A stretch of DNA of 64,000 nucleotides from a virus (lineage: Duplodnaviria > Heunggongvirae > Uroviricota > Caudoviricetes): the IMG/VR virus record IMGVR_UViG_3300037258_000931, positions 64,001 to 128,000 of that record; one strand, written 5' to 3'. Position 1 is the stretch's first letter, and every line of letters starts with the position of its first letter. The position numbers were made by a program, and so were the translations under genes. Below are positions 1-64,000 of this stretch, piece after piece. The notes below the pieces were generated by a model. That model saw only the letters and a list, made by a program, of their open reading frames with translations. It made no database searches and was not told where the DNA came from.

Positions 1-39
1 GGGGCGAGCGATTTTCAGGCGTTGCGATTGGGATGGCCG

Positions 40-58
40 TTTTTGGTCCGGCTATCAA
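40..58. promoter_or_regulatory. Repeated motif TTTTTGG-N5-CTATCAA, copy 1
   Basis: TTTTTGGTCCGGCTATCAA; near-identical copies at 475, 789 and 4612. Confidence 0.5.
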
Positions 59-59
59 G

Positions 60-398
60 CTAATGCAGGAGTTCTCCCAGGCCCATTTCGGTAAAGGCGG
101 CGATGATGGCCGGATCGCGCATGCCGTCAATGCCGATGAAGTAGCCCGCGTCTTGATGCCATTGCACGCACTCGCGGGCGGTGGCGATGAAATCGGCCCG
201 GTCGTGGCATTGGGTGAAGGTGGTATCGCCTTCGCAGTAGCTCATGAGTTGCAGCGTGAGCGGGTTAATCCAGTTGCCGAAGTAAGACGCGTCTTGACGG
301 GTGTCAAGCTGTGCCCAGCCGTCTGCCGGGGTGCAATTGCGAAAGTCGTACTTGTATCGATCTGCCATGAATTCGTGGCCGCGTAATACGGTTGCCAT
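60..398 (-). CDS. Hypothetical phage protein (112 aa, MATVLRGHEF...)
   Basis: Internal ATG of ORF 60..587 with a purine-rich upstream sequence; co-oriented with the neighbouring genes. Confidence 0.7.
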   Translation of the reverse strand: MATVLRGHEFMADRYKYDFRNCTPADGWAQLDTRQDASYFGNWINPLTLQLMSYCEGDTTFTQCHDRADFIATARECVQWHQDAGYFIGIDGMRDPAIIAAFTEMGLGELLH

Positions 399-474
399 CT
401 CTTTACCTTCCGGCCCGGTTTCGGCCCAGGCGTGCCGCTGTGGTTCTGGTTTTGTGACAAGTGCTTGCTGCGTG

Positions 475-494
475 TTTTTGGGGCCGCTATCAAA
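475..494. promoter_or_regulatory. Repeated motif copy 2
   Basis: TTTTTGGGGCCGCTATCAAA. Confidence 0.5.
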
Positions 495-771
495 TGTTTC
501 GCGTGGCCAGTCCGGGCAGCAGGTCTCCGGTCTCGGGAATGAATTCCCAGCACGAGGCTTGCCCACGCAAGATTTGATCGGGGGCAAGGGCGCGCAACTC
601 GCGCAAGGCCGCGTCCCGATGATCTTTCCAGTCCAGTTGGCGGCGGTTGGCTTGGCCGCGATCTGAGTAGCGCAGGCCGATGACCTCGCCGTCTTTGACG
701 GCGGCCCAGGCTTCGCCGCATCCGCGATAGTCGGTTGCGGCGGGACTGTCGGAGTGAATGGTGAATACCAT
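490..771 (-). CDS. Hypothetical protein (MVFTIHSD...)
   Basis: ATG at 771 preceded by AAGGGG on the minus strand. Confidence 0.55.
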   Translation of the reverse strand: MVFTIHSDSPAATDYRGCGEAWAAVKDGEVIGLRYSDRGQANRRQLDWKDHRDAALRELRALAPDQILRGQASCWEFIPETGDLLPGLATRNI

Positions 772-788
772 CTTGATTCCCCTTTCGG

Positions 789-808
789 TTTTTGGTCCCG
801 CTATCAAA
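789..808. promoter_or_regulatory. Repeated motif copy 3
   Basis: TTTTTGGTCCCGCTATCAAA, immediately upstream of the RBS of the 771 gene. Confidence 0.5.
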
Positions 809-943
809 AAATAGAGGGTCCGGGTTGAGTGGATGACTCTCCAGGTGCGCGCGGCGCGGGCGGGGATTGGCGGCGGGGCCGGGCGGCGGGCGGCCCGGTA
901 CCACGTGGCGAGCGCTTTTCACGTGATTACCGGCGGCCCGGTA

Positions 944-1162
944 TCAGGCCGGATGCCCGGTACAGGTGGCGCGCTCTGCCGGGTCCGGTTGTATGTATCT
1001 CTCCCGGACATAGGTCAAGGCCAGCCGGAAAGCGCGCGCGCGAGTGAATGATTCCGCGCACAGATAGTCGCCAGCGTAGACGGTGCAACGGGCCGGTTCC
1101 GCTACGACGCGCGCGTTAGGGTACAGCGCGCGGAATTCCCGCTCCGATTTGCTCATGGTCAT
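944..1162 (-). CDS. Hypothetical protein (72 aa)
   Basis: ATG preceded by AAGGGGGAAG on the minus strand. Confidence 0.6.
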   Translation of the reverse strand: MTMSKSEREFRALYPNARVVAEPARCTVYAGDYLCAESFTRARAFRLALTYVRERYIQPDPAERATCTGHPA

Positions 1163-1243
1163 AACTTCCCCCTTACAAGACGCGCCAGTGTCGCGGGCCG
1201 GGTTGCGGCAAGGCGAATCCGGTTGCAGACTCGCCTTGCCCGG

Positions 1244-2404
1244 TTAACGGTCGATATACACGGTCTCCCCGAATGGTGCGGTTGCATCCACTTCCGTGGA
1301 GAGCCATAAGACTGGGAAAGACGGTGCGGTATCGGGAAAGGTGCCGTCTAGGTCTGTAATGCAGATTGCACACGTGGCTAGCGCTTCGCGCTCTATTGCG
1401 TCCAGGGCGGGCCGAAAGTCTGTACCACCTCCCCCCTCGGGTTGCCACGTCAACGGTTCACCCTTTTCGAAACGGTCGACCCGGCATACATCTGCATCGG
1501 CATAGTAGACAGTGACACCGGCCGGGCTGCATTCGTCAAAGACGGATTCGACAATGGAGCGCGCATAGCTCAAAGACGTTTCGTCGACACTGCCGGAAGT
1601 GTCGACCAATATGGCCACTTCCCCCAACTCGCGCGAGTCAAGAGACGGCAAATACAGACCGTGAGCAATGTACCGGGTGTTAGGCCGCGTCCAGGAATAA
1701 TCGCCGGTTGCGCGCTCTGAAAAAAAGCGCAGCATGAGGGAGCGGATATCGATACGCGGCTTGAGAGCTTGCTGTATAGCGCGCGCTATTCCCTCGGGAG
1801 CATTGCCTGCGAATTGCGCGTGTTGCAGCGCTTGAGACGCGCGTTCTTTCCATGCTTGCTCTGTAGGCGCCGGGTTGCCGTCCGGGTCCGGGTTGTTGGG
1901 TGCGTCTCTCACTTCCCCTAACGGGTCCGGGTTGCTTCCCGGACCGTTGCCGTCATTCTGGCCATTGCCGGATTGATCCGGGTTGCCGTCCGGGTCCGGT
2001 TCGCGCTTTTGATAGATGCGCTCAAAAATCCATTCTGCCGACTTGCCGATTTCATCCCGCTCCGCAAAGTGGCCATCGGCGGGCAAGGTAAAGCCCGCGT
2101 CTCTCAGTTGCGAGTTGATTGTCTTGTCACAGGCGATATTCCAGTGAGCCATCTCCCGGCCCGTGCGTCTCCAGGGATGACCTAACGCGCAATGCATGAC
2201 TTCATGAGCGACTAATCCTTTGGTCCGCTCATGAGTCAACGATTCGATAAACGCGGGCTCGAACCCGAATGTACGACCGTCAACCCATGCGGTACCGCAA
2301 CCGGTATCGGCCCGGAGAATGAGAGACAATGCCAGACAACCGAAAAACGGTTGCTCGATGATAAGCGACGTGCGGGCTGCTTGTAGCTTAGAAAGCGCGC
2401 TCAT
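1244..2404 (-). CDS. DUF2201-like zincin metallopeptidase plus C-terminal vWA domain
   Basis: HEVMH (HExxH), MIDAS DTSGS, GGGTDF and ITDLDG motifs, low-complexity D/N/P/G linker. Confidence 0.85.
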   Translation of the reverse strand: MSALSKLQAARTSLIIEQPFFGCLALSLILRADTGCGTAWVDGRTFGFEPAFIESLTHERTKGLVAHEVMHCALGHPWRRTGREMAHWNIACDKTINSQLRDAGFTLPADGHFAERDEIGKSAEWIFERIYQKREPDPDGNPDQSGNGQNDGNGPGSNPDPLGEVRDAPNNPDPDGNPAPTEQAWKERASQALQHAQFAGNAPEGIARAIQQALKPRIDIRSLMLRFFSERATGDYSWTRPNTRYIAHGLYLPSLDSRELGEVAILVDTSGSVDETSLSYARSIVESVFDECSPAGVTVYYADADVCRVDRFEKGEPLTWQPEGGGGTDFRPALDAIEREALATCAICITDLDGTFPDTAPSFPVLWLSTEVDATAPFGETVYIDR

Positions 2405-3267
2405 GCAAAAATCCCCTTTCCATAGGTTGCTTGCATGGATGCAAGTATCGTTTGCGCGCGGTTGGCAGTCTCAAGGCGGGCTTTGTCATCTTTGCGCAGG
2501 GTTTCGGGTTCTGCCGTGGCTAACAATTCAGTCTCGCGCCGCATACGCTCCAGGGCCGGATCATCCGTAACATTGATCCGGGTCAGGATGTCGCATAGCT
2601 CGCGCGCATTGGAGATAAGCGAATCCCGAAAGATTGCATCGGGTTCGGACAACCGGGCCTGAATATGTTGGACGCATGCGTAAAGACGTTTTACCGCGTC
2701 TTGATGCGCGGCTTCGAAAGACTCTCTGACCCGCTCTTCAGTCCGGGCCGCAATGGCATTGATTTCGTCATCGGCGATAGTGACCCGGAAGTCTGTACCG
2801 GTTGGAACGGGATTGTACTCAACCGCAAAGGAATAACGGTCCCGGATGTCTGCGGGGTAATCGTCATCTTTGTACATGCCGTTTAGCTTGTCTTTTGCGG
2901 CCATGCGCAATGCCGGATAATCGGCCCGGAATTCTGCGAGTAAGCGGTCAAACTCGTGCTTCCACTTGCGCATGATATCCGTGTAATGATCGAAATTCTT
3001 CACGGTCAAAATGCGCCATCCGTCATCGGACCATGGCAAGGTTTGGTCATAGTTGCCTTGGCGGACCGCTGCCACGTGCGAGTTAAGCGCCTTATAGGTG
3101 GGAGCGTCTCCAGGTAAGAGATGTTTGTTAAACCGGCCCGCGTCCAGGGTTGCGCCATGGGCCGCAGTGGCTTCCATGGACACTTTACGGTCGTATTTGC
3201 GCGCGCTCCAGGAGGAGATGCGGAGCGATACCAGCATGGCGCGAGTATGCAATTCTGCCTGCGTCAT
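2401..3267 (-). CDS. DUF3150-like protein
   Basis: Helical 288 aa protein in the usual position between a MoxR ATPase and a vWA gene; 4-nt overlaps with both; family assignment from recollection. Confidence 0.6.
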   Translation of the reverse strand: MTQAELHTRAMLVSLRISSWSARKYDRKVSMEATAAHGATLDAGRFNKHLLPGDAPTYKALNSHVAAVRQGNYDQTLPWSDDGWRILTVKNFDHYTDIMRKWKHEFDRLLAEFRADYPALRMAAKDKLNGMYKDDDYPADIRDRYSFAVEYNPVPTGTDFRVTIADDEINAIAARTEERVRESFEAAHQDAVKRLYACVQHIQARLSEPDAIFRDSLISNARELCDILTRINVTDDPALERMRRETELLATAEPETLRKDDKARLETANRAQTILASMQATYGKGIFA

Positions 3268-4304
3268 AGGGACACCTCCTGACCGGAGATGAGCGCGCCG
3301 ATTGGCCCGGCGGCAATGCGTACAAAAGTGTCAGTATAGGTGAGTTTCTCATCGCGCCGGGTTGCGTCTTTGACTAGCAATACTGCAAACTCCCCCCGTT
3401 GCGCGTCGACCATCCGGTTTGCATAGATGCCGATGCGGGCAAAGGTTTGGGGATTGGCGCGCGCGGCCAACCCTACAGCGGTCGCATACAATTCGGACGG
3501 TTCGGTAGGAATCCGCGCGGTATCCGGGTTCATCAAAATTGCGTCCAGGTTCACGAGTGAGCTAACCATCCGGCGAAAGACTACATATTCGGTTGCCGCC
3601 GCTTCCCCTACTGCCCCGCTCATCGCTGCCAGTTCGATAGGACCGTCCAGGTTGAGGGATTCGAGTTTGGCCAGATTCGCCCATGTGCGCGGGCTGGGGG
3701 AGTTTGTTAGATCAGCGCTCGCCACAAATTTCGAAAGCAATTCGGGCCGATAACGGAGAAACGCTATCAGGTTAACCGGCAAGTCGTGATTGATTGCCCA
3801 TTGGCACCAGTCGTCAATGCTGGGCTCTAATTCGACTATTGCCGCGAACCGGGATTTTACGGGTTCCAAGATTCCCGATACTCCGGCCCGGTCGGTTCTG
3901 CGATTTGTGGCTGCAACAAAGGTTACGCAATCGGGGAGTACATGACCGTTGACGCGACGGGCAAGCAATAACTGCATGTAGCTTGCCTGTACAGCGGGAG
4001 AGGCTTGGCCTAAGTCATCCAAAAACCAAACCGTGGGAACCGTAGCCTTGAGCGCGCGCGCCAGTTCGCCAAACGGGATGAATGTAGCCTCATCCGCGCC
4101 GGGTTTAGGCCATGGCAAACCTTTAGCATCTGTAGGGTCCGCAACTGCCGGGTGAGAGATGAGCAATTCCGCACCAGCCGCTTGCGCGCCTTGCGCCACT
4201 AGGTCCGACTTTCCAACTCCCGGCGCGCCGGTAATGAGGATTGGCAACCGGGCCGGAATCATCGCGGCCAATAGGGTTGTAAGTTGATTCGGAGTTATCT
4301 GCAT
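3264..4304 (-). CDS. MoxR-like AAA+ ATPase
   Basis: Walker A GAPGVGKS, Walker B WFLDD, sensor AATN, SPRTW. Confidence 0.9.
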   Translation of the reverse strand: MQITPNQLTTLLAAMIPARLPILITGAPGVGKSDLVAQGAQAAGAELLISHPAVADPTDAKGLPWPKPGADEATFIPFGELARALKATVPTVWFLDDLGQASPAVQASYMQLLLARRVNGHVLPDCVTFVAATNRRTDRAGVSGILEPVKSRFAAIVELEPSIDDWCQWAINHDLPVNLIAFLRYRPELLSKFVASADLTNSPSPRTWANLAKLESLNLDGPIELAAMSGAVGEAAATEYVVFRRMVSSLVNLDAILMNPDTARIPTEPSELYATAVGLAARANPQTFARIGIYANRMVDAQRGEFAVLLVKDATRRDEKLTYTDTFVRIAAGPIGALISGQEVSL

Positions 4305-4505
4305 GTTTGATCCTTTTCGCGGGATTCGGCCCGCGTCCGGTTGAGATACTTATCGCAGATAGAGTTAACCATCCGCATGAATCCGGTTGCCGATGTGTCC
4401 GGGAAACCGGCCTGTATCGATGCACCGTATAGACGCTCTGTCATCCGTCCATCTAGCGCGTACTGCATTCAATCCCCCCTTACCCCGATAAAGCATCGAA
4501 AGATC

Positions 4506-4535
4506 ATCCTAAAAGCATTATCACTACGGTGTCAA
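4506..4535 (-). promoter_or_regulatory. Sigma70-type promoter for the leftward operon
   Basis: Minus strand TTGACA-N18-TAGGAT in an AT-rich patch. Confidence 0.6.
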
Positions 4536-4611
4536 TACCATTTGTCACTAAAGTGTTATTAGGGTCCTAAGCATGTTGGAAGGAATGAACCCTTTAAGGG
4601 GAGATGGGGTA

Positions 4612-4630
4612 TTTTTGGGTGCCTATCAAA
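4612..4630. promoter_or_regulatory. Repeated motif copy 4 (N4 spacer)
   Basis: TTTTTGGGTGCCTATCAAA. Confidence 0.4.
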
Positions 4631-4928
4631 GCATGGCGCAAGATATCAGCGCTAGGGGATGGCGCGCACGCGCGCGCTTGTCTGGCGACACTTCCCATAG
4701 GGTTGGAGCGGTCTGGACGCGGGAGAGAGCATCTCCAGGGCCGCGCGCTGCTATTCCTACAGGATTAGCGACGGTTGCGCGCTCCGGGACCGTTTTTTGG
4801 TCCGGATGTCTGCTTAGACGTTGGCCCGGTTGGCCGGGCCGGGCCGCGCCTTTGTCCGGGATAGGGGGTGGCGCCGGCGGCTCCAACGCCTTAGCCTCTC
4901 CCTGAGTGAGATCGGCCGAAATCGCAGC

Positions 4929-5127
4929 GCGCAACTTATGCGCATTCTATTTTGGCGCAATTAAAACATAACGGAAGATAGCGCAAGTTATTTTGGCGCA
5001 ATTAAAGCGCAAGTTATCAGGCAGGGTCTATGCCGCGGTTATGGCGGCCATTAACGCGATGGCGCAAGTTATGCGCAATGTAAATTTAGGGTTGACTCGC
5101 AGGCTGCTTTTGCGCAAGCTGGCGCAA
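4929..5127. repeat. Cluster of nine GCGCAA-core repeats in the divergent intergenic region
   Basis: GCGCAA at 4929, 4955, 4981, 4996, 5007, 5062, 5073, 5112, 5122, often extended as GCGCAAGTTAT or TTTGGCGCAATTAAA. Confidence 0.7.
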
Positions 5128-5398
5128 GATAAGCGTAATGGTTCCACGTGGAACCGGGCAGCCGTTCTGTGAGATATGGAAGCGTTGAATTTGAAAACTC
5201 GGCAAATTGGAATCACGCAAAGGATGGTTCGCGAGTTGGCAGACAACTTCTTTGCGGAAACGCCGCTGTTCCGAATGCTCCATCGTAATGGCCTGGCTCG
5301 GAAGCGAATGCGGGCGTACCGGATTTTTAAGAACTCGCGTCGGCCGGCGCAGTTTCGGCAGGACGTGTGGTGAGCTGAATTTTCACAAAGGGAGACAG

Positions 5399-5632
5399 AT
5401 GCCGAAGCCAAAGCCCACAGACGAAGATCTGGAGCAGCGAGAGGTCCGGAAGCGGGAATGGCTTGCGTTCCGGAAGGAGTTTCTGTTTACTCAGGTCAAG
5501 CTGGCCGATGTGCTTGGCATCAGCCGGCGCTCGGTTCAGCTTGTCGAATCGGCTAAGGTGACGCCGCTGGCGCAGACGCTGCGAGCATTCAATGCTTTGA
5601 AGTCGCGGTACGATGCTGGCCGGGCAGCGTGA
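5399..5632 (+). CDS. XRE/Cro-like helix-turn-helix protein
   Basis: TQVKLADVLGISRRSVQLVE HTH pattern; AGGGAG RBS. Confidence 0.8.
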   Translation: MPKPKPTDEDLEQREVRKREWLAFRKEFLFTQVKLADVLGISRRSVQLVESAKVTPLAQTLRAFNALKSRYDAGRAA

Positions 5633-5661
5633 GGGTTTGAGTTTTGAAAAAGGAGAACACC

Positions 5662-6063
5662 GTGGAAGAGGAATATGTAGAGGGTTTGAGCGGGGCCGAG
5701 ATTATCGACGATATCAAGGCGCTGGTGGCTGAGCGGCTGGGCGGAGACTGCAACTTGCGGCCGGCGGATTCCTATACCGGGGGCTACGACGGCTGGATCG
5801 AGATCCACTTGAACCTGCATGGATTAGACACGGCGCAGGTAAAGACCAAGATCGTGATGGGCGCCGTCCGCGACGATACAGAGCAGGCTCAGGTAGTGGC
5901 CCGGATCGAAATTCCGCTGGAGCCGGCACTTAATGTGGTTCGGGAGCGCGCGGGGCTGGGAATCCCTACTCTGGCCAAGGACGTAGACGGCAAGACCGTG
6001 ATCAAGAAGCGCCACTATGCCAAACCAGTGGTCGGGGGCGCCGCGACGGGCGAGCAGCTCTAG
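5662..6063 (+). CDS. Hypothetical protein
   Basis: GTG after AGGAG at 5651. Confidence 0.65.
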   Translation: MEEEYVEGLSGAEIIDDIKALVAERLGGDCNLRPADSYTGGYDGWIEIHLNLHGLDTAQVKTKIVMGAVRDDTEQAQVVARIEIPLEPALNVVRERAGLGIPTLAKDVDGKTVIKKRHYAKPVVGGAATGEQL

Positions 6064-6066
6064 GCT

Positions 6067-6270
6067 ATGCCGGAGCATTACACCAAAGCTACGGTGATGG
6101 CGACTTTCTGGTGCAAGAAGTGCCATAAAGATACGCTGCACAATGTCTCCGGCGGTCGCCGCGGCTTTTGCCTGGACTGCATGAAGAAGCTGGAGGACGC
6201 GGCGTTGGATCGCGGGCCCGAAGCGGCTGAGGAATCGGCGCCGGAGCAGCCCGGCGATCTGTTCTCGTGA
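6067..6270 (+). CDS. Small putative zinc-finger protein
   Basis: Two CxxC motifs (CKKC, CLDC). Confidence 0.6.
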   Translation: MPEHYTKATVMATFWCKKCHKDTLHNVSGGRRGFCLDCMKKLEDAALDRGPEAAEESAPEQPGDLFS

Positions 6271-6277
6271 GGGCAGG

Positions 6278-6664
6278 ATGAAGAACGAGCAGGTGGAGCG
6301 GCTGGTAACAGCTTTCGAGCGGCTGGTTTCGGCCATGGAGGAAACGAATGGTATCCGACAACGGGAGTTCGGAAAGCGGTACCCGGAGCGGAAAGAACCG
6401 CGCGACGCGGTTAAGAGTCGTATCCCCACCGCCGAAGATCTCATCCGAGAAATCCACGGGGCCAGCGGAGAAACTGTCGACCAGTGGCTCAGCCTCGCCG
6501 AAGAAAGTGAAGAATGGATCGGAACACGGGAGAGAGAATACCTTGCCCGTGCCCAAGGCGCCGCGGGAGACGGACCGCATGGCGGAGGCGTTGAAGCGGC
6601 TGAAAGTGAGACCGGAGAGCCTGTCGAGCGCGCCGCAGATCACGCCGATGTTCAAGAAGGCTGA
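6278..6664 (+). CDS. Hypothetical protein
   Basis: ORF in operon order. Confidence 0.55.
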   Translation: MKNEQVERLVTAFERLVSAMEETNGIRQREFGKRYPERKEPRDAVKSRIPTAEDLIREIHGASGETVDQWLSLAEESEEWIGTREREYLARAQGAAGDGPHGGGVEAAESETGEPVERAADHADVQEG

Positions 6665-7232
6665 GGGCGGCCTGAAGGCGGTGCTCGAAGCCATGCGCTT
6701 TGCCTCGCAGAATGAGACTCTGCGGATTTTTTTGAAAAAATACGATTCAGTGCCGGCGGGCGATCGGGAGCGGCTGCCCTGGGAAGCGGTGGCGATTGCC
6801 GCCAAACTTGATTTTGAGCAGCTCACTGGAGCGATTATGTTCGCGATGTCGAGCGTGTCGGCGAACACGGTGAAGATCATGGCCTGGAGTGCCCATCCAG
6901 AGGTCATGCGCAAGACGATCAAGTACGCCAAGTTGCCCAGTGGCGAGAAGGACCGATCGATGTTCCACACCGGGACCGGATGGCTACCTTCAGCGAAGGG
7001 CCCGACGTTTATCGGCAAGCAGGTGGCAGTCTTTGGATCTGGCGGCAAACTGAATGGCGACGAGCCGGCCCCGCAAGCGACCTTTGGTGAGGACGATGAT
7101 CCGGAATTGCTGTTTCCTTCATCGAGCGCGATGCAGGAACGGCTGGTTCCGGTGCGGCAGCGGCTGCTGCAGGACGGTCGCGTTGCCGTGGCTGAGCAGT
7201 TGCCGCCCGAAGAGTACGAGCCGGGGGAGTGA
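6579..7232 (+). CDS. Hypothetical protein, candidate terminase small subunit (start uncertain, 6348 or 6579)
   Basis: Position upstream of the large terminase; no diagnostic motif seen. Confidence 0.4.
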   Translation: MAEALKRLKVRPESLSSAPQITPMFKKAEGGLKAVLEAMRFASQNETLRIFLKKYDSVPAGDRERLPWEAVAIAAKLDFEQLTGAIMFAMSSVSANTVKIMAWSAHPEVMRKTIKYAKLPSGEKDRSMFHTGTGWLPSAKGPTFIGKQVAVFGSGGKLNGDEPAPQATFGEDDDPELLFPSSSAMQERLVPVRQRLLQDGRVAVAEQLPPEEYEPGE

Positions 7233-7262
7233 GGCGGAGCTGACACTCGCTCGAAGTAGCGC

Positions 7263-7291
7263 TTGACACGCATTCAGTTTCAGCTTAGAGA
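7263..7291 (+). promoter_or_regulatory. Candidate promoter
   Basis: GCGCTTGACACGCA is shared with 13536-13549; TTGACA-N17-TAGAGA (weak -10). Confidence 0.45.
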
Positions 7292-7303
7292 TAAGGAAAT
7301 CAT

Positions 7304-7382
7304 CGAGACACATGCCCCCGCGACTTTTGCGGAACAAGCAATGGCTCAGGACCAGTAATGGCCCCTGGGCCATTACTGTTTC
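7304..7382 (+). ncRNA. Structured cis-regulatory RNA element, copy 1 of 7
   Basis: GAG..CATGCC, hairpin, AACAAGC, then hairpin AATGGCTCAGG..CCA GTAA TGG..CCTGGGCCATT. Confidence 0.7.
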
Positions 7383-7470
7383 CACTCGACCGAATCTTAA
7401 TTATCCGGGAGAGTCCCCAGCGTATGAACAGCGCGGGGGGAGTCCAATATGTTCCGAAGGAGAGCGAATC

Positions 7471-7584
7471 ATGGCCAAAGGTATGCGGGTCCGGAAGATG
7501 GACATCACCTGCACTAAAAAAGGCACCAAGCGCGTGAAAAAGCTTGGCAAGAAAACTCACAAGAACCTGGCAGTGAAGGGCTAG
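7471..7584 (+). CDS. Small Lys/Arg-rich peptide (37 aa, MAKGMRVRK...)
   Basis: AAGGAG RBS; strongly basic. Confidence 0.65.
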   Translation: MAKGMRVRKMDITCTKKGTKRVKKLGKKTHKNLAVKG

Positions 7585-7595
7585 GCCGGGCGATT

Positions 7596-7706
7596 ATGGC
7601 CAAGCGTAAGCGGGTGAAAGTGGAGCTAGTGCAGCTCAAGAAGATGCGTCCCCCGGTGCATGACACTGGCAAACGTACGCTCCGCAAAAGCGGCGTGAAA
7701 AAGTAA
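7596..7706 (+). CDS. Small Lys/Arg-rich peptide (36 aa, MAKRKRVKVELVQLKKMRPPVHDTGKRTLRKSGVKK)
   Basis: Read by hand, below the ORF-track cutoff. Confidence 0.55.
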   Translation: MAKRKRVKVELVQLKKMRPPVHDTGKRTLRKSGVKK

Positions 7707-7809
7707 ACGCCGATCGACGCGGGACTGAGCGTGTCTCGGGGAGGGGTTTATCTACTCCGAGCGGATTATTTTAGCCAACCTGGATGAGTTCGCGGCGCGC
7801 GAGGGATGG

Positions 7810-9900
7810 ATGCCGACGCCGCACTCGTTCGACCAGGTTGAAGAGTTCAAAAAATACGTCGATTCGCTGGTCAAGGTCGAAACCAACAGCCGATCCTCGT
7901 ATATCTCGGTGGTGCGCACGATCACGGAGAAGCGGCGCCAGGAGATCCGCCGCTGGATCGAGAACGAGCAGGCCCTCTGTGCTCTCGACAGCGAGTATTT
8001 CGAAAGTCGCTACGCCTACGTTTGCAATGAGGGCGGCGAGATCTACAAGTTCAAGAATCGTAAATCTCAAGAGATCTTCGACAGCGTGGTCGCCGACTTC
8101 GACGAACGCCAGGTGGCGATCCGTTTGCTGGTCCTGAAAGCGCGGCAGGTAGGCATCACCACCAAGACAGCGCTGAAATTTCTACATCGCATGCTTTTTA
8201 TTCCGCACACCCAGGCGGTCATGGCGTCGGTGCAGGCGGAAAAGTCGGAGCTGATTCGAAGGATTCTGGAGATCGCCTACAACCGTTGCCCGTGGTGGCT
8301 GGTGCCACCGCGGAAGCCGAAGGGTGCCTATGACAACGGCTCGGTCCTCTCCATCCAATCCGGCATGCAGGCCACCGGCATTGCGCAGGGTTGGACGCCG
8401 ACCTGTATTCACATTTCCGAGTTGGCCGATATTCCCAAGCCGAAGAAAGTGATTGAAGAAGGTCTGCTGCGCGCCACGCACGCGACCCGAAACCTGTTCA
8501 TGGTGTTTGAAGGCACCGGCGGCGGCAACACCGGCTGGCTGGCCGATACCTGGCGGGCCGCCCGCGAGGGGTTTCCCAAGGGCCTTCACGATCTTTGCCC
8601 GGTGTTTATTCCCTGGGCGATGGCGACGGACCTTTATCCGGAAGCGGATTGGTTGCGCCAGTTTCCGGTGCCATCCAATTTTTATGAGAAACGGGATGAC
8701 GCCACCCGCAAGCACGTGACCCGGGCCGAACTTTACGTCCGCAACACCCCCTATCTGGCCAAAGTTGTAGGAGCGCGCTGGCGCATGCCGCTGGAGCAGC
8801 AGTGGTTTTGGGAGTTCAATTACCTGAAAGCCTGTACCAACAACTCGCAGAAGATCTGGCTGGCGCAGATGCCGGCCGACGATTTCGAAGCTTTGACAGG
8901 TGTGCACGACAGCGTGTTCCCGCCCGAGACGATCGACGAGATGGAAGACCACGTCTACGAAATCGTTGGCTCGGAAAAAGTTCGCAAAAAGCCGCTGCAG
9001 GCGTACGCGATTACCGGCGACTCGATCGACGACGGATTCGAAGTGGACGACTCAGCCGTTGACTTCGGTAAGCCGCACATCCGGGTGAGATGGCTCTCGC
9101 ACCGCGGCCAGAAGTACGATTGGGTGCTGGTGCCGCTCAAGCCGCTCGACGAAGACAATGAGGCTGCGACCTTCGACAAGCTTCTGGTATATGAAGAGCC
9201 TAAACAAGGTTATAGCTATAGCTGCGGGGTGGATACTGCGGACGGCTTAGGAAAGGAAGACGAAGACCGGACCTGCGTGTCGATGACCCGCAATCGCTTT
9301 GGCGACCAGTTTGATTACCAGGTGGCGGAGTTTGTATCGAATCGCGTGAACGCGGCTCAGGCGGTAGGGTTCTCGGCTTGCATGGCGGCATGGTATGGGC
9401 AATATTCGACTGACGGCCGTGGAGTGAAGTTCTGCATCGAGCAGGTGACCCGGCCCGGCGATACCTGCCAGCACCAGCTTATGCTGATGGGATTTCACAA
9501 CCATCACAAGCCACGGCGGTATGACAGCAAGCAGGTGAAGGACGACGGCGGCAAGAAGATGGGCTGGTTTTCGAATGTATGGAGCGTGCCAATTTTGATG
9601 ATCAATTTCACTGAGGCGGTGAATGGAGGATGGTACCGGCCGCACTCGAAGTGGCTGATCGATGAGCTGAAGACGCTGGAGCGGCACGCGGCAGCGGGAC
9701 GGCAGTCGAAGATGACGCATCGTTCTGGGAAGCATGACGATCGGGTACGGGCGGCGGCACAGTCATATTTCACGGCGCACGATTTTGACGTGCTTGCGGA
9801 GCGGGCGCAAAAGCGATACGCTCTGCCGGAAGAAAAGATGAAGCCGCTGCCGATGGGGCGCGGTTCGATGAACATGGTAGGGGTCGGAGATTGGGATTGA
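7810..9900 (+). CDS. terL: Terminase large subunit
   Basis: LKARQVGITT Walker A, CIHISE Walker B, FEGT coupling motif, GVDTADG and HDDRV RNase H-like nuclease motifs. Confidence 0.92.
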   Translation: MPTPHSFDQVEEFKKYVDSLVKVETNSRSSYISVVRTITEKRRQEIRRWIENEQALCALDSEYFESRYAYVCNEGGEIYKFKNRKSQEIFDSVVADFDERQVAIRLLVLKARQVGITTKTALKFLHRMLFIPHTQAVMASVQAEKSELIRRILEIAYNRCPWWLVPPRKPKGAYDNGSVLSIQSGMQATGIAQGWTPTCIHISELADIPKPKKVIEEGLLRATHATRNLFMVFEGTGGGNTGWLADTWRAAREGFPKGLHDLCPVFIPWAMATDLYPEADWLRQFPVPSNFYEKRDDATRKHVTRAELYVRNTPYLAKVVGARWRMPLEQQWFWEFNYLKACTNNSQKIWLAQMPADDFEALTGVHDSVFPPETIDEMEDHVYEIVGSEKVRKKPLQAYAITGDSIDDGFEVDDSAVDFGKPHIRVRWLSHRGQKYDWVLVPLKPLDEDNEAATFDKLLVYEEPKQGYSYSCGVDTADGLGKEDEDRTCVSMTRNRFGDQFDYQVAEFVSNRVNAAQAVGFSACMAAWYGQYSTDGRGVKFCIEQVTRPGDTCQHQLMLMGFHNHHKPRRYDSKQVKDDGGKKMGWFSNVWSVPILMINFTEAVNGGWYRPHSKWLIDELKTLERHAAAGRQSKMTHRSGKHDDRVRAAAQSYFTAHDFDVLAERAQKRYALPEEKMKPLPMGRGSMNMVGVGDWD

Positions 9901-10219
9901 AGATATTCAAACGCACTGGAGTGATTTGGAGAGCATTACGAAAGGCCCTCACGGCACCGTTGCCGGTGGGGCATGTCGAAGTCACGATCGGGCCGCGGGC
10001 GGAGACGCTGCAAGAGTTTTTCAAGCGCCAGACACGCGGCGTTAAAACACGCGAGCGCGAGCATCCGGTGATGATGAATTACCGGGAGCGGCATCTGCAA
10101 ACCCGCGGAGAGCTGGGATCGCAAGCAGATAACGAAGATCATGCCACTCATGCTTCCAAGTGCGGTGGCGCGGCAGTTCTGATGGGCGAGCGCATCTTTA
10201 TCGGCACACCGGAGAGGAA

Positions 10220-10609
10220 ATGAACGCGCAGCTTGCTAGAAAGATCGTTTATTGGTACGACGAGACGACCGGGGACATCCGCATGGGTCTGCCGGAACAG
10301 TTTCCCGCGCCGCGCGGGTTTCAGAAGATTGTTTGCAACTCCGCGCATGAAGCGGAGACCTGGTCTGAACGGATGCGGCGCTGGGAGCGGATCAAGCAGC
10401 AGATGGAGGACGAGCAACGGGAGTTGGTTGAGGGCCCGATCCGGGCTAACTTGCGCAGTTATATGCATCACCAGATGGCCAACGCGCGGAATAACATGAA
10501 TCGCGAGTTTCTACGCCAGCATTTGGAGCAGTATGGAGCGCGCCCGGACAAAACCAAGACCACGCGGGAGAGTTATCTGCACGCGGAGGGATTCGAGCAT
10601 GGGCATTGA
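10220..10609 (+). CDS. Hypothetical protein
   Basis: ATG after GGAGAGG. Confidence 0.65.
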   Translation: MNAQLARKIVYWYDETTGDIRMGLPEQFPAPRGFQKIVCNSAHEAETWSERMRRWERIKQQMEDEQRELVEGPIRANLRSYMHHQMANARNNMNREFLRQHLEQYGARPDKTKTTRESYLHAEGFEHGH

Positions 10610-10928
10610 GATCGATCGTCGCAGCTTTTTAACTCGGTTCGGGTGGGGCGCCGCCGCGGCCGCAGTTCCGCTTGCGCCCGCGGTTGTTTCGGCGACGCCA
10701 AACGATACGGTCGGACCATTGTTGCTTGAAAGGGTCTGCGACTGGTTTGAGGGATACACGCCGGAACAAAAAGCGGAGGCCCTCAAAGAGAATCCCGGTC
10801 GGTACGCTGGATGCGGAATTAGATTCCGCTGGTACTTTGGCTCGGGTTGTATGTGTCCGCAGTGTGGATGGACGTACTGCGTTACGCTTGAAGATATCAG
10901 GAGCAAGAGATTTCAGGTGCAAGCATAA
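10599..10928 (+). CDS. Cys-rich protein with a twin-arginine (Tat) signal-like N-terminus
   Basis: IDRRSFLT followed by a hydrophobic Ala-rich stretch; CMCPQC in the C-terminal half. Confidence 0.6.
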   Translation: MGIEIDRRSFLTRFGWGAAAAAVPLAPAVVSATPNDTVGPLLLERVCDWFEGYTPEQKAEALKENPGRYAGCGIRFRWYFGSGCMCPQCGWTYCVTLEDIRSKRFQVQA

Positions 10929-11105
10929 GTCTAGTCCAGAATATAGATTTTACGATTTATCTCGACCTATTCAGTCTTACTGGTTCTAGATAGGATTAAC
11001 TTGCGCTTTCGCTGAAATTGGTGTAGACGCGCAGTTTGACTTTACCTAGTATCCGCCCATGTGCATTGCCGAGCTGGAAGTGCTCTGCCGGCACCTTGAG
11101 GGCGC

Positions 11106-13148
11106 ATGGAGTTAGAGACAACCCACTGGCAGGTTCCCAAGTTTGAATCGAGCCCGACCGCGCGCATCGGCTGGGTGGAAGAACAGATTCAGGAGGGCGA
11201 AGGATTTCTGGAGGGCCAGGCATGTTATCGCAACCTGGGCACGAACCTTCGCGTCTTCGACGCCATTTTTCGCGATAAATCCCGTTCGACGCTGATCACC
11301 AACGAGCTGAAGTACGACATCCGCAAGTTTTGCGAGACGTTGGCGGAGGTGCGGGAGATCGCCGCCTACGGATCGGACGTGCCGGCGTACAAGCAGTACG
11401 CCGAGATGCTCACCAAAGTGGCGCGCGCGGTGTATCTGGAGTCCGATTTCCCGTCTCAGGTACTGAAATGGCTGCAATACGCCAGCGTGATGGGAATCGG
11501 ATATCTGTGGCCGAAGGTACGGGCAGACGAGTACGGATACGGCGAGCGAAAGATGGTGTTCGACGCACTAGGGCTGCTCGACGTGGTTCCCATTCAGATT
11601 CCGCGCAGCAACGATGTGCAGGATGCGTACGCGGTAACCATCTACGATTACATGCCGATTGCCGAAGCTCACGGCCGGTTCTCACTTTTCCAGGGACAGT
11701 TACAGACCGTGGGCCCGCGCAGCTATAAGACGCAGGTGCAGGCCAAGCGACTGGATTATGCCGAGCGTTTCCGTTACGGAGAGCAGGGGCGTAGCTTCGG
11801 GAATCTCTATTCGGAGATTCGCTACACGTTTATTCGTGACCTGCGCATCAACAACACCGGTTTTGAGCTGCCGATGGGCGACCCGGGAACGACCTGGTTT
11901 TACAAAGTTCCATATCTGGGGCAGCAGATCTTCGGCGGGATGCGCAACGGGCAGCCGTATATGCGCAGCGCCATGGTCGAAGACTGCCGGGTGTACCCGA
12001 CGTTGCGGCTGATCATTACTTCACCAGGCGTGGACCGGCCGATGTACGACGGACCCTGCTTTGACTGGGACAGCAAGTTTCCGGTAATTCAGCTTACGGT
12101 GGACGATTGGGCCTGGGAGGCGCTGGGGCGGTCGCTGGTAGGCGACGTGGCGACAATTGAAACGACCACGCGCAAGATCGAACGGAAGATCGACGACGTG
12201 ATTACCATCACGTTGAATCCTCCGATTGGCTATGACCACACCGCGACGGGCGGCGCTAAGATCGAGCACTTCGACATCTTTGAGCAAGATGTACGTTACG
12301 GGGTAGACGGCAAGCCGAAGGAGATCCTGCAATCGATTTTGCCCGAAGAAGTACGCGTAAATAATGAGCATTTCACCTTTTTGAAGTACCTGAAGGACTG
12401 CAAGCAGTCGCAACTTGGATTGCTGGACATGGGGAATCTGCAGAACATCAAGATGAATATTGCCAACGACACGGCGGACAAGATGCTGGAAGGCATTGGG
12501 CCGCTGGCCAAGGGCATCGCCGCGCGAATTGAAAAGGCGAACAAGGCGGTCGGGCGCCGAATGATGTTCCTGATTATGCAGTGGTTCAACGCCAGCCGTT
12601 TGATGGAATACGTCGGCCCGGAGAACATGGCGCGGGAGATGTTCGATTTCGACCCCAGCAACCTGGTGCCGAGCCATTTGCCGGACGAGATGGTGAACGG
12701 CGAGCTCCCGGTTACGCCGTCGCAATATGACCAGCTCACGCGGGCGCGCTGGTTTGTGCGCCAGATCCGGCTGATCTCGGTGCCGAGCACGTTGCTCCGG
12801 ATTACCCAGATGCAGGAGCAGTTGAAGTATCTGCAGCTCAAGCGCGGTAACGCGCCGATTTCATGGGCAACCGTGATGAAGAAGCTGGGAGTGGAGAACT
12901 ACGGCGATGTGAAAGGCAACACGGAGCGCGAGCGGTGGTTTAACGAAGAGTTGGAGACGCAAAAGCTGCAAATTCTAGCCGCGGCGCAGGCGCAACAACT
13001 GATGAAGCAGCTCGGAATACAGCCGCCAGAGCAAGGTGCAGGCGGAGGCAAGCCGCAGGGGCGGCCCACGACGGGCAATAAGGCTCCGAAGATCAAGCAA
13101 AAGGGCGGCGCGGGCGGCGCGCCACGCACAACGGTGACGGAGAGCTAG
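11106..13148 (+). CDS. Probable portal protein
   Basis: 680 aa, between terminase and scaffold/capsid; Q/G/K-rich C-terminal tail; call rests on synteny and size. Confidence 0.7.
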   Translation: MELETTHWQVPKFESSPTARIGWVEEQIQEGEGFLEGQACYRNLGTNLRVFDAIFRDKSRSTLITNELKYDIRKFCETLAEVREIAAYGSDVPAYKQYAEMLTKVARAVYLESDFPSQVLKWLQYASVMGIGYLWPKVRADEYGYGERKMVFDALGLLDVVPIQIPRSNDVQDAYAVTIYDYMPIAEAHGRFSLFQGQLQTVGPRSYKTQVQAKRLDYAERFRYGEQGRSFGNLYSEIRYTFIRDLRINNTGFELPMGDPGTTWFYKVPYLGQQIFGGMRNGQPYMRSAMVEDCRVYPTLRLIITSPGVDRPMYDGPCFDWDSKFPVIQLTVDDWAWEALGRSLVGDVATIETTTRKIERKIDDVITITLNPPIGYDHTATGGAKIEHFDIFEQDVRYGVDGKPKEILQSILPEEVRVNNEHFTFLKYLKDCKQSQLGLLDMGNLQNIKMNIANDTADKMLEGIGPLAKGIAARIEKANKAVGRRMMFLIMQWFNASRLMEYVGPENMAREMFDFDPSNLVPSHLPDEMVNGELPVTPSQYDQLTRARWFVRQIRLISVPSTLLRITQMQEQLKYLQLKRGNAPISWATVMKKLGVENYGDVKGNTERERWFNEELETQKLQILAAAQAQQLMKQLGIQPPEQGAGGGKPQGRPTTGNKAPKIKQKGGAGGAPRTTVTES

Positions 13149-13176
13149 CGGTCTGAGCTCGTTGAGATCTGTAGGT

Positions 13177-13216
13177 TCCCACCCATCGCAGAAGGTGCGA
13201 CAGATGGGACACCCGG
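13177..13216. repeat. REP-like palindrome family B, copy 1
   Basis: TCCCACCCATCGCAGAAGGTGCGACAGATGGGACACCCGG; relatives at 32623 and 49803. Confidence 0.65.
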
Positions 13217-13291
13217 AATCAGGAGTCAGCGTAAGGACGCGAGGGAGTATCTCTGGGTCTGTAAACGCGCTGCTACATTTACGGAGGATTC

Positions 13292-13531
13292 ATGACGGTT
13301 GGGATTCGAGTTCAAAAGGATTATTACTTGACCGAGGTTAGCCTGGAGTTGCCTGCGGACCTGACGCAGATTAACGAGATGCTGAAAGCGACCTCGACTA
13401 CGGGCAAGCTGATCGTGCAGTATAACAAGGGCTCGGTGCAGGGAATCAATATCGAGCAACGGACCAAGATCACAGACGCCCAGGCGAATGAAATTCGGCC
13501 GCTTTTAGAGATCGGCGAAAAAATTTTGTAA
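13292..13531 (+). CDS. Hypothetical protein (79 aa)
   Basis: GGAGG RBS. Confidence 0.7.
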   Translation: MTVGIRVQKDYYLTEVSLELPADLTQINEMLKATSTTGKLIVQYNKGSVQGINIEQRTKITDAQANEIRPLLEIGEKIL

Positions 13532-13539
13532 ATGAGCGC

Positions 13540-13568
13540 TTGACACGCAAAAAAAAGCGGCTTATACC
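13540..13568 (+). promoter_or_regulatory. Candidate sigma70 promoter
   Basis: TTGACA-N17-TATACC. Confidence 0.55.
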
Positions 13569-13626
13569 ACAGGAAGCATTCAACACCAGCCGCCGGATGC
13601 TTGATTGAACCGGCGGGGCTACGAAT

Positions 13627-13705
13627 ACGAGCGACATGCCCCCCCTCCTTGGGGAATAAGCAATGGCTCAGGACCAGCGATGGCCTCTGGGCCATTTCTG
13701 TTTTT
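13627..13705 (+). ncRNA. Structured cis-regulatory RNA element, copy 2
   Basis: ACGAGCGACATGCCC..GGGGAATAAGCAATGGCTCAGGACCA GCGA TGGCCTCTGGGCCATTTCTGTTTTT. Confidence 0.75.
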
Positions 13706-13732
13706 GTGCAATTCAACCCAAGGAGAAAAATC

Positions 13733-13840
13733 ATGGCAAAGCGGAAGCATCACAGCGCAATGAAGGCGAGCCACCTGAAGAAGGGCAAGGGCAAGCGTCA
13801 CCACAAGGGCGGCCACAAGAAGAGCGCCATCAAGGCTTAA
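13733..13840 (+). CDS. Small Lys/His-rich peptide (35 aa, MAKRKHHSAMKASHLKKGKGKRHHKGGHKKSAIKA)
   Basis: AAGGAG RBS; followed by a terminator. Confidence 0.75.
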   Translation: MAKRKHHSAMKASHLKKGKGKRHHKGGHKKSAIKA

Positions 13841-13846
13841 TCACAG

Positions 13847-13879
13847 CCCCGCCGGGCACACGATGCGCGGCGGGGTTTT
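13847..13879 (+). terminator. Intrinsic terminator
   Basis: CCCCGCCG/CGGCGGGG stem followed by TTTT. Confidence 0.6.
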
Positions 13880-13904
13880 GGTTGTTCGCTCCACGGGAGA
13901 TTGA

Positions 13905-14183
13905 ATGGGAACCGCACCTCCAACCATGCCGGACCAGCAAGCGCAGGGCGCTGCGCCACCGAGCGGCGGTCCTCCGCCTCAAGGAGCTTCGCAATCTCAG
14001 GCGCCGGCGAATCCGCTGCAAATGCAGTTGGCGCGCTGGTATCAGATCGTGAAGCAGATGGCGGCTGGCGATCCGAAGCTTGCCAGCGGAGCCGAAAAAA
14101 TTGCCCAGGGAATTCAAGAGATGCAGACGGCTTTAGTAAGTCCGCCTCAGCCGACGCCTATGGGCCAGCAACCGCAGTATTAG
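13905..14183 (+). CDS. Pro/Gln-rich head-region protein
   Basis: GGGAG RBS; position before the scaffold. Confidence 0.65.
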   Translation: MGTAPPTMPDQQAQGAAPPSGGPPPQGASQSQAPANPLQMQLARWYQIVKQMAAGDPKLASGAEKIAQGIQEMQTALVSPPQPTPMGQQPQY

Positions 14184-14230
14184 AAACAGGGAACACGAAA
14201 GATCAGAACCGATTTGGAGAACGCACTGGA

Positions 14231-15244
14231 ATGCCGACCCTTGCTGAAGTTTTGAAACAGACGGGCTTTACCGATGAGCAGATCGCGCAGCTCGATCCCA
14301 AGATGGTGACAGCAGTGAGCGGCGCGCTGACTGCGGCCGAACAGCAGGCCCAGGCGGCGCAGCAGGCCCAGGCGGAAGCAACGCGTCTGACGCAGGCGGC
14401 CGAAGAGCAGAAAAAGCAGGCCGAACTGTCCGCACAGCAGGCGGCTGCGGCGCGGGAAGCTGCTGAAGTAGCGCAGCGATCGAATGCAAAGTTTTACGAC
14501 GAGACGATTGCCCCGGCATTGAATGGCTGGGGGACCGAAAAGGCCAACCTGGAGGCTCAGGCGGCCTTCTATCGGGCTCAGAACGAAGCGGCGCGCAGCG
14601 CGGGATTTGTGCCCGCGGAAGCACCCAATTTCCAACCCCAGAATGCTTCGGCAGCGAATCCGACGCGCGATGCGCAGGGCCGCTATGTGGCCGGCGCCGC
14701 GAATGGCACTCCCGGATCTCCGACATTCCAGGGCGTAGATCTGGCTGCGATCGATCAGCGGCTGGGAACCGGAATCAGCAATATTGGCTGGGCGATGCAG
14801 GAATATGCGCGGTTCCATCCGGGGCAGTTCCTGCCTGATTCTTTCGACAAGCTGGGACAGGAAGCCGATAATGCGCGGCTTCCTTTCCGCGACTATGTGG
14901 CGCGCAAGTATGATTTTGCCGGCAAGCAGCAAGCGGCGCAGAAGGCCGCGCAGGATGCGCATGACGCCGAAGTGAAGGCGCGCGCAGATGCTGAATGGCA
15001 ACCGAAGTTGCAGGCCCTCGAAGCCGACAAAGCAAAGGCGATCGAAGACACCAACCGGAAGTGGGCCGAAAAGATCGGTTCGAATCCTGAAGTGCGTATC
15101 GCACAGAGCTCGAAGTTTACCGAGGTTGCCCGCGCTGTGAAATCGGGCGAGCGGCCTGACCCGTTGGCTTTGAACGACCAGCAGCGCCGGGCAGCGACGG
15201 CGCAAGCGATTCGCACCGACATGGCCGAGCAGACTGCGGCCTGA
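14231..15244 (+). CDS. Probable capsid scaffolding protein
   Basis: Ala/Gln-rich coiled coil directly upstream of the capsid gene. Confidence 0.6.
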   Translation: MPTLAEVLKQTGFTDEQIAQLDPKMVTAVSGALTAAEQQAQAAQQAQAEATRLTQAAEEQKKQAELSAQQAAAAREAAEVAQRSNAKFYDETIAPALNGWGTEKANLEAQAAFYRAQNEAARSAGFVPAEAPNFQPQNASAANPTRDAQGRYVAGAANGTPGSPTFQGVDLAAIDQRLGTGISNIGWAMQEYARFHPGQFLPDSFDKLGQEADNARLPFRDYVARKYDFAGKQQAAQKAAQDAHDAEVKARADAEWQPKLQALEADKAKAIEDTNRKWAEKIGSNPEVRIAQSSKFTEVARAVKSGERPDPLALNDQQRRAATAQAIRTDMAEQTAA

Positions 15245-15292
15245 GTTTTGACAGAAATGCCCGTGTTTCAGCGGGTAGCAGGAAAGATCGAT

Positions 15293-15368
15293 TGAGACGC
15301 ATGCCCTCCGCGATGGCGGAAATAAGCAATGGCTCAGGTCCATAAGTGGCCTAGAGCCATTTTTATTT
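15293..15368 (+). ncRNA. Structured cis-regulatory RNA element, copy 3 (upstream of the major capsid gene)
   Basis: TGAGACGCATGCCC TCCGC GATG GCGGA AATAAGC AATGGCTC..GAGCCATTTTTATTT. Confidence 0.75.
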
Positions 15369-15387
15369 CAGCCTAAGAAGGTGAACA

Positions 15388-16620
15388 GTGCCAACCGATC
15401 CGCTGTACAACGAAATTGACGCGTCCAACCTGGAGAGTGTCCGCCGGAACGTGGTGTTCAACAACCTGTTTGTGGACACGCCGTTTCAGGCCAAGCTGCG
15501 CCGGGCCGGGGTATGGGATGAATTCCTGGGCGGCGCCGGCATGATGGAAGGCATTCTCTACGGCCGCACGCAGGGCGCCGCGGTGAATCCAGGCCAGACG
15601 GTCACTGTGACCCGCCAGCAGATCAACACCGGCATCAAGTTCCTGCCCAAGGCGTATGCCACCTGGTATCCGCTGGACGACTGGGAGATGGATGACGGCT
15701 CCGGTACGGGGGGAGTGATCAACTCCGGTCCGTCGAAGATTGTGGACGAGTACCAGCTCTTCATGGAGACCATGGTGATGACCATGAACACCATGCAGGA
15801 GATGGATTCGTTCCGTCATGGTCAGCCGTCGTCGTCCACGGTGCAGGACAACCGCATCAAGGCGATCAACGGCCTAGATGAGGCGCTCAACAACGGCATC
15901 GATCCGTCGGTGTTCGGCAATATTTACACCAATTACGGTGGCCAGCAGCGTAATGGCAATATCGGCACGGCGCTGAACACGACGCCGGTGTATTGCGGCA
16001 CGACGAGCGGCGGCACGGGCCAGATTGACTTTGCGGTGCTGATGCAGTTGTGGTCGCAGTGCAAGGTGGCCGGCGGAAACCCGACGCTGGGTATCACAAA
16101 CGTGTTCGGCTTTAAGGCGATCGCGGTTGCGCTCGACGCGCAGCGCCGCGACGTTTCGAATACTCGTCACGACATCAAGTGGGACGGCCTGGTGTTTAAC
16201 GGCGTGGATATTTACGCCGATCCGCTGGCGCCTTCCGCGCAGGCGGGAAACTACATCGAGCTGGCGCCCACCAACGGCGCGGCCGGCAACACCAACCTGG
16301 CCGATGGCGTGGGTTCAAGCACGCAGACGGTTGCTTTCACGACGCCGCAGTTCACCAAGAACGGCGCCAACGTGACGGTTTCGCCGACCGGCTCGAATCT
16401 GCCTTCGACGACGACGATTCAGCCTTCCGAGGTTTTGTATTTTCTGGAGCCGGAAAGCTTCAAGATTCGGCCGACGAACAAGAAGGGCTGGAACTTTGGT
16501 CTGCGCCGGGCGCCGATGCCGAACAACGTGTCGATCGACGCCTTGTTTATGCGGCTGGGCACGAATCTTTACAACGTTCAACCGCGGCACAACGACTACG
16601 CATTCGGATTTACGGCTTAA
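15388..16620 (+). CDS. Probable major capsid protein
   Basis: 410 aa, GTG start after AGAAGG, strong G/C-ending codon bias, position after the scaffold. Confidence 0.75.
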   Translation: MPTDPLYNEIDASNLESVRRNVVFNNLFVDTPFQAKLRRAGVWDEFLGGAGMMEGILYGRTQGAAVNPGQTVTVTRQQINTGIKFLPKAYATWYPLDDWEMDDGSGTGGVINSGPSKIVDEYQLFMETMVMTMNTMQEMDSFRHGQPSSSTVQDNRIKAINGLDEALNNGIDPSVFGNIYTNYGGQQRNGNIGTALNTTPVYCGTTSGGTGQIDFAVLMQLWSQCKVAGGNPTLGITNVFGFKAIAVALDAQRRDVSNTRHDIKWDGLVFNGVDIYADPLAPSAQAGNYIELAPTNGAAGNTNLADGVGSSTQTVAFTTPQFTKNGANVTVSPTGSNLPSTTTIQPSEVLYFLEPESFKIRPTNKKGWNFGLRRAPMPNNVSIDALFMRLGTNLYNVQPRHNDYAFGFTA

Positions 16621-16673
16621 CCCACTGGTGCGCGCAGACGTTCGCTGGTGATTCAGATTGACGGAGGGCTTCA

Positions 16674-17537
16674 ATGCCATTTCAACCGATTGTACCCACT
16701 TGGCTGGCGTGGAATAACGGCAACTTCACGTCGCCGACCGCGCTTACGGACCTCCGTACCGGTCTGCCGTTCGCGGCGGGTGGATTGAACCTGGGCGATT
16801 ACTTTGACGCGACCAACGAGGAAGCCAAGTCTGGCTCCTATACGACCACAGGCACGCTGTATTCGGGCCGGTATCGCTTTGTGAGTGTCGACTCGGGCGC
16901 GACCGCGGCGAATGTAGCGACAGGCACGATTGGCTATCTTCGCAACGGTTTCTCGGTAGCCAATGTCATTATTACCGGCGCGGGTTCGGGACAAACGCCA
17001 GGACCCTATTCGATTGCCGGCACGGGCGGCTACGGCGCGGGAGCGGTGGCGCAGGTGGTGATCGGCGCCGGCGGCACGATGACTTCGGTGACGCTGCTGC
17101 AGGGCGGCAATGGGTACGTTCTGCCGCCGATCTTTAGCCTGGCAGGCGTGACCGGCGGCACTCCGGGCACCTTGAACACGCAGATGACGACTTCGCCAAA
17201 TGTGGTGACCAGCTACGACGTGGCCGCTAACGTGACCTATCCGGCGAACTACGGCGCACTTATTCGGCCGGTAGTCTTCCTGAATTCGATCACGCCAGGC
17301 AACTATGGGTTCGTGCAGGAGCTGGGCGTTGCAACTGTGCTCGGCAAGTCCGGGACCTTTACGGATAACCCGCCGCACATTGACGACTGGATCGACTCCA
17401 CAACCGCGGGAGTGGTGGACGCCCGGGTTGCGACGGCCAGCCCGATCGGAAATACCATCGGCCGAGCTGTCGATCTGCCGGTGATCTCGCAACTGTTCAA
17501 GATCTACATGAACTCTGTGCCGGTTGTGCAGGACTAA
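16674..17537 (+). CDS. Probable capsid decoration/auxiliary protein
   Basis: Gly/Thr-rich beta protein directly after the capsid gene; GGAGG RBS. Confidence 0.5.
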   Translation: MPFQPIVPTWLAWNNGNFTSPTALTDLRTGLPFAAGGLNLGDYFDATNEEAKSGSYTTTGTLYSGRYRFVSVDSGATAANVATGTIGYLRNGFSVANVIITGAGSGQTPGPYSIAGTGGYGAGAVAQVVIGAGGTMTSVTLLQGGNGYVLPPIFSLAGVTGGTPGTLNTQMTTSPNVVTSYDVAANVTYPANYGALIRPVVFLNSITPGNYGFVQELGVATVLGKSGTFTDNPPHIDDWIDSTTAGVVDARVATASPIGNTIGRAVDLPVISQLFKIYMNSVPVVQD

Positions 17538-17608
17538 CAGAGCTGAGACTTCCGCGCGCCGCCTGGTTGCACACCAGACGGCGCACGGGGTTCGACCAGG
17601 AGCAAAAC

Positions 17609-17944
17609 ATGGTTTTGACGGGGATTGGCAACAAGGCTCTCTATCCAGATTTTGTGGGACGGCGCGCGCTTTTTGTAGGTAGTGGACCGGGTCCGACGGC
17701 TTACAGCCAGACCGCCGGCGACGTGCTCTCGCTCAACCTTCCGAACTACTACATCGATGCGCCTTGCGGGACGGTTCAGTCGCTGAGTGGCACTTACTAT
17801 GTGGTGCCGCGGCCGGTAGCGATCGGCGCGCGCGGCGGGTGGTCACTCTACTGGTACGTGACTTCAAGCAACGCGCCGGTGGGCGCGAATGTGAATCTTT
17901 CAGCCGAAACGGTGCAATTGGGAGTGATCTGCGGACAGTTCTAA
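17609..17944 (+). CDS. Putative virion protein
   Basis: AGGAG RBS. Confidence 0.6.
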   Translation: MVLTGIGNKALYPDFVGRRALFVGSGPGPTAYSQTAGDVLSLNLPNYYIDAPCGTVQSLSGTYYVVPRPVAIGARGGWSLYWYVTSSNAPVGANVNLSAETVQLGVICGQF

Positions 17945-17992
17945 AAGCAGTTGTCAGGGATCAGTCGTCAGGGGTCAGTTCAAACAAAGGCC

Positions 17993-18023
17993 ACGGCTCT
18001 TGCTAACCGCAGGAGCCGTTTTT
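17993..18023 (+). terminator. Intrinsic terminator
   Basis: ACGGCTCTTGC/GCAGGAGCCGT stem followed by TTTT. Confidence 0.6.
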
Positions 18024-18039
18024 GGTTAACGGAGAAAGC

Positions 18040-19275
18040 GTGGCTTTTTCAAACATGATTCAAGAGCTGCTGGGGATTCCGGGGGTCAACTTCGGTTTGG
18101 CTAAGACCAAGCTGAACGAAGCCTTTACCGCGATCCAGAACGAGCACGTGTGGAGCTTTCAGCTCCAGACGGCCGGCTGGCTCACGCCCGGTTTGCTGGG
18201 CGGCCCTTCCGTCGAGTTCTTGAGTCCGGGAACGATTACGGTAACTCCGTTCACGAATACCATTCTGGGCGATGCTGCGGCGACGCAGGCGTGGCTGGGC
18301 GCGCTTATCAATCCGCCGATTTTGACTCAGCAGCAGATCCGGGTTCCTTACTACAGCTTGTACAGCATCATCGCGGTGGCCAGTGCGGACACGGTCGCCT
18401 ATCTGACCGTAGATACGCCGGGCTCGGGGCAAACCACGGGCACCTACATCGTGAACGCCGTAGGAACGCCGGGCTCGGGGGCGCAGGCTCAGATTGTGGT
18501 GAACGCGGACGGCGAGGTCACAGAGACCCCGGTAGTGGTAAGTCAAGGCTCGGGATATACGAGCGCTCCGACATTCACCCTGACAGCCGGAGGCACGCCG
18601 GCCACGTTTACGGCAATCCTGAATGCCGTTCTTACCATCGACCGGCCATGGATGGAGCCGCAGCAGGTCAACGGCACCTACATGGTTTACCAGGCATATT
18701 ATGCGGCGCCGGCCGGGTTCAAGCGCTGGTACAACATTCGCGACACAACCAACAACAACCCGATGGACTTTTGGAGCAAGACGCAGATTGACCTGGCCAA
18801 TGAGGACGCCGAGCGCACGGATTTCGATTTGCCTCTATATGTGGTTCCTTATGGGCCAGACACGCGGCCGGGCAGCGCGACTTATGGACAGATGCTCTTT
18901 GAGCTATGGCCGCACCCTATCACGCAACTGCCGTATACGTTCGGCTGCCAGACTAACTGGCCGACGCTGGTAAACCTTTCCGACACGCTTCCGTTTCCAC
19001 TGACCGACGAGATTGTGAAGTTGCGCGGATACGAGATGCTCTACCTCTGGAAGGAGTCCCAAAAGGGGGATGAGATGGAGCGCGGGTCTGGAGCGAACTG
19101 GGAATTTTTGGTGGGCGCGGCGAACGCGGAGTATCGGAATCGGCTGCAGCAGTTGAGCAATATGGACCGCAATCTTGTGGATCTCTATTTCACCAAGATG
19201 CAGCGGTTCCCGTCCGCGTACGGCGAGCCTTACGCAACGGAAACCGGCCAATTGAATGTGGGCGGATGGAACTAA
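18040..19275 (+). CDS. Putative head-tail adaptor with a Gly/Thr-rich insertion
   Basis: GTG after GGAG; synteny only. Confidence 0.45.
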   Translation: MAFSNMIQELLGIPGVNFGLAKTKLNEAFTAIQNEHVWSFQLQTAGWLTPGLLGGPSVEFLSPGTITVTPFTNTILGDAAATQAWLGALINPPILTQQQIRVPYYSLYSIIAVASADTVAYLTVDTPGSGQTTGTYIVNAVGTPGSGAQAQIVVNADGEVTETPVVVSQGSGYTSAPTFTLTAGGTPATFTAILNAVLTIDRPWMEPQQVNGTYMVYQAYYAAPAGFKRWYNIRDTTNNNPMDFWSKTQIDLANEDAERTDFDLPLYVVPYGPDTRPGSATYGQMLFELWPHPITQLPYTFGCQTNWPTLVNLSDTLPFPLTDEIVKLRGYEMLYLWKESQKGDEMERGSGANWEFLVGAANAEYRNRLQQLSNMDRNLVDLYFTKMQRFPSAYGEPYATETGQLNVGGWN

Positions 19276-19345
19276 AGATCCGGCGCCAACAATTACTCCG
19301 CCGATCTGGCGGGGAGTTTGGAAGCGAGATTTAAGGAGCAAACAG

Positions 19346-19759
19346 ATGCCAGGATATCCGGGATCGGGACAAGCTGCACTCATCCGCGAAAATCGGCAGG
19401 TCTTCCTGTTTCAGAACGAGACGATTCCGGCCGGCACGGTGAATTCGGCCAGCATTGCGGTGCAACTGGAGCGCATTCGCTCGCTGGCCTACCCCTGGGG
19501 CGTTTCGTTCGAAATCTACTTCACCGATTCGACCGGAGTAACCCCAGCCAATCCGGGCAATTTCGAAGTCGATGTGCAAACGGCGGATGTAGACGAGAAC
19601 ACGCATTACTGCACGATCAGTGCGCTCACTTCAGTTTCATCGCTCAACAGCTATTTTGTAGGGCGCATTGAACTGCCGCAGTTCTGGGCCAAGTATGTCC
19701 GCGTGTATCTGAAGACGCTAACCAACGCAGTGAACATCACCGCACTGGTGACCCGGTGA
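19346..19759 (+). CDS. Putative virion protein
   Basis: AAGGAG RBS. Confidence 0.6.
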   Translation: MPGYPGSGQAALIRENRQVFLFQNETIPAGTVNSASIAVQLERIRSLAYPWGVSFEIYFTDSTGVTPANPGNFEVDVQTADVDENTHYCTISALTSVSSLNSYFVGRIELPQFWAKYVRVYLKTLTNAVNITALVTR

Positions 19760-19763
19760 CGCC

Positions 19764-22370
19764 ATGAAGCGATTTCTCATTCTACTTTTTCTGACGGCCG
19801 GCCCGATGATGGCGGGCGGTCAGGTAATCGTGGGCAATTTTGGGGTGCAGTACGTCTACTCGGCGCCATCCGGGTCATGTAGCTCGACGGCGCCCATGCA
19901 GATTGTGGTGGGCTCAGGCTCGGTGTACACGTGCCAGAACGGAAACTGGGGTCAACTGGCGAACGGTGGCGGCGGATTTCCGATCACCATCGGGAGCACC
20001 TCAATCGGCAGCGGCTCTACGACGACAACCATCGCGGGCCTTACCCTTTCAGGACCGACCCTTTCGGGGACCGTGACTTTCTCCAGCATTACCGGATCGA
20101 CGCAGTGCCTGCACGTGAATTCGAGCGGCGTGATTTCCGGAACAGGATCAGACTGCGGCGGCAGCGGCGGAAGTCCTGGCGGATCGAATACGCAACTCCA
20201 ATTTAATAATTCTGGAGCCTTTGGGGGAACGGCAGACTACACGTATGTGACGCACACGCTGGCGGGCGGCGCGTCGGCAATCCTGGATATGAGTGCTGGT
20301 ACGGAGAAGATGCCGTCTTCGGCGGCCTACGGGCCCACGACCGCTGCCTTGTTCGGCTATGACTCGACGAATAACAGAATGGTGCTGGGCAATGGAACCA
20401 ACACCAGCTATATGCCCTGGTTTGTGACGGCGCCGACTTCAGGCGACGCGGTCACGTGGAGCGGCACATTGGGGCTGCTGGGCGATGCGGGCGGCGCGCC
20501 TGCGCTGCTGAATGGCTCGAATACCTTCAGCGCTCTGAATGTATTCACCGCGGGCATCAATCTAAGCGGCGCAAGTTCGCCACTTGAAGTGGCCGGAAGC
20601 GCCGGTTCCAGCGGCAACTGCTTTATCTCCGGAGGCGCAAGCGTGACGCCGAGCTGGGGAAGTTGCGGCGGTGGAACGACGACCAACGCGCTGACAATGA
20701 ACAATTCAGGTTCAGGTGCGGCTTCTGGTACGACATTCAATGGCAGCGCGGCGGAGACGATTTCGTACAACACTGTCGGAGCATCGCCGCTGGCGGGCAG
20801 CACAAGCCTGACTACGGTGGGCACGATTGGGACGGGCACGTGGCAGGGATCGCCGGTCGCGGTGGCCTACGGTGGCACCGGCACGGCCACGCCCGGCCTT
20901 GTTGCCGGGACCAATGTGACGATCACCGGCTCGTGGCCCAACCAGACGATCAACAGCACGGCGGCCGGGACCGGGACCGTGACCAGCGTTGCGCAGACCT
21001 TCACCGGCGGCCTGATCTCTGTGTCGGGATCGCCCGTCACCACGAGCGGCACGCTGGCGCTGACCGTGGCCGGCACATCCGGCGGCATCCCTTATTTCTC
21101 CAGCACGAGCGCCTGGGCGTCTTCGGCGGCGCTTCCTTCTGGAGATTTTGTTCTCGGCGGCGGCGCAGGCTCCGCACCGACAGCGACCTTCTCAATCGTT
21201 ACGGCGGCCAAGGGCGGCACAGGCGTAGCCAACACCAATACACTCACCCTCCCCGCCTTCAACGTGACGCTGACCGACCCTGGGACGACGGCGGGAATTC
21301 CGATGCAGGCAACCGCCTCTCACGGGCTGGCTCCTTCGGCTGGCACCTTCACCAACGGCGACTCTTGCACGTGGGCGACCAGCACGGGGCTGTCGTGCAA
21401 TTCCACGGCAGGGGCAGGAACCATGACAGACGGCAGCGGCACCACTACCGCCGGATACTTCGCCATCAGCAGCACGAGCGCCCACGCCTACACCGTGGAT
21501 ACCAACATCGACGACGGCCACACGACAGCCAACACGCTCACCTATTCAGGCACGGGCGGCATCGACGCTTCAGGTGGGCCGCTGACCTCGGGACCGCCAT
21601 CTGGCGGTGTGGGATCACAGGCTTTCTTTTCTCAAGAGGGAACCGTCCCCAGCGGTTTGACTGCCAGCGGGCAGGACAATATCTACGCCGACTCAACGCA
21701 GCACGGTCTGCTGTCCAGCTTTGATGGCGGCGCTACCTTGCCGCTTGTGCAAGGGCCTGCCTCAGACACCAGCGGTCACGTTGCGACGTGGAGCGGGACC
21801 AACGGCGGCAAGCTGGTGGACGGCGGTGCGCTGCCCACGGTCACCGGCGGAACCTGCACCAATCAGGCAGTGACGGCCATCAGCGGTTCAGCGGTCCCGA
21901 CCTGCACAACCGTGACCGGCGCATACATGGCCTCCAACACGGTCACATCCACTCAGACGGCCGTAGTCAACACTCGTCGCGTTTGCGATATCCCGGTGGG
22001 CGACGAATCGGCCAGCGCAATTGTGAACGCGCAGCTCGGCCCGCAGAAGCGGCTGTGTTATATCCCGGCGGCATCGACGATTGTTGAGATGGACGTGTCG
22101 GCGGATGGCGGCACGCCGAATGTGATTGTCGGAAACGATGCGGCGGGAACGGTGACGAACATTGTCTCGGCGGCGCTGGCGACGGCGGCCTCGGGCGGAA
22201 TCGCCTGCTCCAACACGGGCGGCACAACCGGCATTGACGGCGCTACAACCTGCTCAGCGACCCTGCAGAACACTTCTCTCGCGGCAGGGTCTTATCTCGA
22301 ACTGGTGAGCGGCACGGCTGGCGGAACAGCCAAGCTGATGACCATCCACATCATTTACGTGGTGAACTAA
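19764..22370 (+). CDS. Fibre-like Gly/Ser/Thr-rich protein with signal peptide and paired cysteines
   Basis: MKRFLILLFLTAGPMMAG N-terminus; VAxGGTG fibre-type repeats; repeated Cys pairs 10-17 aa apart. Confidence 0.65.
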   Translation: MKRFLILLFLTAGPMMAGGQVIVGNFGVQYVYSAPSGSCSSTAPMQIVVGSGSVYTCQNGNWGQLANGGGGFPITIGSTSIGSGSTTTTIAGLTLSGPTLSGTVTFSSITGSTQCLHVNSSGVISGTGSDCGGSGGSPGGSNTQLQFNNSGAFGGTADYTYVTHTLAGGASAILDMSAGTEKMPSSAAYGPTTAALFGYDSTNNRMVLGNGTNTSYMPWFVTAPTSGDAVTWSGTLGLLGDAGGAPALLNGSNTFSALNVFTAGINLSGASSPLEVAGSAGSSGNCFISGGASVTPSWGSCGGGTTTNALTMNNSGSGAASGTTFNGSAAETISYNTVGASPLAGSTSLTTVGTIGTGTWQGSPVAVAYGGTGTATPGLVAGTNVTITGSWPNQTINSTAAGTGTVTSVAQTFTGGLISVSGSPVTTSGTLALTVAGTSGGIPYFSSTSAWASSAALPSGDFVLGGGAGSAPTATFSIVTAAKGGTGVANTNTLTLPAFNVTLTDPGTTAGIPMQATASHGLAPSAGTFTNGDSCTWATSTGLSCNSTAGAGTMTDGSGTTTAGYFAISSTSAHAYTVDTNIDDGHTTANTLTYSGTGGIDASGGPLTSGPPSGGVGSQAFFSQEGTVPSGLTASGQDNIYADSTQHGLLSSFDGGATLPLVQGPASDTSGHVATWSGTNGGKLVDGGALPTVTGGTCTNQAVTAISGSAVPTCTTVTGAYMASNTVTSTQTAVVNTRRVCDIPVGDESASAIVNAQLGPQKRLCYIPAASTIVEMDVSADGGTPNVIVGNDAAGTVTNIVSAALATAASGGIACSNTGGTTGIDGATTCSATLQNTSLAAGSYLELVSGTAGGTAKLMTIHIIYVVN

Positions 22371-23866
22371 TGCTGAGACTGGTCTCCATTTTGTGTTTCG
22401 CATTCGCTTTGGCTGCTGGACAGGTTCGCATTCCTGGCCCTGGAGGGGAGAACCTTGCCGCCGCGCCCACCGTCACTCTAGCTGGCTTGTGCGATTCAGG
22501 GAATGTAGCCTCCACGACTTCAGGATGCACGTCATCTGGGCCGGGCGCGATTAGCGACGTGGTTTTCTTCAGCAGCAAGGCGCAGAACACATCAGGCACC
22601 GGCACGATGACACCGGCCGCAATCACAAACTGCCAAGACCCGCGCACGCCGGGGACGAACGAGTGGGTGATAATTCCGCCGAACACGAATGGCTCGGGAC
22701 AGGCGATTGATGCTGGGGCGGCCTACTGCGTTCTGACAGCCATCACGACTCCCACCGTGTCTGTGGTGTGGAGCGGCGTTTCCGCCTCGGCCACTCAGAC
22801 GCAGCTCTACGTCCTGCATTCCTCGAACGGCTGGAATCCCACCCTGCTCGACAGGTACATCACGACAGTGACGGCTTCGACCTCGACCTGTCCAACCGGA
22901 TCGACCAACACAACCACCAACCCTAACGACTACGTACTGGTCGTCTGCCGCACGCTGGCCACTAATGAGACCTGGGCGACCAATCCCTCGGGTTATGCGA
23001 AGCTGACGGCCACCGGGAACAATCGTACTGGAGTCTTCTCGCAGCTCGTGAGCGCGACCGGAGCGCAGGGAGCAACCGTCACCTTGTCAGCGAATGCTGC
23101 GACGAACGCGATGGCGCTCGCGCTGCAGACCGGCGCATCCGTGACCTGCTCTGGCTGCACCTACGATGCCGGAGTGAATTCCTCAGGGCAGACCATCAAT
23201 CACGATCAGCCGACGCTTTCAGGAGCCAAGAACGGTTCGACCGCCATTTACTTCGGCTGGTACGACAACGCGATACTGACCAATGGCGCAGTCACGATGA
23301 CCGACAACACCGCCCGGAATATCTGGTGCCCGTTCAACTCGGCTGCGTCCTGCTCGACGGTCGGCAGCACAGCTACGATGAACTCGCTGACGGTGGGCGG
23401 CAACTATTCGATGTATGCCTTTGTGGCTCCGGGAATCATCACAGGCAACGGAGTTTCAGGATCGCTGATTTACGAATCCGTTGCCTCGGATTGCTCTGTG
23501 TCGTGCGTGACGTTCATTGGCGGGACGGCTTCGGCGTGGAGTTTGGCGGGCGGGACGATTGAGGGCTCGTGTAATTCGTCTTCCGGCGCTACGTCGGGCA
23601 GCGGCACGAATAACGCGGCCTGCCCCGGACTGGTAACGACGACAGCCAACGACATTGTAGTTTGCGGAATCAAGGTGCCGGGCGGTTCCACGGTTACGGC
23701 AGGCACCTCTCCCGTGACATTCACCTTGCAGACCCAATCCCCGGCTGTGCAGTCAAACGGCGTCATCCTCAGCGGCATCATTCCGACGCCGGGGACTTAC
23801 ACGATCAACGCGACAATCGCAACAGCCAGCGTTTCGTACGGCATGATGTGCGTGGCAATCAAATGA
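22370..23866 (+). CDS. Ser/Thr/Cys-rich beta protein with signal peptide
   Basis: MLRLVSILCFAFALAAG N-terminus; TAATG coupling to the previous gene. Confidence 0.65.
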   Translation: MLRLVSILCFAFALAAGQVRIPGPGGENLAAAPTVTLAGLCDSGNVASTTSGCTSSGPGAISDVVFFSSKAQNTSGTGTMTPAAITNCQDPRTPGTNEWVIIPPNTNGSGQAIDAGAAYCVLTAITTPTVSVVWSGVSASATQTQLYVLHSSNGWNPTLLDRYITTVTASTSTCPTGSTNTTTNPNDYVLVVCRTLATNETWATNPSGYAKLTATGNNRTGVFSQLVSATGAQGATVTLSANAATNAMALALQTGASVTCSGCTYDAGVNSSGQTINHDQPTLSGAKNGSTAIYFGWYDNAILTNGAVTMTDNTARNIWCPFNSAASCSTVGSTATMNSLTVGGNYSMYAFVAPGIITGNGVSGSLIYESVASDCSVSCVTFIGGTASAWSLAGGTIEGSCNSSSGATSGSGTNNAACPGLVTTTANDIVVCGIKVPGGSTVTAGTSPVTFTLQTQSPAVQSNGVILSGIIPTPGTYTINATIATASVSYGMMCVAIK

Positions 23867-25380
23867 GAAAAATCTTCCTCTCTCTCGTCTTCATTCTCGC
23901 GCTGCTGCTTCCTGTGCCGGTCTTCGCGACCTGCCACGCCGTTGGTCCGTCCTCAACTGGAGGCGGCACGGGAGCGGACTGGAACGACATGGAAACACTG
24001 CCTACGACTCTTGCGCGCGGGGACATCTATTATCTGGCGGACGGGGTGTACGGCAATCACCTGACTATTAGCGGTACTTCTGGTTCGACCGGATCGGCGG
24101 AGTTGCGCAAGGCTCAGAGTTACGATTACGGCTCGACCTGCTCTCCGTCTATCGGGGCTGGATGGAGCACTGGAACTATGGGATCAGCGCAGGCTATCTG
24201 GCGGTCTACGGGATCGGGGCAGATCATCGGCGCAATCCCTGCGAATATCACCTTCAACGGCAACGGAAACAACGCGGGCACCAGCGAAGTCGGATGCGGT
24301 GGAGTGGACGCCAATCCCGCTCCATCGCAGAGCGATTATATGTCAGCAACCTACGGCCAGACCCCTTCCGCCTGCGGAATCCTGATCGACGATTCTACCT
24401 GCACCTCAACAGCAACGGATGGCTGCGATGGTGGAAGCGGAGTCATCAAGGGCGGCGGCGCGAATATTGTCTGGGAGTCGGTGGAATGGTTTGGGCAGGG
24501 CTTGAACTCAAACGGCAACAACAACTCTGAAACCTACTTCTGGTTTGCCAACGGCGGAACTCTTACCAACGTCACCCTCAGCCATAACTACTTTCACAAC
24601 GCCAGCACAACCTATTTCACCATCGTGACCGGCGGTTGGAATGGCGGAAGTTTCGACCACAACTACGTGTGGGGAGTCTACGACGGTTCGGTCAATCACG
24701 GCGAGGCGATTCAGTTCCAAGGCAGCAACGGGTCCAGCGGAACGCCGGACTACATCCACCACAACCTCTTTCGCGACCAGCAAACCAACGGCGATGTGGT
24801 AGGAGTCTCGACCGGCAACCAGGACCACATCTATCTCTACGCCAACGCCGATATCTGCTCCTCTGGCGGGACCAGCACAACCTGCCGCCACAATGATGGA
24901 TGGATCGGCTGCTTCCAGTCTGGCAACAACTGCGTGGCGACCAACTACTTCGTCTTCAACAATACGTTGGCGTTCCCGGCGAACTGCGGTTCGGTCATCA
25001 ACTCTGGCAGCAGCCTGACCTACAACAACAATCTCTACTACGGCTGCTCAGGCTCAAGCAACGGCGGCGGAGCGACGTACACGCAGGATTACAACACGTA
25101 TCTCAACTCCGGGTCCGGAGATGGCGGCGCGCATTCTGTGGCAGTCACTTCAGGCGCGGCGAATCCGTTCACAAACGTCAATCTGGGAGTGCAGCTTTCC
25201 GCCGAAAGTTCGAACTACAACAATCGGCTAACCACATCCTACGGCGTGCCCAATGAGGGTGTGGACCTTTACGGAAATGCCTACACGACGGATCGCGGAG
25301 CGGCGCAGTACAACGGGAGCGCTCCGGGCGCACCGACACAGGTTTATGGGGTGGTTGTGCAGGGAGTAATCATTTACTAA
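23863..25380 (+). CDS. Right-handed beta-helix (pectate-lyase-like fold) protein with signal peptide
   Basis: MRKIFLSLVFILALLLPVPVFA; repeated N-x-T/F-x-H-N ladder (TNVTLSHNYFHN, FDHNYVW, IHHNLFRD, VFNNT, YNNNLYY). Confidence 0.7.
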   Translation: MRKIFLSLVFILALLLPVPVFATCHAVGPSSTGGGTGADWNDMETLPTTLARGDIYYLADGVYGNHLTISGTSGSTGSAELRKAQSYDYGSTCSPSIGAGWSTGTMGSAQAIWRSTGSGQIIGAIPANITFNGNGNNAGTSEVGCGGVDANPAPSQSDYMSATYGQTPSACGILIDDSTCTSTATDGCDGGSGVIKGGGANIVWESVEWFGQGLNSNGNNNSETYFWFANGGTLTNVTLSHNYFHNASTTYFTIVTGGWNGGSFDHNYVWGVYDGSVNHGEAIQFQGSNGSSGTPDYIHHNLFRDQQTNGDVVGVSTGNQDHIYLYANADICSSGGTSTTCRHNDGWIGCFQSGNNCVATNYFVFNNTLAFPANCGSVINSGSSLTYNNNLYYGCSGSSNGGGATYTQDYNTYLNSGSGDGGAHSVAVTSGAANPFTNVNLGVQLSAESSNYNNRLTTSYGVPNEGVDLYGNAYTTDRGAAQYNGSAPGAPTQVYGVVVQGVIIY

Positions 25381-25389
25381 GGAGGATTT

Positions 25390-25860
25390 ATGAAGTATGT
25401 TTTGAGCTTTCTGAGTTTCACGATGTTGCTGTTTCTGTGTGCCGGCTGCCAGGCGCAGGTGCCGCAGGTTAAATGGCAGGTCAACCTAAACCTTACCGCT
25501 CCGACGACATGCACCACGGCCAAGCCATGCACCTACGACTACAGCCGCGCGGCTGGAACCATTTGCCCGGCCACCACCGGCACGGCTTACGCGCTGGTGG
25601 GCACTACGGCCTCGCAGGTGACCACTTATGCGGACACCGGCGTGACGGCGGGGCAGAGCTACTGCTACATCGCGCAGACGATTCAGGCCGGCGCTCCGAG
25701 CGCCCCTTCGCTGCCGTCGAACGTCGTTCCGGTTCCCGCCAATCCAGCAGCTCCGGGCGCGCCATCTGCATCTATCGCGCAAGAAGTCTCCATGGTTGAG
25801 CAGCAGGATAAAACGCAGGCGGCTGAGACTGTAAGCATGCCGCTGGATGCAGGACTGTAA
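25390..25860 (+). CDS. Fibronectin-III-like protein with signal peptide
   Basis: AAGGAGG RBS; hydrophobic N-terminus; TTYADTGVTAGQSYCY FN3-type motif. Confidence 0.65.
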   Translation: MKYVLSFLSFTMLLFLCAGCQAQVPQVKWQVNLNLTAPTTCTTAKPCTYDYSRAAGTICPATTGTAYALVGTTASQVTTYADTGVTAGQSYCYIAQTIQAGAPSAPSLPSNVVPVPANPAAPGAPSASIAQEVSMVEQQDKTQAAETVSMPLDAGL

Positions 25861-25900
25861 TTTTTGCTCAGAGAAGCAAATTTAATCAAGGGGCCTTGGG

Positions 25901-26443
25901 ATGGCAGACGACCAGTTGCCGCGTTGGATCAAGGAGATGATTATGGAGGAAGTCTCCAAACAACTGCAGGCCAGGATTGAGCCGATAAAGGCTATGCTGG
26001 AGAGCCTCAATCGATGGAAGCTATCGTTGTGGAGCAATGGCAGCGGGGGCCCTCCTGGATACCTAGAGATGGCACGCGACGAAGACGATAAGCGGTACGA
26101 GGATCTGCAGAGCCAGCAACGGAGCATGGTGGCCGATGTAAAAACAACTACCGAGTACATCATCCTGCTCAAGGAGCGCGAGGACCGAAAGGAAAAGCGC
26201 AGCGAAGCCGTGAGGCAGTTCTGGTCCAGGATCGGATGGAAGATCGGAGCCGGCGTGGGAACGCTGCTGCTGGGCGCAGGCATCTGGCTCTATCATGAAA
26301 TTACGCCGATCGCAAAAATTCTCTGGGAGGATTATCTGAACGCGCATCCTATCGCCATGCGAAAGATCGATAAACTCTCGACTAATTTTGACCCGGCGGC
26401 ACCCTACCCGCAGCCGTCGGCACCTATTGCGCCGAAGCCGTAG
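25901..26443 (+). CDS. Coiled-coil protein with one C-proximal TM segment
   Basis: IGWKIGAGVGTLLLGAGIWLY hydrophobic segment. Confidence 0.6.
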   Translation: MADDQLPRWIKEMIMEEVSKQLQARIEPIKAMLESLNRWKLSLWSNGSGGPPGYLEMARDEDDKRYEDLQSQQRSMVADVKTTTEYIILLKEREDRKEKRSEAVRQFWSRIGWKIGAGVGTLLLGAGIWLYHEITPIAKILWEDYLNAHPIAMRKIDKLSTNFDPAAPYPQPSAPIAPKP

Positions 26444-26567
26444 GGATCGACATTATCGATCGATTCCGGAGGATGTCGCATACCAGACCAGTTAGCGGCC
26501 CCCATCGTCGACGGCGATGCGAAAAGGACGAGACGCACCGCCGAAACCGGTTTAATATAGAGCGAAT

Positions 26568-26677
26568 ACGAGCGACATGCCCCCCGCAAGGCAGTGAACG
26601 GTGCCCAGTGCACAGTGAGCAGCCCAAGGGAAAAAGCAATGGCTCAGGCCCAGCAATGGGACTGGGTCATTTTTTTT
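26568..26677 (+). ncRNA. Structured cis-regulatory RNA element, copy 4 (expanded variable stem)
   Basis: Shares CGAATACGAGCGACATGCCCCCC with copy 2; AATGGCTCAG..CCA GCAA TGG..CTGGGTCATTTTTTTT. Confidence 0.7.
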
Positions 26678-26737
26678 GCATCCCGGCGATCGGTTGAAGC
26701 GGCGGGAAATCTGGTTTTTGCGGGCGGTCGCGCGGCG

Positions 26738-29700
26738 ATGAATTGGAACAAGAAAATTAAGACGTGGATGTGGGCGGCGGTTCTGGTGTGCGGCAGCCGG
26801 CTGGCTGGAGCGCAGACTAGCGCGGTGAACGGCTATTGCAATCAGGGGGCAACCTCGGCGGTTACATCTGGCCTGAAGTCGGCGAATTATTTACAGGGCC
26901 AGATCCCGCAGTGCACCGTAACGGTCTATCTGACCGGCACCGTGAATCTGGCAACAATTTATTCCGACGGTGCCGGGGGAACACTTACCAACCCTTTCAC
27001 GGCCAGCGGCAACGCGAGTTATGTGTTTTACGCCGCCAACGGAATCGGCCTGGATGTTACTAAAAGCGGCGGGATACCTCCTAATGTTTACCAGGCTCCG
27101 GTGACGGACGTGGACGTGATCCCGGGCGGAGGTAGCGGCGGTGGTGGAGGGTCGGTTGAGCCCGGCAATACCAATCAGGCGGCTACTTATCCTTCCTCGG
27201 GCACGACGGTGAGCGGCAGCAGTTCATTAAACCTGGCTTCGACGATTCGGGCAGTAGGCGTTCAGGACAACCTGGTGAAGATGCCGTATTACACGTGGGT
27301 TTGCGGTTTAGGCGCCAGCGATGAAGGGACCGCTACCGATAACTGTGTTGCGACAGACATTTCGAACGGGGTAAAGGGCCGTACCTATGCGCCGAGCACG
27401 AATGCCAGCGCGGTGACTTGGGTTGAGAGCCCGTTTGCGGCGCTTTCGGTCTCAAGCGGGCAGCCTCCGGAACTGGGTTCTTTTCAGTTGCGGCTGGTTC
27501 CAAATTTGACGGTGACGACCGACGCTGAGGTGGACCTGGGCTTCGATTCTCTGCTGGACTGCGGCAACGGCTACGCGGGCGGCGGCGGACCCGGCTCTGC
27601 CGGCACATATATTCTGCCGGAGGCGAGCGGGTATCCGACGTCGACGCTGATCGGGCTCGGCTCGTTGGCGACGAACGCTACCGCCTTCGCGGTGCAGGGC
27701 TCGAAACTGGTGAACTGCGGCCTTTCTGCAAACGGCCGTACAGGTATGACGGCGGTGGATGAGTCGCAGGTACAGGAAGGCGCCAAGGCGGTCAACAACC
27801 GCATGTTCGGCTTCCAGATCTGCTTTAACGACGACGCTAACGCGACTGACGGCGGCGCGTTCCATTTCTGGGGCAACTTCGACAACCAGTGCGAGATGGG
27901 CGACAACACCGATTCGACGGTGTGGGGCGCACGATACGGCTATAACAAGCAGGGGGTAGAGGCTGGGATCATTCAGAACTTTTCTGCCATCGCGGGAGCC
28001 AACTCGAATGGCACTGTCAAAATCGGCGTCGAGAACGACAGCTCCGGCCTGTCTATCTTCAACATGACCACGGAATCTCTGACCTACGGCGTTCTCAACA
28101 ACGCCGCCCACTCCAGCGGCAAAAGCGGGAACTTGTTCGTGAATGTAGGATGCTCGCCGGCTAATTCTGCGTCTTCGATCTGCGGGGAGGACGATAACGC
28201 AGGGCCTGACTGGGGTTCTATCTGGATGAACATTCAGGGGGCCAACACTGACTTTCTGCAATTAAACGAACCTCGGGCGGTGGTGAGGTCTCTCCACGGT
28301 GACCCGGGGCTCGGATTCTATGCCTTTGACGCAGCGGCAAACACCGGCAACGCCACGGTGCTGACCAACTCGCCACAGGTTGCGAACTCGAATCTGAAAT
28401 TCGGAGATTCCTACCCCAACCTTGCAGCGTGGCCCAGCGTCTACCTTCCCGCCAAAACCGTAACCCTGACCATCGGCGGACAGACCTTCATCGCCGACGA
28501 GTACATGACCACTTCAGACGTTTCGGCTGGAACCTTGCCGGACGGAGTGGCCTCGAACGGCGACCCTGCGGCAGAGACAAGCGCTCCGCATTCGATGGCT
28601 TTGGTACGGACGGGTCCGGTGCCGGTGATCTTCGACGGAGCGACCACGGCCAACGACTGGGCGGTGTTGAGCACGGGAACTGTGATCGGCTCCGCGGTGG
28701 GCGCTCACGACAGCGGCTCGACCCTTCCACCGGCAAGCGGCGGCTACCTGGGCAAGATCGGACTCTCAGTAGCCGCTGCGCCCCCGGCACCTACCGCCCC
28801 AACCATCACCACAACCTGCTCGGGAACCTGCGCGACGACTTACTCTTATTGCTGGGTGCAGAAGGCTACGATGGACCCTGTGGACGGCACGCAGTCGGCG
28901 TGCTCGACGGCAGGAACGGTTTCCGGTTCCGCTCTGCTGACCTTCACTTCTTACAACACGATCTCAGCCTGCACGACGGCTAGCGGCACGTCTCCCTGCG
29001 AGCTCTACGAGACGGCTGGCCCGTCTCCAGGCTGGCTGGTTGAAACGATATCGTCGGCAACGACCGTCAAGGATAACGGGTTGATTGGCGTGACGATTCC
29101 CGGCCTCCCTTCCGCGGTGGGCATCATCGCGCCGCCGGTCCACATGGAGATGGGCGCGACGGCTATCATCCCCGACGCCACCAACAGCAGCACCGGCCTG
29201 GTGCAGTGCGATGGCTCAACGATTGTGTGTAATTCAGGCGGAGTAGTCACCACAGGGCCGGGCGCGATCATGCCGTACTACTGGAACAGCCAGGGAAACT
29301 CTACCGGCGTCTCCTTCTCAATCGTCGCCAACAGTCAGTACGCGATCCCTTATCCGATCACCGCGCAGGTAACCTTCAAAGAGCTTTGCGTGAACGTGAA
29401 TACATTGGATTCAGGAGGAGGATTGTACGGGCTGGCTCTGGTGAAGCTTACGGTGCCTTCCTGCACAGGAGCGGCCTGCGCGGCGACCACAGAGGCCCAC
29501 TGGTCAGCACAGACTTTATCGGCTACCGGACCGTTCTGCGCCGCCAACGCCGAAGGGACTGTGACGGTGACACCGGGGATGTACTACATGGTGACCACGG
29601 GCAGCGCCACCACCGCGCAATGGTCTGAAACCAACGCATCGAACACCCAATTCTCGCCGCTCACCGACGCCTCGGCAGGTACAAGTTCAGGAGGAGTATT

Positions 29701-29791
29701 CGGGACGATCACGCTGGATGTGTTGACGACCGGTGGTGTGCATATTATTTCCGGGGCCGGCGGACCAATATGGGCTGGATTGAGTCAGTGA
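26738..29791 (+). CDS. Tailspike-like protein (signal-like N-terminus, particle-binding-type domain, beta-helix)
   Basis: TVTVYLTGTVNLATIYSD..LTNPFTA..YVFYAANG resembles spike head-binding domains; Asn-rich beta-helix centre; Cys-rich. Confidence 0.6.
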   Translation: MNWNKKIKTWMWAAVLVCGSRLAGAQTSAVNGYCNQGATSAVTSGLKSANYLQGQIPQCTVTVYLTGTVNLATIYSDGAGGTLTNPFTASGNASYVFYAANGIGLDVTKSGGIPPNVYQAPVTDVDVIPGGGSGGGGGSVEPGNTNQAATYPSSGTTVSGSSSLNLASTIRAVGVQDNLVKMPYYTWVCGLGASDEGTATDNCVATDISNGVKGRTYAPSTNASAVTWVESPFAALSVSSGQPPELGSFQLRLVPNLTVTTDAEVDLGFDSLLDCGNGYAGGGGPGSAGTYILPEASGYPTSTLIGLGSLATNATAFAVQGSKLVNCGLSANGRTGMTAVDESQVQEGAKAVNNRMFGFQICFNDDANATDGGAFHFWGNFDNQCEMGDNTDSTVWGARYGYNKQGVEAGIIQNFSAIAGANSNGTVKIGVENDSSGLSIFNMTTESLTYGVLNNAAHSSGKSGNLFVNVGCSPANSASSICGEDDNAGPDWGSIWMNIQGANTDFLQLNEPRAVVRSLHGDPGLGFYAFDAAANTGNATVLTNSPQVANSNLKFGDSYPNLAAWPSVYLPAKTVTLTIGGQTFIADEYMTTSDVSAGTLPDGVASNGDPAAETSAPHSMALVRTGPVPVIFDGATTANDWAVLSTGTVIGSAVGAHDSGSTLPPASGGYLGKIGLSVAAAPPAPTAPTITTTCSGTCATTYSYCWVQKATMDPVDGTQSACSTAGTVSGSALLTFTSYNTISACTTASGTSPCELYETAGPSPGWLVETISSATTVKDNGLIGVTIPGLPSAVGIIAPPVHMEMGATAIIPDATNSSTGLVQCDGSTIVCNSGGVVTTGPGAIMPYYWNSQGNSTGVSFSIVANSQYAIPYPITAQVTFKELCVNVNTLDSGGGLYGLALVKLTVPSCTGAACAATTEAHWSAQTLSATGPFCAANAEGTVTVTPGMYYMVTTGSATTAQWSETNASNTQFSPLTDASAGTSSGGVFGTITLDVLTTGGVHIISGAGGPIWAGLSQ

Positions 29792-29999
29792 AGGATTTTA
29801 TGCGGGGCTCATGCCCTCTTAGCGGCTGGATTTAAGACGTGGGGTGTATCCCCTGCTGAAGGCCGGGAAGACCTATGAAAAAGTTCGGAGACTTTGCATT
29901 GTAGTTTTGGTCCGATTGCTGCTAAACTGGCCGACTTGTCGGAGAAATCTCCAGATGCGGTCACCGCTTTCCGGCGGCGGCGATCACGACGAGGATTCC

Positions 30000-30218
30000 A
30001 TGCGAATGATATGGATCGGCTTAGGATGGCTATCGATCGCAGTCGTGGCGGTGGCATTTTTTTCTGTTTATGTCCGTGGCTGTCGCTGTACTGAGTGCGA
30101 TGGCCAGGGTGGTTTTGAGTCGAGTGCGGGATGGATTCCGTGTTGGAGATGCTCGCCGGCCACGCGGCTCAAAGTAAGGGAAGGGGATACCCCATGGAAT
30201 CGGTTTGGAAGTGGTTAG
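30000..30218 (+). CDS. Small membrane protein with CxxC motifs
   Basis: GAGG RBS, N-terminal TM, CTEC and CWRC. Confidence 0.45.
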   Translation: MRMIWIGLGWLSIAVVAVAFFSVYVRGCRCTECDGQGGFESSAGWIPCWRCSPATRLKVREGDTPWNRFGSG

Positions 30219-30472
30219 GGCGATTCAGCATTACCACCCACAGCGTAACGGCCGCGGCGGCGACGGTGGTGGGCGCATACGCGGCGGTGCCCCAGTTTCA
30301 CGCGCTGGTCCTGAGCTGGTACAAAGCGCTGCCGGCCGGCATTGAGGAAACAGTGGGAGCTGCAGTGGCGGTTTATATGTGGTACCACAGCGGCAAGAAA
30401 CAGCCGCCGGCGGCAGCGCAGTTGGAAGCCGAGAAAGCGTCGGCTACGGTTTCGGGAACGACCGCTCCATAG
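30194..30472 (+). CDS. Holin-like membrane protein
   Basis: Two hydrophobic segments, basic C-terminal KK, close to the endolysin. Confidence 0.45.
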   Translation: MESVWKWLGRFSITTHSVTAAAATVVGAYAAVPQFHALVLSWYKALPAGIEETVGAAVAVYMWYHSGKKQPPAAAQLEAEKASATVSGTTAP

Positions 30473-30496
30473 AAGAGAACGGGAGAAGAGAACGGG

Positions 30497-30859
30497 ATGT
30501 CATCTCCATCAAGAGCATTATGCCTGGTTTGCGGACAGGAATTTGAAGTCGACCAGGACGCTCAAGCGTGTCCGGGATGCGGTGACGATGGGATTCCCGC
30601 GGACCCGGCGGTAAGGCCGCAATTTGCGATTACGTGGCACGAACTCCGCTGTCTGGTGATGTGGGCTGAGCGGTTCGCCAGCGGGCACTCGGATGCCGAC
30701 GGTGGGAAGATGCAGCGGGTAGTGTACGGCATAGCCGATCGGCTACATCTGCAGCACATGGACGGGCCGCCGCTTACGTTTGCGCAGGAGCTGGCGGGAT
30801 TGCGTGGGATGGAAGGGGTAAGGGTGGTGACGCAGAATTTGATTAAGGAACTGGAATGA
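30497..30859 (+). CDS. Hypothetical zinc-ribbon protein
   Basis: CLVC and CPGC. Confidence 0.55.
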   Translation: MSSPSRALCLVCGQEFEVDQDAQACPGCGDDGIPADPAVRPQFAITWHELRCLVMWAERFASGHSDADGGKMQRVVYGIADRLHLQHMDGPPLTFAQELAGLRGMEGVRVVTQNLIKELE

Positions 30860-31353
30860 TGGCGGAATTTCCCCCGGCGCTGAACTGGGTACTCGATTTC
30901 GAGGACCCACGCCGAGAGTATGAGGACGTACCGGACGCGGGCGGTCGTTCGATCGCGGGCATAAATTCGCGAGCGTGGCCGCACTGGTACTCGATGGTCC
31001 TGGCGACTGCGCAGAATGAGAGAGCGGCGCCGGTATCAGACTTCTACGTACGCAATTTCTGGCGACCAATGAACCTGGCGCCGATTTATTCGCAGGATCT
31101 TGTGGATCGGGTGTTTGATGCGGGAGTGAATATGGGCGCAGTGACGGCAGTGAAGCTGTTGCAGCGCGCTCTAGGCGTGGCCGCCGACGGCAAGTTGGGT
31201 CCGGTAACCATGGCCGTTCTTAACCTGGTGGACCCTGGGGCGATGCTGGACACTTTCAGACAATTTCGTGTGCATGAGTACAAGGCGCTGGTTGCGGCCG
31301 CCCCGGAGAAGGCCGAGTACCTGGAAGCGTGGCTAAAGCGGGCTGAAGCGTGA
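30856..31353 (+). CDS. Endolysin, glycoside hydrolase family 108 with PG-binding domain
   Basis: E..D.GG..AGI catalytic region, FDAGVNMG, LLQRALGVAADGKLGPVT. Confidence 0.85.
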   Translation: MMAEFPPALNWVLDFEDPRREYEDVPDAGGRSIAGINSRAWPHWYSMVLATAQNERAAPVSDFYVRNFWRPMNLAPIYSQDLVDRVFDAGVNMGAVTAVKLLQRALGVAADGKLGPVTMAVLNLVDPGAMLDTFRQFRVHEYKALVAAAPEKAEYLEAWLKRAEA

Positions 31354-31553
31354 GCCGGGAACAGCGTGAGGAGAAAGAGATGGACGAATCTCTGGAAATT
31401 CGAAAATACGTCTGCTCGTGTCTCTGCGAATTCTTTATGCCGAACGGGATCGAACCGAACTTTTGCCCATTTTGCGGCGGCGCATGTGCCGCATTCAAGG
31501 ACCTGCCGCAGAGCCCTAACGATATTGGACGTTACGAGGAGCCGGCTGCGTGA
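31350..31553 (+). CDS. Small Cys-rich protein
   Basis: CSCLC and CPFC; 4-nt overlaps. Confidence 0.45.
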   Translation: MSREQREEKEMDESLEIRKYVCSCLCEFFMPNGIEPNFCPFCGGACAAFKDLPQSPNDIGRYEEPAA

Positions 31554-31963
31554 ACGACTTTCACAAGCATGTGGTGGTGTGGCTGATGCTGACCCTGATC
31601 TGCCCGGCGCAGACCGTGAGTGTTGATTGCATTCAGCCTTTAAGCACTCATGCGACCTTTATGGTTGCGAATGGATACTGGGCCTGCGCGACGCGAGAAA
31701 GCATCGTGGCGTTGCAAGGATCGTGTCCCAGCGGAACCTATTCGAGTGGAGTCTATGCGGAGATCGTTCACTGCTACACAGTCGAGCAGATCGTTCAACA
31801 GGACTCCATTGCCCTCGAAGGCGGCCCCGACCCAGAATGGATGGCAGGATGGAAGCCTACTCCCCTCCCTGCGGCGAATCCGGGCATCTGCCTGAATTCG
31901 CGTTGGCGGCGGTTCTGGGGCGGTCAGCGCTGGCGGTTGTGCAGGAAGGGTGAACGCCGTTAG
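31550..31963 (+). CDS. Cys-rich protein with hydrophobic N-terminus
   Basis: HVVVWLMLTLICPA; several Cys. Confidence 0.5.
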   Translation: MNDFHKHVVVWLMLTLICPAQTVSVDCIQPLSTHATFMVANGYWACATRESIVALQGSCPSGTYSSGVYAEIVHCYTVEQIVQQDSIALEGGPDPEWMAGWKPTPLPAANPGICLNSRWRRFWGGQRWRLCRKGERR

Positions 31964-31971
31964 GAGGACCT

Positions 31972-32175
31972 ATGCCGGCCAGCGAAGTAATGAAGCTCTA
32001 TCGGGAACACAAACTGCATTCCGGCCGCGGCGGCAAGATTGTCCGCAGCAAGAAGCAGGCCAAGGCGATTTTGCTGAGTTATCTGCGCAAGGAAGGACAG
32101 ATTCCGGCCCGGACCAAAAAGGGTAAAAAGAAAGGCAAGACAGCGCCGCGAAAGCGGACTACCATAAAAAAATAA
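31972..32175 (+). CDS. Basic DUF6496-like protein
   Basis: EVMKLYREHKLHSGRGGKIVRSKKQAKAI resembles the DUF6496 pattern (recollection); AGGAGG RBS. Confidence 0.6.
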   Translation: MPASEVMKLYREHKLHSGRGGKIVRSKKQAKAILLSYLRKEGQIPARTKKGKKKGKTAPRKRTTIKK

Positions 32176-32278
32176 CGAGCGGCATGCCCCCCGGCCGAGG
32201 TCAGTTTCCAGATCTGACGCTAGTCCGGGAAGACGCAATGGCTCAAGTCCAGCAATGGCCTTGAGCCATTGCTGTTTT
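32175..32278 (+). ncRNA. Structured cis-regulatory RNA element, copy 5
   Basis: ACGAGCGGCATGCCC CCCGG..CCGGG AAGAC GCAATGGCTCAAG..CCA GCAA TGG..CTTGAGCCATTGC TGTTTT. Confidence 0.7.
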
Positions 32279-32293
32279 GCGCAGGGGGAGAGC

Positions 32294-32551
32294 ATGGCGA
32301 AGCTCAGCTACAAGAAGCGGAAGAAGCTACCGGGCAAGGATTTTGCCGAGCCCGGCAAGCGCAAGTATCCGGTGAACGACAAGGCGCACGCGCGCAATGC
32401 GCTGGCGCGGGTTTCCCAGCACGGCACGGCTGCCGAGAAGGCCGCGGTGCGCAAAAAGGTGCACGCCAAATTCCCGGAGATCGGGGAGCATCGGAAGAAG
32501 GCTCCGCACCGCAAGCGCTCGTCGCGCAAGAAGAGCTGGATGAAGGCGTGA
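32294..32551 (+). CDS. Basic DUF6582-like protein
   Basis: LSYKKRKKLPGKDFAEPGKRKYPVNDKAHARNALARVSQ resembles the DUF6582 pattern (recollection). Confidence 0.65.
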   Translation: MAKLSYKKRKKLPGKDFAEPGKRKYPVNDKAHARNALARVSQHGTAAEKAAVRKKVHAKFPEIGEHRKKAPHRKRSSRKKSWMKA

Positions 32552-32622
32552 AGGGCAGTGGCCAGAGATCAGTGGTCAGTGGTCGGGGGTCAGTTTTTTG
32601 TGGTGAGTTGAGGTTTGTGGTC

Positions 32623-32662
32623 TCCCACCCATCGCGAAGAGCGCGATGGATGGGACACCCGG
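32623..32662. repeat. REP-like palindrome family B, copy 2
   Basis: TCCCACCCATCGCGAAGAGCGCGATGGATGGGACACCCGG. Confidence 0.65.
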
Positions 32663-32702
32663 CTGTGGCTGATTATAGACGGCTGTAAGGACGGGATTCG
32701 GG

Positions 32703-34019
32703 ATGGGAACTTATAGCTGGCTCCAGTTCGTGACGGCGCGGCAGCAGCTCGCGCTGCGGTTGTCTGACAGCGGAAACCTGTTTTGGACCGATGCCGAAAA
32801 CGGGCTGTATATTCAGAAGGCGCTGCGCATGTTCAATGCGCTGACCTATACCTGGAAGACGGATTTCGCCTACAACTCGCCGAGCCTGTGGAACTCGCTG
32901 GGGGCTCTGACCGGCTCGCCGCGGCTGCGAACATTGACCGATACCAACTCCTACACGATGCTGGAGTACCATCTGCTGGAGCCGCCTACGGGAGGCATCT
33001 GGACGGGTACGACGCAGTTCAACATCAACGACCTTTCGCAGGCGCTGCAGCGGCGGCGCGACGAGATGCTGCAGGTGTCGAACGCCAACCAGCTCCTGCT
33101 GAGCGGGATCGGGTTGACGCCTGGGACCCGGCGCACCAATCTGCCGGACACGGTGATCGACGTAGAGCGGGTGCGGTATATCACGGTGGACAGTTCGGCA
33201 ACCACGCTGTATCGCGATGACACGGTGGCACAGGAGTTTTACGAGGCCGGTTTCTGGCAGGCCACGCCGGGAACTCCGCAGACGTTCATGTTGACGTCAG
33301 AACCGCCGCTCTCCTGGGATGTGGATATTCCCCCCGCTCAGCCGGGGACTTATGAAGCGGTGGTGCTCGAATCCGGGGCGCCGTTCAATCCGCCGGCGTC
33401 GACGCTGATGGGGATTCCCAACGATTTTGTGTGGGTGGCGGAGTGGGGAGCGCTGGCCGACATGCTGGGCACGGAAAGTGAGTCCACCGACCGGGAGCGG
33501 GCGAGCTACTGCCTGCGGCGATATCAGGATGGTTTGAATTTACTGCTGAAGACGCCGTGGGTGATGCTGGGCAAGGTGAACGGGGTGGCGTGCGATGTGC
33601 CCTCGATCGCGGCGATGGACCGTTATGTGCCGGAGTGGGATTCAACGCCGACGACTTTTGGACCCGCGCTGGTGGTGGGGGGAATCGATTTTGTGGCTGC
33701 GCCGGTGAACTCCGGGATTGGCGTAACGGTGTTAGGCAATGCCCCGGTGCCGGTGGGGGACAGCGACTACGTGCAGGTGTCGCGCAGCAACTGGGATGCA
33801 GTGCTGGACCTGGCGCAGAGTTTCGCCTGTTTCAAAATGGGCGGCGCGGAGTTCCAGCAGGCGCTGGAGCTGGAGGCGAGGGCCATCCAAGCGTGCGCGG
33901 CGGAGAATTCCCGGTTGAAGAGCATGGGATGCTTTGCGGATATTCTGGTGCAGCGCGGGCAGGCCCAGGATCGCAACCAGGAGCGGTATAACAGCGCGCA
34001 GCAGAAGGGGACAGCATGA
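32703..34019 (+). CDS. Putative head-tail connector/adaptor
   Basis: Directly precedes the large nozzle-like gene; synteny only. Confidence 0.5.
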   Translation: MGTYSWLQFVTARQQLALRLSDSGNLFWTDAENGLYIQKALRMFNALTYTWKTDFAYNSPSLWNSLGALTGSPRLRTLTDTNSYTMLEYHLLEPPTGGIWTGTTQFNINDLSQALQRRRDEMLQVSNANQLLLSGIGLTPGTRRTNLPDTVIDVERVRYITVDSSATTLYRDDTVAQEFYEAGFWQATPGTPQTFMLTSEPPLSWDVDIPPAQPGTYEAVVLESGAPFNPPASTLMGIPNDFVWVAEWGALADMLGTESESTDRERASYCLRRYQDGLNLLLKTPWVMLGKVNGVACDVPSIAAMDRYVPEWDSTPTTFGPALVVGGIDFVAAPVNSGIGVTVLGNAPVPVGDSDYVQVSRSNWDAVLDLAQSFACFKMGGAEFQQALELEARAIQACAAENSRLKSMGCFADILVQRGQAQDRNQERYNSAQQKGTA

Positions 34020-34171
34020 GCATGGGAGCGAATCAGGACCGAAAGACAGGCGCGCCGGGGCTGAAGACCTGGCGGCGCCCGGGGGGCATTTCGCCCAGCG
34101 GTTTTTCGATGCTGGCGGTTACGAAGACGAAAAACAGCAAGAAGGCGAGCAAGAAGAGCGCGGCGAAGTAG
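34016..34171 (+). CDS. Small Lys-rich peptide (51 aa, ends KTKNSKKASKKSAAK)
   Basis: ATGA overlap with the upstream stop; read by hand. Confidence 0.4.
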   Translation: MSMGANQDRKTGAPGLKTWRRPGGISPSGFSMLAVTKTKNSKKASKKSAAK

Positions 34172-34190
34172 CGTGGCCCAAAACGGTTCG

Positions 34191-34219
34191 TTGTGTTGAA
34201 GGTTTTGTGGCGGTATTCT
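34191..34219 (+). promoter_or_regulatory. Candidate promoter ahead of RNA element 6
   Basis: TTGTGT-N17-TATTCT; same pattern at 39681. Confidence 0.5.
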
Positions 34220-34231
34220 CGAAGAGCAATC

Positions 34232-34310
34232 CGAGACGCATGCCCCTCGCCCGCGGCGAGAACAAGCAATGGCTCAAGACCAGAGATGGCCTTGGGCCAT
34301 TTTCTTTTTC
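34232..34310 (+). ncRNA. Structured cis-regulatory RNA element, copy 6
   Basis: GAGACGCATGCCC CTCGCC CGC GGCGAG AACAAGC AATGGCTCAAG..CCA GAGA TGG CCTTGGGCCATTTTCTTTTT. Confidence 0.75.
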
Positions 34311-34319
34311 GGGGTGTGC

Positions 34320-37300
34320 GTGGCCAATCCTCAAAACTATCAGCGCAGCGCGAACGGCATTCGCTTTGAGCCGGGGGGCATGGACACAGTTCATCCTCTC
34401 GATGCGTTGCCGCCGGCTAAATACGGTTACCTGCAGAATGTTCGGGCTTATCGGCAATTGCAGATCGCGGCGCGGTCCACGGAGAGCGCGGCGCTGGTAA
34501 GCGCGCTGCCGGGCGTGGTGCATTCTCTGCGGTTGTTGAACGATACCACTCCGGGCGGACCGGCCGCGGGTTACGTCCGAGTGATCGGCGCCGCCGGAGC
34601 GCTGTACGTGAATTCGATGGAGGTGGGGACGGGCTACAGCGCCAATCCGGTGTCGCTGTGCCCTTTTCGGCCGAATGCTTCTGTAAAGCCCTATATGTAT
34701 ACCGGCGATTCGTCGGAGAGTGTGACCATCGACACCGAGTATGTGATCGACGGGACCCCAACCACGTTTGACTGCACGGGCATGACCAAGGTGCGCTCCG
34801 ACGGGGTGATCTTCAAAACGGGGGTGGCCGAGCCGCAGATCGCGCCCATGGTTTCGACTGCGGACTACACCACGATGGGCACCGACCTGTTGCCGGCCAC
34901 GGCCGTTCCATGGACCAATGTGGGCGGAGTGAACCCGGAGTACAACTACGGCCAGACAAATGGCGCAGACGGGACGGCACCGATCGTGATCACAGGCGGC
35001 GGCCCGACGCTGGTGTACGGGTCGACGATCACGCTGACCGTTACGGGCTCTGCCACGGTGAACGGAACAACGCATGGGCCCGGCGATTCGGGACCTAGTT
35101 CGAGCACCTATCCTGGCGCTTTTATCGTGAGCCCGACGATTGTGGTGGGCGCTTTCACCGATATCAGCGGCAACGTGGTACCGCCGACGACGGGCGAGAC
35201 GCTGGTGTTTCCGATTGGGGCCAGCGCCACGCTGACGGTGCCCGCCAATGCGGCTCAACTGCAGGTGGGCATCGATTCCTCGGCCAACACTTTTTCGGCC
35301 AACAGCGGCAGTTTCAGCATCGACTGGTCGGTAACGGTGAGCGCCGTAGCCACGGTGATTTCGACCTTAGGCAATGTGACGGCTTATGTGTGGGGAACGC
35401 CGCCGCCTACCGGGGGAGGTTCGCCGCATACAGGCCCCGTGGCGTCTTACATCTGGAAGAATCCGAACGACGTGGGCACGGGCATTCCTCGCTCGATTAC
35501 CGACCCGGTCCCGGATGGATCGCCCACTAATAACTCGTGGGTACTCGATTCATCGCCGGAGAATGGCACGGTTCCGGTGAACTGGAACGTACTCAATGCG
35601 GATGGGTCGATCGCGAGCACCATTCCCCTTTTCGATCCGCAGCTTGAGTCGGAGGGATACCAGGACTTTAACTGCTGCATCGTCGGCAATCTGTTTGTGC
35701 CGGCGGCAGGCAGCTATTCGTTCACCGTCCAGTACAAAGACCAGATCATGGTGGGCTTTGGCGGCGGAGCGACGGTGGTGTATTCCTCCGGAGCCACGGG
35801 CATGACTACGGGCAGCAACGGGCAAACGCTCACCGTGGTCAACGCGCTGCCGCTGGGCTTTGTTAGCGTTGCGGATGGGGGGGGAGGCTCGAAGTCTACC
35901 ACTTTCAGCGTTACGTTCCCTGGGACCGGAGTCTACGCGCTCGAAATCGACTGGGATTACTGGGACAAGAGCGGCCGGTCGCTGATTCTGACCACGCCTT
36001 CTTCGTCACCGAACTCACCGACGATTCCGCCGCTGCCGGTGGGGGTGAGGACCGGGGTGCAGTACCGGTACGTCTATCGCAGCTCGGTGACCGGAGCGCT
36101 CTCCAACCCTTCGCCCGAATCGCCGCTGCAGCAGACGCCGGTGCTGGCCAACGAGGTGACCTCGGTTTATTCCACCGATCCGCAGGTGGACAAGGTGGAT
36201 TATTACCGGCTGGACGAGGCGCTTACCAACTTTACCTACGTGGCCACCGGGCCAAATGACGGCCTGGGGGGCACCGTGGACGGGGTGACCTACAACACGC
36301 CGATCGAAGACGAGCTTTCAGACACGGCGGCGGCGGCGAACCCGCTGCTGGAGTTCGATAACTTCGAACCTTTCCCTGCAGTAGATCTGCCGCGCAAAGG
36401 AGTGATCGACATCACCGGCGGGGTGGCCACCTGGATCTCCGGAGATCAGTTCGACGTTCGCTGGCTGCCTGGAACGGACGTTTTGGTGGGCTCACCGACC
36501 GCGTTGGCTTATACGACCACGGCGCGGCCGACCTCGACAACGACGCTGTCGCTCGAAGATGTGCCGGACGGCACCAATGTGGCGTATGAGATTCCCGAGC
36601 CGCTGCTGGCCGCGCAGCCGTTGCCTTACCTATGGGGTCCGACGGACAACACGGCGTATATGTTCGGGGTGGGCGATCCACTGAACCCAGGAACGCTTTA
36701 TTTCACCAAGGGCAACAATCCCGACGCGGCTCCGGATACCAACCAGATCGCGGTGACCAGCCCGGCCGAACCGCTGATCAACGGATGCATCACGTCGGGA
36801 CTGGGCATGGTGTTTTCAGCCGAGCGGCGGTGGCTGATCTATCCGACTTTTACCACCGCCCTGGCCACAGTGAGCGGCGTGGCCGGCAGCCCGTTCAACC
36901 TGGTGCTGGGATCTTCCGAGCGTGGTTTGTTTATTGCCACCTGCATTACGACGGATGGTGGCAGTGTGGCATTTTTCCGGGCCAAGGACGGCATTTACGC
37001 TTGTAATTTCGGAGGCACGGACCAGTTTCTCTGCGCCGATATCTACAACCTGTTCCCGCGAGAAGGCATTACGCCGCAGCCGGTGACGGTGGCTGGCAAC
37101 ACGATCTGGCCGCCGGACGACCAGCGTCCGAATGCGCAGAAGCTGGCTTACGCGACCGGCTATCTGTATTACGACTATGAAGATCTATACGGAGTTCCAC
37201 GCACCCTGGTGTATGACACCATCGCCAAGGGATGGTCAGTGGATGTGGGCGAGTATCCGTTTACAGCCCATGCTCTTGAGGAAGGGCCGGAGACCAACAC

Positions 37301-38333
37301 GGTGATGGTAGGCTGCGCGGACTCCAGCGTGCGGACGTTGGGACTGGCGAACTACGAAACCGGCAACGCGGTGGTGGTGCCGGGGGCGCAGAATGCCGGC
37401 GACGCCCGCGCCTTCAAGCGCATTGGCGACGTGTTTATCAAAGCGATCGTTACCGACTCCGGTGCGGTAAACGTAAATCTCTATTCAAATCGCTACGCGA
37501 CGGCGTTGACCGGATTTTCGCCTACGTCATTGACGGGAACCGGTGGGCTGCTCCCCTACGTGGTGGACTTTACGGACGGCTATGGCTACGACTTGATCGA
37601 CATTGGAGTGTCGCTGACCTGGCCGCTTTCAGCGGGCAACATTCTCGATCTGTGGCAGCCGGACTGGATCAATCTGCCGGAGTCCACGCAGGACCGGCCG
37701 ACGGACTGGGACGACGGAGGAACGACTGGCAACAAGTTTGTGCAGGGAATGATTCTGGAAGCTGACACGTTCAACGTGCCGAAGCTGGTGCAGGTGCAAC
37801 GGGCGGACGATTTAAGTATCCTGACGCCGAACGAGGCGCCGATTACTTACAACAAGCAGAGTATCAAGCCGCTGACGTTTACGCCGCCCTTTGTGGCGCA
37901 CTCGTTCCGGGTGGTAAGCACGGACGGAGTGCCGTGGCGGATGTGGGGGGTGAAGTGGATTTACCAACCCTTTCCGGAGTCGACGGTGGAGTGGCAGACG
38001 GAATTTACCTCGCACGGGATGCCCGGGTGGCAGCACTTGCGGGAGATGAACATCGCCTATCTTTCGACCACGGCGCTGACGTTGACGCTGAACTTCGACC
38101 AGTGGCCGACGATCACGCTGACCATCCCGAGTTCGAACGGGGCGCAGTTCAAATACAAGACGCCGATCCCGGCCAACAAGTGGAAGCTGATCTCGTATGG
38201 GATCACTTCGACGGCGCCGTTTTATCTGTTCAAGGACCAGTGTGAAGCGAAGGTAAAGCCGTGGGGATCGAGCGGGCCGTATTCGATCATCACGCCGTTT
38301 GGCGGACCGGAACAACTGGGAGCGGTGGTTTAG
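34320..38333 (+). CDS. Probable tail nozzle/stabilisation protein with a PA14-like insertion
   Basis: 1337 aa beta-rich protein before the ejection genes; GNLFVPAAGSYSFTV..GVYALEIDW PA14-type pattern. Confidence 0.55.
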   Translation: MANPQNYQRSANGIRFEPGGMDTVHPLDALPPAKYGYLQNVRAYRQLQIAARSTESAALVSALPGVVHSLRLLNDTTPGGPAAGYVRVIGAAGALYVNSMEVGTGYSANPVSLCPFRPNASVKPYMYTGDSSESVTIDTEYVIDGTPTTFDCTGMTKVRSDGVIFKTGVAEPQIAPMVSTADYTTMGTDLLPATAVPWTNVGGVNPEYNYGQTNGADGTAPIVITGGGPTLVYGSTITLTVTGSATVNGTTHGPGDSGPSSSTYPGAFIVSPTIVVGAFTDISGNVVPPTTGETLVFPIGASATLTVPANAAQLQVGIDSSANTFSANSGSFSIDWSVTVSAVATVISTLGNVTAYVWGTPPPTGGGSPHTGPVASYIWKNPNDVGTGIPRSITDPVPDGSPTNNSWVLDSSPENGTVPVNWNVLNADGSIASTIPLFDPQLESEGYQDFNCCIVGNLFVPAAGSYSFTVQYKDQIMVGFGGGATVVYSSGATGMTTGSNGQTLTVVNALPLGFVSVADGGGGSKSTTFSVTFPGTGVYALEIDWDYWDKSGRSLILTTPSSSPNSPTIPPLPVGVRTGVQYRYVYRSSVTGALSNPSPESPLQQTPVLANEVTSVYSTDPQVDKVDYYRLDEALTNFTYVATGPNDGLGGTVDGVTYNTPIEDELSDTAAAANPLLEFDNFEPFPAVDLPRKGVIDITGGVATWISGDQFDVRWLPGTDVLVGSPTALAYTTTARPTSTTTLSLEDVPDGTNVAYEIPEPLLAAQPLPYLWGPTDNTAYMFGVGDPLNPGTLYFTKGNNPDAAPDTNQIAVTSPAEPLINGCITSGLGMVFSAERRWLIYPTFTTALATVSGVAGSPFNLVLGSSERGLFIATCITTDGGSVAFFRAKDGIYACNFGGTDQFLCADIYNLFPREGITPQPVTVAGNTIWPPDDQRPNAQKLAYATGYLYYDYEDLYGVPRTLVYDTIAKGWSVDVGEYPFTAHALEEGPETNTVMVGCADSSVRTLGLANYETGNAVVVPGAQNAGDARAFKRIGDVFIKAIVTDSGAVNVNLYSNRYATALTGFSPTSLTGTGGLLPYVVDFTDGYGYDLIDIGVSLTWPLSAGNILDLWQPDWINLPESTQDRPTDWDDGGTTGNKFVQGMILEADTFNVPKLVQVQRADDLSILTPNEAPITYNKQSIKPLTFTPPFVAHSFRVVSTDGVPWRMWGVKWIYQPFPESTVEWQTEFTSHGMPGWQHLREMNIAYLSTTALTLTLNFDQWPTITLTIPSSNGAQFKYKTPIPANKWKLISYGITSTAPFYLFKDQCEAKVKPWGSSGPYSIITPFGGPEQLGAVV

Positions 38334-38350
38334 GTGCGGTTGGCAGAGAC

Positions 38351-38510
38351 CAGGGATCAGTTGTCAGGGATCAGGGATCAGTTAGAAGCAAGAACAAAAG
38401 CAAGAGCAACCGCGGGTCCTTCGGCTCCGGTCGCTTTGCTCCCTTCGCTCAGGATGACAGGCTTTTGCTTTTCTCTGACCCCTGATCTCTGATCCCTGAC
38501 CCCTGATCCC
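38351..38510. mobile_element. Composite MITE/REP-like element family A, copy 1
   Basis: (CAGGGAT)n left arm, AAAAGC tract, core GGTCCTTCGGCTCCGGTCGCTTTGCTCCCTTCGCTCAGGATGACA, GCTTTT tract, (CTGATCC)n right arm. Confidence 0.7.
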
Positions 38511-38530
38511 CGCTTGTGAAAGGTTGGGCT

Positions 38531-39658
38531 ATGAGCACCAACGGCGGTACGCCTGCGCAGAAGTATTTCCCGCAGATCGATAAGAACGTGCAGGCGGAGG
38601 TGACGGTCCACCTGCAGCGGCTGTACACGGCCATCAACGACCACGATCAGGCGATTGTGACGTTGAACAACAAGGTGACCGGCGGCGCAAGTTCGACCGC
38701 AGGCTCGACGACCAACATCACTTCGACCACCACGGAGTTTGTGACGACCGGGGGGGTGACGTCGTTCAATGCGCTGACCGGGGCGATCGTTTACTTCCCT
38801 TTTTTAGGCACGGTCAACAATCAATCGGGAGTGGTTTCTTACACCACTCAAACCGGCGACAACGGCGCTCTGGTCGTGCTGGATGACGCTTCAGCCATTG
38901 CGGTGACCTTGAATTTTGCGGTGATGACGCCGTGGTTTACGACGATCTCGAACCAGGGATCGGGCACGGCGACGATTACGCCGAGCCAGGGGTTGATCAA
39001 CGGCGGAGCTTCGATTTCGATCGCCGGCGGCCTGTATGTGACGATCTTCTTCGATGGCGCCAACTGGTGGGCGGACAGCGAGACGGGGGGCGGCGGGGGC
39101 GGAACGATTACCGCAGTCGTGGCGGGAACGGGGCTGAATGGAGGCGGCTCCAGCGGCTCAGTGACCTTGAATCTTGACGTGCCGGTAGCGGTGGCGGACG
39201 GCGGGACGGGGACGACTACGCCGAGCCTGGTGGCGGGAACCAACGTGACGATTACCGGAACGTGGCCAGACCAGACCATCAATGCTTCGGGCGCCAGCGG
39301 ATTGCCGGTGAACGATCCGACATTTACGGGGACCATGACCGGACCGCATTATGCTTCGAATGGATCTGCGCCCACCGTGACTGTAGGACCAGCCGCAGGA
39401 ACTGGTGCGACTGCCACCGTTGCCGGGACAGACACAGCCGGCGTTATTTCTTTGGTTACCGGCGCGGGGCCGAGTACAGGTCTACTGCTCACCGTTGCCT
39501 ACACCAGCAGCTATCCGACTGGTTCCGTTGTCATTGTCAACGCGGCCAATCCGGCGGCTTTATGTTTCGCAGCCGGGACTGCCACCTCGTTTGGGGTTTC
39601 GGCAGGAGGAGTGGCCACCGGCTCTTATGAGATCGCTTATATTGTCTCTGGGATGTAG
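38531..39658 (+). CDS. Tail fibre-like protein
   Basis: Gly/Thr-rich; shares a 34-aa module with the 19764 protein; no signal peptide. Confidence 0.6.
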   Translation: MSTNGGTPAQKYFPQIDKNVQAEVTVHLQRLYTAINDHDQAIVTLNNKVTGGASSTAGSTTNITSTTTEFVTTGGVTSFNALTGAIVYFPFLGTVNNQSGVVSYTTQTGDNGALVVLDDASAIAVTLNFAVMTPWFTTISNQGSGTATITPSQGLINGGASISIAGGLYVTIFFDGANWWADSETGGGGGGTITAVVAGTGLNGGGSSGSVTLNLDVPVAVADGGTGTTTPSLVAGTNVTITGTWPDQTINASGASGLPVNDPTFTGTMTGPHYASNGSAPTVTVGPAAGTGATATVAGTDTAGVISLVTGAGPSTGLLLTVAYTSSYPTGSVVIVNAANPAALCFAAGTATSFGVSAGGVATGSYEIAYIVSGM

Positions 39659-39680
39659 GATGAGCATTGACTTTTACCGA

Positions 39681-39709
39681 TTGTGCCCAGAGATAGGTAG
39701 GGCTATTCT
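39681..39709 (+). promoter_or_regulatory. Candidate promoter ahead of RNA element 7
   Basis: TTGTGC-N17-TATTCT. Confidence 0.5.
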
Positions 39710-39723
39710 GTAGGAGCAGTTCA

Positions 39724-39798
39724 ACGAGCAACGCGCCCCCTTGCCAAAGGAACAAGCAGCGGCTCAAGACCGGAAACGGTTTTGGGCCGTTTTCTTTT
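39724..39798 (+). ncRNA. Structured cis-regulatory RNA element, copy 7 (covariant)
   Basis: GAGCAACGCGCCC CCTT GCCA AAGG AACAAGC AGCGGCTCAAG ACCG GAAA CGGT TTTGGGCCGTT TTCTTTT. Confidence 0.75.
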
Positions 39799-39808
39799 GG
39801 GGTGCGTT

Positions 39809-40390
39809 ATGGGTTTCTGGGGATCGTTGTTTGGCGGATCGAATCCGACGCTCAACTCGGATATCAATCAGTTTGGCCAGATCGGCGGCTTTGCGACCGG
39901 ACTGGGAGAGAAGAATCTTTCGCAGGCGTCGAACTTCTGGAGTTCGATTCTTTCAGGCGATCCGACCCAGACGGCGAAGAGCCTGGCGCCGCAGATCTCG
40001 ACGATTGAGCAGCAGGCGCAGCAGCAGCGCAACACCGGCGCGCAGTTTGGCAACCGGTCAGGAGGCACCAATGCTTCCAATCAGATGATTGGCGATCAGG
40101 CGACCGGTTCGATCAACAACATGATTTCGAGTCTGCTGGGATCGTCGGCGAGTAATCTGGGCAACTCCGGGGCTGGGCTGCTGAGCCAGGGCGCGAGTGC
40201 GTACGGGGCGCAGGAGCAGGCATCGCAGCAGCGGATGCAGAACTGGATGAATTCGATTTTAGGCAAAGGCATCACCGGCGCGGTGCAAGCGGGCGAGTCG
40301 GCCGGTCTGGGAGCTGCTGGCGGCGCATTGCCCGGAGGGCCAGGAGCCGCGGCCGGCGCACAAGCCGGACTTTCGTCTTTCTGGGGATAG
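39809..40390 (+). CDS. Ejection/pilot-like protein
   Basis: MGFWGSLFGG start; Gly/Ser/Gln/Ala-rich; position after tail genes. Confidence 0.6.
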   Translation: MGFWGSLFGGSNPTLNSDINQFGQIGGFATGLGEKNLSQASNFWSSILSGDPTQTAKSLAPQISTIEQQAQQQRNTGAQFGNRSGGTNASNQMIGDQATGSINNMISSLLGSSASNLGNSGAGLLSQGASAYGAQEQASQQRMQNWMNSILGKGITGAVQAGESAGLGAAGGALPGGPGAAAGAQAGLSSFWG

Positions 40391-40399
40391 GGATAGCAC

Positions 40400-41983
40400 A
40401 TGGGAGCTTACGCACAGGCACTGGCGCACAAGCAGGCGCTCTCCGACGACGAGCTACGGGGCAAAGCCACGCAGTACGCCGATCAGCTTACCAGCCTGCA
40501 GCAGAAGTACGCGCTGGCGCCGGAGGGCAGCCAGAGCCGTGCGGACATTCAAAACCAGATGCAGACCGTTCTGCATGATACCCGGATGCTGTACCATCCG
40601 GACCAAAATCCGGGAGCGATCGCTAAGTTCGGGCACATTCTGACCGATGCGCTGCATATCACCAACCCGCAGCAGCGGATTCAGGCCGAAGCGGCCAAGC
40701 GGGCAACGGCGATGGCCGGAGATGAACGGCAGGCGCAGGAGTATGCAGCGGCGGCGCCGGTTTCGCCCCAGGAGATCGCGCAGCAGCAGACCCAGAGCGA
40801 GATCGCGCAGAAAGAAGCAGCCGCGAACTGGGCGTTGGACTGGGCGAAGCGGAATAACATCGCAGGCGAGGCACTGGACGAGCTGAAGCAGCACCTGGCC
40901 GGCGTTCCGATCGCGACGCAGAACTGGGTTCCGACGACCGGCAAATTTGCCAACGGCCAGCAAGTGACATTGCTGCGCAACAGCCGGGACGGCCGCACGA
41001 CGTACATGGACGGGCGGCCCGTGGAGCCGAACCTGCTGAGCGGTTTTGTGGCGGTGTCTGCGACCAAGCCCAGCACCTCAAAGTTCGGCATGAATGTGGC
41101 CAGCTATAAATACATGCACGGCATTCCGGAGACGCAGCCATTGACCCTGCAAGAGACGGCGTTTGTAGAGCAGCAGAGCGCGATCAACAGCGCGGCGCCA
41201 TCGTCGACTATTACCAACACGATGAAGCAGGATTTCCGGGGATTCTGGGTGCCCATCCAGGAGACCAACCGGCGGGTGCCGGGAATCGGCGTGATCCTGC
41301 ATGATCCGCTGGGAGAAAGCGGCGCAAGCGGTCCGGCCGAGGGGGCAGGAAGCGCGTCTCCGCGGGGCGCCGCCGGTGAGGCTAAGCCCGCGGTGCCGAA
41401 GACGCCGGCGGAGGCCAGAAAGGCTGCCAGGGAAAAAACCGGTGGAACGCAGCGGGCCGGAAATGAACGGGCTGGGAATGAACGGGCTGGAGGCGGTCCA
41501 AACGTGCGGGTGGGCGGCGAGCTGTTCGCTGCGCCCAGCAAGGAATATAACGACACCAGGGCCGCCTACGACGCGGCGCAGGACCGGGTAGAAACGATGG
41601 ACAAGAACCTGAAGGACGCTCTCAACGGCGACCAGCAGGCGATGCTTTCGCTCGTAGCCAACCACATCGGGATGACGCTGGGAGCGCAGAAGGGCGCGCG
41701 CATCAACCAGGCGGTGTGGAACGAAGCGGTGGAGAGCGCGCCTTGGTTGGAGCGCGCCAAAGCCCGCTTTAGTCCCACCACCGGATATCTCTCAGGCGTG
41801 ACTCTGACGCCGGACCAGATGAAGCAGATGGACCATCTGGCCCACGAAAAGGCGGACGTCTTGAAGCATGATCTGGACCGACTGCAGCAGCAGTTCAGTT
41901 CTCCGCAGGGAGCTGGTGAAGCGGGCGGCGCGGCGGATCAATCGCTGGCGGATCGGTTGAGTCAAGCGCTGGAGGGCAAGTAA
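40400..41983 (+). CDS. Putative ejection (internal virion) protein
   Basis: Ala/Gln-rich helical; synteny. Confidence 0.55.
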   Translation: MGAYAQALAHKQALSDDELRGKATQYADQLTSLQQKYALAPEGSQSRADIQNQMQTVLHDTRMLYHPDQNPGAIAKFGHILTDALHITNPQQRIQAEAAKRATAMAGDERQAQEYAAAAPVSPQEIAQQQTQSEIAQKEAAANWALDWAKRNNIAGEALDELKQHLAGVPIATQNWVPTTGKFANGQQVTLLRNSRDGRTTYMDGRPVEPNLLSGFVAVSATKPSTSKFGMNVASYKYMHGIPETQPLTLQETAFVEQQSAINSAAPSSTITNTMKQDFRGFWVPIQETNRRVPGIGVILHDPLGESGASGPAEGAGSASPRGAAGEAKPAVPKTPAEARKAAREKTGGTQRAGNERAGNERAGGGPNVRVGGELFAAPSKEYNDTRAAYDAAQDRVETMDKNLKDALNGDQQAMLSLVANHIGMTLGAQKGARINQAVWNEAVESAPWLERAKARFSPTTGYLSGVTLTPDQMKQMDHLAHEKADVLKHDLDRLQQQFSSPQGAGEAGGAADQSLADRLSQALEGK

Positions 41984-44943
41984 TGGCTCAGGCTGCGATG
42001 CAGACGACGACACAGACAGCGGCGCCGGCGGGGGGCTTGGACCCGATTGACGAGTTCATCGCGCTGCCGCGCGATCAGCAGATGGCTACGCTCCAAAAGC
42101 TTTCGCCTGACAAGCAGGACAAGCTGCTGGGGCTGGTGAAGACCCGGAAGGGCAAGCAGGACTTCAGCGCGCCGGCCGACAACATTGAAGGTCTTTACCA
42201 GATGCGGGACAGGAACGGCAAGGTCACTCAAGTGCCATACAGCAAGGTGCGGGCAGCCTCGCAGGCGGGCCTGCAGATGTTTGCGCCGGCTGATATTCGC
42301 AAGTATGTTGCCGATGCCAAGGCTGACCCGAATCTGCAGAGCATGGGCGGCAACGGCGTGACGGTGACAGGGCTGAATTCGGCGGGGCAGCCGATCGTGG
42401 CGCCCCAAGATCCGAACGCGCAGGAGGGCAATGCGTTTGAACGATTCGCGACCGCGGGCGGTGAAGTAGTCGGAGGGGCGCTCTCGGGTTTATACCATGC
42501 GGCGGTCGATCGGCCGAGAGACGCCAGCGAAGAAGCGGTAGAGGATGTGGTGGGGGCGTCTGATCCTGTCGGCGTCCGGGCTGCCTTGATCGGCAAGCGA
42601 ATGCTTGTTGATCCGGCGCTTCAGCAGGTGCGCGCCGCAGCAAACGAATTGCAACAGGCCAACGCAATTTCGCCGGCCAGCTCGTTCAGTCCGAAGCCGG
42701 AGGCGGCGGCGCACCGGGAGATGGCACTGGGGCATATTCTGGCAGCGGCGTTGCCCGGTGTGGGGCCTTGGGCGGCGCAGACCGGCGAGGAACTGGGCCA
42801 GCAGATCGGCACCGGGAACTATGCCGGAGCGCTGGGGACAGCGGCGGGAACGGCCGCGCTTTACGAGGCGCCTGAGGCGCTGAAGACGGCTGCCAAGAGG
42901 GTGCCGCGGACGGCGCGCAGCACGATGGAGGCGTTGACCAACACCGGCCCGCGCGAGCTGAAGGAGATGGCGCAGGAGACGGTGAAGGCGAATACCGTTG
43001 CGGCCGAAGAAGCTGCCAGGGAGAATCAGGCCAATACGGAAAAGTATCAGCAGGATAAGACCGAGGCGGAGCAGCAGACTCGCGAACGGGAGGATCTGCG
43101 GGCGGCGCGGGTGAGAAAAGCGGACGCCGAAGCGGCGGACGCGCATGCGAAGAAACTGGCCGAGGTGGCGGAGCACAACCGACTGGTGGCCGACACGCAC
43201 GCGCACGACACGCAGACCATCCAGGCTGAGAACGACGCCAAGAAGGCGCAGTACGAAGCCCAGAAGGCCAAGGCGGAGCAGATCCAACAGGAAGCGGCCC
43301 AGACCGAGACCAGCCGGGGCCAGTTGGCGCGGCAGGTGCAGGAGTTGTCGACCCGGCTTGTGGACCGGATCAAGCGGGTGCAGGCGGAGTGGAAGGATAA
43401 TGCGGCTTATCGGCGCGGCGAAGAGGCGCGGGTGGCCCAGGCGCAGGCTGCTGGCGACACGACAGCGGAGTACCAGCCGCGCGGGAAGCTGGATAGGGCC
43501 TACGATGAGATCCGCAAAGCGACCGCGAACGAAACGGTACCTGCCGAATCGCTGACCGATGCGGTGCAGACGGCCGAGAAGAAAATTAAGGGCTCGGCCG
43601 AGAATATTAAGATTTTCAAGGACATTTTGTCGAAGGCTCCAGAGGCTGAGCCTGAGGAATTGCCGTTTACCACCTCGACGGGTGGGACGACCATGATTCC
43701 GAAAGGACACAATCTCTACGCCGTGCTCGCCCAGCAACTGACGGAGCCGGGAAAGCCGCTGAAGTTCGGCGATCTGCAGGGCTACTACTCCGAGCTGGGA
43801 GATAAGCTGGCGGGCGGAGATTTGCCCGACGACGTGTATCACGCGTTGCGCTCGCTGCAAAGTGACATCGGCGAAATGATGCAGGATATGGCCAACGACA
43901 GCGGAGTGGGATCGAAGCTGCGGCAGACGCAGAAGCTTTACCGCCAGTACATGGAGACGTTCAAGGAAAGCGCGGGGCCGAACCATTCCGGATCGCCGAT
44001 TGCGAAGGCTTTGCAGGCCGCCGATCCGGCCTATGCGATTGAGCCCCTGCTGGAAGAAAAGACCGCGCAGCGGGTGCGGAACATGCTGACCAAGTTCGAT
44101 CCGCCTGACGCGGGGGTTGGCGGCGCGGGTAAACTTTACGACAATTTCTGGGATGCGAATCGTAAGCTGGACGCATTAGGCAAGCCGGTGGATGTGCCTG
44201 AGGCTCCGGTAGAGCCGTCGTACAGGCAGCCTCCGACTGCTCCCTCTCCAGACCATCCGATTCCGAAGTACCGCACCCGGAAGGCGCCCGAGCCGCCGCG
44301 ACCGGCCGCGGAGCGAGTACCAGAACCACCGCGGGCCAAGCACCCGGAAGAGCCTGAAGAAGTGATTCCGGAGCGCAAGACAATCGGCCCGGAAGACTAT
44401 CGGGCGAGGCAGGCGGAGAACACGGAGGCCGCAGCGAAGGGGTTACGCAGCCTGGGCGTGCGCCGCGCGCTCAACTCACTTTTCTACACAACTCCTACCG
44501 CGGTTTTTTCGGTGTTGCTGGGTCACCCCGGTTACAGCATCGCCGAGCTGGCCATGACCCCGACGATTCTGGCGGGGTCGCACATGCTGGCCGATGCTCT
44601 GGAAAAGCCGGAAGTAGTGAACTGGATCAGCCAGGTGACGCCGCAGGTAGCCGATGCGTATGACAAACTGCCGCCGGAGGAGAAGGCTGTTTTTACTCAG
44701 AACCTGCGGCAGATGGTGGAGCTGGCGCAGAAGAAGGGGATGGCGGTGTCTCCGGTGCTGAAGGCGATGGCGCTGGGTACGGCTGCCAGCCAGAATCAGA
44801 CCGGCGGGAAGACGGTGAAGGAGCTGCGCGACGAGGCCGAAAAACGGAAGCCAGCGCCGGGGCCGCAGTCGTCTGCGCAACCTTCAGGCCGGCCTTACAC
44901 TCATGTCTTTGACGAGGAGCGAGGCGCAATTGTGCCGGCTTGA
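41983..44943 (+). CDS. Large putative ejection protein
   Basis: 986 aa, coiled coils, Gly/Ala hydrophobic segments, Pro-rich region; TAATG coupling. Confidence 0.55.
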   Translation: MAQAAMQTTTQTAAPAGGLDPIDEFIALPRDQQMATLQKLSPDKQDKLLGLVKTRKGKQDFSAPADNIEGLYQMRDRNGKVTQVPYSKVRAASQAGLQMFAPADIRKYVADAKADPNLQSMGGNGVTVTGLNSAGQPIVAPQDPNAQEGNAFERFATAGGEVVGGALSGLYHAAVDRPRDASEEAVEDVVGASDPVGVRAALIGKRMLVDPALQQVRAAANELQQANAISPASSFSPKPEAAAHREMALGHILAAALPGVGPWAAQTGEELGQQIGTGNYAGALGTAAGTAALYEAPEALKTAAKRVPRTARSTMEALTNTGPRELKEMAQETVKANTVAAEEAARENQANTEKYQQDKTEAEQQTREREDLRAARVRKADAEAADAHAKKLAEVAEHNRLVADTHAHDTQTIQAENDAKKAQYEAQKAKAEQIQQEAAQTETSRGQLARQVQELSTRLVDRIKRVQAEWKDNAAYRRGEEARVAQAQAAGDTTAEYQPRGKLDRAYDEIRKATANETVPAESLTDAVQTAEKKIKGSAENIKIFKDILSKAPEAEPEELPFTTSTGGTTMIPKGHNLYAVLAQQLTEPGKPLKFGDLQGYYSELGDKLAGGDLPDDVYHALRSLQSDIGEMMQDMANDSGVGSKLRQTQKLYRQYMETFKESAGPNHSGSPIAKALQAADPAYAIEPLLEEKTAQRVRNMLTKFDPPDAGVGGAGKLYDNFWDANRKLDALGKPVDVPEAPVEPSYRQPPTAPSPDHPIPKYRTRKAPEPPRPAAERVPEPPRAKHPEEPEEVIPERKTIGPEDYRARQAENTEAAAKGLRSLGVRRALNSLFYTTPTAVFSVLLGHPGYSIAELAMTPTILAGSHMLADALEKPEVVNWISQVTPQVADAYDKLPPEEKAVFTQNLRQMVELAQKKGMAVSPVLKAMALGTAASQNQTGGKTVKELRDEAEKRKPAPGPQSSAQPSGRPYTHVFDEERGAIVPA

Positions 44944-45140
44944 GGACGAGGCGCGAAAGCCACGAAGAGGCCGCCAACTATGCACAGAATGAAGGACAGC
45001 GGGAAGTTTCTGGTGAGCAGCAGAAGCAGCGCTTGACTGAGGCCGGCCATCCAGGCGCCGTGAAAAGGGGAAAGCGAACCTTTGGCGAGCAGCCAAAAGG
45101 TTCCGGCCAGCAACAGTGAAACGATCCCAATCGCGACCAT
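44901..45140 (-). CDS. Small antisense membrane protein
   Basis: About three hydrophobic segments; AAAGGT upstream on the minus strand. Confidence 0.45.
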   Translation of the reverse strand: MVAIGIVSLLLAGTFWLLAKGSLSPFHGAWMAGLSQALLLLLTRNFPLSFILCIVGGLFVAFAPRPQAGTIAPRSSSKT

Positions 45141-45233
45141 GTGCATACCTTTATGTTGCGCTTGAGTTGCGCCTTTGGCAAGAGCGGGCTGGAAGCAGGG
45201 ACGAGGGGAGCCGGGGTGAGGATCTCAAGGCAA

Positions 45234-45446
45234 ATGACGAAAATTGAAGTAGGTCAAGTGTGGAAGATCGGCGCGCGGCTGGTGATGGTTTGTTCCGAAC
45301 CGTCTGCAAAGCAAGTGCGCGTGGGGAGTGCTGTGAAGCGCGGTTCCAGCTATGCCGTGGGGGAAACTCCGGAACCGATGAGCGTTGCAACTCTCCGCCG
45401 CGGCACCTTTGTATTCGATACCGAGGGCGGGGATCGAAAGCGATGA
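45234..45446 (+). CDS. Hypothetical protein (70 aa)
   Basis: AAGG upstream; beta-rich. Confidence 0.45.
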   Translation: MTKIEVGQVWKIGARLVMVCSEPSAKQVRVGSAVKRGSSYAVGETPEPMSVATLRRGTFVFDTEGGDRKR

Positions 45447-45494
45447 CCGTGAATCGAAGCAGCGATTAGGGACCGGGGAACGGTCGCCGGGGGC

Positions 45495-46958
45495 ATGATG
45501 GCTGGACAGAAGCTGGTGCAGGTGAAGGGCGTCGGGGTAGTGGCATTCCCTGCGTCGATGCCAGACGAGCAGATTGCCGGGCACATCCAGAGCCATCGAC
45601 AACGGATTAGCCAGCCGGCGCTTCAGCCGGCCGTGGCACCTGGCCCCGGGCTCGATCCGCGGTTGAGCGCGGTCGCAAAGCAGTTTCCGCGGCTCTCTCC
45701 CTACCTTTCCGACGTCCATATCCAACAGGGGACGAAAAGCCCGAATGACGATCGCGGTCTGGAGTTCTACCCTCCCTGGGAGAGCCAGAATCCGAATCCT
45801 GGCAAAATCACGCTGGAACTATTCGACTCACTCCAGGGAGCGGCTTTGACCACGGCTCTGGGCGGAGACCTGCTTCACTACTTAGGCGGTGAAAATCCGC
45901 AGACCAAAAAGCCGATTGACTCGGACTACTGGAAGATGAAGCAAGCAGTGTTGAATGCGCGGACGCCGCAGCAGGATGCGCTGGATCGCCGCATCTATGA
46001 ACAGGCTAGAAAAAATGAAGGCGAGGTGCGATCTTATCCGGATTGGCTGCAGCAGTCGCGAATCGATGCCTATATCCGCGGCTACGTGACGCCGGAGATT
46101 GGCGGTCGCTATCCCGATGAATGGCGCCGGCAGGGCATGTACAACGCGCCCGCGATGCGCGACGCGGTGGAGCAGATCAAGCGGTATGTGACCAGCCCAG
46201 CGACTCCAGCGGCCGTGCCGCCAAAGAGGGGGGGGGCAGGTGGCGCGACTAATGAATTTCCGCCGGCGCTGGAGCGGGTGCGGGACGCGGTAGGGATGCG
46301 CTTTGCCGCGGGACAACCAGAGATCGACGGCCGCGGGCAGAACGAGATTGCTACGGTGGGGGAGCACGAGCCACACACGGTGGTGATTCGCGATCCGGAG
46401 CGGTTTAAGCAGGGGCCGCGGCAGGTAGAGGGCCATGAGCTCATCCATCTGTGGAGAAACAATCTGCCCGGGCCGTTGCAGAAGGCGGCGTTGCCGGATA
46501 ATCCGAGCCGGCCTTATGACATTTCAGGCATCGACGCGCTGCGCAAAAAGGGGTATACGCTGGCTACGATTCCCCAGGAACAAGCGGCGACGATTGTGCA
46601 GACCTATATCGCCGACCCCAGCCAGCGAGCGCGATTGCAGGCGTGGATCGACGACTTGAACTCGACTCCCCTGTCGGTGATGAACCCGACCGAACCGGAC
46701 CAGAAGGGGATCAATACGACGGTGCGGCCGCCGGCGCCGCCGGTGGAGGCGTATGAGGGCGGGGGTCGGGGAACAGGGATCAGGGATCAGGGGTCAGTTT
46801 TCAGGGGTCAGGTGTCAGGTGTCAGAGGTCAGGGATCAGGTTTCAGAGGTCAGAACACGATCCGCACGCTGCGCGAGGAGGCCAGCAAGCGGCGGGGCAA
46901 GCCGGGCGGCAACACCGTGATTGCCGGAGGACCGGGGATTGCCGGAGGACCGCGATGA
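45495..46958 (+). CDS. Putative ejection protein with a zincin HExxH motif
   Basis: N-terminal VQVKGVGVVAFPASMPDEQI; GHELIH with downstream EQAA; in-frame heptamer tract near the C-terminus. Confidence 0.55.
   Translation: MMAGQKLVQVKGVGVVAFPASMPDEQIAGHIQSHRQRISQPALQPAVAPGPGLDPRLSAVAKQFPRLSPYLSDVHIQQGTKSPNDDRGLEFYPPWESQNPNPGKITLELFDSLQGAALTTALGGDLLHYLGGENPQTKKPIDSDYWKMKQAVLNARTPQQDALDRRIYEQARKNEGEVRSYPDWLQQSRIDAYIRGYVTPEIGGRYPDEWRRQGMYNAPAMRDAVEQIKRYVTSPATPAAVPPKRGGAGGATNEFPPALERVRDAVGMRFAAGQPEIDGRGQNEIATVGEHEPHTVVIRDPERFKQGPRQVEGHELIHLWRNNLPGPLQKAALPDNPSRPYDISGIDALRKKGYTLATIPQEQAATIVQTYIADPSQRARLQAWIDDLNSTPLSVMNPTEPDQKGINTTVRPPAPPVEAYEGGGRGTGIRDQGSVFRGQVSGVRGQGSGFRGQNTIRTLREEASKRRGKPGGNTVIAGGPGIAGGPR
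46767..46853. repeat. Twelve CAGRGRT-type heptamers in frame inside a CDS
   Basis: 12 x 7 = 84 nt, preserving the frame. Confidence 0.8.
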
Positions 46959-47197
46959 TTGAGATTGTGGAAGGGCTGTTTATTTTTGCGGAGAAGGTGG
47001 CTGCGGTGAAGGCCGCGGATGAGAAGAGATGCGTGCTGTACCTGGACGGCATTGGGGCTTTGGACGGGTTTGTGCTGGAGCGACCGGCGCTCGATGTGGC
47101 GCAGGAGATTGCGGACGCAGTGTACGGCGGGGAAGATCAAAAGGAAGACGAGGACGAACCGGACGATGAACACCCCGACGCTGCTGACTCACTTTGA
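46955..47197 (+). CDS. Small hypothetical protein with an acidic tail
   Basis: GGAGG RBS, ATGA overlap. Confidence 0.55.
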   Translation: MIEIVEGLFIFAEKVAAVKAADEKRCVLYLDGIGALDGFVLERPALDVAQEIADAVYGGEDQKEDEDEPDDEHPDAADSL

Positions 47198-48086
47198 GAC
47201 CTGCGACCGCAAGGGATTCTGGAGCCGGACGCGGGAGCGCGCCAAGGTTGACGATGGGGCGCTGCTGCAGCGGGCGATCGGGGCCGGCGTGCTTGAGGGT
47301 CGCCGCCTGGACTGGGGCGAAGCGGCTGGCGAAGCAGCGTATGGAATGGGCGTGGAGCCGGGGCTGGAGACCAGCCACTACGACGTACATGCCGAGGTGG
47401 TGCATCTGGCCTGCCTGGCGGATGCAATCGCGACCGCGGTTCGGAAACCGGGGGAGAGGCCGTGGCAGATTCCAGAACCTATAGAGATGAAGAATGGCCT
47501 GCGCTGGCAGCCGAATGCGTATCTCGATCCAAAGGGGATCGAGCTGCGCCGGCTGGTGCTGTGCTCGGCCTGGAATAACGATCGCCACTACTCGGAAGCG
47601 CGGAGCTGGTTTTCGCTGGGCGAAGTATGCCTGTACGGGCTACCGATGAAACAAGTGGTCATTGTGCTGGGACAGAAAAAGCATGGCAAGCGCTACTCGC
47701 CGTGGGCCAAGGGGCTAAGGCACCCGGCGAATAAAAAGCTGCGATTTCGCAAGAAGAACGATGTGACCAAGGGATTTAAGGACACCTGGATTGAAGCCTG
47801 GCGCGAGGACTATGACGAGATATCGACCCAGGAATGGCTGCAGGCGATGCTCGACGATGGAGTTTTACAGGATGTATGTTTCACGGTCCAGATCGCTGTT
47901 CCCGCGGCCGAGGCGAGAAAACGCATTGTAGAGATGGCGGCGCGCAAGCTGGAGCGGCTAGCGGCGCTGACCAAGACCCCCGACCCCCAGCTTACGGGCT
48001 GCGACTGGCCTGCGCCGTGTGTGTTTCGGGTGCCGTGCCATGCCGGCCGGGAGCCCCAGAAGGGGATGTTTACGGTACTGGATTGA
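47166..48086 (+). CDS. Cas4/AddB-like PD-(D/E)XK-fold protein, catalytic motifs apparently lost
   Basis: N-terminal TPTLLTHFETCDRK and C-terminal CDWPAPCVFRVPC give the 1+3 Cys Fe-S staple; WQPNAY and ELRRLVLCS occupy the expected PD and (D/E)xK positions. Confidence 0.65.
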   Translation: MNTPTLLTHFETCDRKGFWSRTRERAKVDDGALLQRAIGAGVLEGRRLDWGEAAGEAAYGMGVEPGLETSHYDVHAEVVHLACLADAIATAVRKPGERPWQIPEPIEMKNGLRWQPNAYLDPKGIELRRLVLCSAWNNDRHYSEARSWFSLGEVCLYGLPMKQVVIVLGQKKHGKRYSPWAKGLRHPANKKLRFRKKNDVTKGFKDTWIEAWREDYDEISTQEWLQAMLDDGVLQDVCFTVQIAVPAAEARKRIVEMAARKLERLAALTKTPDPQLTGCDWPAPCVFRVPCHAGREPQKGMFTVLD

Positions 48087-48151
48087 ACCCCTGGTGCTGA
48101 CAGTTATGCCTGTGCGACATACTTTGATCGGGGAGCGGTTGATAGCCAGAA

Positions 48152-48620
48152 GTTGCACTTCTCCAGTGCACTTTGTACTTGTTGCGACAGTCAGCACCAT
48201 GGCTTTGAGCAGCGGATCAGTAATGTTGTACTTGTTCAGTGCACTTTATCCTGCTCGGGACGGCAGCTTTAAGTGGGACTTGGACAGCTCCAACCAGTTG
48301 CACTTGCTCAGTGCACTCGAACTCCGTTGCGACGATCGGGTGGACTCGCTTACGAGCTTCGTACAGGAGTTGCACTTGTCCAGTGCACTCCAACTCCGTT
48401 GCGACTCACTCTACGCCGCCCACTGTGCGTGTGAAGCCTGGTTGCACTTACTCAGTGCACTTAGACCCCATTGCGACGAGAGACCTTTGGCCGCTCGGAG
48501 AGCACGTTACGGTTGCACTTACTCAGCGCACTTAGACCCCATTGCGACGAATTGCGCCACCGCATGAGCCTAGAGAAAATTAAGTTGCACTTACTCAGCG
48601 CACTTGGTCCCCGTTGCGAC
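48152..48620 (-). CRISPR. CRISPR array: 7 repeats of 37 nt, 6 spacers of 34-36 nt
   Basis: Repeats at 48152, 48225, 48297, 48369, 48441, 48512, 48584; plus-strand type GTTGCACTTACTCAGTGCACTTAGACCCCATTGCGAC; degeneracy increases leftward and a leader lies on the right, so minus-strand transcription is inferred. Confidence 0.9.
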
Positions 48621-48800
48621 CCCTTACAGAATAACAGCTTTGCCTGCAGGCACATGCTTTGTGGATTCCGCGAACCCCTCCAAAAGGACTGCCCATGTAG
48701 ACGCGCCTCTAGCAAGATTGCCCCTAACTCCCGATTTTTGAGGGGGGAACAGGCTCCGCGAACCGAACGGGATTTCACCGGCACTCCGGGTTCGCGGAAA
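48621..48800 (-). promoter_or_regulatory. CRISPR leader
   Basis: Non-coding; CCGCGAACC at 48668 and 48756 and inverted GGGTTCGCGG at 48788, like the GCGAAC anchoring motifs of many leaders. Confidence 0.65.
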
Positions 48801-48862
48801 CCGGTTCAAACGGCGATATTGGCGGATGCTCCTTGGAACATTTTCCGAACCCAGAAAGCCAG

Positions 48863-48932
48863 CAGGGGCTAAAGCCCCAATTTCATTTTGCAACCGCTTT
48901 CGGCACGACTGAAGTCGTGCCCTGTTACAAAA
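48863..48932. repeat. REP-like doublet, family C
   Basis: GGGGCTAAAGCCCC and GGCACGACTGAAGTCGTGCC hairpins. Confidence 0.6.
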
Positions 48933-48973
48933 CCTTATCTTTGCCGGACCACATGGCCGCAACCATTGACAAC

Positions 48974-49058
48974 GATTAAATGACCATCTGTTTGACGGAC
49001 TACACTAGCAAGATTGCCCCTAGATTAAACGACCATCTGTTTAGCGGGCTACACTAGC
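48974..49058. repeat. 36-nt direct repeat pair with a 13-nt spacer
   Basis: GATTAAATGACCATCTGTTTGACGGACTACACTAGC vs GATTAAACGACCATCTGTTTAGCGGGCTACACTAGC (32/36). Confidence 0.8.
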
Positions 49059-49734
49059 CGTGCCACTGACCGCCGCCAACCACGGGATCTTCGCGGAGGA
49101 AGCGATCTTCGTCTTCCGGTTCGCCTAGATCGATGGCCAGCGCGGCGCCCTGGGCGCGGGAGGGAATTGTCACTCCTGGCCGGGTAACGGGAGCCGGGTC
49201 GGAACCGGCGCCGGCCAGATTCAAATCGGTCTGGATCTGCCGGGCGGCTGAAGAGCGGGCCAGGGAGAGCGGCGATTGCGGGTTCTGGGTGTTTTTGAGG
49301 GCTGCAATTGTCTGCACCAGCGACGGGATCTCGGCATCCAGAGCCGCGCCCATGTTGGCGTGATAGGCCCGCTCCTGAATGGCCTCAGCAAGACGGTTTT
49401 CCGCAGCGACCAGGGCCAGGCCGAAGACGGCCGGGGTGCTGGTTGCCGCGGCATGCCTGTAGCGGGCGCGTTGCGACGAGGCGCGTAACAACGGCTGATG
49501 CTCGCGGGCCGGGGCGCGGCGCTTTTTATGCTTGGCGCGGGCGGCCACCGGGGCCGAAAGCACGGGAGGGACATGCTTGACGATCTTGCCCCAGCGGACG
49601 GCGGCTGCCTGGGAGGCTATCTCCTGACGGCGTTCAGGGGAAAGCTTCCGAGTGCGGGCGTTGCCGCCTTTAGACTGGGGCGACTGCGGTGTCTGAACGG
49701 GTGGTGAGGCAGGTGCTTGCTCGACAGATCCCAT
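49054..49734 (-). CDS. Basic protein with a KGG..ARxxKLSPERRxEIA motif
   Basis: KGGNARTRKLSPERRQEIASQAAAVRW; coiled-coil centre; acidic tail. Confidence 0.65.
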   Translation of the reverse strand: MGSVEQAPASPPVQTPQSPQSKGGNARTRKLSPERRQEIASQAAAVRWGKIVKHVPPVLSAPVAARAKHKKRRAPAREHQPLLRASSQRARYRHAAATSTPAVFGLALVAAENRLAEAIQERAYHANMGAALDAEIPSLVQTIAALKNTQNPQSPLSLARSSAARQIQTDLNLAGAGSDPAPVTRPGVTIPSRAQGAALAIDLGEPEDEDRFLREDPVVGGGQWHG

Positions 49735-49802
49735 GCGTAGAGCATGCTTGGAAAATGCTTGCCATGCAAGGCACATTTTTCTAATCGTTGAGATCTGTAG
49801 AT

Positions 49803-49841
49803 CCCCGCTCATCGCATAGTGTGCGATGGACGGGGCACCCG
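49803..49841. repeat. REP-like palindrome family B, copy 3 (divergent)
   Basis: CCCCGCTCATCGCATAGTGTGCGATGGACGGGGCACCCG. Confidence 0.55.
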
Positions 49842-49878
49842 AGTAGTGGAGAGTCACTAAAAACCGGGCGGAGCATTG

Positions 49879-50466
49879 TTACCGATCATCCCGAATGAAA
49901 GTCACGTCGCCGTGGGGGAGGATCGGCGAGGTGCGCAGAAAGCCGCGTTCGGACAGAAAACTGCAAACCTCGGCTGCTGTATCGGAATGCCTGTAGATCG
50001 GCGTTTCGGAGCACTCGATGAGGAGATTCCGGAAGCCGTCGAGATAGGAGCCGAAACCTTTGAGTACCTGGAGTTCCATCCCTTGCACGTCGACGACCAG
50101 CAGGGAATGCAGACGACCGCGGAACCAGTTTTCCGCGGCCCAGTGATCAAAGCGGACAGGCTGGATATACCGGTAGCGGCAGGGCCGATCCGTCCAGCCG
50201 ATCTTGCGGGCCTCCGCGGCGTTGATGGATAGACAGCTAGCGCTCATGGTGTCGAGCTGGGAGGGGTCATGAAGGTGATGAGGAATCTGGAGGATGAGGC
50301 CGCGATCAGAGTGGGAGAGCGCCTGCGAGACCAGTTGAACGCCGGCGGGCGCCTCCCAACCAAGAGACTGCGGTTCGAAGAGCAGGATGGGAGACCGGCC
50401 CTGGGCGAGATATTCCGGCACCTCTTCGCCGCAGTGGGCGCCGACATGGACCACACCATTGCTCAC
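49879..50466 (-). CDS. FkbM-family methyltransferase
   Basis: VVHVGAHCGE, LFEP, VVDVQGMELQVLKG. Confidence 0.88.
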   Translation of the reverse strand: MSNGVVHVGAHCGEEVPEYLAQGRSPILLFEPQSLGWEAPAGVQLVSQALSHSDRGLILQIPHHLHDPSQLDTMSASCLSINAAEARKIGWTDRPCRYRYIQPVRFDHWAAENWFRGRLHSLLVVDVQGMELQVLKGFGSYLDGFRNLLIECSETPIYRHSDTAAEVCSFLSERGFLRTSPILPHGDVTFIRDDR

Positions 50467-51182
50467 CGCAGCAATTCTCCGTAGGCCGGGGTACCGGGGA
50501 GGCAGCCGTAGATGCCTAGAAACACATTGCGATCTTTGTTGGCCTGTTCCAGAATGTCGGCGCGATCGGTGATAGTGGCCATGCGCATGGTGGACGAGTT
50601 CTGGTGGAAGTACGGCAGGTTGGCTTTACCCATACCGATGCCGAGGCGGTGGGCGCGGATGTGATAGTCGCAGTCCTGGGCGTAGAGTTTCATGTCCTCG
50701 TTGAAAGGTCCGACGGTGTCCCAGACCGGTCGCGAGACCAGGAAAGCGGAAAAGTCGGGAGCTGGAACCAGGGGCATGCGCTCGGCCGGCGCCGCGATCG
50801 CTTCCATGGAATCCACGCCCATCCCGGTGATGAAGGGCTGTTCATAGCTCAAAAGTTCGCGGTAGAACCAGGGCGGCAGAACGACGTCATTGTTTACGAC
50901 CAAGACTTGGTTGTGGGGGGCATGATCGCGCTTGAGGCCGAAGAAGTATTGCAGCCCGATGTTCCAGCCGCGGCTGACGCCGAAGTTGGTGTTGGCCTGG
51001 ATGGTGTGGAGGCATCGCTTTTCCGAGTTGCCGTGTTGCTGCAGCAGCCACTCGCGGGTGCCGTCGGTGGACCCATTGTCGAAGACGAACAGCTCGACGG
51101 GAATGTCCTGGGCGAAGATGCTGGCGACGCACTTGCGGGTGAGGTCGAGGCAGTTGCGGGTAAGGGTAAGGACGGCGTTCAT
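50463..51182 (-). CDS. GT2-family glycosyltransferase
   Basis: VFDNGSTDGT, VVNNDV, YAQDCDY. Confidence 0.88.
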   Translation of the reverse strand: MNAVLTLTRNCLDLTRKCVASIFAQDIPVELFVFDNGSTDGTREWLLQQHGNSEKRCLHTIQANTNFGVSRGWNIGLQYFFGLKRDHAPHNQVLVVNNDVVLPPWFYRELLSYEQPFITGMGVDSMEAIAAPAERMPLVPAPDFSAFLVSRPVWDTVGPFNEDMKLYAQDCDYHIRAHRLGIGMGKANLPYFHQNSSTMRMATITDRADILEQANKDRNVFLGIYGCLPGTPAYGELLR

Positions 51183-51201
51183 GGTGGCTCCTTGGTTGGG
51201 A

Positions 51202-51312
51202 CAGAGATCAGGGATCAGGGATCAGGGATCAGGGGTCAGGGGTCAGGGGTCAGGGATCAGAGAAAAGGATCAGGGGCCAGAGACCGGGGGTCACGGACCG
51301 GAGATCAGGGGT
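51202..51312. repeat. CAGGGAT/CAGGGGT heptamer tandem tract
   Basis: Direct reading. Confidence 0.8.
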
Positions 51313-51332
51313 CCTAAATCAGGTTTGAGGCA

Positions 51333-51497
51333 TCAGGGCTTGATGACCGTGTGGAACAGCAGCAGGGCCAGCGCGAGCAGAATCAGGCGGTCTTTGAGTT
51401 CTTCGGCGCCGAAGACGGCTAAAGCACAGCAAAAGCAGGCCACCAGGTAACGGGCCAGATTGGCGAGATCGGAAAGTGGCAGGGCGGCGATCTGCAT
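51333..51497 (-). CDS. Small two-TM membrane protein (54 aa)
   Basis: TGATG coupling with the upstream GT gene; hydrophobic. Confidence 0.45.
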   Translation of the reverse strand: MQIAALPLSDLANLARYLVACFCCALAVFGAEELKDRLILLALALLLFHTVIKP

Positions 51498-52207
51498 CAG
51501 GACTGCACCTGGAAGGGAAGCACGTCGGAGTAGTTTTCGTAGAGCCACTTATGGGCGGCGGTTGAGTCTTCTGGAATGATAGAGGGGCTGCGGCCGCCCC
51601 AGTGGTCGCAGTCGACGCCGACCAGCCGGTTGCGCAGTTTCTGGCGGCGCACTTCGCAGGATATCCAGTAATCGTAGACCCAGTAGCTGACCGGCTGATT
51701 CTGTGGCCAGCCGCCGCAGTTTTCAAGGACGGAGCGGCGGATGAAGAGCGCGAACCCGTCGAAGACCGCGACGTCGCAGACACCTGAAAAGCGCTGTCCA
51801 TGTGATTCAGCGTCGCGGCGCATGTTGGACCGGGTGCGCAGCCGGGTGAAGTTGGCGACCTGGAAGGGCTCGTTGTAGAGCTGCGGCAGGCCATGGCCAA
51901 GGCCGCCGAAGAATCCCACTGCGCCGACGGTTGGGTCTTCAAATTCGCGGGCCACGCGCAGATCCCACCCGGGCTCATAAATCGTTACGTCGTCGTGGAC
52001 GTAGGCGATGATCTCTTCGCTCGTGTTCTCGAAGATCTCCTGGTAGGCCACCATCATGGGCTTGCGGTAAACCTCATAGAGCGGATAGCGCTCGGAGGCG
52101 GTCGCGTACCAGCTATCGATACAGGCCAGCCAATTGCCGGGGGGAGCGCCAGGGTCCGGATTGGGATTGCCCCAGTGCAGGGTGGCATTGCCGAAGACCA
52201 GCTTCAT
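51497..52207 (-). CDS. GT-A fold glycosyltransferase
   Basis: IAYVHDDV DxD-type motif, FDGFALF, WVYDYW. Confidence 0.8.
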   Translation of the reverse strand: MKLVFGNATLHWGNPNPDPGAPPGNWLACIDSWYATASERYPLYEVYRKPMMVAYQEIFENTSEEIIAYVHDDVTIYEPGWDLRVAREFEDPTVGAVGFFGGLGHGLPQLYNEPFQVANFTRLRTRSNMRRDAESHGQRFSGVCDVAVFDGFALFIRRSVLENCGGWPQNQPVSYWVYDYWISCEVRRQKLRNRLVGVDCDHWGGRSPSIIPEDSTAAHKWLYENYSDVLPFQVQS

Positions 52208-53238
52208 TGGTTTTTCCTCCAGAAGGACGGCAGATTTTTTTCGATTTCGATGCCGGAAAACTCTTGGCCGCGGCGGAAGCCATGCTGCCGCGCCCAGGCG
52301 GCCATGCGCGCGATGCCTTTGCGTAGCGGCGTTTCCTGTTGGTAGCCGAGCAGAACGCGGGCGTGGTGGTGGTCACAGTAGGCGATCTTGACTTCATGGC
52401 GCTGGTCAAGGTGAACGACGCGGAGCGGGACATCCATAGCTTCGGCAACCATCTCAGCGAGCTGGTTGATGGTGCAGGGCTCGTCTCCGCCGATGTTGAA
52501 GATGTTGGCGATGGCGCGCGGGTTGGAAGGGGAAGAGGCGATGGCCGGGATGATGTCGCCGACGTAGGAGAAGGCGCGCTGCTGCTCGCCGTCGCCGTAG
52601 ACGGTCATCGGCGAATTGCGCAGGATCTGGTTCATGAAGATGCCAACCACGTTGCGGTAGCGATCGCCGATGTTCTGGCGTTCGCCGAGCACATTGTGGG
52701 GGCGGAAGATGACGTAGTCGAGCCCGAACATTTCCCGGCTGATAAAGAGTTCATCTTCGACAGCCGCCTTGGCGATGCCGTAGGAGTCTTCCGGCGCCGG
52801 GGGCATGTGTTCGCCGAACGGGACTTGACTGGCCCCGTAGACCGCCATGGACGAGGTGAAGACGAAGCACTTTACGCCGTGATTGACGGACGCATTGATG
52901 AGGTTGACGGAGCCGATGAGGTTGTTCTGGTAGTTGAACCGTTTGATGAAGTGGCTCAAACCTTCGGCGGCGTAGGCGGCCAGGTGATAGACGACCTCGA
53001 AGCGACCTTCCTGAAAGAGCGTGTCTACAAGCCGCTCGTCGAGGATGGAGCCCCGGACGAAGATGACGTCGCCCAGTGTCGAGGAGATTTTTTTGGCCGA
53101 GCCGGGTGTTTCCAGGTTGTCGAGAAAGCCGCCACTGAGATCGTCGAGCACGGTGACGCGATGGCCCTGATTGACGAGGTAGTCGGAGAGGTGGCTGCCG
53201 ATGAAGCCGGCGCCGCCGGTGACGAGTACGTTGGCCAT
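52204..53238 (-). CDS. NAD-dependent nucleotide-sugar epimerase/dehydratase
   Basis: GGAGFIG, TSSMAVYG, YGIAK (YxxxK). Confidence 0.92.
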   Translation of the reverse strand: MANVLVTGGAGFIGSHLSDYLVNQGHRVTVLDDLSGGFLDNLETPGSAKKISSTLGDVIFVRGSILDERLVDTLFQEGRFEVVYHLAAYAAEGLSHFIKRFNYQNNLIGSVNLINASVNHGVKCFVFTSSMAVYGASQVPFGEHMPPAPEDSYGIAKAAVEDELFISREMFGLDYVIFRPHNVLGERQNIGDRYRNVVGIFMNQILRNSPMTVYGDGEQQRAFSYVGDIIPAIASSPSNPRAIANIFNIGGDEPCTINQLAEMVAEAMDVPLRVVHLDQRHEVKIAYCDHHHARVLLGYQQETPLRKGIARMAAWARQHGFRRGQEFSGIEIEKNLPSFWRKNQ

Positions 53239-53260
53239 GGGTCGCTCCTTTCAGTTGCGA

Positions 53261-53534
53261 CAGAGATCGGGGATCAGAGATCAGGGATCAGAGATCAGGG
53301 ATCAGAGATCAGGGATCAGAGATCAGAGATCAGGGATCAGTTAAAAGCAAAAGCAAAAGCAAAGGCAAAAGCAACGGCAACCGCAACGGCAACCGCAGGT
53401 TCTTCGACTTCGGTCGCTTTGCTCCCTTCGCTCAGAATGACATCCGATTTAGGTGCTCAGGATGACAGGCTTTTGCTTTTCCCTGACTCCTGATCCCTGA
53501 TCTCTGACCCCTGACAACTGAAACCTGACCCCTG
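53261..53534. mobile_element. Composite element family A, copy 2
   Basis: Long heptamer arms, AAAAGC/GCAACG tracts, core with duplicated CTCAGRATGACA. Confidence 0.7.
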
Positions 53535-53540
53535 TTCGGC

Positions 53541-54110
53541 TCAGCGGCCGTGGCGCAGGATGCCCAACCCGAAGCGGACCGGGTAGTTGAAGGCGGTGAG
53601 ATGGTGTTCGGCGGCGAGTTGGACCATGGCGCTGGCCACCTCCCGAAAAGACACGGTGTCGTGAAACAGAACGCAGTCCGAGTGGGCAACGGCCCACAGG
53701 CCGGCGTCGTAGGTGTCATCGAAGCGGTGCGCGAGATCGACATGGACCAGATCGTAGTGAGCGTCTTGCGGCTGCGCCTCGATCCAGACGCGAAAATCCG
53801 ATTGGGCCAGCGTGACGTTGGGAAAGGGTCGCAGATTGGAGATCGCGAAGGCCATGGTTTCCGCGGGGTCTCCCATTCCGGAATGCTCGTCGCCGGCGAA
53901 GGTATCAACGCCTGTGACGCGATCGAAGTAATGGGCGAGCGCAGCGGTGGAATAGCCGTGCTGGACTCCGAACTCAAGCGCCGAGTCGGAGCGGAGAGCG
54001 AAGTCCTGAAGCAGGGCGGGCAGGATCTGCTCATTGGGCGCCCAGCCGTCTGGAGCCTGAATGGGCCGTGGCAGCTCACGTAGAAACCCAGGGGTGTATT
54101 GAATCATCAC
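53541..54110 (-). CDS. Class I SAM methyltransferase (Methyltransf_24-like)
   Basis: LEFGVQHGYS, GVDTF, VHVDLAH, LFHDT. Confidence 0.8.
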   Translation of the reverse strand: MMIQYTPGFLRELPRPIQAPDGWAPNEQILPALLQDFALRSDSALEFGVQHGYSTAALAHYFDRVTGVDTFAGDEHSGMGDPAETMAFAISNLRPFPNVTLAQSDFRVWIEAQPQDAHYDLVHVDLAHRFDDTYDAGLWAVAHSDCVLFHDTVSFREVASAMVQLAAEHHLTAFNYPVRFGLGILRHGR

Positions 54111-54802
54111 TGAGCGGGCGCCTGCGATTCTTGTACCGATTCCCGTACCGATTCCCGTACCAGGATGCCAAGGCCCTGGCAGTAGGGGTAGTTGTAGAAG
54201 CTGTAGCCGGAGATTTCAGCCAGGTCGAGAAGGGCTTCTTTGACTTCAGGAAATGATTCGGTGTCATGGAAGATGGCGCAGCGGGTGTGCTGGAGCGCGA
54301 GGACGCCGCAGGCGAAGGTGTGCTGATAGGTGTGGATGATATCGGTATGGATGAGGTCGACCTGACCGTCGTCGCTTGCGGTGTGAGGCGAGCCGCCCTT
54401 CAAGCGGTTGCAGAGGTAGCAGAAGCTCGGTTCCTGCGAGGAGGGAACGAAGCTGTGCAGCGGCCAGCCATCGACGGTGTATCCGTAGTCGAAGAAGCCG
54501 GTCTGGATGAGTTGAATATTGGACCACGGCTCCAGGGTGCGGCGGGTGGTTTCGATCATAGGCGCGGTGGTGCCGGCGAGCAGGTCGCCGGTAAAGGGCT
54601 CGATGCCGAGGACGAACTGAAAGTTGTTGGCCAGAGCCGCGGTGGAGTAACCGTGCCAGACGCCGAACTCGATGGCCAGGTGGTTTTGGATGCCGAAGCG
54701 TCGCAGGATCGACGGCAGGATCTTTTCCAGGCCATCCCACGAGGTGGGCACGCGGGGCAGATTGGGGACGTCGACGAAAAATTCAGGTTCGTAGAGTTGC
54801 AT
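54107..54802 (-). CDS. Class I SAM methyltransferase, paralog of 53541-54110 with an insertion
   Basis: IEFGVWHGYS, IHTDIIH, IFHDT. Confidence 0.8.
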   Translation of the reverse strand: MQLYEPEFFVDVPNLPRVPTSWDGLEKILPSILRRFGIQNHLAIEFGVWHGYSTAALANNFQFVLGIEPFTGDLLAGTTAPMIETTRRTLEPWSNIQLIQTGFFDYGYTVDGWPLHSFVPSSQEPSFCYLCNRLKGGSPHTASDDGQVDLIHTDIIHTYQHTFACGVLALQHTRCAIFHDTESFPEVKEALLDLAEISGYSFYNYPYCQGLGILVRESVRESVQESQAPAQ

Positions 54803-54818
54803 GATGCTCCTTGCGGCG

Positions 54819-54942
54819 GTCAGTGGACAGTTAAAGGCAAAAGCAAAAGCAACCGCAGGTCCTTCGGCTTCGGTCGCTTTGCTCCCTTCGCTCAGGATGA
54901 CATCCGATATTGGGCTCAGGATGACAGCGGGTTTTGGTTTTA
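54819..54942. mobile_element. Composite element family A, copy 3 (short arms)
   Basis: Core GGTCCTTCGGCTTCGGTCGCTTTGCTCCCTTCGCTCAGGATGACA. Confidence 0.7.
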
Positions 54943-54946
54943 CTGT

Positions 54947-56203
54947 TCAGTGCCGACTAGTTCTTCCTTCCCGAAACCAGGCTTCCCATCGAGGCCACAG
55001 ATTTTGCCAGGCGTACTGCGGGTCGAGGCTGGCGCGCCGGCTAAGAAAGCGCTCAGCGCAGGCGGCCCAGGCGGCGGGGTCATAGACCGGGCGCACCGAG
55101 CAATAGAGCCCTTCCTTGCGAAAGGCCAGAGGTTCGACGCGCATCTCTTCCGGCACCAGCTCCGCGCCGCCGGCGTAGTTGCCGTGGATGACTGGAGTTC
55201 CGCAGGCCAGCGACTCGGCCAGAGGATAACCGAAGCCCTCGGCGCCAATGCCGAAGGTAAGGTTGCATGCCGAGTAGGCTTTGGCCATATCGTCGTCGGA
55301 GAGAAAGCCGACCGAGATCACGGTGCGGTCCAGAAGGCCGTAATCGACCAGCAGGGCGGGAATGGACCAGTAACGTTCGAGGGCATCGGTGTGCACCCAG
55401 AGCCGAATGCGATGGGTTTTGCCGAGCAGGGCAGCGGCCTCAATGCCCAGTGCCCAGTCTTTGCGGGTCTGATTGGTGGCTACGATGCCGATCAGAGTTT
55501 CCCCGGCCATAACCGAGCTGAGCTGGGGACCGCTGGTCAGCGAGCGGGCGCCGGTGATGGAACCGAAGCGAAAGCGGCACTCGATACTGTTGCGCGGATA
55601 AAAGACCGAAGTATCGATGCCGTGAGGAAGGTGATCCGGCTCCTGATCGAGGGCCAGGGTACGGGCAACGACTCCTGCCGACCAGGCACCGTAAGCGATG
55701 ATCCGATTGAAGCCGAGCAGCGCCTGATGAAGCGGGAAGGAGAGTTTTCGATTGGGGCCGTCGGCATCGATGGGGAAGTAGCCCCAACGTTCGAACGGAG
55801 CTTTGACGAGCCACTCGCGCAGCGGCTTGCGGCCGGCCAGCATCTCACAGCGTGCAGGTTGGGCATACCAGAGCAGCCGGGACAGATCCCAGATGGGCAT
55901 AGATATGCCCCACTCGTCGCCGGCGAAATCCTTCCAGACCTCAGGGAGGCCGGGGATGATCCAGTCGTTCATGCCTTCGATGGCGTACTGCTGAAAGCCG
56001 AAATTACGCGAACCGGGGCCGCCGTAGCCGAGCACGCCTACGCGGTAGACGTCGGCAAGGTGGCGATGAATGCGGGTGGCGAGATCGGCGGTGATGCGGC
56101 CCAGCCCAGTGGAGGAAGAAGGCGCGTCGCTAATCAGCAGCAGCGGAATCGGCTGGCTGGTGGAGCGGGGCGCCCCGCCGCTGGAGATTGGATGTACAGT
56201 CAT
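54947..56203 (-). CDS. GT4 (GT-B) glycosyltransferase
   Basis: PHGIDTSVF and EGFGYPLAESLACGTP (E-x7-E). Confidence 0.9.
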   Translation of the reverse strand: MTVHPISSGGAPRSTSQPIPLLLISDAPSSSTGLGRITADLATRIHRHLADVYRVGVLGYGGPGSRNFGFQQYAIEGMNDWIIPGLPEVWKDFAGDEWGISMPIWDLSRLLWYAQPARCEMLAGRKPLREWLVKAPFERWGYFPIDADGPNRKLSFPLHQALLGFNRIIAYGAWSAGVVARTLALDQEPDHLPHGIDTSVFYPRNSIECRFRFGSITGARSLTSGPQLSSVMAGETLIGIVATNQTRKDWALGIEAAALLGKTHRIRLWVHTDALERYWSIPALLVDYGLLDRTVISVGFLSDDDMAKAYSACNLTFGIGAEGFGYPLAESLACGTPVIHGNYAGGAELVPEEMRVEPLAFRKEGLYCSVRPVYDPAAWAACAERFLSRRASLDPQYAWQNLWPRWEAWFREGRTSRH

Positions 56204-56436
56204 GGTTTGGCAACCGTCATCTTGGGATAGTGGACGCGTCCGGTTTTGCTGGTCTGCCGCTGGACCAGCGGCTGGCCGCGGGGGATGCGGGTTTCAGCAT
56301 AGTGGACCTTGCAGGCCGGGCTGATGAAAACCTGGCCATCGACGGGGCGACCCTGATTACGGCAGATGCAACCGTTTTTAGTATTGACCGGGGCAGGACC
56401 TAAAAGGGGTATGGAAGATAGAGATTCTGCGAGCAT
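56200..56436 (-). CDS. Small hypothetical protein
   Basis: 4-nt overlap with the GT4 start. Confidence 0.35.
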   Translation of the reverse strand: MLAESLSSIPLLGPAPVNTKNGCICRNQGRPVDGQVFISPACKVHYAETRIPRGQPLVQRQTSKTGRVHYPKMTVAKP

Positions 56437-56484
56437 GACTTCTGAGTAGTAGAGCAAATCGAGTTTTTGCGCAAGGATGATTTT

Positions 56485-56710
56485 CAGGGATCAGTTGACA
56501 GGGATCAGGGGTCAGAGATCAGTTATCAGAGATCAGTTGTCAGTGGACAGTTAAAGGCAAGAGCAAAAGCAACCACAGGTTCTTCGGCTTCGGTCGCTCT
56601 GCTCCCTGCGCTCAGGATGACAACCGATTTAGGTGCTCAGGATGACAGGTTTTTTCTGATCCCTGATCCCTGATCTCCGACCCCTGATCTCTGATCCCTG
56701 ACCCCTGACT
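56485..56710. mobile_element. Composite element family A, copy 4
   Basis: Same nested architecture. Confidence 0.7.
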
Positions 56711-56717
56711 GCTGCCT

Positions 56718-57359
56718 TTATGGTTCCCAGACAAAGACGCGATCGAGGAGGGGGTGTGTGGCGCGGCTGCGCAGGAACGGGAGTTCGAGCTGCTGGTGGG
56801 GTTGCCGGCAGATGTTTTTAGCGCCGTGCACGCCGAGATTGCCGATGAGGATATAGGTGCAGCCGCGGTCGAGGATCTGGTCTTCTTTGACTCCGTACAT
56901 ATTGCCGCCAGCGGCCGGCATGGGCAGATTGGGATCGATCCACTGCGTGATCCAGGAGCCTACGACGACCTCCGGTTGATAGCGATCGATGGCATCGATC
57001 GCATCCACCCGCTCCACGAAGGCAGGGTATTGGATGACCGGATGGCCCATGAGTTCATAGTGGTAGCGAACGTGCGGCCATTGCTGCATGTGGTTGTCGG
57101 TGGCTGGAATGCCCAGATGAAAGGCGAGATCGCCGGTGCCGGAGCCGATCTCGATAGCCTTGCGGGCGCCGATTTTTTCTTTCAGCCAGGCGATCAACTC
57201 GACGGTAGGGTAGCCGTAGCGGGCGTGGCGGTGACCGAAGAGCTGGAGGCTCTGTTGAGAATAGGCGTGGTAGGCCGCAGCGGGCAGCAGCTTGATCTGT
57301 CCATTGGCGTCGAGCAGGGCCGCGGTCTCGATCGAGCGGTCGAGAAGTGTAAAATCCAT
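56718..57359 (-). CDS. SAM-binding methyltransferase-like protein
   Basis: AIEIGSGTG motif I. Confidence 0.6.
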   Translation of the reverse strand: MDFTLLDRSIETAALLDANGQIKLLPAAAYHAYSQQSLQLFGHRHARYGYPTVELIAWLKEKIGARKAIEIGSGTGDLAFHLGIPATDNHMQQWPHVRYHYELMGHPVIQYPAFVERVDAIDAIDRYQPEVVVGSWITQWIDPNLPMPAAGGNMYGVKEDQILDRGCTYILIGNLGVHGAKNICRQPHQQLELPFLRSRATHPLLDRVFVWEP

Positions 57360-57443
57360 GAGAGAATTGTTGCATCGCGGGCGCAAAGGGCGCAATTACT
57401 GTAGGAAGACGGGACAGTCCAGAGTCTGGACTGAAGATGAGCC

Positions 57444-57977
57444 ATGCCAAGCGTTATCTACAGACCGGTGCTGGTCATTAACGCGGCGTACGAGCCGGTG
57501 TCGATCCAACCGGTGCGTTATGCCTTGAGCATGATGGTGAAGAGCAAGGCGGTGATGGTAGAGGATCTCGATGTGGAGATCCGCCCTGGGCTGCGAGTGC
57601 CTTCGGTGATTCGTCTGGAGTTTAACGCCGAGGAGGACAAATACCGCCACTCGCGGATGCCGCGCAAGATGCTGAGCCGGAAAAATATTTATATCCGCGA
57701 CCACTTCAAGTGCCAGTATTGCGGGACGCGGCCCAATCCCCGCGAGCTAACCTTGGATCATGTAACCCCGAAGTCGCTGGGGGGCAGAACCGCGTGGGAA
57801 AATCTGGTGGCGTGCTGCAGAAAATGCAATCATGCCAAAGGCAATAAGACGCTGGCGGAGGCGGGATTGAGCCTGCTGCATCCGCCCCGGGAATTGACAG
57901 TTCACACTCACCGGCATCTGCTTCGCAGGCTGGGACTGGAAGAGGACGAGCGGTGGGGCAAGTATCTTTATGCGTGA
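57444..57977 (+). CDS. HNH endonuclease (McrA-like)
   Basis: [47 protein letters not shown]. Confidence 0.92.
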
Positions 57978-58007
57978 GGGCGCGAAGATGTGTGGAGGGA
58001 GGAAGCG

Positions 58008-58448
58008 ATGTGTCTGCCGGTACAACCGTTCAAGGTAAAGCGGGAGTGGGAGCATGCGGGACTGCAGTGCGCGGTGACCCAGGCTCAGGAAGCGGGCAAT
58101 CACTGCGGCTATGTCCGTGTGCCGCCGGGGCATTTGTTGCACGGCGTCGGGTTTGAAACCAGCGATCGAGTGCAGTCTCTTGAGGTTCACGGCGGGGTGA
58201 CCTTCTCTGAGCTGGAACCGTGCACCGAGCATGCCGACGGCCAGGGATGGTGGTTGGGTTTCGATTGCGCTCACGCCTGGGATACGCGCTATGATCCGGA
58301 GGCCGACGTCAAGACTCTTTCGCCGGAGGCTGCGTCTATAGTGGAGTGGGCCCGCGACTTTGCCTTTTTGTCTGGTCGCCATTTTTGGACCGAAGCGGAA
58401 GTAGAGGCTGAGTGTGAAAGTCTGGCCGAGCAGTTAGCGGCGATTTAA
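58008..58448 (+). CDS. Hypothetical phage protein
   Basis: HCGYV, VHGGVTF, WWLGFDCAH motifs; GGAGG RBS. Confidence 0.7.
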   Translation: MCLPVQPFKVKREWEHAGLQCAVTQAQEAGNHCGYVRVPPGHLLHGVGFETSDRVQSLEVHGGVTFSELEPCTEHADGQGWWLGFDCAHAWDTRYDPEADVKTLSPEAASIVEWARDFAFLSGRHFWTEAEVEAECESLAEQLAAI

Positions 58449-58460
58449 GGAAAAGCGAAT

Positions 58461-58832
58461 ATGTCAAAGACCACGGTAGGGCCGTTCACCGCATTTGTAG
58501 GCCGGCGGATTGGGATGAGGCGGAAGACTAAAAAAATCCCCGCAGAAGAGATGGCCAGAAAAATCGGCGTGAGCCAGACGGTGCTGGACAACATGGAGCG
58601 CGGCCTGTGCCACATCAATCTGGAGCAGCTAATGCAGTTTGCGCGCTGGCTGACGCCCACCAGCGATCTGCTGGGGCTGCCGCAGATGGTGGACGAGGAC
58701 ATGAACGACTACCTGGACAAGCGCATCCGGGCGATGACCGAGGAGGAGCTGCGCGCCTGGCAGAGCGATCCGGCACCCTATCTGGAAGACCGGCGCCGGC
58801 TGTTTGTGCTGGACCTGGATGAAGGCCAGTGA
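58461..58832 (+). CDS. XRE-family HTH protein
   Basis: IPAEEMARKIGVSQTVLDNMERG. Confidence 0.8.
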   Translation: MSKTTVGPFTAFVGRRIGMRRKTKKIPAEEMARKIGVSQTVLDNMERGLCHINLEQLMQFARWLTPTSDLLGLPQMVDEDMNDYLDKRIRAMTEEELRAWQSDPAPYLEDRRRLFVLDLDEGQ

Positions 58833-59329
58833 CTCCGGTTCCCGAACACCCGCGTTATCGCGCCATGTGGAGCCTGCTGGAGCGGGGCTGGACGTTGACC
58901 GCGATCGGGGTTGAGCACGGCTTGACCCGGGAGCGGGTACGGCAGATCGTGGGCAACTTCGGGCATCGCGAATTAGGGCCTAACCAGGCCATCGCCGCTC
59001 GGTTCAGCCTTCAGATCGTTGAACAGTGGAAAGCTGGCAAGACCAACCGGCAGATTGCCACCGCTCTCGATATTCCTCTAGCCGCGGTGGTGGCGATCGG
59101 ACTGCGGGCGAACTACCGGTATCAGCAGCATGGCACCTTGCAGAGTTATCGCAGGGGATGCAAATGCGACGCCTGCAGAACGGCCAACAGCCAACACACG
59201 AAAAGCATGAACGCACGGCTGCGCACGCAGGGCCGCTGCGTGCGGTGCGGGGGGCCGTCGCCGTTGACCTGGGTGTGCGCGGCATGCGTGCGAAAAAATG
59301 CCGAGAGTCGGGCTAAAAAATTTACTTGA
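58829..59329 (+). CDS. Sigma-region-4-like HTH protein with C-terminal Cys motifs
   Basis: TLTAIGVEHGLTRERVRQI; HGT..GCKCDAC; CVRC/CAAC. Confidence 0.7.
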   Translation: MTPVPEHPRYRAMWSLLERGWTLTAIGVEHGLTRERVRQIVGNFGHRELGPNQAIAARFSLQIVEQWKAGKTNRQIATALDIPLAAVVAIGLRANYRYQQHGTLQSYRRGCKCDACRTANSQHTKSMNARLRTQGRCVRCGGPSPLTWVCAACVRKNAESRAKKFT

Positions 59330-59354
59330 CAGAATTCTCGGCATTGGCTAGGGT
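59326..59354 (+). promoter_or_regulatory. Sigma70 promoter of the tRNA operon
   Basis: TTGACA-N17-TAGGGT; predicted +1 at 59361-59362. Confidence 0.8.
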
Positions 59355-59361
59355 TGACTTC

Positions 59362-59433
59362 ATGAAGCAGGTTTTATCCAGTTCGTCGCTCTCATTGTGC
59401 TCGCTCCTGTATTCGTATGGGGGACGTGTCTGA
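59362..59433 (+). CDS. Leaderless attenuator-like leader peptide MKQVLSSSSLSLCSLLYSYGGRV
   Basis: ATG at the predicted +1; codons 5-19 are all Leu/Ser/Cys/Tyr; absent from the ORF track (23 aa). Confidence 0.8.
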   Translation: MKQVLSSSSLSLCSLLYSYGGRV

Positions 59434-59462
59434 GCGGGAACCTACGTTCGGATGCGGACCCT
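59419..59462 (+). promoter_or_regulatory. Antiterminator hairpin
   Basis: 59425-59436 pairs with 59445-59456 (12 bp, 4 GU), tandem G.A, then GGGG 59419-22 with CCCT 59459-62, which overlaps the terminator 5' arm. Confidence 0.7.
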
Positions 59463-59484
59463 GGCTAACCAGCCAGGGTTTTTT
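59458..59484 (+). terminator. Intrinsic terminator between the leader and the first tRNA
   Basis: ACCCTGGCT-AACC-AGCCAGGGT followed by TTTTT. Confidence 0.9.
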
Positions 59485-59522
59485 AATTGCGCCGAACTTT
59501 TTGGATTGCAATTGCGGATTGT

Positions 59523-59598
59523 GCGCGCGTGGTGAAAGGGCAAACACGACCGATTTAAGATCGGTTCACTGGGAGTTCGAATCTCTCCGCGCGCACCA
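59523..59598 (+). tRNA. trnL: tRNA-Leu(UAA) with a short 5-nt variable loop
   Basis: GCGCGCG/CGCGCGC acceptor, ACCGA-TTTAAGA-TCGGT, A73, encoded CCA. Confidence 0.88.
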
Positions 59599-59669
59599 TA
59601 AAACAGGTTTCAGGGATCAGGGATCAGTAAAAGCCAGGGGCCAGGGATCAGGATCAGGGGTCCGTTGAG

Positions 59670-59746
59670 GGGCGAGTAGCCAAGACGGTAAGGCATGCGC
59701 CTGCAAAGTGCATCATGCGGGAGTTCGATTCTCCCCTCGCTCTCCA
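59670..59746 (+). tRNA. trnC: tRNA-Cys(GCA)
   Basis: Loop CTGCAAA, U73, encoded CCA. Confidence 0.9.
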
Positions 59747-59770
59747 GAATTACGATGTGGATTAGGTTGT

Positions 59771-59852
59771 GCGCCTGTGGCGTAATGGAAGCCGCGCTCG
59801 TCTTAGGAACGAGTCCTTCGGGGTGGGGGTTCGAGTCCCTCCAGGCGCACCA
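59771..59852 (+). tRNA. trnL: tRNA-Leu(UAG)
   Basis: CTCGT-CTTAGGA-ACGAG, variable arm, A73-CCA. Confidence 0.92.
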
Positions 59853-59856
59853 ATAA

Positions 59857-60036
59857 CAGAGATCAGTAGTCAGGGGTCAGGGGTCAGTTAAGTGCAAAGG
59901 CAAAAGCAAGAGCAACCGCGGGTCCTTCGGCTTCGGTCGCTTTGCTCCCTTCGCTCAGGATGACAACCGATTTAGGTGCTCAGGATGACAGGTTTTTACT
60001 GATCCCTGATCTCTGACCTCTGATCGCTGATCTCTG
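59857..60036. mobile_element. Composite element family A, copy 5, between two tRNA-Leu genes
   Basis: Same nested architecture. Confidence 0.7.
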
Positions 60037-60043
60037 TTCGCTT

Positions 60044-60127
60044 GCCGGTCTGGCGGAACGGAAGACGCGCTGGACTCAAAACCCAGTGTCTTAGGACGTG
60101 CGGGTTCGATTCCCGCGGCCGGCACCA
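60044..60127 (+). tRNA. trnL: tRNA-Leu(CAA)
   Basis: Loop CTCAAAA, variable arm GTC-TTAG-GAC, A73-CCA. Confidence 0.92.
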
Positions 60128-60133
60128 GAATTA

Positions 60134-60219
60134 GGAGCGCGGGCAGGACGGTAATGCAACTGCTTGCTAAGCAGCACATCTTTCGGGATGACGGTGTTCG
60201 ATTCACCGGCGCTCCGCCA
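60134..60219 (+). tRNA. trnS: tRNA-Ser(GCU)
   Basis: Loop TTGCTAA, long variable arm, G73-CCA. Confidence 0.88.
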
Positions 60220-60236
60220 TATTTATAATTGCGGCC

Positions 60237-60410
60237 ATGGAAGAAAAGAAGATCTGGCCTATTAGCTGCTTTACGGGAGAGTTCCCGGCTGGCGCGTGGC
60301 GGTTTGTCCGCGAGTATTACGGCACTGAATCTGAGGCGTATGCGCTGGCGGCGGCGCTTGAAGCTGAGCGGGATGACGGCCAATATCGCGTGTGGGATTG
60401 CAGAGAATAA
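60237..60410 (+). CDS. Small hypothetical protein (57 aa, MEEKKIWPIS...) between tRNAs
   Basis: Fills the gap between the two tRNA-Ser genes; read by hand. Confidence 0.45.
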   Translation: MEEKKIWPISCFTGEFPAGAWRFVREYYGTESEAYALAAALEAERDDGQYRVWDCRE

Positions 60411-60414
60411 GTTT

Positions 60415-60509
60415 GGAAGCGTGGACGAGTTGCGAAAGTCACCAGTCTCGAAAACTGGCGTGCGCATCGGAAGGTGCCACCGGGGGTTGAATTCCCTCCG
60501 CTTCCGCCA
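60415..60509 (+). tRNA. trnS: tRNA-Ser(CGA)
   Basis: CCAGT-CTCGAAA-ACTGG, long arm, G73-CCA; T-loop TTGAATT is atypical. Confidence 0.85.
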
Positions 60510-60574
60510 TGATCATGCCGCGCATAGGGAATGAATGCCACCGGGCGCGCCGCGGCAGACGGAACGAATCCTGA

Positions 60575-60602
60575 TTGACCCTTTTTGAAACGCGCCTAAG
60601 AT
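60575..60602 (+). promoter_or_regulatory. Candidate internal promoter
   Basis: TTGACC-N16-TAAGAT. Confidence 0.45.
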
Positions 60603-60608
60603 AAGGGC

Positions 60609-60815
60609 GTGGACCACTGGATCTTGAAGACGGACCGGTGCCGGCACTGCGGCAAGGTGACCTACGAGAGCCAGCAAGACGCCGAATACGCGGCGCGCAA
60701 CCTGGTTCCGGCGCAGGCGCCGTATAAGTGCCTGTACGGGAACGGCTGGCATTTGACCACGGTACGGCCTGGGCCGGGGGAGAGATCAGGCATGCGGCAA
60801 GCCTACCCCGTCTGA
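60609..60815 (+). CDS. Small zinc-finger-like protein overlapping a tRNA
   Basis: CRHCGK..Y..C..WH pattern; GTG after AAGGG. Confidence 0.55.
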   Translation: MDHWILKTDRCRHCGKVTYESQQDAEYAARNLVPAQAPYKCLYGNGWHLTTVRPGPGERSGMRQAYPV

Positions 60816-60866
60816 AGCGGGACATACCGCAAGGTATTGCGAGTTCGACTCTCGCTCTCTCCGCCA
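60779..60866 (+). tRNA. trnS: tRNA-Ser(UGA) with atypical C33
   Basis: GGAGAGA/TCTCTCC acceptor, loop TCTGAAG, arm ATACC-GCAA-GGTAT, G73-CCA. Confidence 0.8.
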
Positions 60867-60880
60867 TTTATAAAAGATCC

Positions 60881-61348
60881 ATGCCGCAATTATTTTTAGA
60901 CTGTGACGGGGTGTTGGCCGATTTCGATCGCGGAGCGGAAAGCGTATTTGGATGTCCGCCCCGCAAGTTTGAAGAGCAGCACGGTACGCACTGGTTCTGG
61001 AAGACGTTGCACGGCTACCGGGACTTTTATGCGACGCTGCCGGCGATGGCTGATGCTCAAGTGCTTTTTGACGCGGTGAAGCACCTGGGTCCGGTGATTT
61101 TGACCGGTTGTCCGCAAGGCGGCTGGGCTCAGGAACAGAAGTTGCGCTGGCGCGACCAGCACTTTCCCGGGGTGGAGATGATTACCACGCTCTCGAAAGA
61201 TAAGCGGGACCACGGCCGGCCTGGCGACGTTCTGGTGGATGACTATCTGAAATACCGACCGCGGTGGGAAGAGATGGGTGGGATCTTTGTGCATCACCGG
61301 TCGGCTCATGATTCCCTGCAAGCATTGCGAGGGTTAGGTGTGCTTTAA
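60881..61348 (+). CDS. HAD-superfamily 5'(3')-deoxyribonucleotidase-like phosphatase
   Basis: FLDCDGVLADF, ILTG, LVDD. Confidence 0.85.
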   Translation: MPQLFLDCDGVLADFDRGAESVFGCPPRKFEEQHGTHWFWKTLHGYRDFYATLPAMADAQVLFDAVKHLGPVILTGCPQGGWAQEQKLRWRDQHFPGVEMITTLSKDKRDHGRPGDVLVDDYLKYRPRWEEMGGIFVHHRSAHDSLQALRGLGVL

Positions 61349-61355
61349 TTTGCAA

Positions 61356-61447
61356 GCATGTGTGGCAGAGTGGCGATTGCGCCTGGCTGTAAACCAGGTC
61401 CCCTGAGCGGGCTAACACCGGTGGTTCGAATCCATCCGCATGCACCA
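61356..61447 (+). tRNA. trnY: tRNA-Tyr(GUA)
   Basis: CCTGG-CTGTAAA-CCAGG, long arm, A73-CCA. Confidence 0.92.
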
Positions 61448-61466
61448 GTTGGAAAGGGAACCGAGG

Positions 61467-61766
61467 ATGACGAGACTTATTGCTATGAGCCTGCTGGCGC
61501 TGTCGGTGCTGGTTCAAAACGTAATTCTGGTGCGGCAGCGGGCGCTCCTGCAGAAAGAGTTGGGGACGATCACCCTGCAGTCGGCGACCTTAGAGGCTCA
61601 GAATCAAGCCATCCGGGCCCAGCAGGAGGCCATTGCCCGGCTCAAGGAAGCCTGCGGATATGAGCTGAAGGACTATACGGCGCCGCGGGCCGCCAACGAT
61701 GGCGCTGCGGGCCATAGCATTTGGGGATTTTCCGCCTCTTTGTACCCCTTTTTGACACGACCGTGA
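61467..61766 (+). CDS. Membrane-anchored coiled-coil protein
   Basis: GAGG RBS, N-terminal TM followed by heptads. Confidence 0.6.
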   Translation: MTRLIAMSLLALSVLVQNVILVRQRALLQKELGTITLQSATLEAQNQAIRAQQEAIARLKEACGYELKDYTAPRAANDGAAGHSIWGFSASLYPFLTRP

Positions 61767-61793
61767 CGATTGCTGCATCCTACTGGTTAAGGA

Positions 61794-62267
61794 ATGACCT
61801 TCTTTCATGCCAACGAAGAGCGTCTGCTTTTGGAGCGCACTCTAAAGCTGCTGGAACGACTGGAATCCGCAGTCGCCCGCATCGAGCGCCGGCTGTCGAA
61901 GGTTACCGATGTCTGTGGCGGCGTGATGTCGCAAAGAGGAGATCCCATGGCACTGCTTTCCATCGCACCAGGCAACAGCCCGCAGTTTGAAGTGACTCCC
62001 ACCCCGGCCGGCGTGACTACGGCGGCGGCCAACGCAGTGTGGAGCAGCTCGGACACGACCAACGCGCCGGTCACGGCGAATTCCGCCGACGCGGCCGACC
62101 TGTCGGCCACCGTCAACATACCCAGCGAGGCTGTGGCAGGCACAGACTTTGTGCTGACCTGGACCTACACCAACGCGGACGGCACCACAGCCACGGTGAC
62201 GGGCAGCTACACGATCGTGGCGGTAGTGGAGGCCGTGACCGGCGGCACAATGGCCCAGAGCGTTTAG
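61794..62267 (+). CDS. Coiled-coil plus Ig-like domain protein
   Basis: AAGGA RBS; AVWSSSD Ig (Big_2)-type motif. Confidence 0.6.
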   Translation: MTFFHANEERLLLERTLKLLERLESAVARIERRLSKVTDVCGGVMSQRGDPMALLSIAPGNSPQFEVTPTPAGVTTAAANAVWSSSDTTNAPVTANSADAADLSATVNIPSEAVAGTDFVLTWTYTNADGTTATVTGSYTIVAVVEAVTGGTMAQSV

Positions 62268-62377
62268 TTTTCTGATGGCGTCCATGGATGCTGGTGGACG
62301 GCGACGTAAAAACAGGCGGTCCCGAGATTAGATTTCGATCAGGTCTCGATCAGGTCAAAAGTTACCTACGAGGGGAG

Positions 62378-62417
62378 ACGGCCTTCCGGCTGGGACAGCG
62401 GAAGGCCGTTTTATTTT
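62378..62417 (+). terminator. Intrinsic terminator
   Basis: ACGGCCTTCCG/CGGAAGGCCGT stem followed by TTTATTTT. Confidence 0.75.
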
Positions 62418-62474
62418 AGAAAAAATTGCAGCCGTCGCTTGCCGCTGTACGCAAACTGTGCGAACATTCTCCTC

Positions 62475-62687
62475 ATGTGGCGTAAAGAAGATGTGGTGGA
62501 GAGGCTGAAAAGGGATCAGGGAGAACGCTCGCTGCGCGAATACGCAAAGGCAATAGTCTGCTCGCCGGCTTACCTCAGCGATGTCTATCTGGGCAGACGC
62601 AATCCTGGACCTAAAATGCTCGACCATCTAGATCTTGAGGCTGAAACCGTAAAAGTGACAACGTATCGGAAGAGGAGATGGAGATGA
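62475..62687 (+). CDS. XRE-like HTH protein
   Basis: SLREYAKAIVCSPAYLSDVYLGRRNPG. Confidence 0.75.
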   Translation: MWRKEDVVERLKRDQGERSLREYAKAIVCSPAYLSDVYLGRRNPGPKMLDHLDLEAETVKVTTYRKRRWR

Positions 62688-63568
62688 TTGCGACAGAAAC
62701 GAAGGCTGAAACTAGAGCCAAGGCGCCCAAGAAGGGGCAGCCTAAGAAGCACGCGCCCGAAAAACCATCCGCACGTAAGACCGGTTTGAAGAAGGTACGG
62801 GTGCTGGTGCAGTTTATTCAGGACCGCAGCGGGAGCATGCGCGATGTATGGGACGAGACTATGAGCGGCTATCGCAAGTTTGTGGAAGAGCTGCGCGAAG
62901 GTTGCGACAAGGACAACGTGGAGTACCTGTTTTCGTTAACGGTTTTCGATACCCTGGTGGAAACTCCGATCGTTGCTCGGCCGGTAAAGGCCGTGGACCT
63001 GAACGCGCTGCGACCGCACGGGCCGCGGGGGATGACGGCACTCTACGATGCAGTGGGCATGACCATCGAGAAGACCGATGAGGCGAAAGCGGGCGCGGAC
63101 AAGGTTATTGTGGTGATTGTGACCGATGGCCACGAGAACTCCAGCCGCGAGTGGAGCAAGGAAAAACTGCACACCGCGGTGGAAGCCAAGCTGAACGCGG
63201 GCAATTGGACATTCACTTATCTGGGCACTCAGCCAGAGACCTGGAACGATGCTGCGGCTTTTGGCGTGCAGGCCGGCTCGACGGTAGCTTATGATCCGGG
63301 GCAGGCACAGGCGGCCTACGCAGTTACCGGGCAGGCGGTGCGTACGATGTCGATGTCGTCTGAACGGGGCTCGCGGACCATGATGCGCAGCTTTATGCCT
63401 ATGGGTGCGGCGGCGAAAGCGGGGATACGGATGAACCCGCCGGCTGCGACGACGGCAAAGGCGCCGACGACTGCAAAGACATTAGCAGCGTCGCGGCCGC
63501 GCCCTATGGCGACGCCGCGCACGCCTCACAAGCAGAACTCAGTACCGGCGACGGGGCGCTGGCGGTAA
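62678..63568 (+). CDS. vWA domain protein
   Basis: DRSGSM MIDAS, TALYDAVG, VIVTDGHENSS. Confidence 0.88.
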   Translation: MEMIATETKAETRAKAPKKGQPKKHAPEKPSARKTGLKKVRVLVQFIQDRSGSMRDVWDETMSGYRKFVEELREGCDKDNVEYLFSLTVFDTLVETPIVARPVKAVDLNALRPHGPRGMTALYDAVGMTIEKTDEAKAGADKVIVVIVTDGHENSSREWSKEKLHTAVEAKLNAGNWTFTYLGTQPETWNDAAAFGVQAGSTVAYDPGQAQAAYAVTGQAVRTMSMSSERGSRTMMRSFMPMGAAAKAGIRMNPPAATTAKAPTTAKTLAASRPRPMATPRTPHKQNSVPATGRWR

Positions 63569-63578
63569 AATTGCGGAC

Positions 63579-63782
63579 ATGACGCTGGGACCTGGAAAAT
63601 ACGATGAGCAGTGCACGGCGGCGCGCCGGGATACCGACGCGCTGGGTGTGCTTTTGATTGTTTTCAACGGCCGTTACGGTCACGGGTTTTCCGCGCAGTT
63701 GCCGGCGGAGATTTTGCCCACGGTGCCGGAGATCCTGCGTCAGGTGGCCAGGGAGATCGAAGCGTCTATCCCCAGGGCTTGA
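63579..63782 (+). CDS. Hypothetical protein (67 aa)
   Basis: Follows the vWA gene in the same orientation. Confidence 0.5.
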   Translation: MTLGPGKYDEQCTAARRDTDALGVLLIVFNGRYGHGFSAQLPAEILPTVPEILRQVAREIEASIPRA

Positions 63783-64000
63783 ACCGGTGCTATACTTTCC
63801 CCGCGGGGAGGGAAAAGTGGCAATCCGCCGGGCTCATAATCCGGAGAAGCCCGTTCAACCCGGGCTCCCGCAACCAAGCTTTGATTTGCCTGATCGGCGG
63901 TTTCGATCGGGATGCCGGCTCAGTGGTGATGCACGTTTGTTGCTCGACCTTGTATAGAGCCGGCAAGTTTGAACCGGGGAGAATGCAGCGGTAGCTTAGC

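Follow-up and report, generated by a model that had tools for sequence, protein, structure and literature searches.

A Covarying Bistable RNA in the Leaders of Soil Phage Virion Genes Is a Candidate Conditional Terminator

Introduction

Protein-dependent leader attenuators include the BglG/SacY/LicT-RAT systems, PyrR, TRAP, and the ribosomal protein L4/S10 leader; in ribosomal-protein leaders, the controlled operon encodes its own regulator, a small basic protein. In phage lambda, late control is exerted at PR′-qut-tR′ by Q, which acts via DNA and a sigma-dependent pause, and early control at PL-nutL-N by N, which acts via the boxB loop and Nus factors. HK022 put, EAR, and the leaders of conjugative elements are RNA-only processive antiterminators; a related report concerns Tn916 (PMC11658703).

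Here, we describe an RNA element from a large soil (Acidobacteriota) phage with a genome of 132.7 kb; the window analyzed is a 64,000-nucleotide stretch of this genome. The element is a new RNA family, undescribed before, that would work by a known kind of mechanism. Like the protein-dependent attenuators, it lies in a 5′ leader and has a weak, bulged antiterminator hairpin whose 3′ strand is shared with the 5′ arm of a predicted terminator; in both, the terminator is thermodynamically favored and read-through would need the alternative fold to be stabilized. It differs from them in being present in multiple copies in a late region and in having a fourth segment (P3′) that captures the freed 3′ arm. 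As in lambda, a seemingly constitutive promoter is followed by a close terminator that would yield a short RNA unless an antiterminator acts, giving temporal control of virion genes, and the gene order of promoter, RNA site, and small basic protein resembles PL-nutL-N. However, neither Q nor N uses an RNA helix that competes with a terminator, as the phage element does, and the phage element spreads control over seven units instead of one and has an unconserved P2 loop. HK022 put is likewise a structured RNA of ~70 nt directly after a phage promoter, acting in cis on its own polymerase, but put neither overlaps a terminator nor is bistable, whereas the phage element covaries for competition over the terminator left arm. 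Riboswitch and T-box platforms share exclusive terminator and antiterminator helices, both supported by covariation; the phage element, in contrast, has no conserved ligand pocket, its “aptamer” amounting to no more than a bulged hairpin whose apical stem varies, and the element precedes structural genes.

Results

A covariance model finds exactly seven copies of the element in the whole 132,674-bp phage genome, all on the + strand and the same seven that had been predicted in the window. All lie within the virion-gene region, co-oriented with the virion genes, and nearly every large intergenic gap of the late region holds one. The core 13-mer AAGCARYGGCTCA occurs without mismatch in six copies and with one mismatch in the seventh, far above chance expectation. 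From 5′ to 3′, the ~80–110-base element consists of a 5′ box (GAGMNRCATGC), a covarying hairpin (P2) whose size varies from 3 bp up to a branched insert of 50 nt, an A-rich linker, a 15-bp hairpin (P3), and a U-rich tail. As originally noted, P3 is capped by a GNRA loop in all but one copy, the exception being copy 3 (TAAG). The 10 nt that follow P3 contain 6–8 U in every copy, and P3 with its U-rich tail is conserved family-wide. P3 is thus by sequence a GC-rich hairpin followed by a U-rich tract on the transcribed strand, as expected of an intrinsic terminator, and a terminator scan detected part of it. Copies are syntenic among relatives with 65–94% capsid identity. We rejected a selfish repeat of the REP/MITE type: we found no two-strand scatter, loss of synteny, or palindrome-only constraint, the copies instead being gene-oriented on one strand and syntenic, with compensatory changes in non-palindromic helices.

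Promoters, element copies, terminators, and protein genes are given below on the + strand. Copy 1 (7305–7384) comprises a 5′ box (7305–7315), P2 (7316–7332), linker (7333–7339), P3 (7340–7374, loop GTAA), and U-rich tail (7375–7384). Its sigma70-type promoter (7263–7291; TTGACA at 7263–7268, a 17-nt spacer, and TAGAGA at 7286–7291) places +1 ~6–8 nt upstream of the 5′ box, and relatives have the same promoter at the same distance. Between copy 1 and the TerL gene (7810–9900) are two genes (7471–7584 and 7596–7706) encoding paralogues of the family’s small basic protein. Copy 2 (13629–13706), at the ancestral position, has its 5′ box at 13629–13639, P2 at 13640–13654 (loop TCCTT), linker at 13655–13661, P3 at 13662–13696 (loop GCGA), and tail at 13697–13706; an additional hairpin separates the 5′ box from the promoter (13540–13568, TTGACA-17-TATACC). 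It is followed by the gene for a very basic 35-aa protein (13733–13840; MAKRK...HLKK...KKSAIKA) with a strong AAGGAG ribosome-binding site. Copy 3 (15294–15371; 5′ box 15294–15304, P2 15305–15319, P3 15328–15361, tail 15362–15371) is operon-internal and ends 17 nt before the start of the major capsid protein gene (15388–16620; phrog_9953, at least 80 homologues). After the capsid operon, a plain intrinsic terminator (17993–18019) has the same GGCTC/GAGCC core as the element and no 5′ box, and the next virion gene begins ~20 nt downstream.

The remaining copies lie further downstream. Copy 4 (26570–26681) has a long branched P2 (26581–26630), P3 at 26638–26671 (loop GCAA), and an 8-T run, and copy 5 (32177–32280) has a long P2 (32188–32229) and P3 at 32237–32270 (loop GCAA), with the gene for a basic DUF6582 protein starting 13 nt past it, at 32294. 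Copy 6 (34233–34311; P3 34268–34301, loop GAGA) is immediately upstream of a ~1350-aa gene, and a promoter-like sequence (34191–34219, TTGTGT-17-TATTCT) has the GAG 42 nt downstream. A similar promoter-like sequence (39681–39709, TTGTGC-17-TATTCT; GAG 45 nt downstream) precedes copy 7 (39726–39801; P3 39758–39791, loop GAAA). Among the names given earlier to the downstream genes, that of the major capsid protein holds; the “nozzle”, “ejection gene”, and “spike” received no name from family searches, which named TerL and the capsid protein only.

Covariation was examined in more than 100 distinct homologues from related uncultivated phages and two Acidobacteriota prophages. Compensatory changes support both the terminator P3 and a competing helix, P1, in which the 5′ box pairs with the linker and the outer 5′ arm of P3; the two folds proposed in the original prediction thus both covary. 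In the family alignment, 96% of P3 cells are paired and 11 of the 15 pairs show double changes. For P1, the 5′ box was aligned from sequence alone: pairing reaches 91% in alignment A2 and 83% in alignment A3, compared to 27–51% for slid partner columns. Five P1 pairs show double changes (AU to GC or UA, UA to GC or CG, GC to AU, CG to GC, and GC to UA), three of them outside P3, and divergent members add independent P1 variants (TAGT:ACTA, AAGC:GCTT, and CTC:GAG). G–U pairs appear only when the + strand is read, which implicates the RNA of this strand.

In copy 7, concerted substitutions (CAT to CGC in the box, ATG to GCG in the left arm, CAT to CGT in the right arm, and CCA/TGG to CCG/CGG at the apex) preserve P1, P3, P3′, and the apical helix, bearing out the earlier reading of this copy. 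These substitutions are private to copy 7. Copy 7 and many relatives replace the ATG of the 5′ box by CGC, CAG, CGT, or CTT, in every case in concert with P1, and we therefore rejected a leader-peptide attenuator.

The exclusive pairing of the 5′ box with the left arm also emerges from structure prediction. When the nascent RNA is truncated after the left arm, the minimum-energy fold is P1 plus P2 in all seven window copies and in 90 of 98 distinct homologues. For the full-length RNA, P3 is predicted to be preferred in five copies, and in copies 1 and 2 the folds are near iso-energetic. We also recognized a further helix that the original prediction had missed: in P3′, the partner of P1, the 3′ arm pairs with the loop-side segment. 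In 44 of 48 sequences, the tail nucleotide and the N of the GNRA loop are complementary; pair 57:69 changes from UA to CG. The element is therefore a four-segment bistable RNA, and the substitution patterns indicate selection for P1, P2, P3, and, less strongly, P3′. As in an attenuator, an upstream segment and the terminator 5′ arm appear from these comparisons to form a mutually exclusive pairing that evolution has kept. P1 itself is weak: any 30 nt of extra upstream RNA abolishes it in minimum-energy predictions, as does shuffled sequence, so the operon-internal copy 3 may rarely form P1.

A sigma70-type promoter (TTGACA-17-TAnAnn) lies 40–47 nt upstream of the GAG in about two-thirds of distinct family copies, a firmer association than the promoter-like sequences first reported in front of several copies; capsid-adjacent copies usually have none. 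The predicted transcript 5′ end is ~8 nt from the start of P1. Promoters come immediately after the stop codon with which the preceding gene ends, and no separate terminator lies between. Start codons follow 9–90 nt past the U tract, which leaves no space for a further promoter, so expression of these genes requires read-through. The element thus occupies the position of an attenuator, in a 5′ leader between promoter and gene with no second promoter.

In all relatives examined, the first gene downstream of the ancestral copy encodes the small basic protein, which is conserved at 33–40 aa, heads the capsid operon, and has no family assignment; the ancestral role of the element is that of leader for the operon running from this gene to the capsid gene. 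Rich in lysine and histidine, the protein has by sequence more in common with a DNA-condensing virion protein than with an RNA binder of the arginine-rich kind. Complete distant relatives have just one or two copies, and the copy-number expansion is confined to one clade, so that the proposed coordination of virion genes applies to this clade and not beyond it.

The element has no Rfam match at gathering or permissive thresholds, in agreement with the earlier failure to recognize a known riboswitch class by eye. No match to the Sigma70_r2 (sigma factor) family was found in the genome, consistent with late genes being controlled after initiation; the T7-type RNA polymerase family also gave none, in a search whose control found nothing anywhere either. 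None of the known RNA-binding antiterminator families searched was found in the genome. BglG/LicT-RAT antitermination was rejected, as CAT_RBD (PF03123) is absent while control genomes match and the element contains neither a RAT-like consensus hairpin nor any other sequence or structure match to RAT. ANTAR (PF03861) has no match in the genome or in the control genomes, and the RNA lacks the dual-hexaloop motif. The Q family searched (PF06530) is absent, although the sequence does have a Q-type layout (late promoter, then a promoter-proximal terminator and short RNA), and a NusG-like protein was not found. A lambda N/nut system was rejected because the P2 loop is not conserved between copies and the adjacent basic protein is lysine- and histidine-rich.

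Discussion

We propose, with a probability of roughly 0.5, that each copy forms the 5′ leader of a late, virion-gene transcription unit, where it acts as a conditional intrinsic terminator. On the sequence evidence, the element most likely serves as an on/off gate for late gene expression. Covariation upholds the core of the original prediction, a terminator competing with an exclusive upstream pairing in virion-gene leaders, while its small-molecule alternative now appears unlikely; control by a protein is more likely than control by a metabolite. Because copies also occur in prophages, strong late promoters need a default off state.

In this mechanism, host RNA polymerase would initiate at the strong sigma70-type promoter and the 5′ box would emerge at about +8. 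P2 would fold first, after which the linker and outer terminator 5′ arm would pair with the 5′ box to form P1. In fold I, the 3′ arm would oust P1 and complete the 15-bp P3 before the U tract, stopping transcription and releasing an RNA of ~85–115 nt. In fold II, P1 would stay while the loop-side segment captures the 3′ arm as P3′, leaving the terminator stem incomplete in time for polymerase to proceed into the virion genes. Fold II keeps the P3′ hairpin ahead of the distal U’s, so termination could occur there too. Late in infection or once a prophage has been induced, we infer, a factor acting in trans favors fold II. This factor is most likely a phage protein clamping the bulged P1/P2 hairpin; speculatively, it could be the conserved 33–40-aa basic protein whose gene directly follows the ancestral copy. 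Read-through may also be general here and not specific to the element, whether because terminators leak or because the polymerase is modified, since the 17993 terminator precedes virion genes as well.

An unlikely alternative is a signal-independent attenuator and insulator, in which a fixed, partly leaky terminator ends the upstream operon and keeps short and long transcripts from very strong promoters at a fixed ratio, P1/P3′ only tuning the leak and giving read-through mRNAs a base-paired, nuclease-resistant 5′ end. The upstream operon indeed has no terminator of its own before promoters that begin right after its stop codon, the U tracts have interruptions (TTTCTGTTTT) of the kind usual in partial terminators, genes likewise follow the plain terminator at 17993, regulator searches were empty, and P1 begins close to the predicted 5′ end. 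However, a constitutive strong terminator before the capsid gene (copy 3 and its homologues) would make little sense, and even a fixed attenuator there, with no later promoter, would cut the most needed product. Four covarying helices and near iso-energetic folds also exceed what a rheostat needs, and the near-consensus late promoters call for a real off state.

We consider it quite improbable that the element is a loading site for processive antitermination, like lambda nut or HK022 put, where P1/P2, with or without a phage protein, would bind the transcribing polymerase and render it resistant to P3 and all downstream terminators (e.g., 17993), P3 halting only unmodified polymerase. Such a site would account for the conserved promoter-proximal position (~+8 to +50), for the presence within the late region of terminators that lack a 5′ box and are followed by more genes, and for the PL-nutL-N-like order noted above; with a hairpin before the U’s in both folds, hairpin exclusion alone may not explain read-through. 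Yet it would not need the covariation observed, in which the 5′ box and the terminator 3′ arm compete for the same left arm. The unconserved P2 loop leaves no boxB-like loop, neither a NusG-like nor a Q-like protein was found, and distant relatives have a single copy yet many late genes.

The terminated RNA could instead be the product, as six to eight near-identical, abundant sRNAs acting in trans on host or phage targets or titrating an RNA chaperone. In layout, the RNA resembles Hfq-type sRNAs, its single-stranded 5′ box and hairpin being joined by an A-rich, ARN-like linker to a U-tailed terminator. Every copy is also a self-contained promoter-to-terminator unit of ~85–115 nt, and copy number expanded in one clade. 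This account is nevertheless very unlikely, as covariation ties each 5′ box to the linker and left arm of the same copy in a lineage-specific manner, pointing to intramolecular pairing rather than seed conservation; the downstream genes have no other promoter, and copy 3 homologues have none at all. Least probable is a small-molecule riboswitch in which P1/P2 and the internal loop form an aptamer for a metabolite reporting host state: it would suit the mutually exclusive folds with an expression platform and the lack of a protein candidate from known families, but the few unpaired positions are loosely conserved (bulge N-R; loop C(C) opposite AAYAA, ACAA, or AUAG), P2 ranges widely in size, Rfam offers no match, and the genes controlled are structural, not metabolic.

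Within the conditional-terminator reading, a rather doubtful but specific version is that the element is a phage counterpart of Tat-TAR, in which the basic protein would bind the bulged 5′-terminal P1/P2 hairpin of nascent late transcripts and lock the read-through fold. If this were true, leaky read-through would lead to positive feedback that turns all late units on together. A large family of soil phages would then rely on a self-timing switch made of a protein and a bistable RNA in place of late sigma factors or Q.

A Multicopy RNA Element in Front of Virion Genes

The phage genome is a single contig of 132,674 bp with 60% G+C, and the window covers its bases 64001–128000. Scanning all of it with two covariance models returned exactly seven copies of the element, all on the plus strand (copies 1–7, at 7304, 13627, 15293, 26568, 32175, 34232, and 39724); matches on the minus strand were weaker and correspond to the near-palindromic hairpin read in reverse. 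These are the seven copies named in the original prediction, and they are clearly homologous. Each comprises a 5′ box, GAG(A/C)-N-R-CATGC (with CGCGC in copy 7); P2, a C-rich/G-rich hairpin with its own sequence and length in each copy (4 bp at the shortest, a 50-nt branched insert at the longest); an A-rich linker, AAYAAGC; P3, a 15-bp hairpin (AATGGCTCARGNCCA-loop-TGGNCYTGRGCCATT); and a tail with T at 6–8 of the 10 nt directly after P3. Six of the seven apical loops are GNRA, as had been stated. No Rfam family matched anywhere in the window at gathering thresholds, and relaxing the E-value brought up nothing but chance matches of the miRNA/lncRNA type, for two copies. A megablast search of the GenBank phage collection with 14 kb gave no match. 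The public sequencing runs listed for the capsid region or gene comprised three DNA metagenomes and no RNA run.

The copies fill almost all of the larger intergenic gaps in the rightward virion-gene block (7.3–39.8 kb). Family searches name only two products, the large terminase (7810–9900) and the major capsid protein (15388–16620), and most neighboring ORFs have no family, so that the original labels nozzle, ejection gene, and spike are provisional. The gene directly after copy 5 (32294–32551) encodes a basic DUF6582/phrog_16160 protein. Start codons lie 9–90 nt beyond the U-rich tail, in agreement with the predicted distance of about 10–90 nt, which leaves no room for a further promoter.

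Strong promoters lie upstream of the element. Across the element family, TTGACA with at most one mismatch occurs in 82 of 117 distinct upstream regions, in nearly all of these 40–47 nt before the GAG of the 5′ box, and a TAnAnn hexamer follows 17 nt after it. This spacing would place the transcription start approximately 6–8 nt before the 5′ box. The promoter directly abuts the stop codon of the gene before it; no separate terminator lies in between. Most regions lacking TTGACA belong to copy 3 homologues, which are operon-internal because they separate the capsid gene from the gene before it. In the window, promoters are recognizable at copies 1, 2, 6, and 7, and copies 4 and 5 have weak ones only. 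Beyond the two hexamers, paralogous promoters share an ATTCGG-like motif immediately before the −10 region and, between that region and the 5′ box, a TAAAGCAATCA-like stretch (at homologous loci such as L128:2300–2356, L154:7360–7410, and many others); these motifs could mark where a regulator binds DNA or reflect a promoter feature specific to the host. Window copy 2 also carries an extra GC-rich hairpin between promoter and 5′ box (13585–13620), and a GC-rich hairpin was inserted independently at the same position in the lineage of another relative (for example, L170:8150–8180).

Relatives and Ancestral Location

An exact 15-mer scan of viral contigs gave mostly chance single matches, and relatives were therefore collected by using the capsid protein. 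This search retrieved at least 80 viral-contig loci and 80 metagenome loci (63–94% identity), as well as a prophage in an Acidobacteriota MAG. The RNA model produced more than 130 matches at the retrieved loci, on the gene strand and in syntenic places. When 151 Acidobacteriota genomes were scanned with the same model, the element was found only as prophage copies, in genomes G006 and G033; four further matches proved on inspection to be plain terminators and were discarded. The occurrence of relatives as prophages in these genomes (loci L219, L300, and L301 in MAG CAVSAW010000001.1 and L303 in G033) supports the host assignment. At L219, all copies that the model detected lie downstream of the capsid gene, and the match to the capsid protein begins at residue 29, which suggests a rearranged or degraded head region.

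A close complete relative contains eight copies, and four distant complete relatives (121–143 kb) contain only one or two. The copy found everywhere is the equivalent of copy 2, approximately 1.6–1.7 kb upstream of the capsid gene. Because this copy is universal and always precedes the gene for a small basic protein, the element was ancestrally the leader of the basic-protein-to-capsid operon. In the clade of the window, the element and its promoter together spread to other virion units.

Two Competing Folds under Selection

Because the alignments were built with a model limited to P2 and P3, only sequence guided the placement of the 5′ box. P3 is paired in 96% of cells, with changes on both sides at 11 of its 15 pairs, compared to only 19–56% pairing when the partner columns were slid as a control. 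P2 covaries at every pair. The original prediction also proposed a competing helix (P1) between the 5′ box and the left arm of P3, formed by GAG(C):(G)CTC, CAT:ATG, and GC:GC, and this helix covaries as well. P1 is paired in 91% of cells in close sequences and 83% in distant ones (slid control, 27–51%), with double changes of A:U to G:C or U:A, U:A to G:C or C:G, G:C to A:U, C:G to G:C, and G:C to U:A. Three of these pairs use linker nucleotides that lie outside P3, so the terminator does not account for the signal. Further variants, TAGT:ACTA, AAGC:GCTT, and CTC:GAG, occur in divergent lineages. G–U pairs, such as the frequent U–G in P3, are compatible with plus-strand RNA only.

Energy predictions describe a further helix. 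When the RNA is cut after the left arm of P3, the minimum-energy fold is P1 plus P2 in all seven window copies and in 90 of 98 distinct relatives. At full length, P3 is predicted to be preferred in five copies, and the best predicted fold of copies 1 and 2 combines P1 with a helix (P3′) that pairs the loop and inner 3′ arm of P3 with its outer 3′ arm and the first tail nucleotides. At the N of the GNRA loop and the tail position that faces it, 44 of 48 sequences have complementary nucleotides (A:T 30, C:G 12, T:A 1, T:G 1), pair 57:69 switches from U:A to C:G, and 80% of P3′ cells are paired overall. On these comparisons, P3′ appears to have evolutionary support too. Copy 7, for which covariation in both folds had been claimed, carries five concerted substitutions that preserve all four helices. 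Overall, the element is a four-segment bistable RNA, in which fold I consists of P2 and P3 and fold II of P1, enclosing P2, and P3′.

Minimum-energy folds retained P1 in 31 of 98 cases when the natural upstream RNA was attached and similarly (35%) when the upstream sequence was shuffled. As shuffled sequence acts alike, these folds give no evidence of a specific upstream competitor that would block P1 only in transcripts from the preceding operon; in these predictions, P1 is marginal once any upstream RNA is attached.

Proposed Conditional Termination and Its Alternatives

A sense-strand hairpin with a U tract, a strong promoter upstream of it, and promoterless genes immediately downstream together describe a leader terminator that needs read-through. 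A competing helix selected on the outer 5′ arm of a terminator is a hallmark of attenuation control, and the combination of leader terminator and selected competing helix leads us to favor, from sequence comparison, a conditional terminator. P1 would form first in the nascent RNA. The emerging 3′ arm could then meet one of two fates: it could displace P1 and complete P3, so that transcription stops, or it could be captured by P3′ while P1 is held, resulting in read-through.

General leakiness of terminators, or a polymerase-modifying (nut/put-like) mechanism, is a possible alternative. Fold II keeps a hairpin ahead of the distal U's. Moreover, a plain intrinsic terminator after the capsid operon (17993–18019), which has a P3-like GGCTC...GAGCC core and lacks the 5′ box, also directly precedes virion genes. 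The next of these starts with a GTG near 18040, about 20 nt on; no promoter is visible before it, and expression of the 8 kb of genes that extend to 26.4 kb thus seems to require read-through. The element could also act in trans as a small RNA, which would fit its self-contained promoter-to-terminator organization but not the lineage-specific intramolecular covariation of the 5′ box. A leader peptide, suggested by ATG-CCC-CCC in the 5′ box, was rejected: the ATG lacks conservation, and its changes track those of P1. A REP/MITE reading likewise failed an explicit test.

The element had been predicted to be either riboswitch-like or controlled by a protein. Its unpaired nucleotides are few and loosely conserved: a purine is bulged out ahead of P1b, and an internal loop is asymmetric, C(C)/A-rich. 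Together with the freely variable P2, this argues against a metabolite pocket and for control that is protein-based or purely kinetic. Family searches of the phage genome found no match to Sigma70_r2, NusG, or Q (PF06530), which is compatible with late control exerted after initiation, and none to CSD or CAT_RBD. Searches for a T7-type RNA polymerase and for ANTAR also gave no match in the genome, yet their controls matched nothing anywhere either. Two small ORFs just upstream of the late block are possible late regulators, judged from their sequences: 5207–5632 (141 aa), with a weak helix-turn-helix match (HTH_3 at 21 bits, below the cutoff; phrog_8, "transcriptional regulator"), and 6067–6270 (67 aa), with a weak zinc-ribbon-like match.

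A Small Basic Protein Linked to the Element

In every relative examined, the ancestral copy is followed after 10–40 nt by a strong AAGGAG ribosome-binding site and the gene for the small basic protein, and this linkage holds for divergent versions of the element that the model missed. The conserved product is 33–40 aa long and very basic (Lys, Arg, and His make up about 40% of the family), with the pattern MAKR..AH(V/I/L)KK...KK(S/L)AIKA. The window encodes three members (13733–13840, 7471–7584, and 7596–7706), and relatives of the L170 type carry two such genes in tandem. The protein is specific to this phage family and conserved throughout it. It matched no Pfam or PHROG family, and its Atlas neighbors and 33 profile matches are all annotated as hypothetical. 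The strict linkage makes it an obvious, if speculative, candidate for an effector or autoregulator; its Lys/His-rich composition is no less in keeping with a DNA-binding virion protein.

In copy 2, the loop of P2 (13640–13654 for the whole hairpin) reads (C)TCCTT, the exact complement of the AAGGAG at 13720–13726, about 60 nt away in front of the basic-protein gene, and resembles the 3′ end of 16S rRNA. The same loop occurs at the ancestral position in relatives L137, L165, L167, L176, L177, and L184, and it is kept in several distant lineages, not all. By masking the ribosome-binding site, this anti-SD loop may add a translational layer.

Implications for Late-Gene Control

Textbook control of phage late genes relies on sigma factors, Q, N, Ogr, or a phage RNA polymerase and, to our knowledge, has reached textbook status for only a handful of model phages; we know of almost no phage molecular biology in the Acidobacteriota. 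Terminator/antiterminator attenuation is a known class of mechanism. As far as Rfam and literature searches show, the RNA family and its four-segment design, the tie to a conserved mini basic protein, and the multiplication of a promoter-plus-leader cassette across virion genes are undescribed.

The phage family that carries the element is widespread and uncultivated, comprising phages and prophages of Acidobacteriota from soil and peat with genomes of 120–143 kb. It supplies more than 100 natural variants with compensatory changes in two competing folds and a clear evolutionary path from one copy before the basic-protein-to-capsid operon to seven or eight copies. The arrangement seen here, in which a portable bistable leader RNA would gate near-consensus host promoters, is a well-supported candidate for a different solution to late control. 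If the adjacent basic peptide is indeed the effector, the pair would constitute a minimal protein–RNA antitermination system and a usable genetic part.

Follow-up and report, generated by a model that had tools for sequence, protein, structure and literature searches.

Codon-matched leader ORFs as likely attenuators of tRNA gene blocks in a phage genome

Why phages carry tRNA genes is debated, with compensation for codon usage, replacement of degraded host tRNAs and escape from anticodon nucleases being the reasons proposed, and how phages control these genes is, to our knowledge, essentially unknown. The locus described here, in a window of 64,000 nt (the whole stretch of DNA analysed) from a 132.7-kb tailed phage genome, raises the question of whether transcription of a tRNA block can be made to depend on how well the codons of a short upstream ORF are read. 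The genome carries an array of 33 tRNAs with three promoter-leader-terminator units, each matched to its own tRNA block. We consider it quite likely that the unit in the window acts as a transcription attenuator of the ribosome-mediated, leader-peptide kind, controlling entry into the block behind it, and that it is one of three such devices in the array.

The window's unit (unit 1) is compact (about 160 nt), and consists of the following elements, in window coordinates.

59326..59354, plus strand: sigma70-type promoter, read directly, with TTGACA at 59326-59331, a 17-nt spacer and TAGGGT at 59349-59354
59362..59433, plus strand: putatively leaderless leader ORF of 23 sense codons, without a Shine-Dalgarno sequence
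59404..59423, plus strand: hairpin H1 (region 1:2) of the MFE fold, in which codons 15-17 pair with UAUGGGGG, with a UUCG loop
59419..59462, plus strand: extended hairpin H2 (candidate antiterminator), with an inner stem of 12 bp at 59425-59456 over the stop codon
59457..59486, plus strand: intrinsic terminator, with a 10-bp G+C-rich stem at 59457-59480, an AACC loop and a U6 tract at 59481-59486

Seven nucleotides separate TAGGGT from the ATG at 59362, and the predicted +1 is at or adjoining this ATG. The orthologues share this geometry of 7 nt between the -10 element and the start codon; counted over most units the distance is 7-10 nt, and the mRNAs are therefore expected to be leaderless. 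A Rho-independent terminator is present between the leader ORF and the first tRNA in 13 out of 13 units. The original prediction of a sigma70 promoter, a leaderless 23-codon ORF, a strong terminator and eight tRNAs at this locus holds position by position. We do not take the leader peptide for a lipoprotein or a signal peptide, as there is no lipobox and the peptide sequence is unconserved, its composition alone being kept.

Codons 5-19 of leader 1 (59374-59418) are 15 consecutive Leu/Ser/Cys/Tyr codons, a length that no other run of this kind reaches when all six genome frames are considered, the next mixed one having 8. The block behind it (block 1) comprises eight tRNAs.

59523..59598, plus strand: tRNA-Leu(UAA), first of block 1 (ARAGORN; Rfam RF00005, 59.7 bits)
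59670..59746, plus strand: tRNA-Cys(GCA) (ARAGORN and Rfam)
59771..59852, plus strand: tRNA-Leu(UAG) (ARAGORN and Rfam)
60044..60127, plus strand: tRNA-Leu(CAA) (ARAGORN and Rfam)
60134..60219, plus strand: tRNA-Ser(GCU) (ARAGORN only; absent from the Rfam list)
60415..60509, plus strand: tRNA-Ser(CGA) (ARAGORN and Rfam)
60779..60866, plus strand: tRNA-Ser(UGA) (ARAGORN; in Rfam a sub-threshold tRNA-Sec-like match only)
61356..61447, plus strand: tRNA-Tyr(GUA), last of block 1 (ARAGORN and Rfam)

Leader 1 holds a cognate codon for all eight of these tRNAs (Leu x3, Cys, Ser x3 and Tyr), and 15 of its 22 codons match the block, a joint outcome with p of about 5e-5 when random stop-free windows of the same genome are used as the null. 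Two further units, which lie outside the window and had not been selected by the original prediction, are placed as follows in genome coordinates.

Unit 2: promoter at 131641, leader at 131680-131757, terminator at about 131783-131813
Unit 3: promoter at 5344, leader at 5396-5479, terminator at about 5508-5538

Block 2 consists of Asn, Gln x2, Gly, Thr x3, His, Ala, Phe and Pro x2 tRNAs, and 21 of the 24 codons of leader 2 encode exactly these amino acids, with 12 out of 12 tRNAs covered. Block 3 consists of Trp, Met, Lys x2, Arg x2, Val and Gly tRNAs, all eight of which are covered by TGG, ATG, AAG, AAA, AGG, CGG, GTA and GGA codons in leader 3. Leader 3 also has two Ile codons, although this phage has no Ile tRNA. 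The match is specific to the block: 15/22 codons of leader 1 match their own block against 3/22 and 6/22 for the other two blocks, and 21/24 codons of leader 2 against 2/24 and 2/24. Mismatched leader-block pairings score far lower, and block specificity is likewise seen in the related contigs L111/L112 and L116.

Homologous units are carried by six other phage contigs (L006, L106/L107, L110-L112 with three units, L113/L114, L115, and L116 with three units), where the HNH protein encoded alongside shows an identity of just 51-61%, with 57-59% in L006. In a scored set of 12 units (the three of this genome plus nine homologous ones in the six contigs), the leaders contain cognate codons for 101 out of 110 block tRNAs, with p of the match per unit ranging from 0.002 to below 5e-5. 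The enrichment for sensor codons that is typical of leader-peptide attenuators is thus found in unit 1 and is block-specific across the scored units. The central claim of the original prediction, an attenuator with sensor codons that are read by the tRNAs it gates, is supported by both the internal and the homologous units.

These data also bear on another explanation, namely that unit 1 is a small gene or small RNA in its own right, which has a separate promoter and terminator and happens to lie beside the tRNA array, its codon match being a coincidence. The six frames of this genome contain about 65 low-complexity windows of 15 residues made up of at most four types of amino acid, and a screen of some 250,000 windows could turn up chance cases. 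But the same genome holds two further matched units (joint p of about 1e-8 for units 2 and 3 alone), and nine scored homologous units are found elsewhere. In addition, the tRNA of L006 begins 3-4 nt past the U tract, leaving no space for another promoter between terminator and tRNA, and the tRNAs of L006 must therefore come from read-through. We regard the coincidence as exceedingly improbable.

The original prediction had proposed that leaders of related phages should track their tRNA sets, and gains and losses of tRNAs are indeed mirrored in the leaders. The Cys and Tyr tRNAs are absent from their usual places in L106, and Cys and Tyr codons are likewise missing from its run. Ser is directly followed in L116 by Met, Asp and two Glu tRNAs, and its leader 1 has additional codons for Met, Asp (two) and Glu (two). 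Block 3 includes Ile tRNAs in L112 and L116, with four and two Ile codons in the respective leaders, and L006 has a Ser(GGA) tRNA together with a TCT codon in its leader. The tracking is imperfect, as the Leu(CAA) tRNA has no TTG codon in the leaders of L106, L111 and L116; the L006 leader has Cys codons, and no Cys tRNA is visible in L006.

Could the terminator instead be a constitutively leaky one, or an insulator, that follows an ordinary small gene, with the codon match reflecting general adaptation or RNA structure rather than sensing? Some codon content does have a structural explanation: a portion of the Leu-Ser-Ser motif (GCTCAGTTCG) is conserved in its nucleotides and can pair with the complementary CTGAGCG located at the stop, and RNA pairing therefore accounts for part of the codons, some of the conserved ones (CTC AGT TCG) doubling as one strand of a conserved helix. 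Moreover, the leader is absent altogether from the relatives L009, L011, L007/8, L014 and L010; because these several relatives manage without any leader, the device is dispensable. Against this explanation, each leader fits the block that belongs to it and none of the others in that phage, and the leader peptides diverge freely in sequence while their composition is kept and shifts together with the tRNA set. A leaky terminator without sensing thus seems to us decidedly unlikely. The terminator itself is kept at the same place in orthologues with different stem sequences, i.e., through compensatory changes. The sequencing runs listed for the window's phage include no RNA run, and the DNA runs (X1-X3) have an identical leader, so they offer no natural variation.

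In the attenuation mechanism that we favour, host RNA polymerase would initiate at the unit promoter, and a ribosome would load on the 5'-terminal AUG and translate the 23-codon "checklist", with at least one codon per block tRNA. If all codons were read fast, the ribosome would get to the stop codon within the 5' arm of H2 and keep the G-run and H2 from pairing with the terminator base; the terminator would then form and transcription would end about 120 nt from the start. If a shortage of charged tRNA slowed the reading of any one codon, the ribosome would stall within the Leu/Ser/Cys/Tyr run, the G-run and H2 would be freed to sequester the terminator 5' arm, and the polymerase would continue into the tRNA genes. 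The outcome would be a tRNA supply driven by demand, one block at a time. We infer where transcription starts, that the leader is translated, which way and how strongly the switch acts, and what slows decoding in the cell. The trigger could be starvation, a host whose tRNA pool is poor, tRNA-cleaving defences of the host such as the anticodon nucleases named in the original prediction, or phage tRNAs that have not yet accumulated; the last of these would mean negative feedback.

The gap between stop codon and terminator stem is 23-32 nt in 12 out of 13 units. With this gap, a terminating ribosome can cover the 5' half of the antiterminator but not the terminator, which favours the logic in which a stall gives read-through. 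The reverse logic would be feed-forward: fast translation of the leader would give read-through, for example with a close-following ribosome preventing the terminator from folding, and tRNAs would be made only when decoding already works. Leaderless starts imply tight coupling of ribosome and polymerase, and the equilibrium folds of units 1, 2 and 3 lack a clear stall-dependent antiterminator. However, a stop codon 23-32 nt before the stem is too distant for a terminating ribosome, which covers about 13 nt downstream, to melt the terminator, and its position suits coverage of the G-run and the H2 5' arm, which compete with the terminator. In the L006 and L115 models, furthermore, a mid-ORF stall abolishes the terminator, whereas a ribosome at the stop does not. 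We therefore judge the reverse logic to be unlikely.

For the stall-gives-read-through logic, folding was run with a ribosome mask at successive positions, and equilibrium MFE structures were compared. The full-length MFE of unit 1 contains the inner 12 bp of H2 (59425-59456), H1 (59404-59423) and the terminator. When the transcript is cut before the terminator 3' arm, the full 59419-59462 hairpin with a tandem G.A is predicted to fold, which recovers the hairpin originally described for this region. Its extension is GGGG:CCCU across the tandem G.A and occupies the base of the terminator 5' arm. The modelled antiterminator of unit 1 is weak (4 bp plus the tandem G.A stacked on H2). The pairing option between G-run and C-run also exists in the orthologues. 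With a ribosome in the run, the terminator 5' arm is predicted to be sequestered in L006, L111, L115, L116 unit 1 and, less clearly, L106, and in the same units a ribosome at the last codons or the stop is predicted to free it; in L116 unit 1 and L106 this pattern is graded. The masked folding bore out the expected loss of the terminator on stalling in L006 and L115, and at one codon of L111, where a mid-run stall removes it even from the modelled full-length MFE, but not in unit 1, which keeps the terminator in the MFE at every ribosome position, the terminator always winning at equilibrium. In the models of units 2 and 3, the state without a ribosome does not always leave the terminator arm free. 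Overall, the modelled folds point to a switch of the trp kind, clearly for several orthologues but only weakly for the window's unit.

Classical leader-peptide attenuators include trpL, hisL, leuL and pheL as well as the multivalent thrL and ilvL/ivbL, and all classical members that we know of regulate enzymes of amino-acid biosynthesis or a synthetase. The phage units resemble the trp/his/ilv type in having a short ORF rich in sensor codons, a terminator before the first regulated gene, predicted competing pairings 1:2, 2:3 and 3:4, and a stop codon at which a terminating ribosome would be in a position to block the antiterminator; several amino acids would be sensed at once, a property also of thrL and ilvL. 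They differ in their putative targets, which are tRNA genes and no biosynthetic enzyme or synthetase, in sampling up to 8 amino acids and 12 isoacceptors with one leader, usually once or twice each, and in using synonymous codons chosen to cover every anticodon. The phage mRNAs are, moreover, mostly leaderless by prediction, and three phage-borne units partition one tRNA array. The pheM attenuator of the E. coli pheST operon, which encodes phenylalanyl-tRNA synthetase and is subject to feedback through charged tRNA, is similar in being leader-peptide attenuation of a component of the translation apparatus, but it is cellular, senses one amino acid and controls a synthetase.

T-box riboswitches, which have a conserved Stem I and T-box motifs and recognise a single uncharged tRNA by direct binding, with no need of translation, resemble the proposed phage devices in that tRNA status is sensed and an intrinsic terminator is controlled before translation-related genes. 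They suggest a further alternative, in which the codon run would pair with the anticodons of uncharged tRNAs without being translated, and the codons are indeed displayed beside a terminator-antiterminator pair. Yet the T-box model (RF00230) matches neither the window nor the orthologous leaders, even with E values up to 1 allowed, nothing in Rfam scores above threshold in the leaders, and we see none of the sequence features of a Stem I or a T-box. The codons stand in a single frame between a 5'-terminal start and a stop in 13 out of 13 units, and one RNA would need to read up to 12 tRNAs. Direct sensing is thus very improbable in our view. Membership of the anti-hemB family (RF02837) was also rejected: matches on three leaders score 16-21 bits against a cut-off of 49.5 and are read as a likeness of hairpin plus terminator.

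BLASTN of the region against cultured phages gave matches confined to tRNA genes. For the upstream Sigma70_r4-like protein, viral contigs yielded nothing of use, and a large protein database just two distant homologues. For the NT5C-like gene within block 1, relatives were found (L002 and L003) without tRNAs nearby, and the whole records of these relatives yielded one syntenic array without a leader (G001/L005). In viral contigs, the exact promoter pattern has no match, the exact terminator pattern retrieves L006 plus unrelated coding or terminator matches, and the 17-mer before the tRNAs of units 2 and 3 has four matches, all unrelated. A metagenome search with the HNH alignment returned 80 loci, none with a Leu-first array after the HNH gene. 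The family described here consists of soil phages with an HNH gene adjoining a Leu-first tRNA array.

Probably not every tRNA depends on the attenuators, because the array also has candidate internal promoters. The promoter-like site that had been noticed near 60575 was confirmed in the sequence.

60575..60602, plus strand: internal promoter-like site, with TTGACC, a 16-nt spacer and TAAGAT, before a 68-aa Cys-rich ORF and tRNA-Ser(UGA)

Judging from its sequence, this site may feed the last two tRNAs of block 1 independently of the attenuator. The plus-strand pattern TTGACN-N16-18-TANNNT has only five matches in 132.7 kb, and all five are within the tRNA array. An extended -10 element before tRNA-Met is a further candidate.

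If the attenuation reading is true, phage tRNA supply would be regulated on demand and per isoacceptor set, and the leaders would give a direct read-out of the codons that the phage treats as limiting. It would extend attenuation of the trp/his/ilv kind to a new target class with very high multivalency (up to 12 tRNAs per leader), and would be the first attenuator class with tRNA itself as the output. The units could also act as natural reporters of decoding speed at chosen codons. On balance it appears rather probable that leader-peptide attenuation serves more generally as a modular sensor of decoding capacity, in which a leaderless checklist samples every isoacceptor of a block, and that it recurs in unrelated phage lineages, including the Caulobacter phage CcrKarma. 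Our literature search found no published description of codon-matched attenuators controlling phage tRNA genes. The phiCbK-like Caulobacter phages are similar in having large arrays of tRNAs with small ORFs and homing-type nucleases scattered among them, and their genome description mentions neither attenuation nor leader peptides (PMC3556154). In the CcrKarma record, terminators are annotated before tRNA blocks, and the same layout of promoter, leaderless ORF, terminator and matched tRNAs is present; because this layout is visible in a cultured phage, the idea is directly testable.

The putative attenuator unit ahead of the first tRNA block of the array (unit 1 and block 1) has its promoter, leader ORF, terminator and eight tRNAs where the original prediction had placed them:

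59326-59331 and 59349-59354, unit 1 promoter: TTGACA, 17 nt, TAGGGT, followed by 7 nt to the ATG
59362-59433, leader ORF of 23 codons, of which codons 5-19 are solely Leu, Ser, Cys and Tyr (LSCY)
59457-59480, stem of the terminator, then U6
59523-61447, plus strand, block 1: Leu(UAA), Cys(GCA), Leu(UAG), Leu(CAA), Ser(GCU), Ser(CGA), Ser(UGA), Tyr(GUA)

No Shine-Dalgarno sequence precedes the ATG at 59362 when the sequence is read directly. The run of 15 LSCY codons is the longest in the six frames of the genome, where the next mixed run spans 8 codons. Judged against random stop-free windows from the same genome, the leader's 15 matching codons out of 22, together with cognate codons for all eight tRNAs, give a joint p of ~5e-5. 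The observation behind the prediction is confirmed, and the reading of unit 1 as an attenuator gains support from further units in the same genome and from relatives, where the layout is conserved and leader codons co-vary with the tRNAs. A promoter-like site at 60575, ahead of Ser(UGA) and Tyr, may make these two tRNAs partly independent of unit 1.

The source is an IMG/VR virus record of 132,674 bases from soil and root metagenomes, judged 99% complete, of which the window covers bases 64001-128000. ARAGORN found 33 tRNA genes in the whole genome, all on the plus strand and in a single array of ~19 kb that spans the record ends (genome 123523-132326 and 196-9757) and starts with block 1. A strict promoter pattern (TTGACN, 16-18 nt, TANNNT) has just five plus-strand matches genome-wide, all of them inside the tRNA array, and two of the five head further promoter-leader-terminator units, which lie outside the window and were therefore invisible to the original prediction. 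These and other elements of the array are:

Genome 131641-131813, unit 2: start codon 7 nt past the -10 element, leader of 25 codons, terminator; followed by block 2 (Asn, Gln x2, Gly, Thr x3, His, Ala, Phe, Pro x2)
Genome 5344-5538, unit 3, ahead of block 3 (Trp, Met, Lys x2, Arg x2, Val, Gly)
Genome 131861-131880 and 5541-5560 (outside the window), two copies of a 20-mer with TTGACA, AGATCTTTGACAATCGAAAT
Window 63788-63796, extended -10 element (TG-n-TATACT), 5 nt before tRNA-Met (63802-63876)

In leader 2, 21 of the 24 codons after the start encode exactly the eight amino acids of block 2, and all 12 tRNAs have a cognate codon (joint empirical p = 2e-5). Leader 3 holds TGG, ATG, AAG, AAA, AGG, CGG, GTA and GGA, the exact cognates of all eight anticodons (p = 1e-3). 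When the leaders of this phage are paired with the wrong block, scores are far lower than with their own. The Met, Asp, Glu x2 group between blocks 1 and 2 is without a leader, and its promoter seems to abut the tRNA directly, as in the related loci L009 and L011. In both unit 2 and unit 3, the identical 20-mer sits after the terminator and before the first tRNA, and a similar CTCTTTGACAA precedes tRNA-Trp in the related locus L112 (~12445-12460). It could be an operator, or what is left of an ancestral promoter of the kind found directly next to the tRNA in relatives; pattern scans for this 20-mer region returned no informative relatives.

The HNH gene upstream of unit 1 was a productive search handle for relatives, while the upstream regulator gene and an NT5C-like gene added little. 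The order of the array, Leu(UAA), Cys, Leu, Leu, Ser..., Tyr, Met, Asp, Glu, Asn, Gln..., recurs in related viral contigs. Several sampled loci lack the leader: L009 and L011 have a TTGACA/TAGGAT promoter 10-11 nt before tRNA-Leu, L007/8 and L014 have ordinary protein genes after the promoter, and in L010 a TROVE/vWA gene occupies that place. In L012, ~395 nt of G+C-rich, apparently non-coding sequence (5247-5642) separates promoter and tRNA-Leu, and an identical promoter at 8596 is likewise followed by a related stretch; the 395-nt stretch may be an unknown structured RNA. Homologous leader-terminator units are found in six other lineages, whose HNH proteins are 51-61% identical to that of this phage: L006 (57-59%), L106/L107, L113/L114, L115, and two lineages with three units each, a 139.7-kb contig (L110, L111 and L112) and L116. 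Unit-1 leaders of these relatives carry runs of 9-12 Leu/Ser(/Cys/Tyr) codons that differ in order and sequence, except in L116, where Glu, Asn and Asp codons interrupt the run. In the 12 units whose block is visible, the leaders contain cognate codons for 101 of the 110 tRNAs, and each unit is significant alone (joint p from 0.002 to <5e-5). The match to the own block dominates in all three genomes that carry three units.

The original prediction had proposed to look in relatives for leader codons that track the tRNA set, and co-variation of this kind was found. In L106, the Cys and Tyr tRNAs are missing from their usual places (checked with Rfam) and the run is without Cys and Tyr codons. 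In L116, Met, Asp and Glu x2 directly follow Ser(UGA) with no genes or promoter between them, and leader 1 has gained Met, two Asp and two Glu codons; in this phage, where that group is a separate unit, leader 1 has none of these added codons. Block 3 of L112 and of L116 contains Ile(UAU) and Ile(GAU), with four and two Ile codons in the respective leader 3. L006 pairs a Ser(GGA) tRNA with a TCT codon, and the Tyr codon of L111 is accompanied by a divergent Tyr(GUA)-like gene at 6508-6598 that ARAGORN missed. Some cases do not fit: three leaders offer no TTG codon for Leu(CAA), Cys codons occur in L006 with no visible Cys tRNA (its contig ends within the array), and leader 3 of this phage has two Ile codons, Ile tRNA being absent from the phage.

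In most units, the start codon lies 7-10 nt past the -10 element, which suggests leaderless mRNAs on which the first ribosome should closely trail the polymerase. In 12 of 13 units, 23-32 nt separate the stop codon from the terminator stem that follows. A ribosome terminating at this distance could not melt the terminator and would cover a G-run and the 5' arm of the second leader hairpin (H2), which could otherwise pair with the C-run at the terminator base. The aligned unit-1 leaders have in common a GCTCAG within the ORF and, around the stop codon, the complementary CTGAGC, a putative region 1:2 pairing, and their terminator stems differ by compensatory changes. The minimum free energy (MFE) structure of the leader RNA of unit 1 contains H1 (59404-59423), H2 (59425-59456) and the terminator (z = -3.0). 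The predicted hairpin at 59419-59462, which adds to H2 a GGGG:CCCU pairing (59419-59422 with 59459-59462) beyond a tandem G.A, is recovered for a transcript ending before the 3' arm of the terminator.

Folding with a 28-nt ribosome mask at every codon of each leader predicted the proposed switch clearly in some relatives and weakly in unit 1 itself. In L006, 1:2 and the terminator form without a ribosome, a stall at codons 5-10 removes the terminator even from the full-length MFE, and a ribosome at the last codons or the stop brings it back, which in this model would be textbook attenuator behaviour. L115 switches in the same way and L111 at one codon only, and unit 1 of L116 and, less clearly, L106 show the same trend for transcripts ending before the 3' arm. 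In unit 1, the antiterminator is just 4 bp and the G.A atop H2, and the terminator stays in the MFE at every ribosome position; any switch would have to be kinetic. Modelled across the family, folding is supportive of a ribosome-dependent switch.

Taken together, the sequences support leader-peptide attenuation whose mechanism would resemble that of classical leader-peptide attenuators but whose output would be tRNA, which would be new for this class. Literature searches turned up no description of tRNA genes, whether of phages or of cells, under leader-peptide attenuation, and the genome paper on phiCbK-like Caulobacter phages (PMC3556154) does not mention attenuation. The record of one cultured phage with the same layout, CcrKarma (JX100811.1; locus L117), has terminators annotated directly before its tRNA blocks:

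L117 7488-7680 (JX100811.1 ~51430-51622), one unit: TTGACA, 17 nt, TAGGGT, 7 nt, ATG; leaderless ORF of 32 codons rich in Phe, Val, Ile, Gln and Arg; terminator 31 nt past the stop; then Phe, Val, Ile x2, Val, Gln x2 and Arg tRNAs
L117 5123-5352, another unit: gp083, whose 45 aa are rich in Pro/Lys/Leu/Ser, followed by a terminator and Pro x2, Lys x2, Leu x3 and Ser x2 tRNAs

CcrKarma is therefore a possible experimental model. The units would report the decoding speed of the listed codons, and decoding could be slow because the host tRNA pool is poor, amino acids run short, host defences cleave tRNAs or phage tRNAs are initially lacking. The defences, proposed originally as the trigger, would be one option among these four. 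If the initial absence of phage tRNAs is the cause, the phage would be using the units to control its own tRNA output by negative feedback.

Several genes and repeats lie in or beside the array. Upstream of unit 1, together with a 152-aa ORF, are:

57444-57977, HNH endonuclease gene
58461-59329, two genes immediately before unit 1, both for small DNA-binding proteins (HTH_3, and one that matches Sigma70 region 4)

The region-4-like gene terminates within the -35 region of unit 1, and a Sigma70_r4 gene also lies near the HNH gene in L113; beside TTGACA promoters, such a protein could be a regulator of the array. Members of the HNH family adjoin phage tRNA arrays in numerous metagenome contigs that are otherwise unrelated (many loci among L022-L101), and the sources of close homologues assign them to Acidobacteriota (Bryobacteraceae, Terriglobia), a hint at the host group. 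A vWA gene (62678-63568) lies inside the array of this phage, and Ro60-like TROVE/vWA genes lie in or beside those of two relatives (L010/L005 871-2253 and L116 7268-8635). CAGGGRTCAG-type repeats occur between tRNAs at 59600-59665 and 59853-60043. For the latter, a 190-nt hairpin is predicted (-88 kcal/mol, z -7.3). In contigs from soil metagenomes, pieces of this stretch occur at word depths of 400-1900, compared to ~19 for the phage, which marks it as a member of a repeat family common in this habitat, perhaps REP- or MITE-like elements of a host. At genome 9560-9640 (outside the window), downstream of a promoter at 9376 and directly before tRNA-Thr(UGU), the T arm, acceptor strand and CCA of an apparent tRNA 3' half come before the acceptor strand and D arm of an apparent 5' half; this arrangement may be a permuted or split tRNA-like gene.
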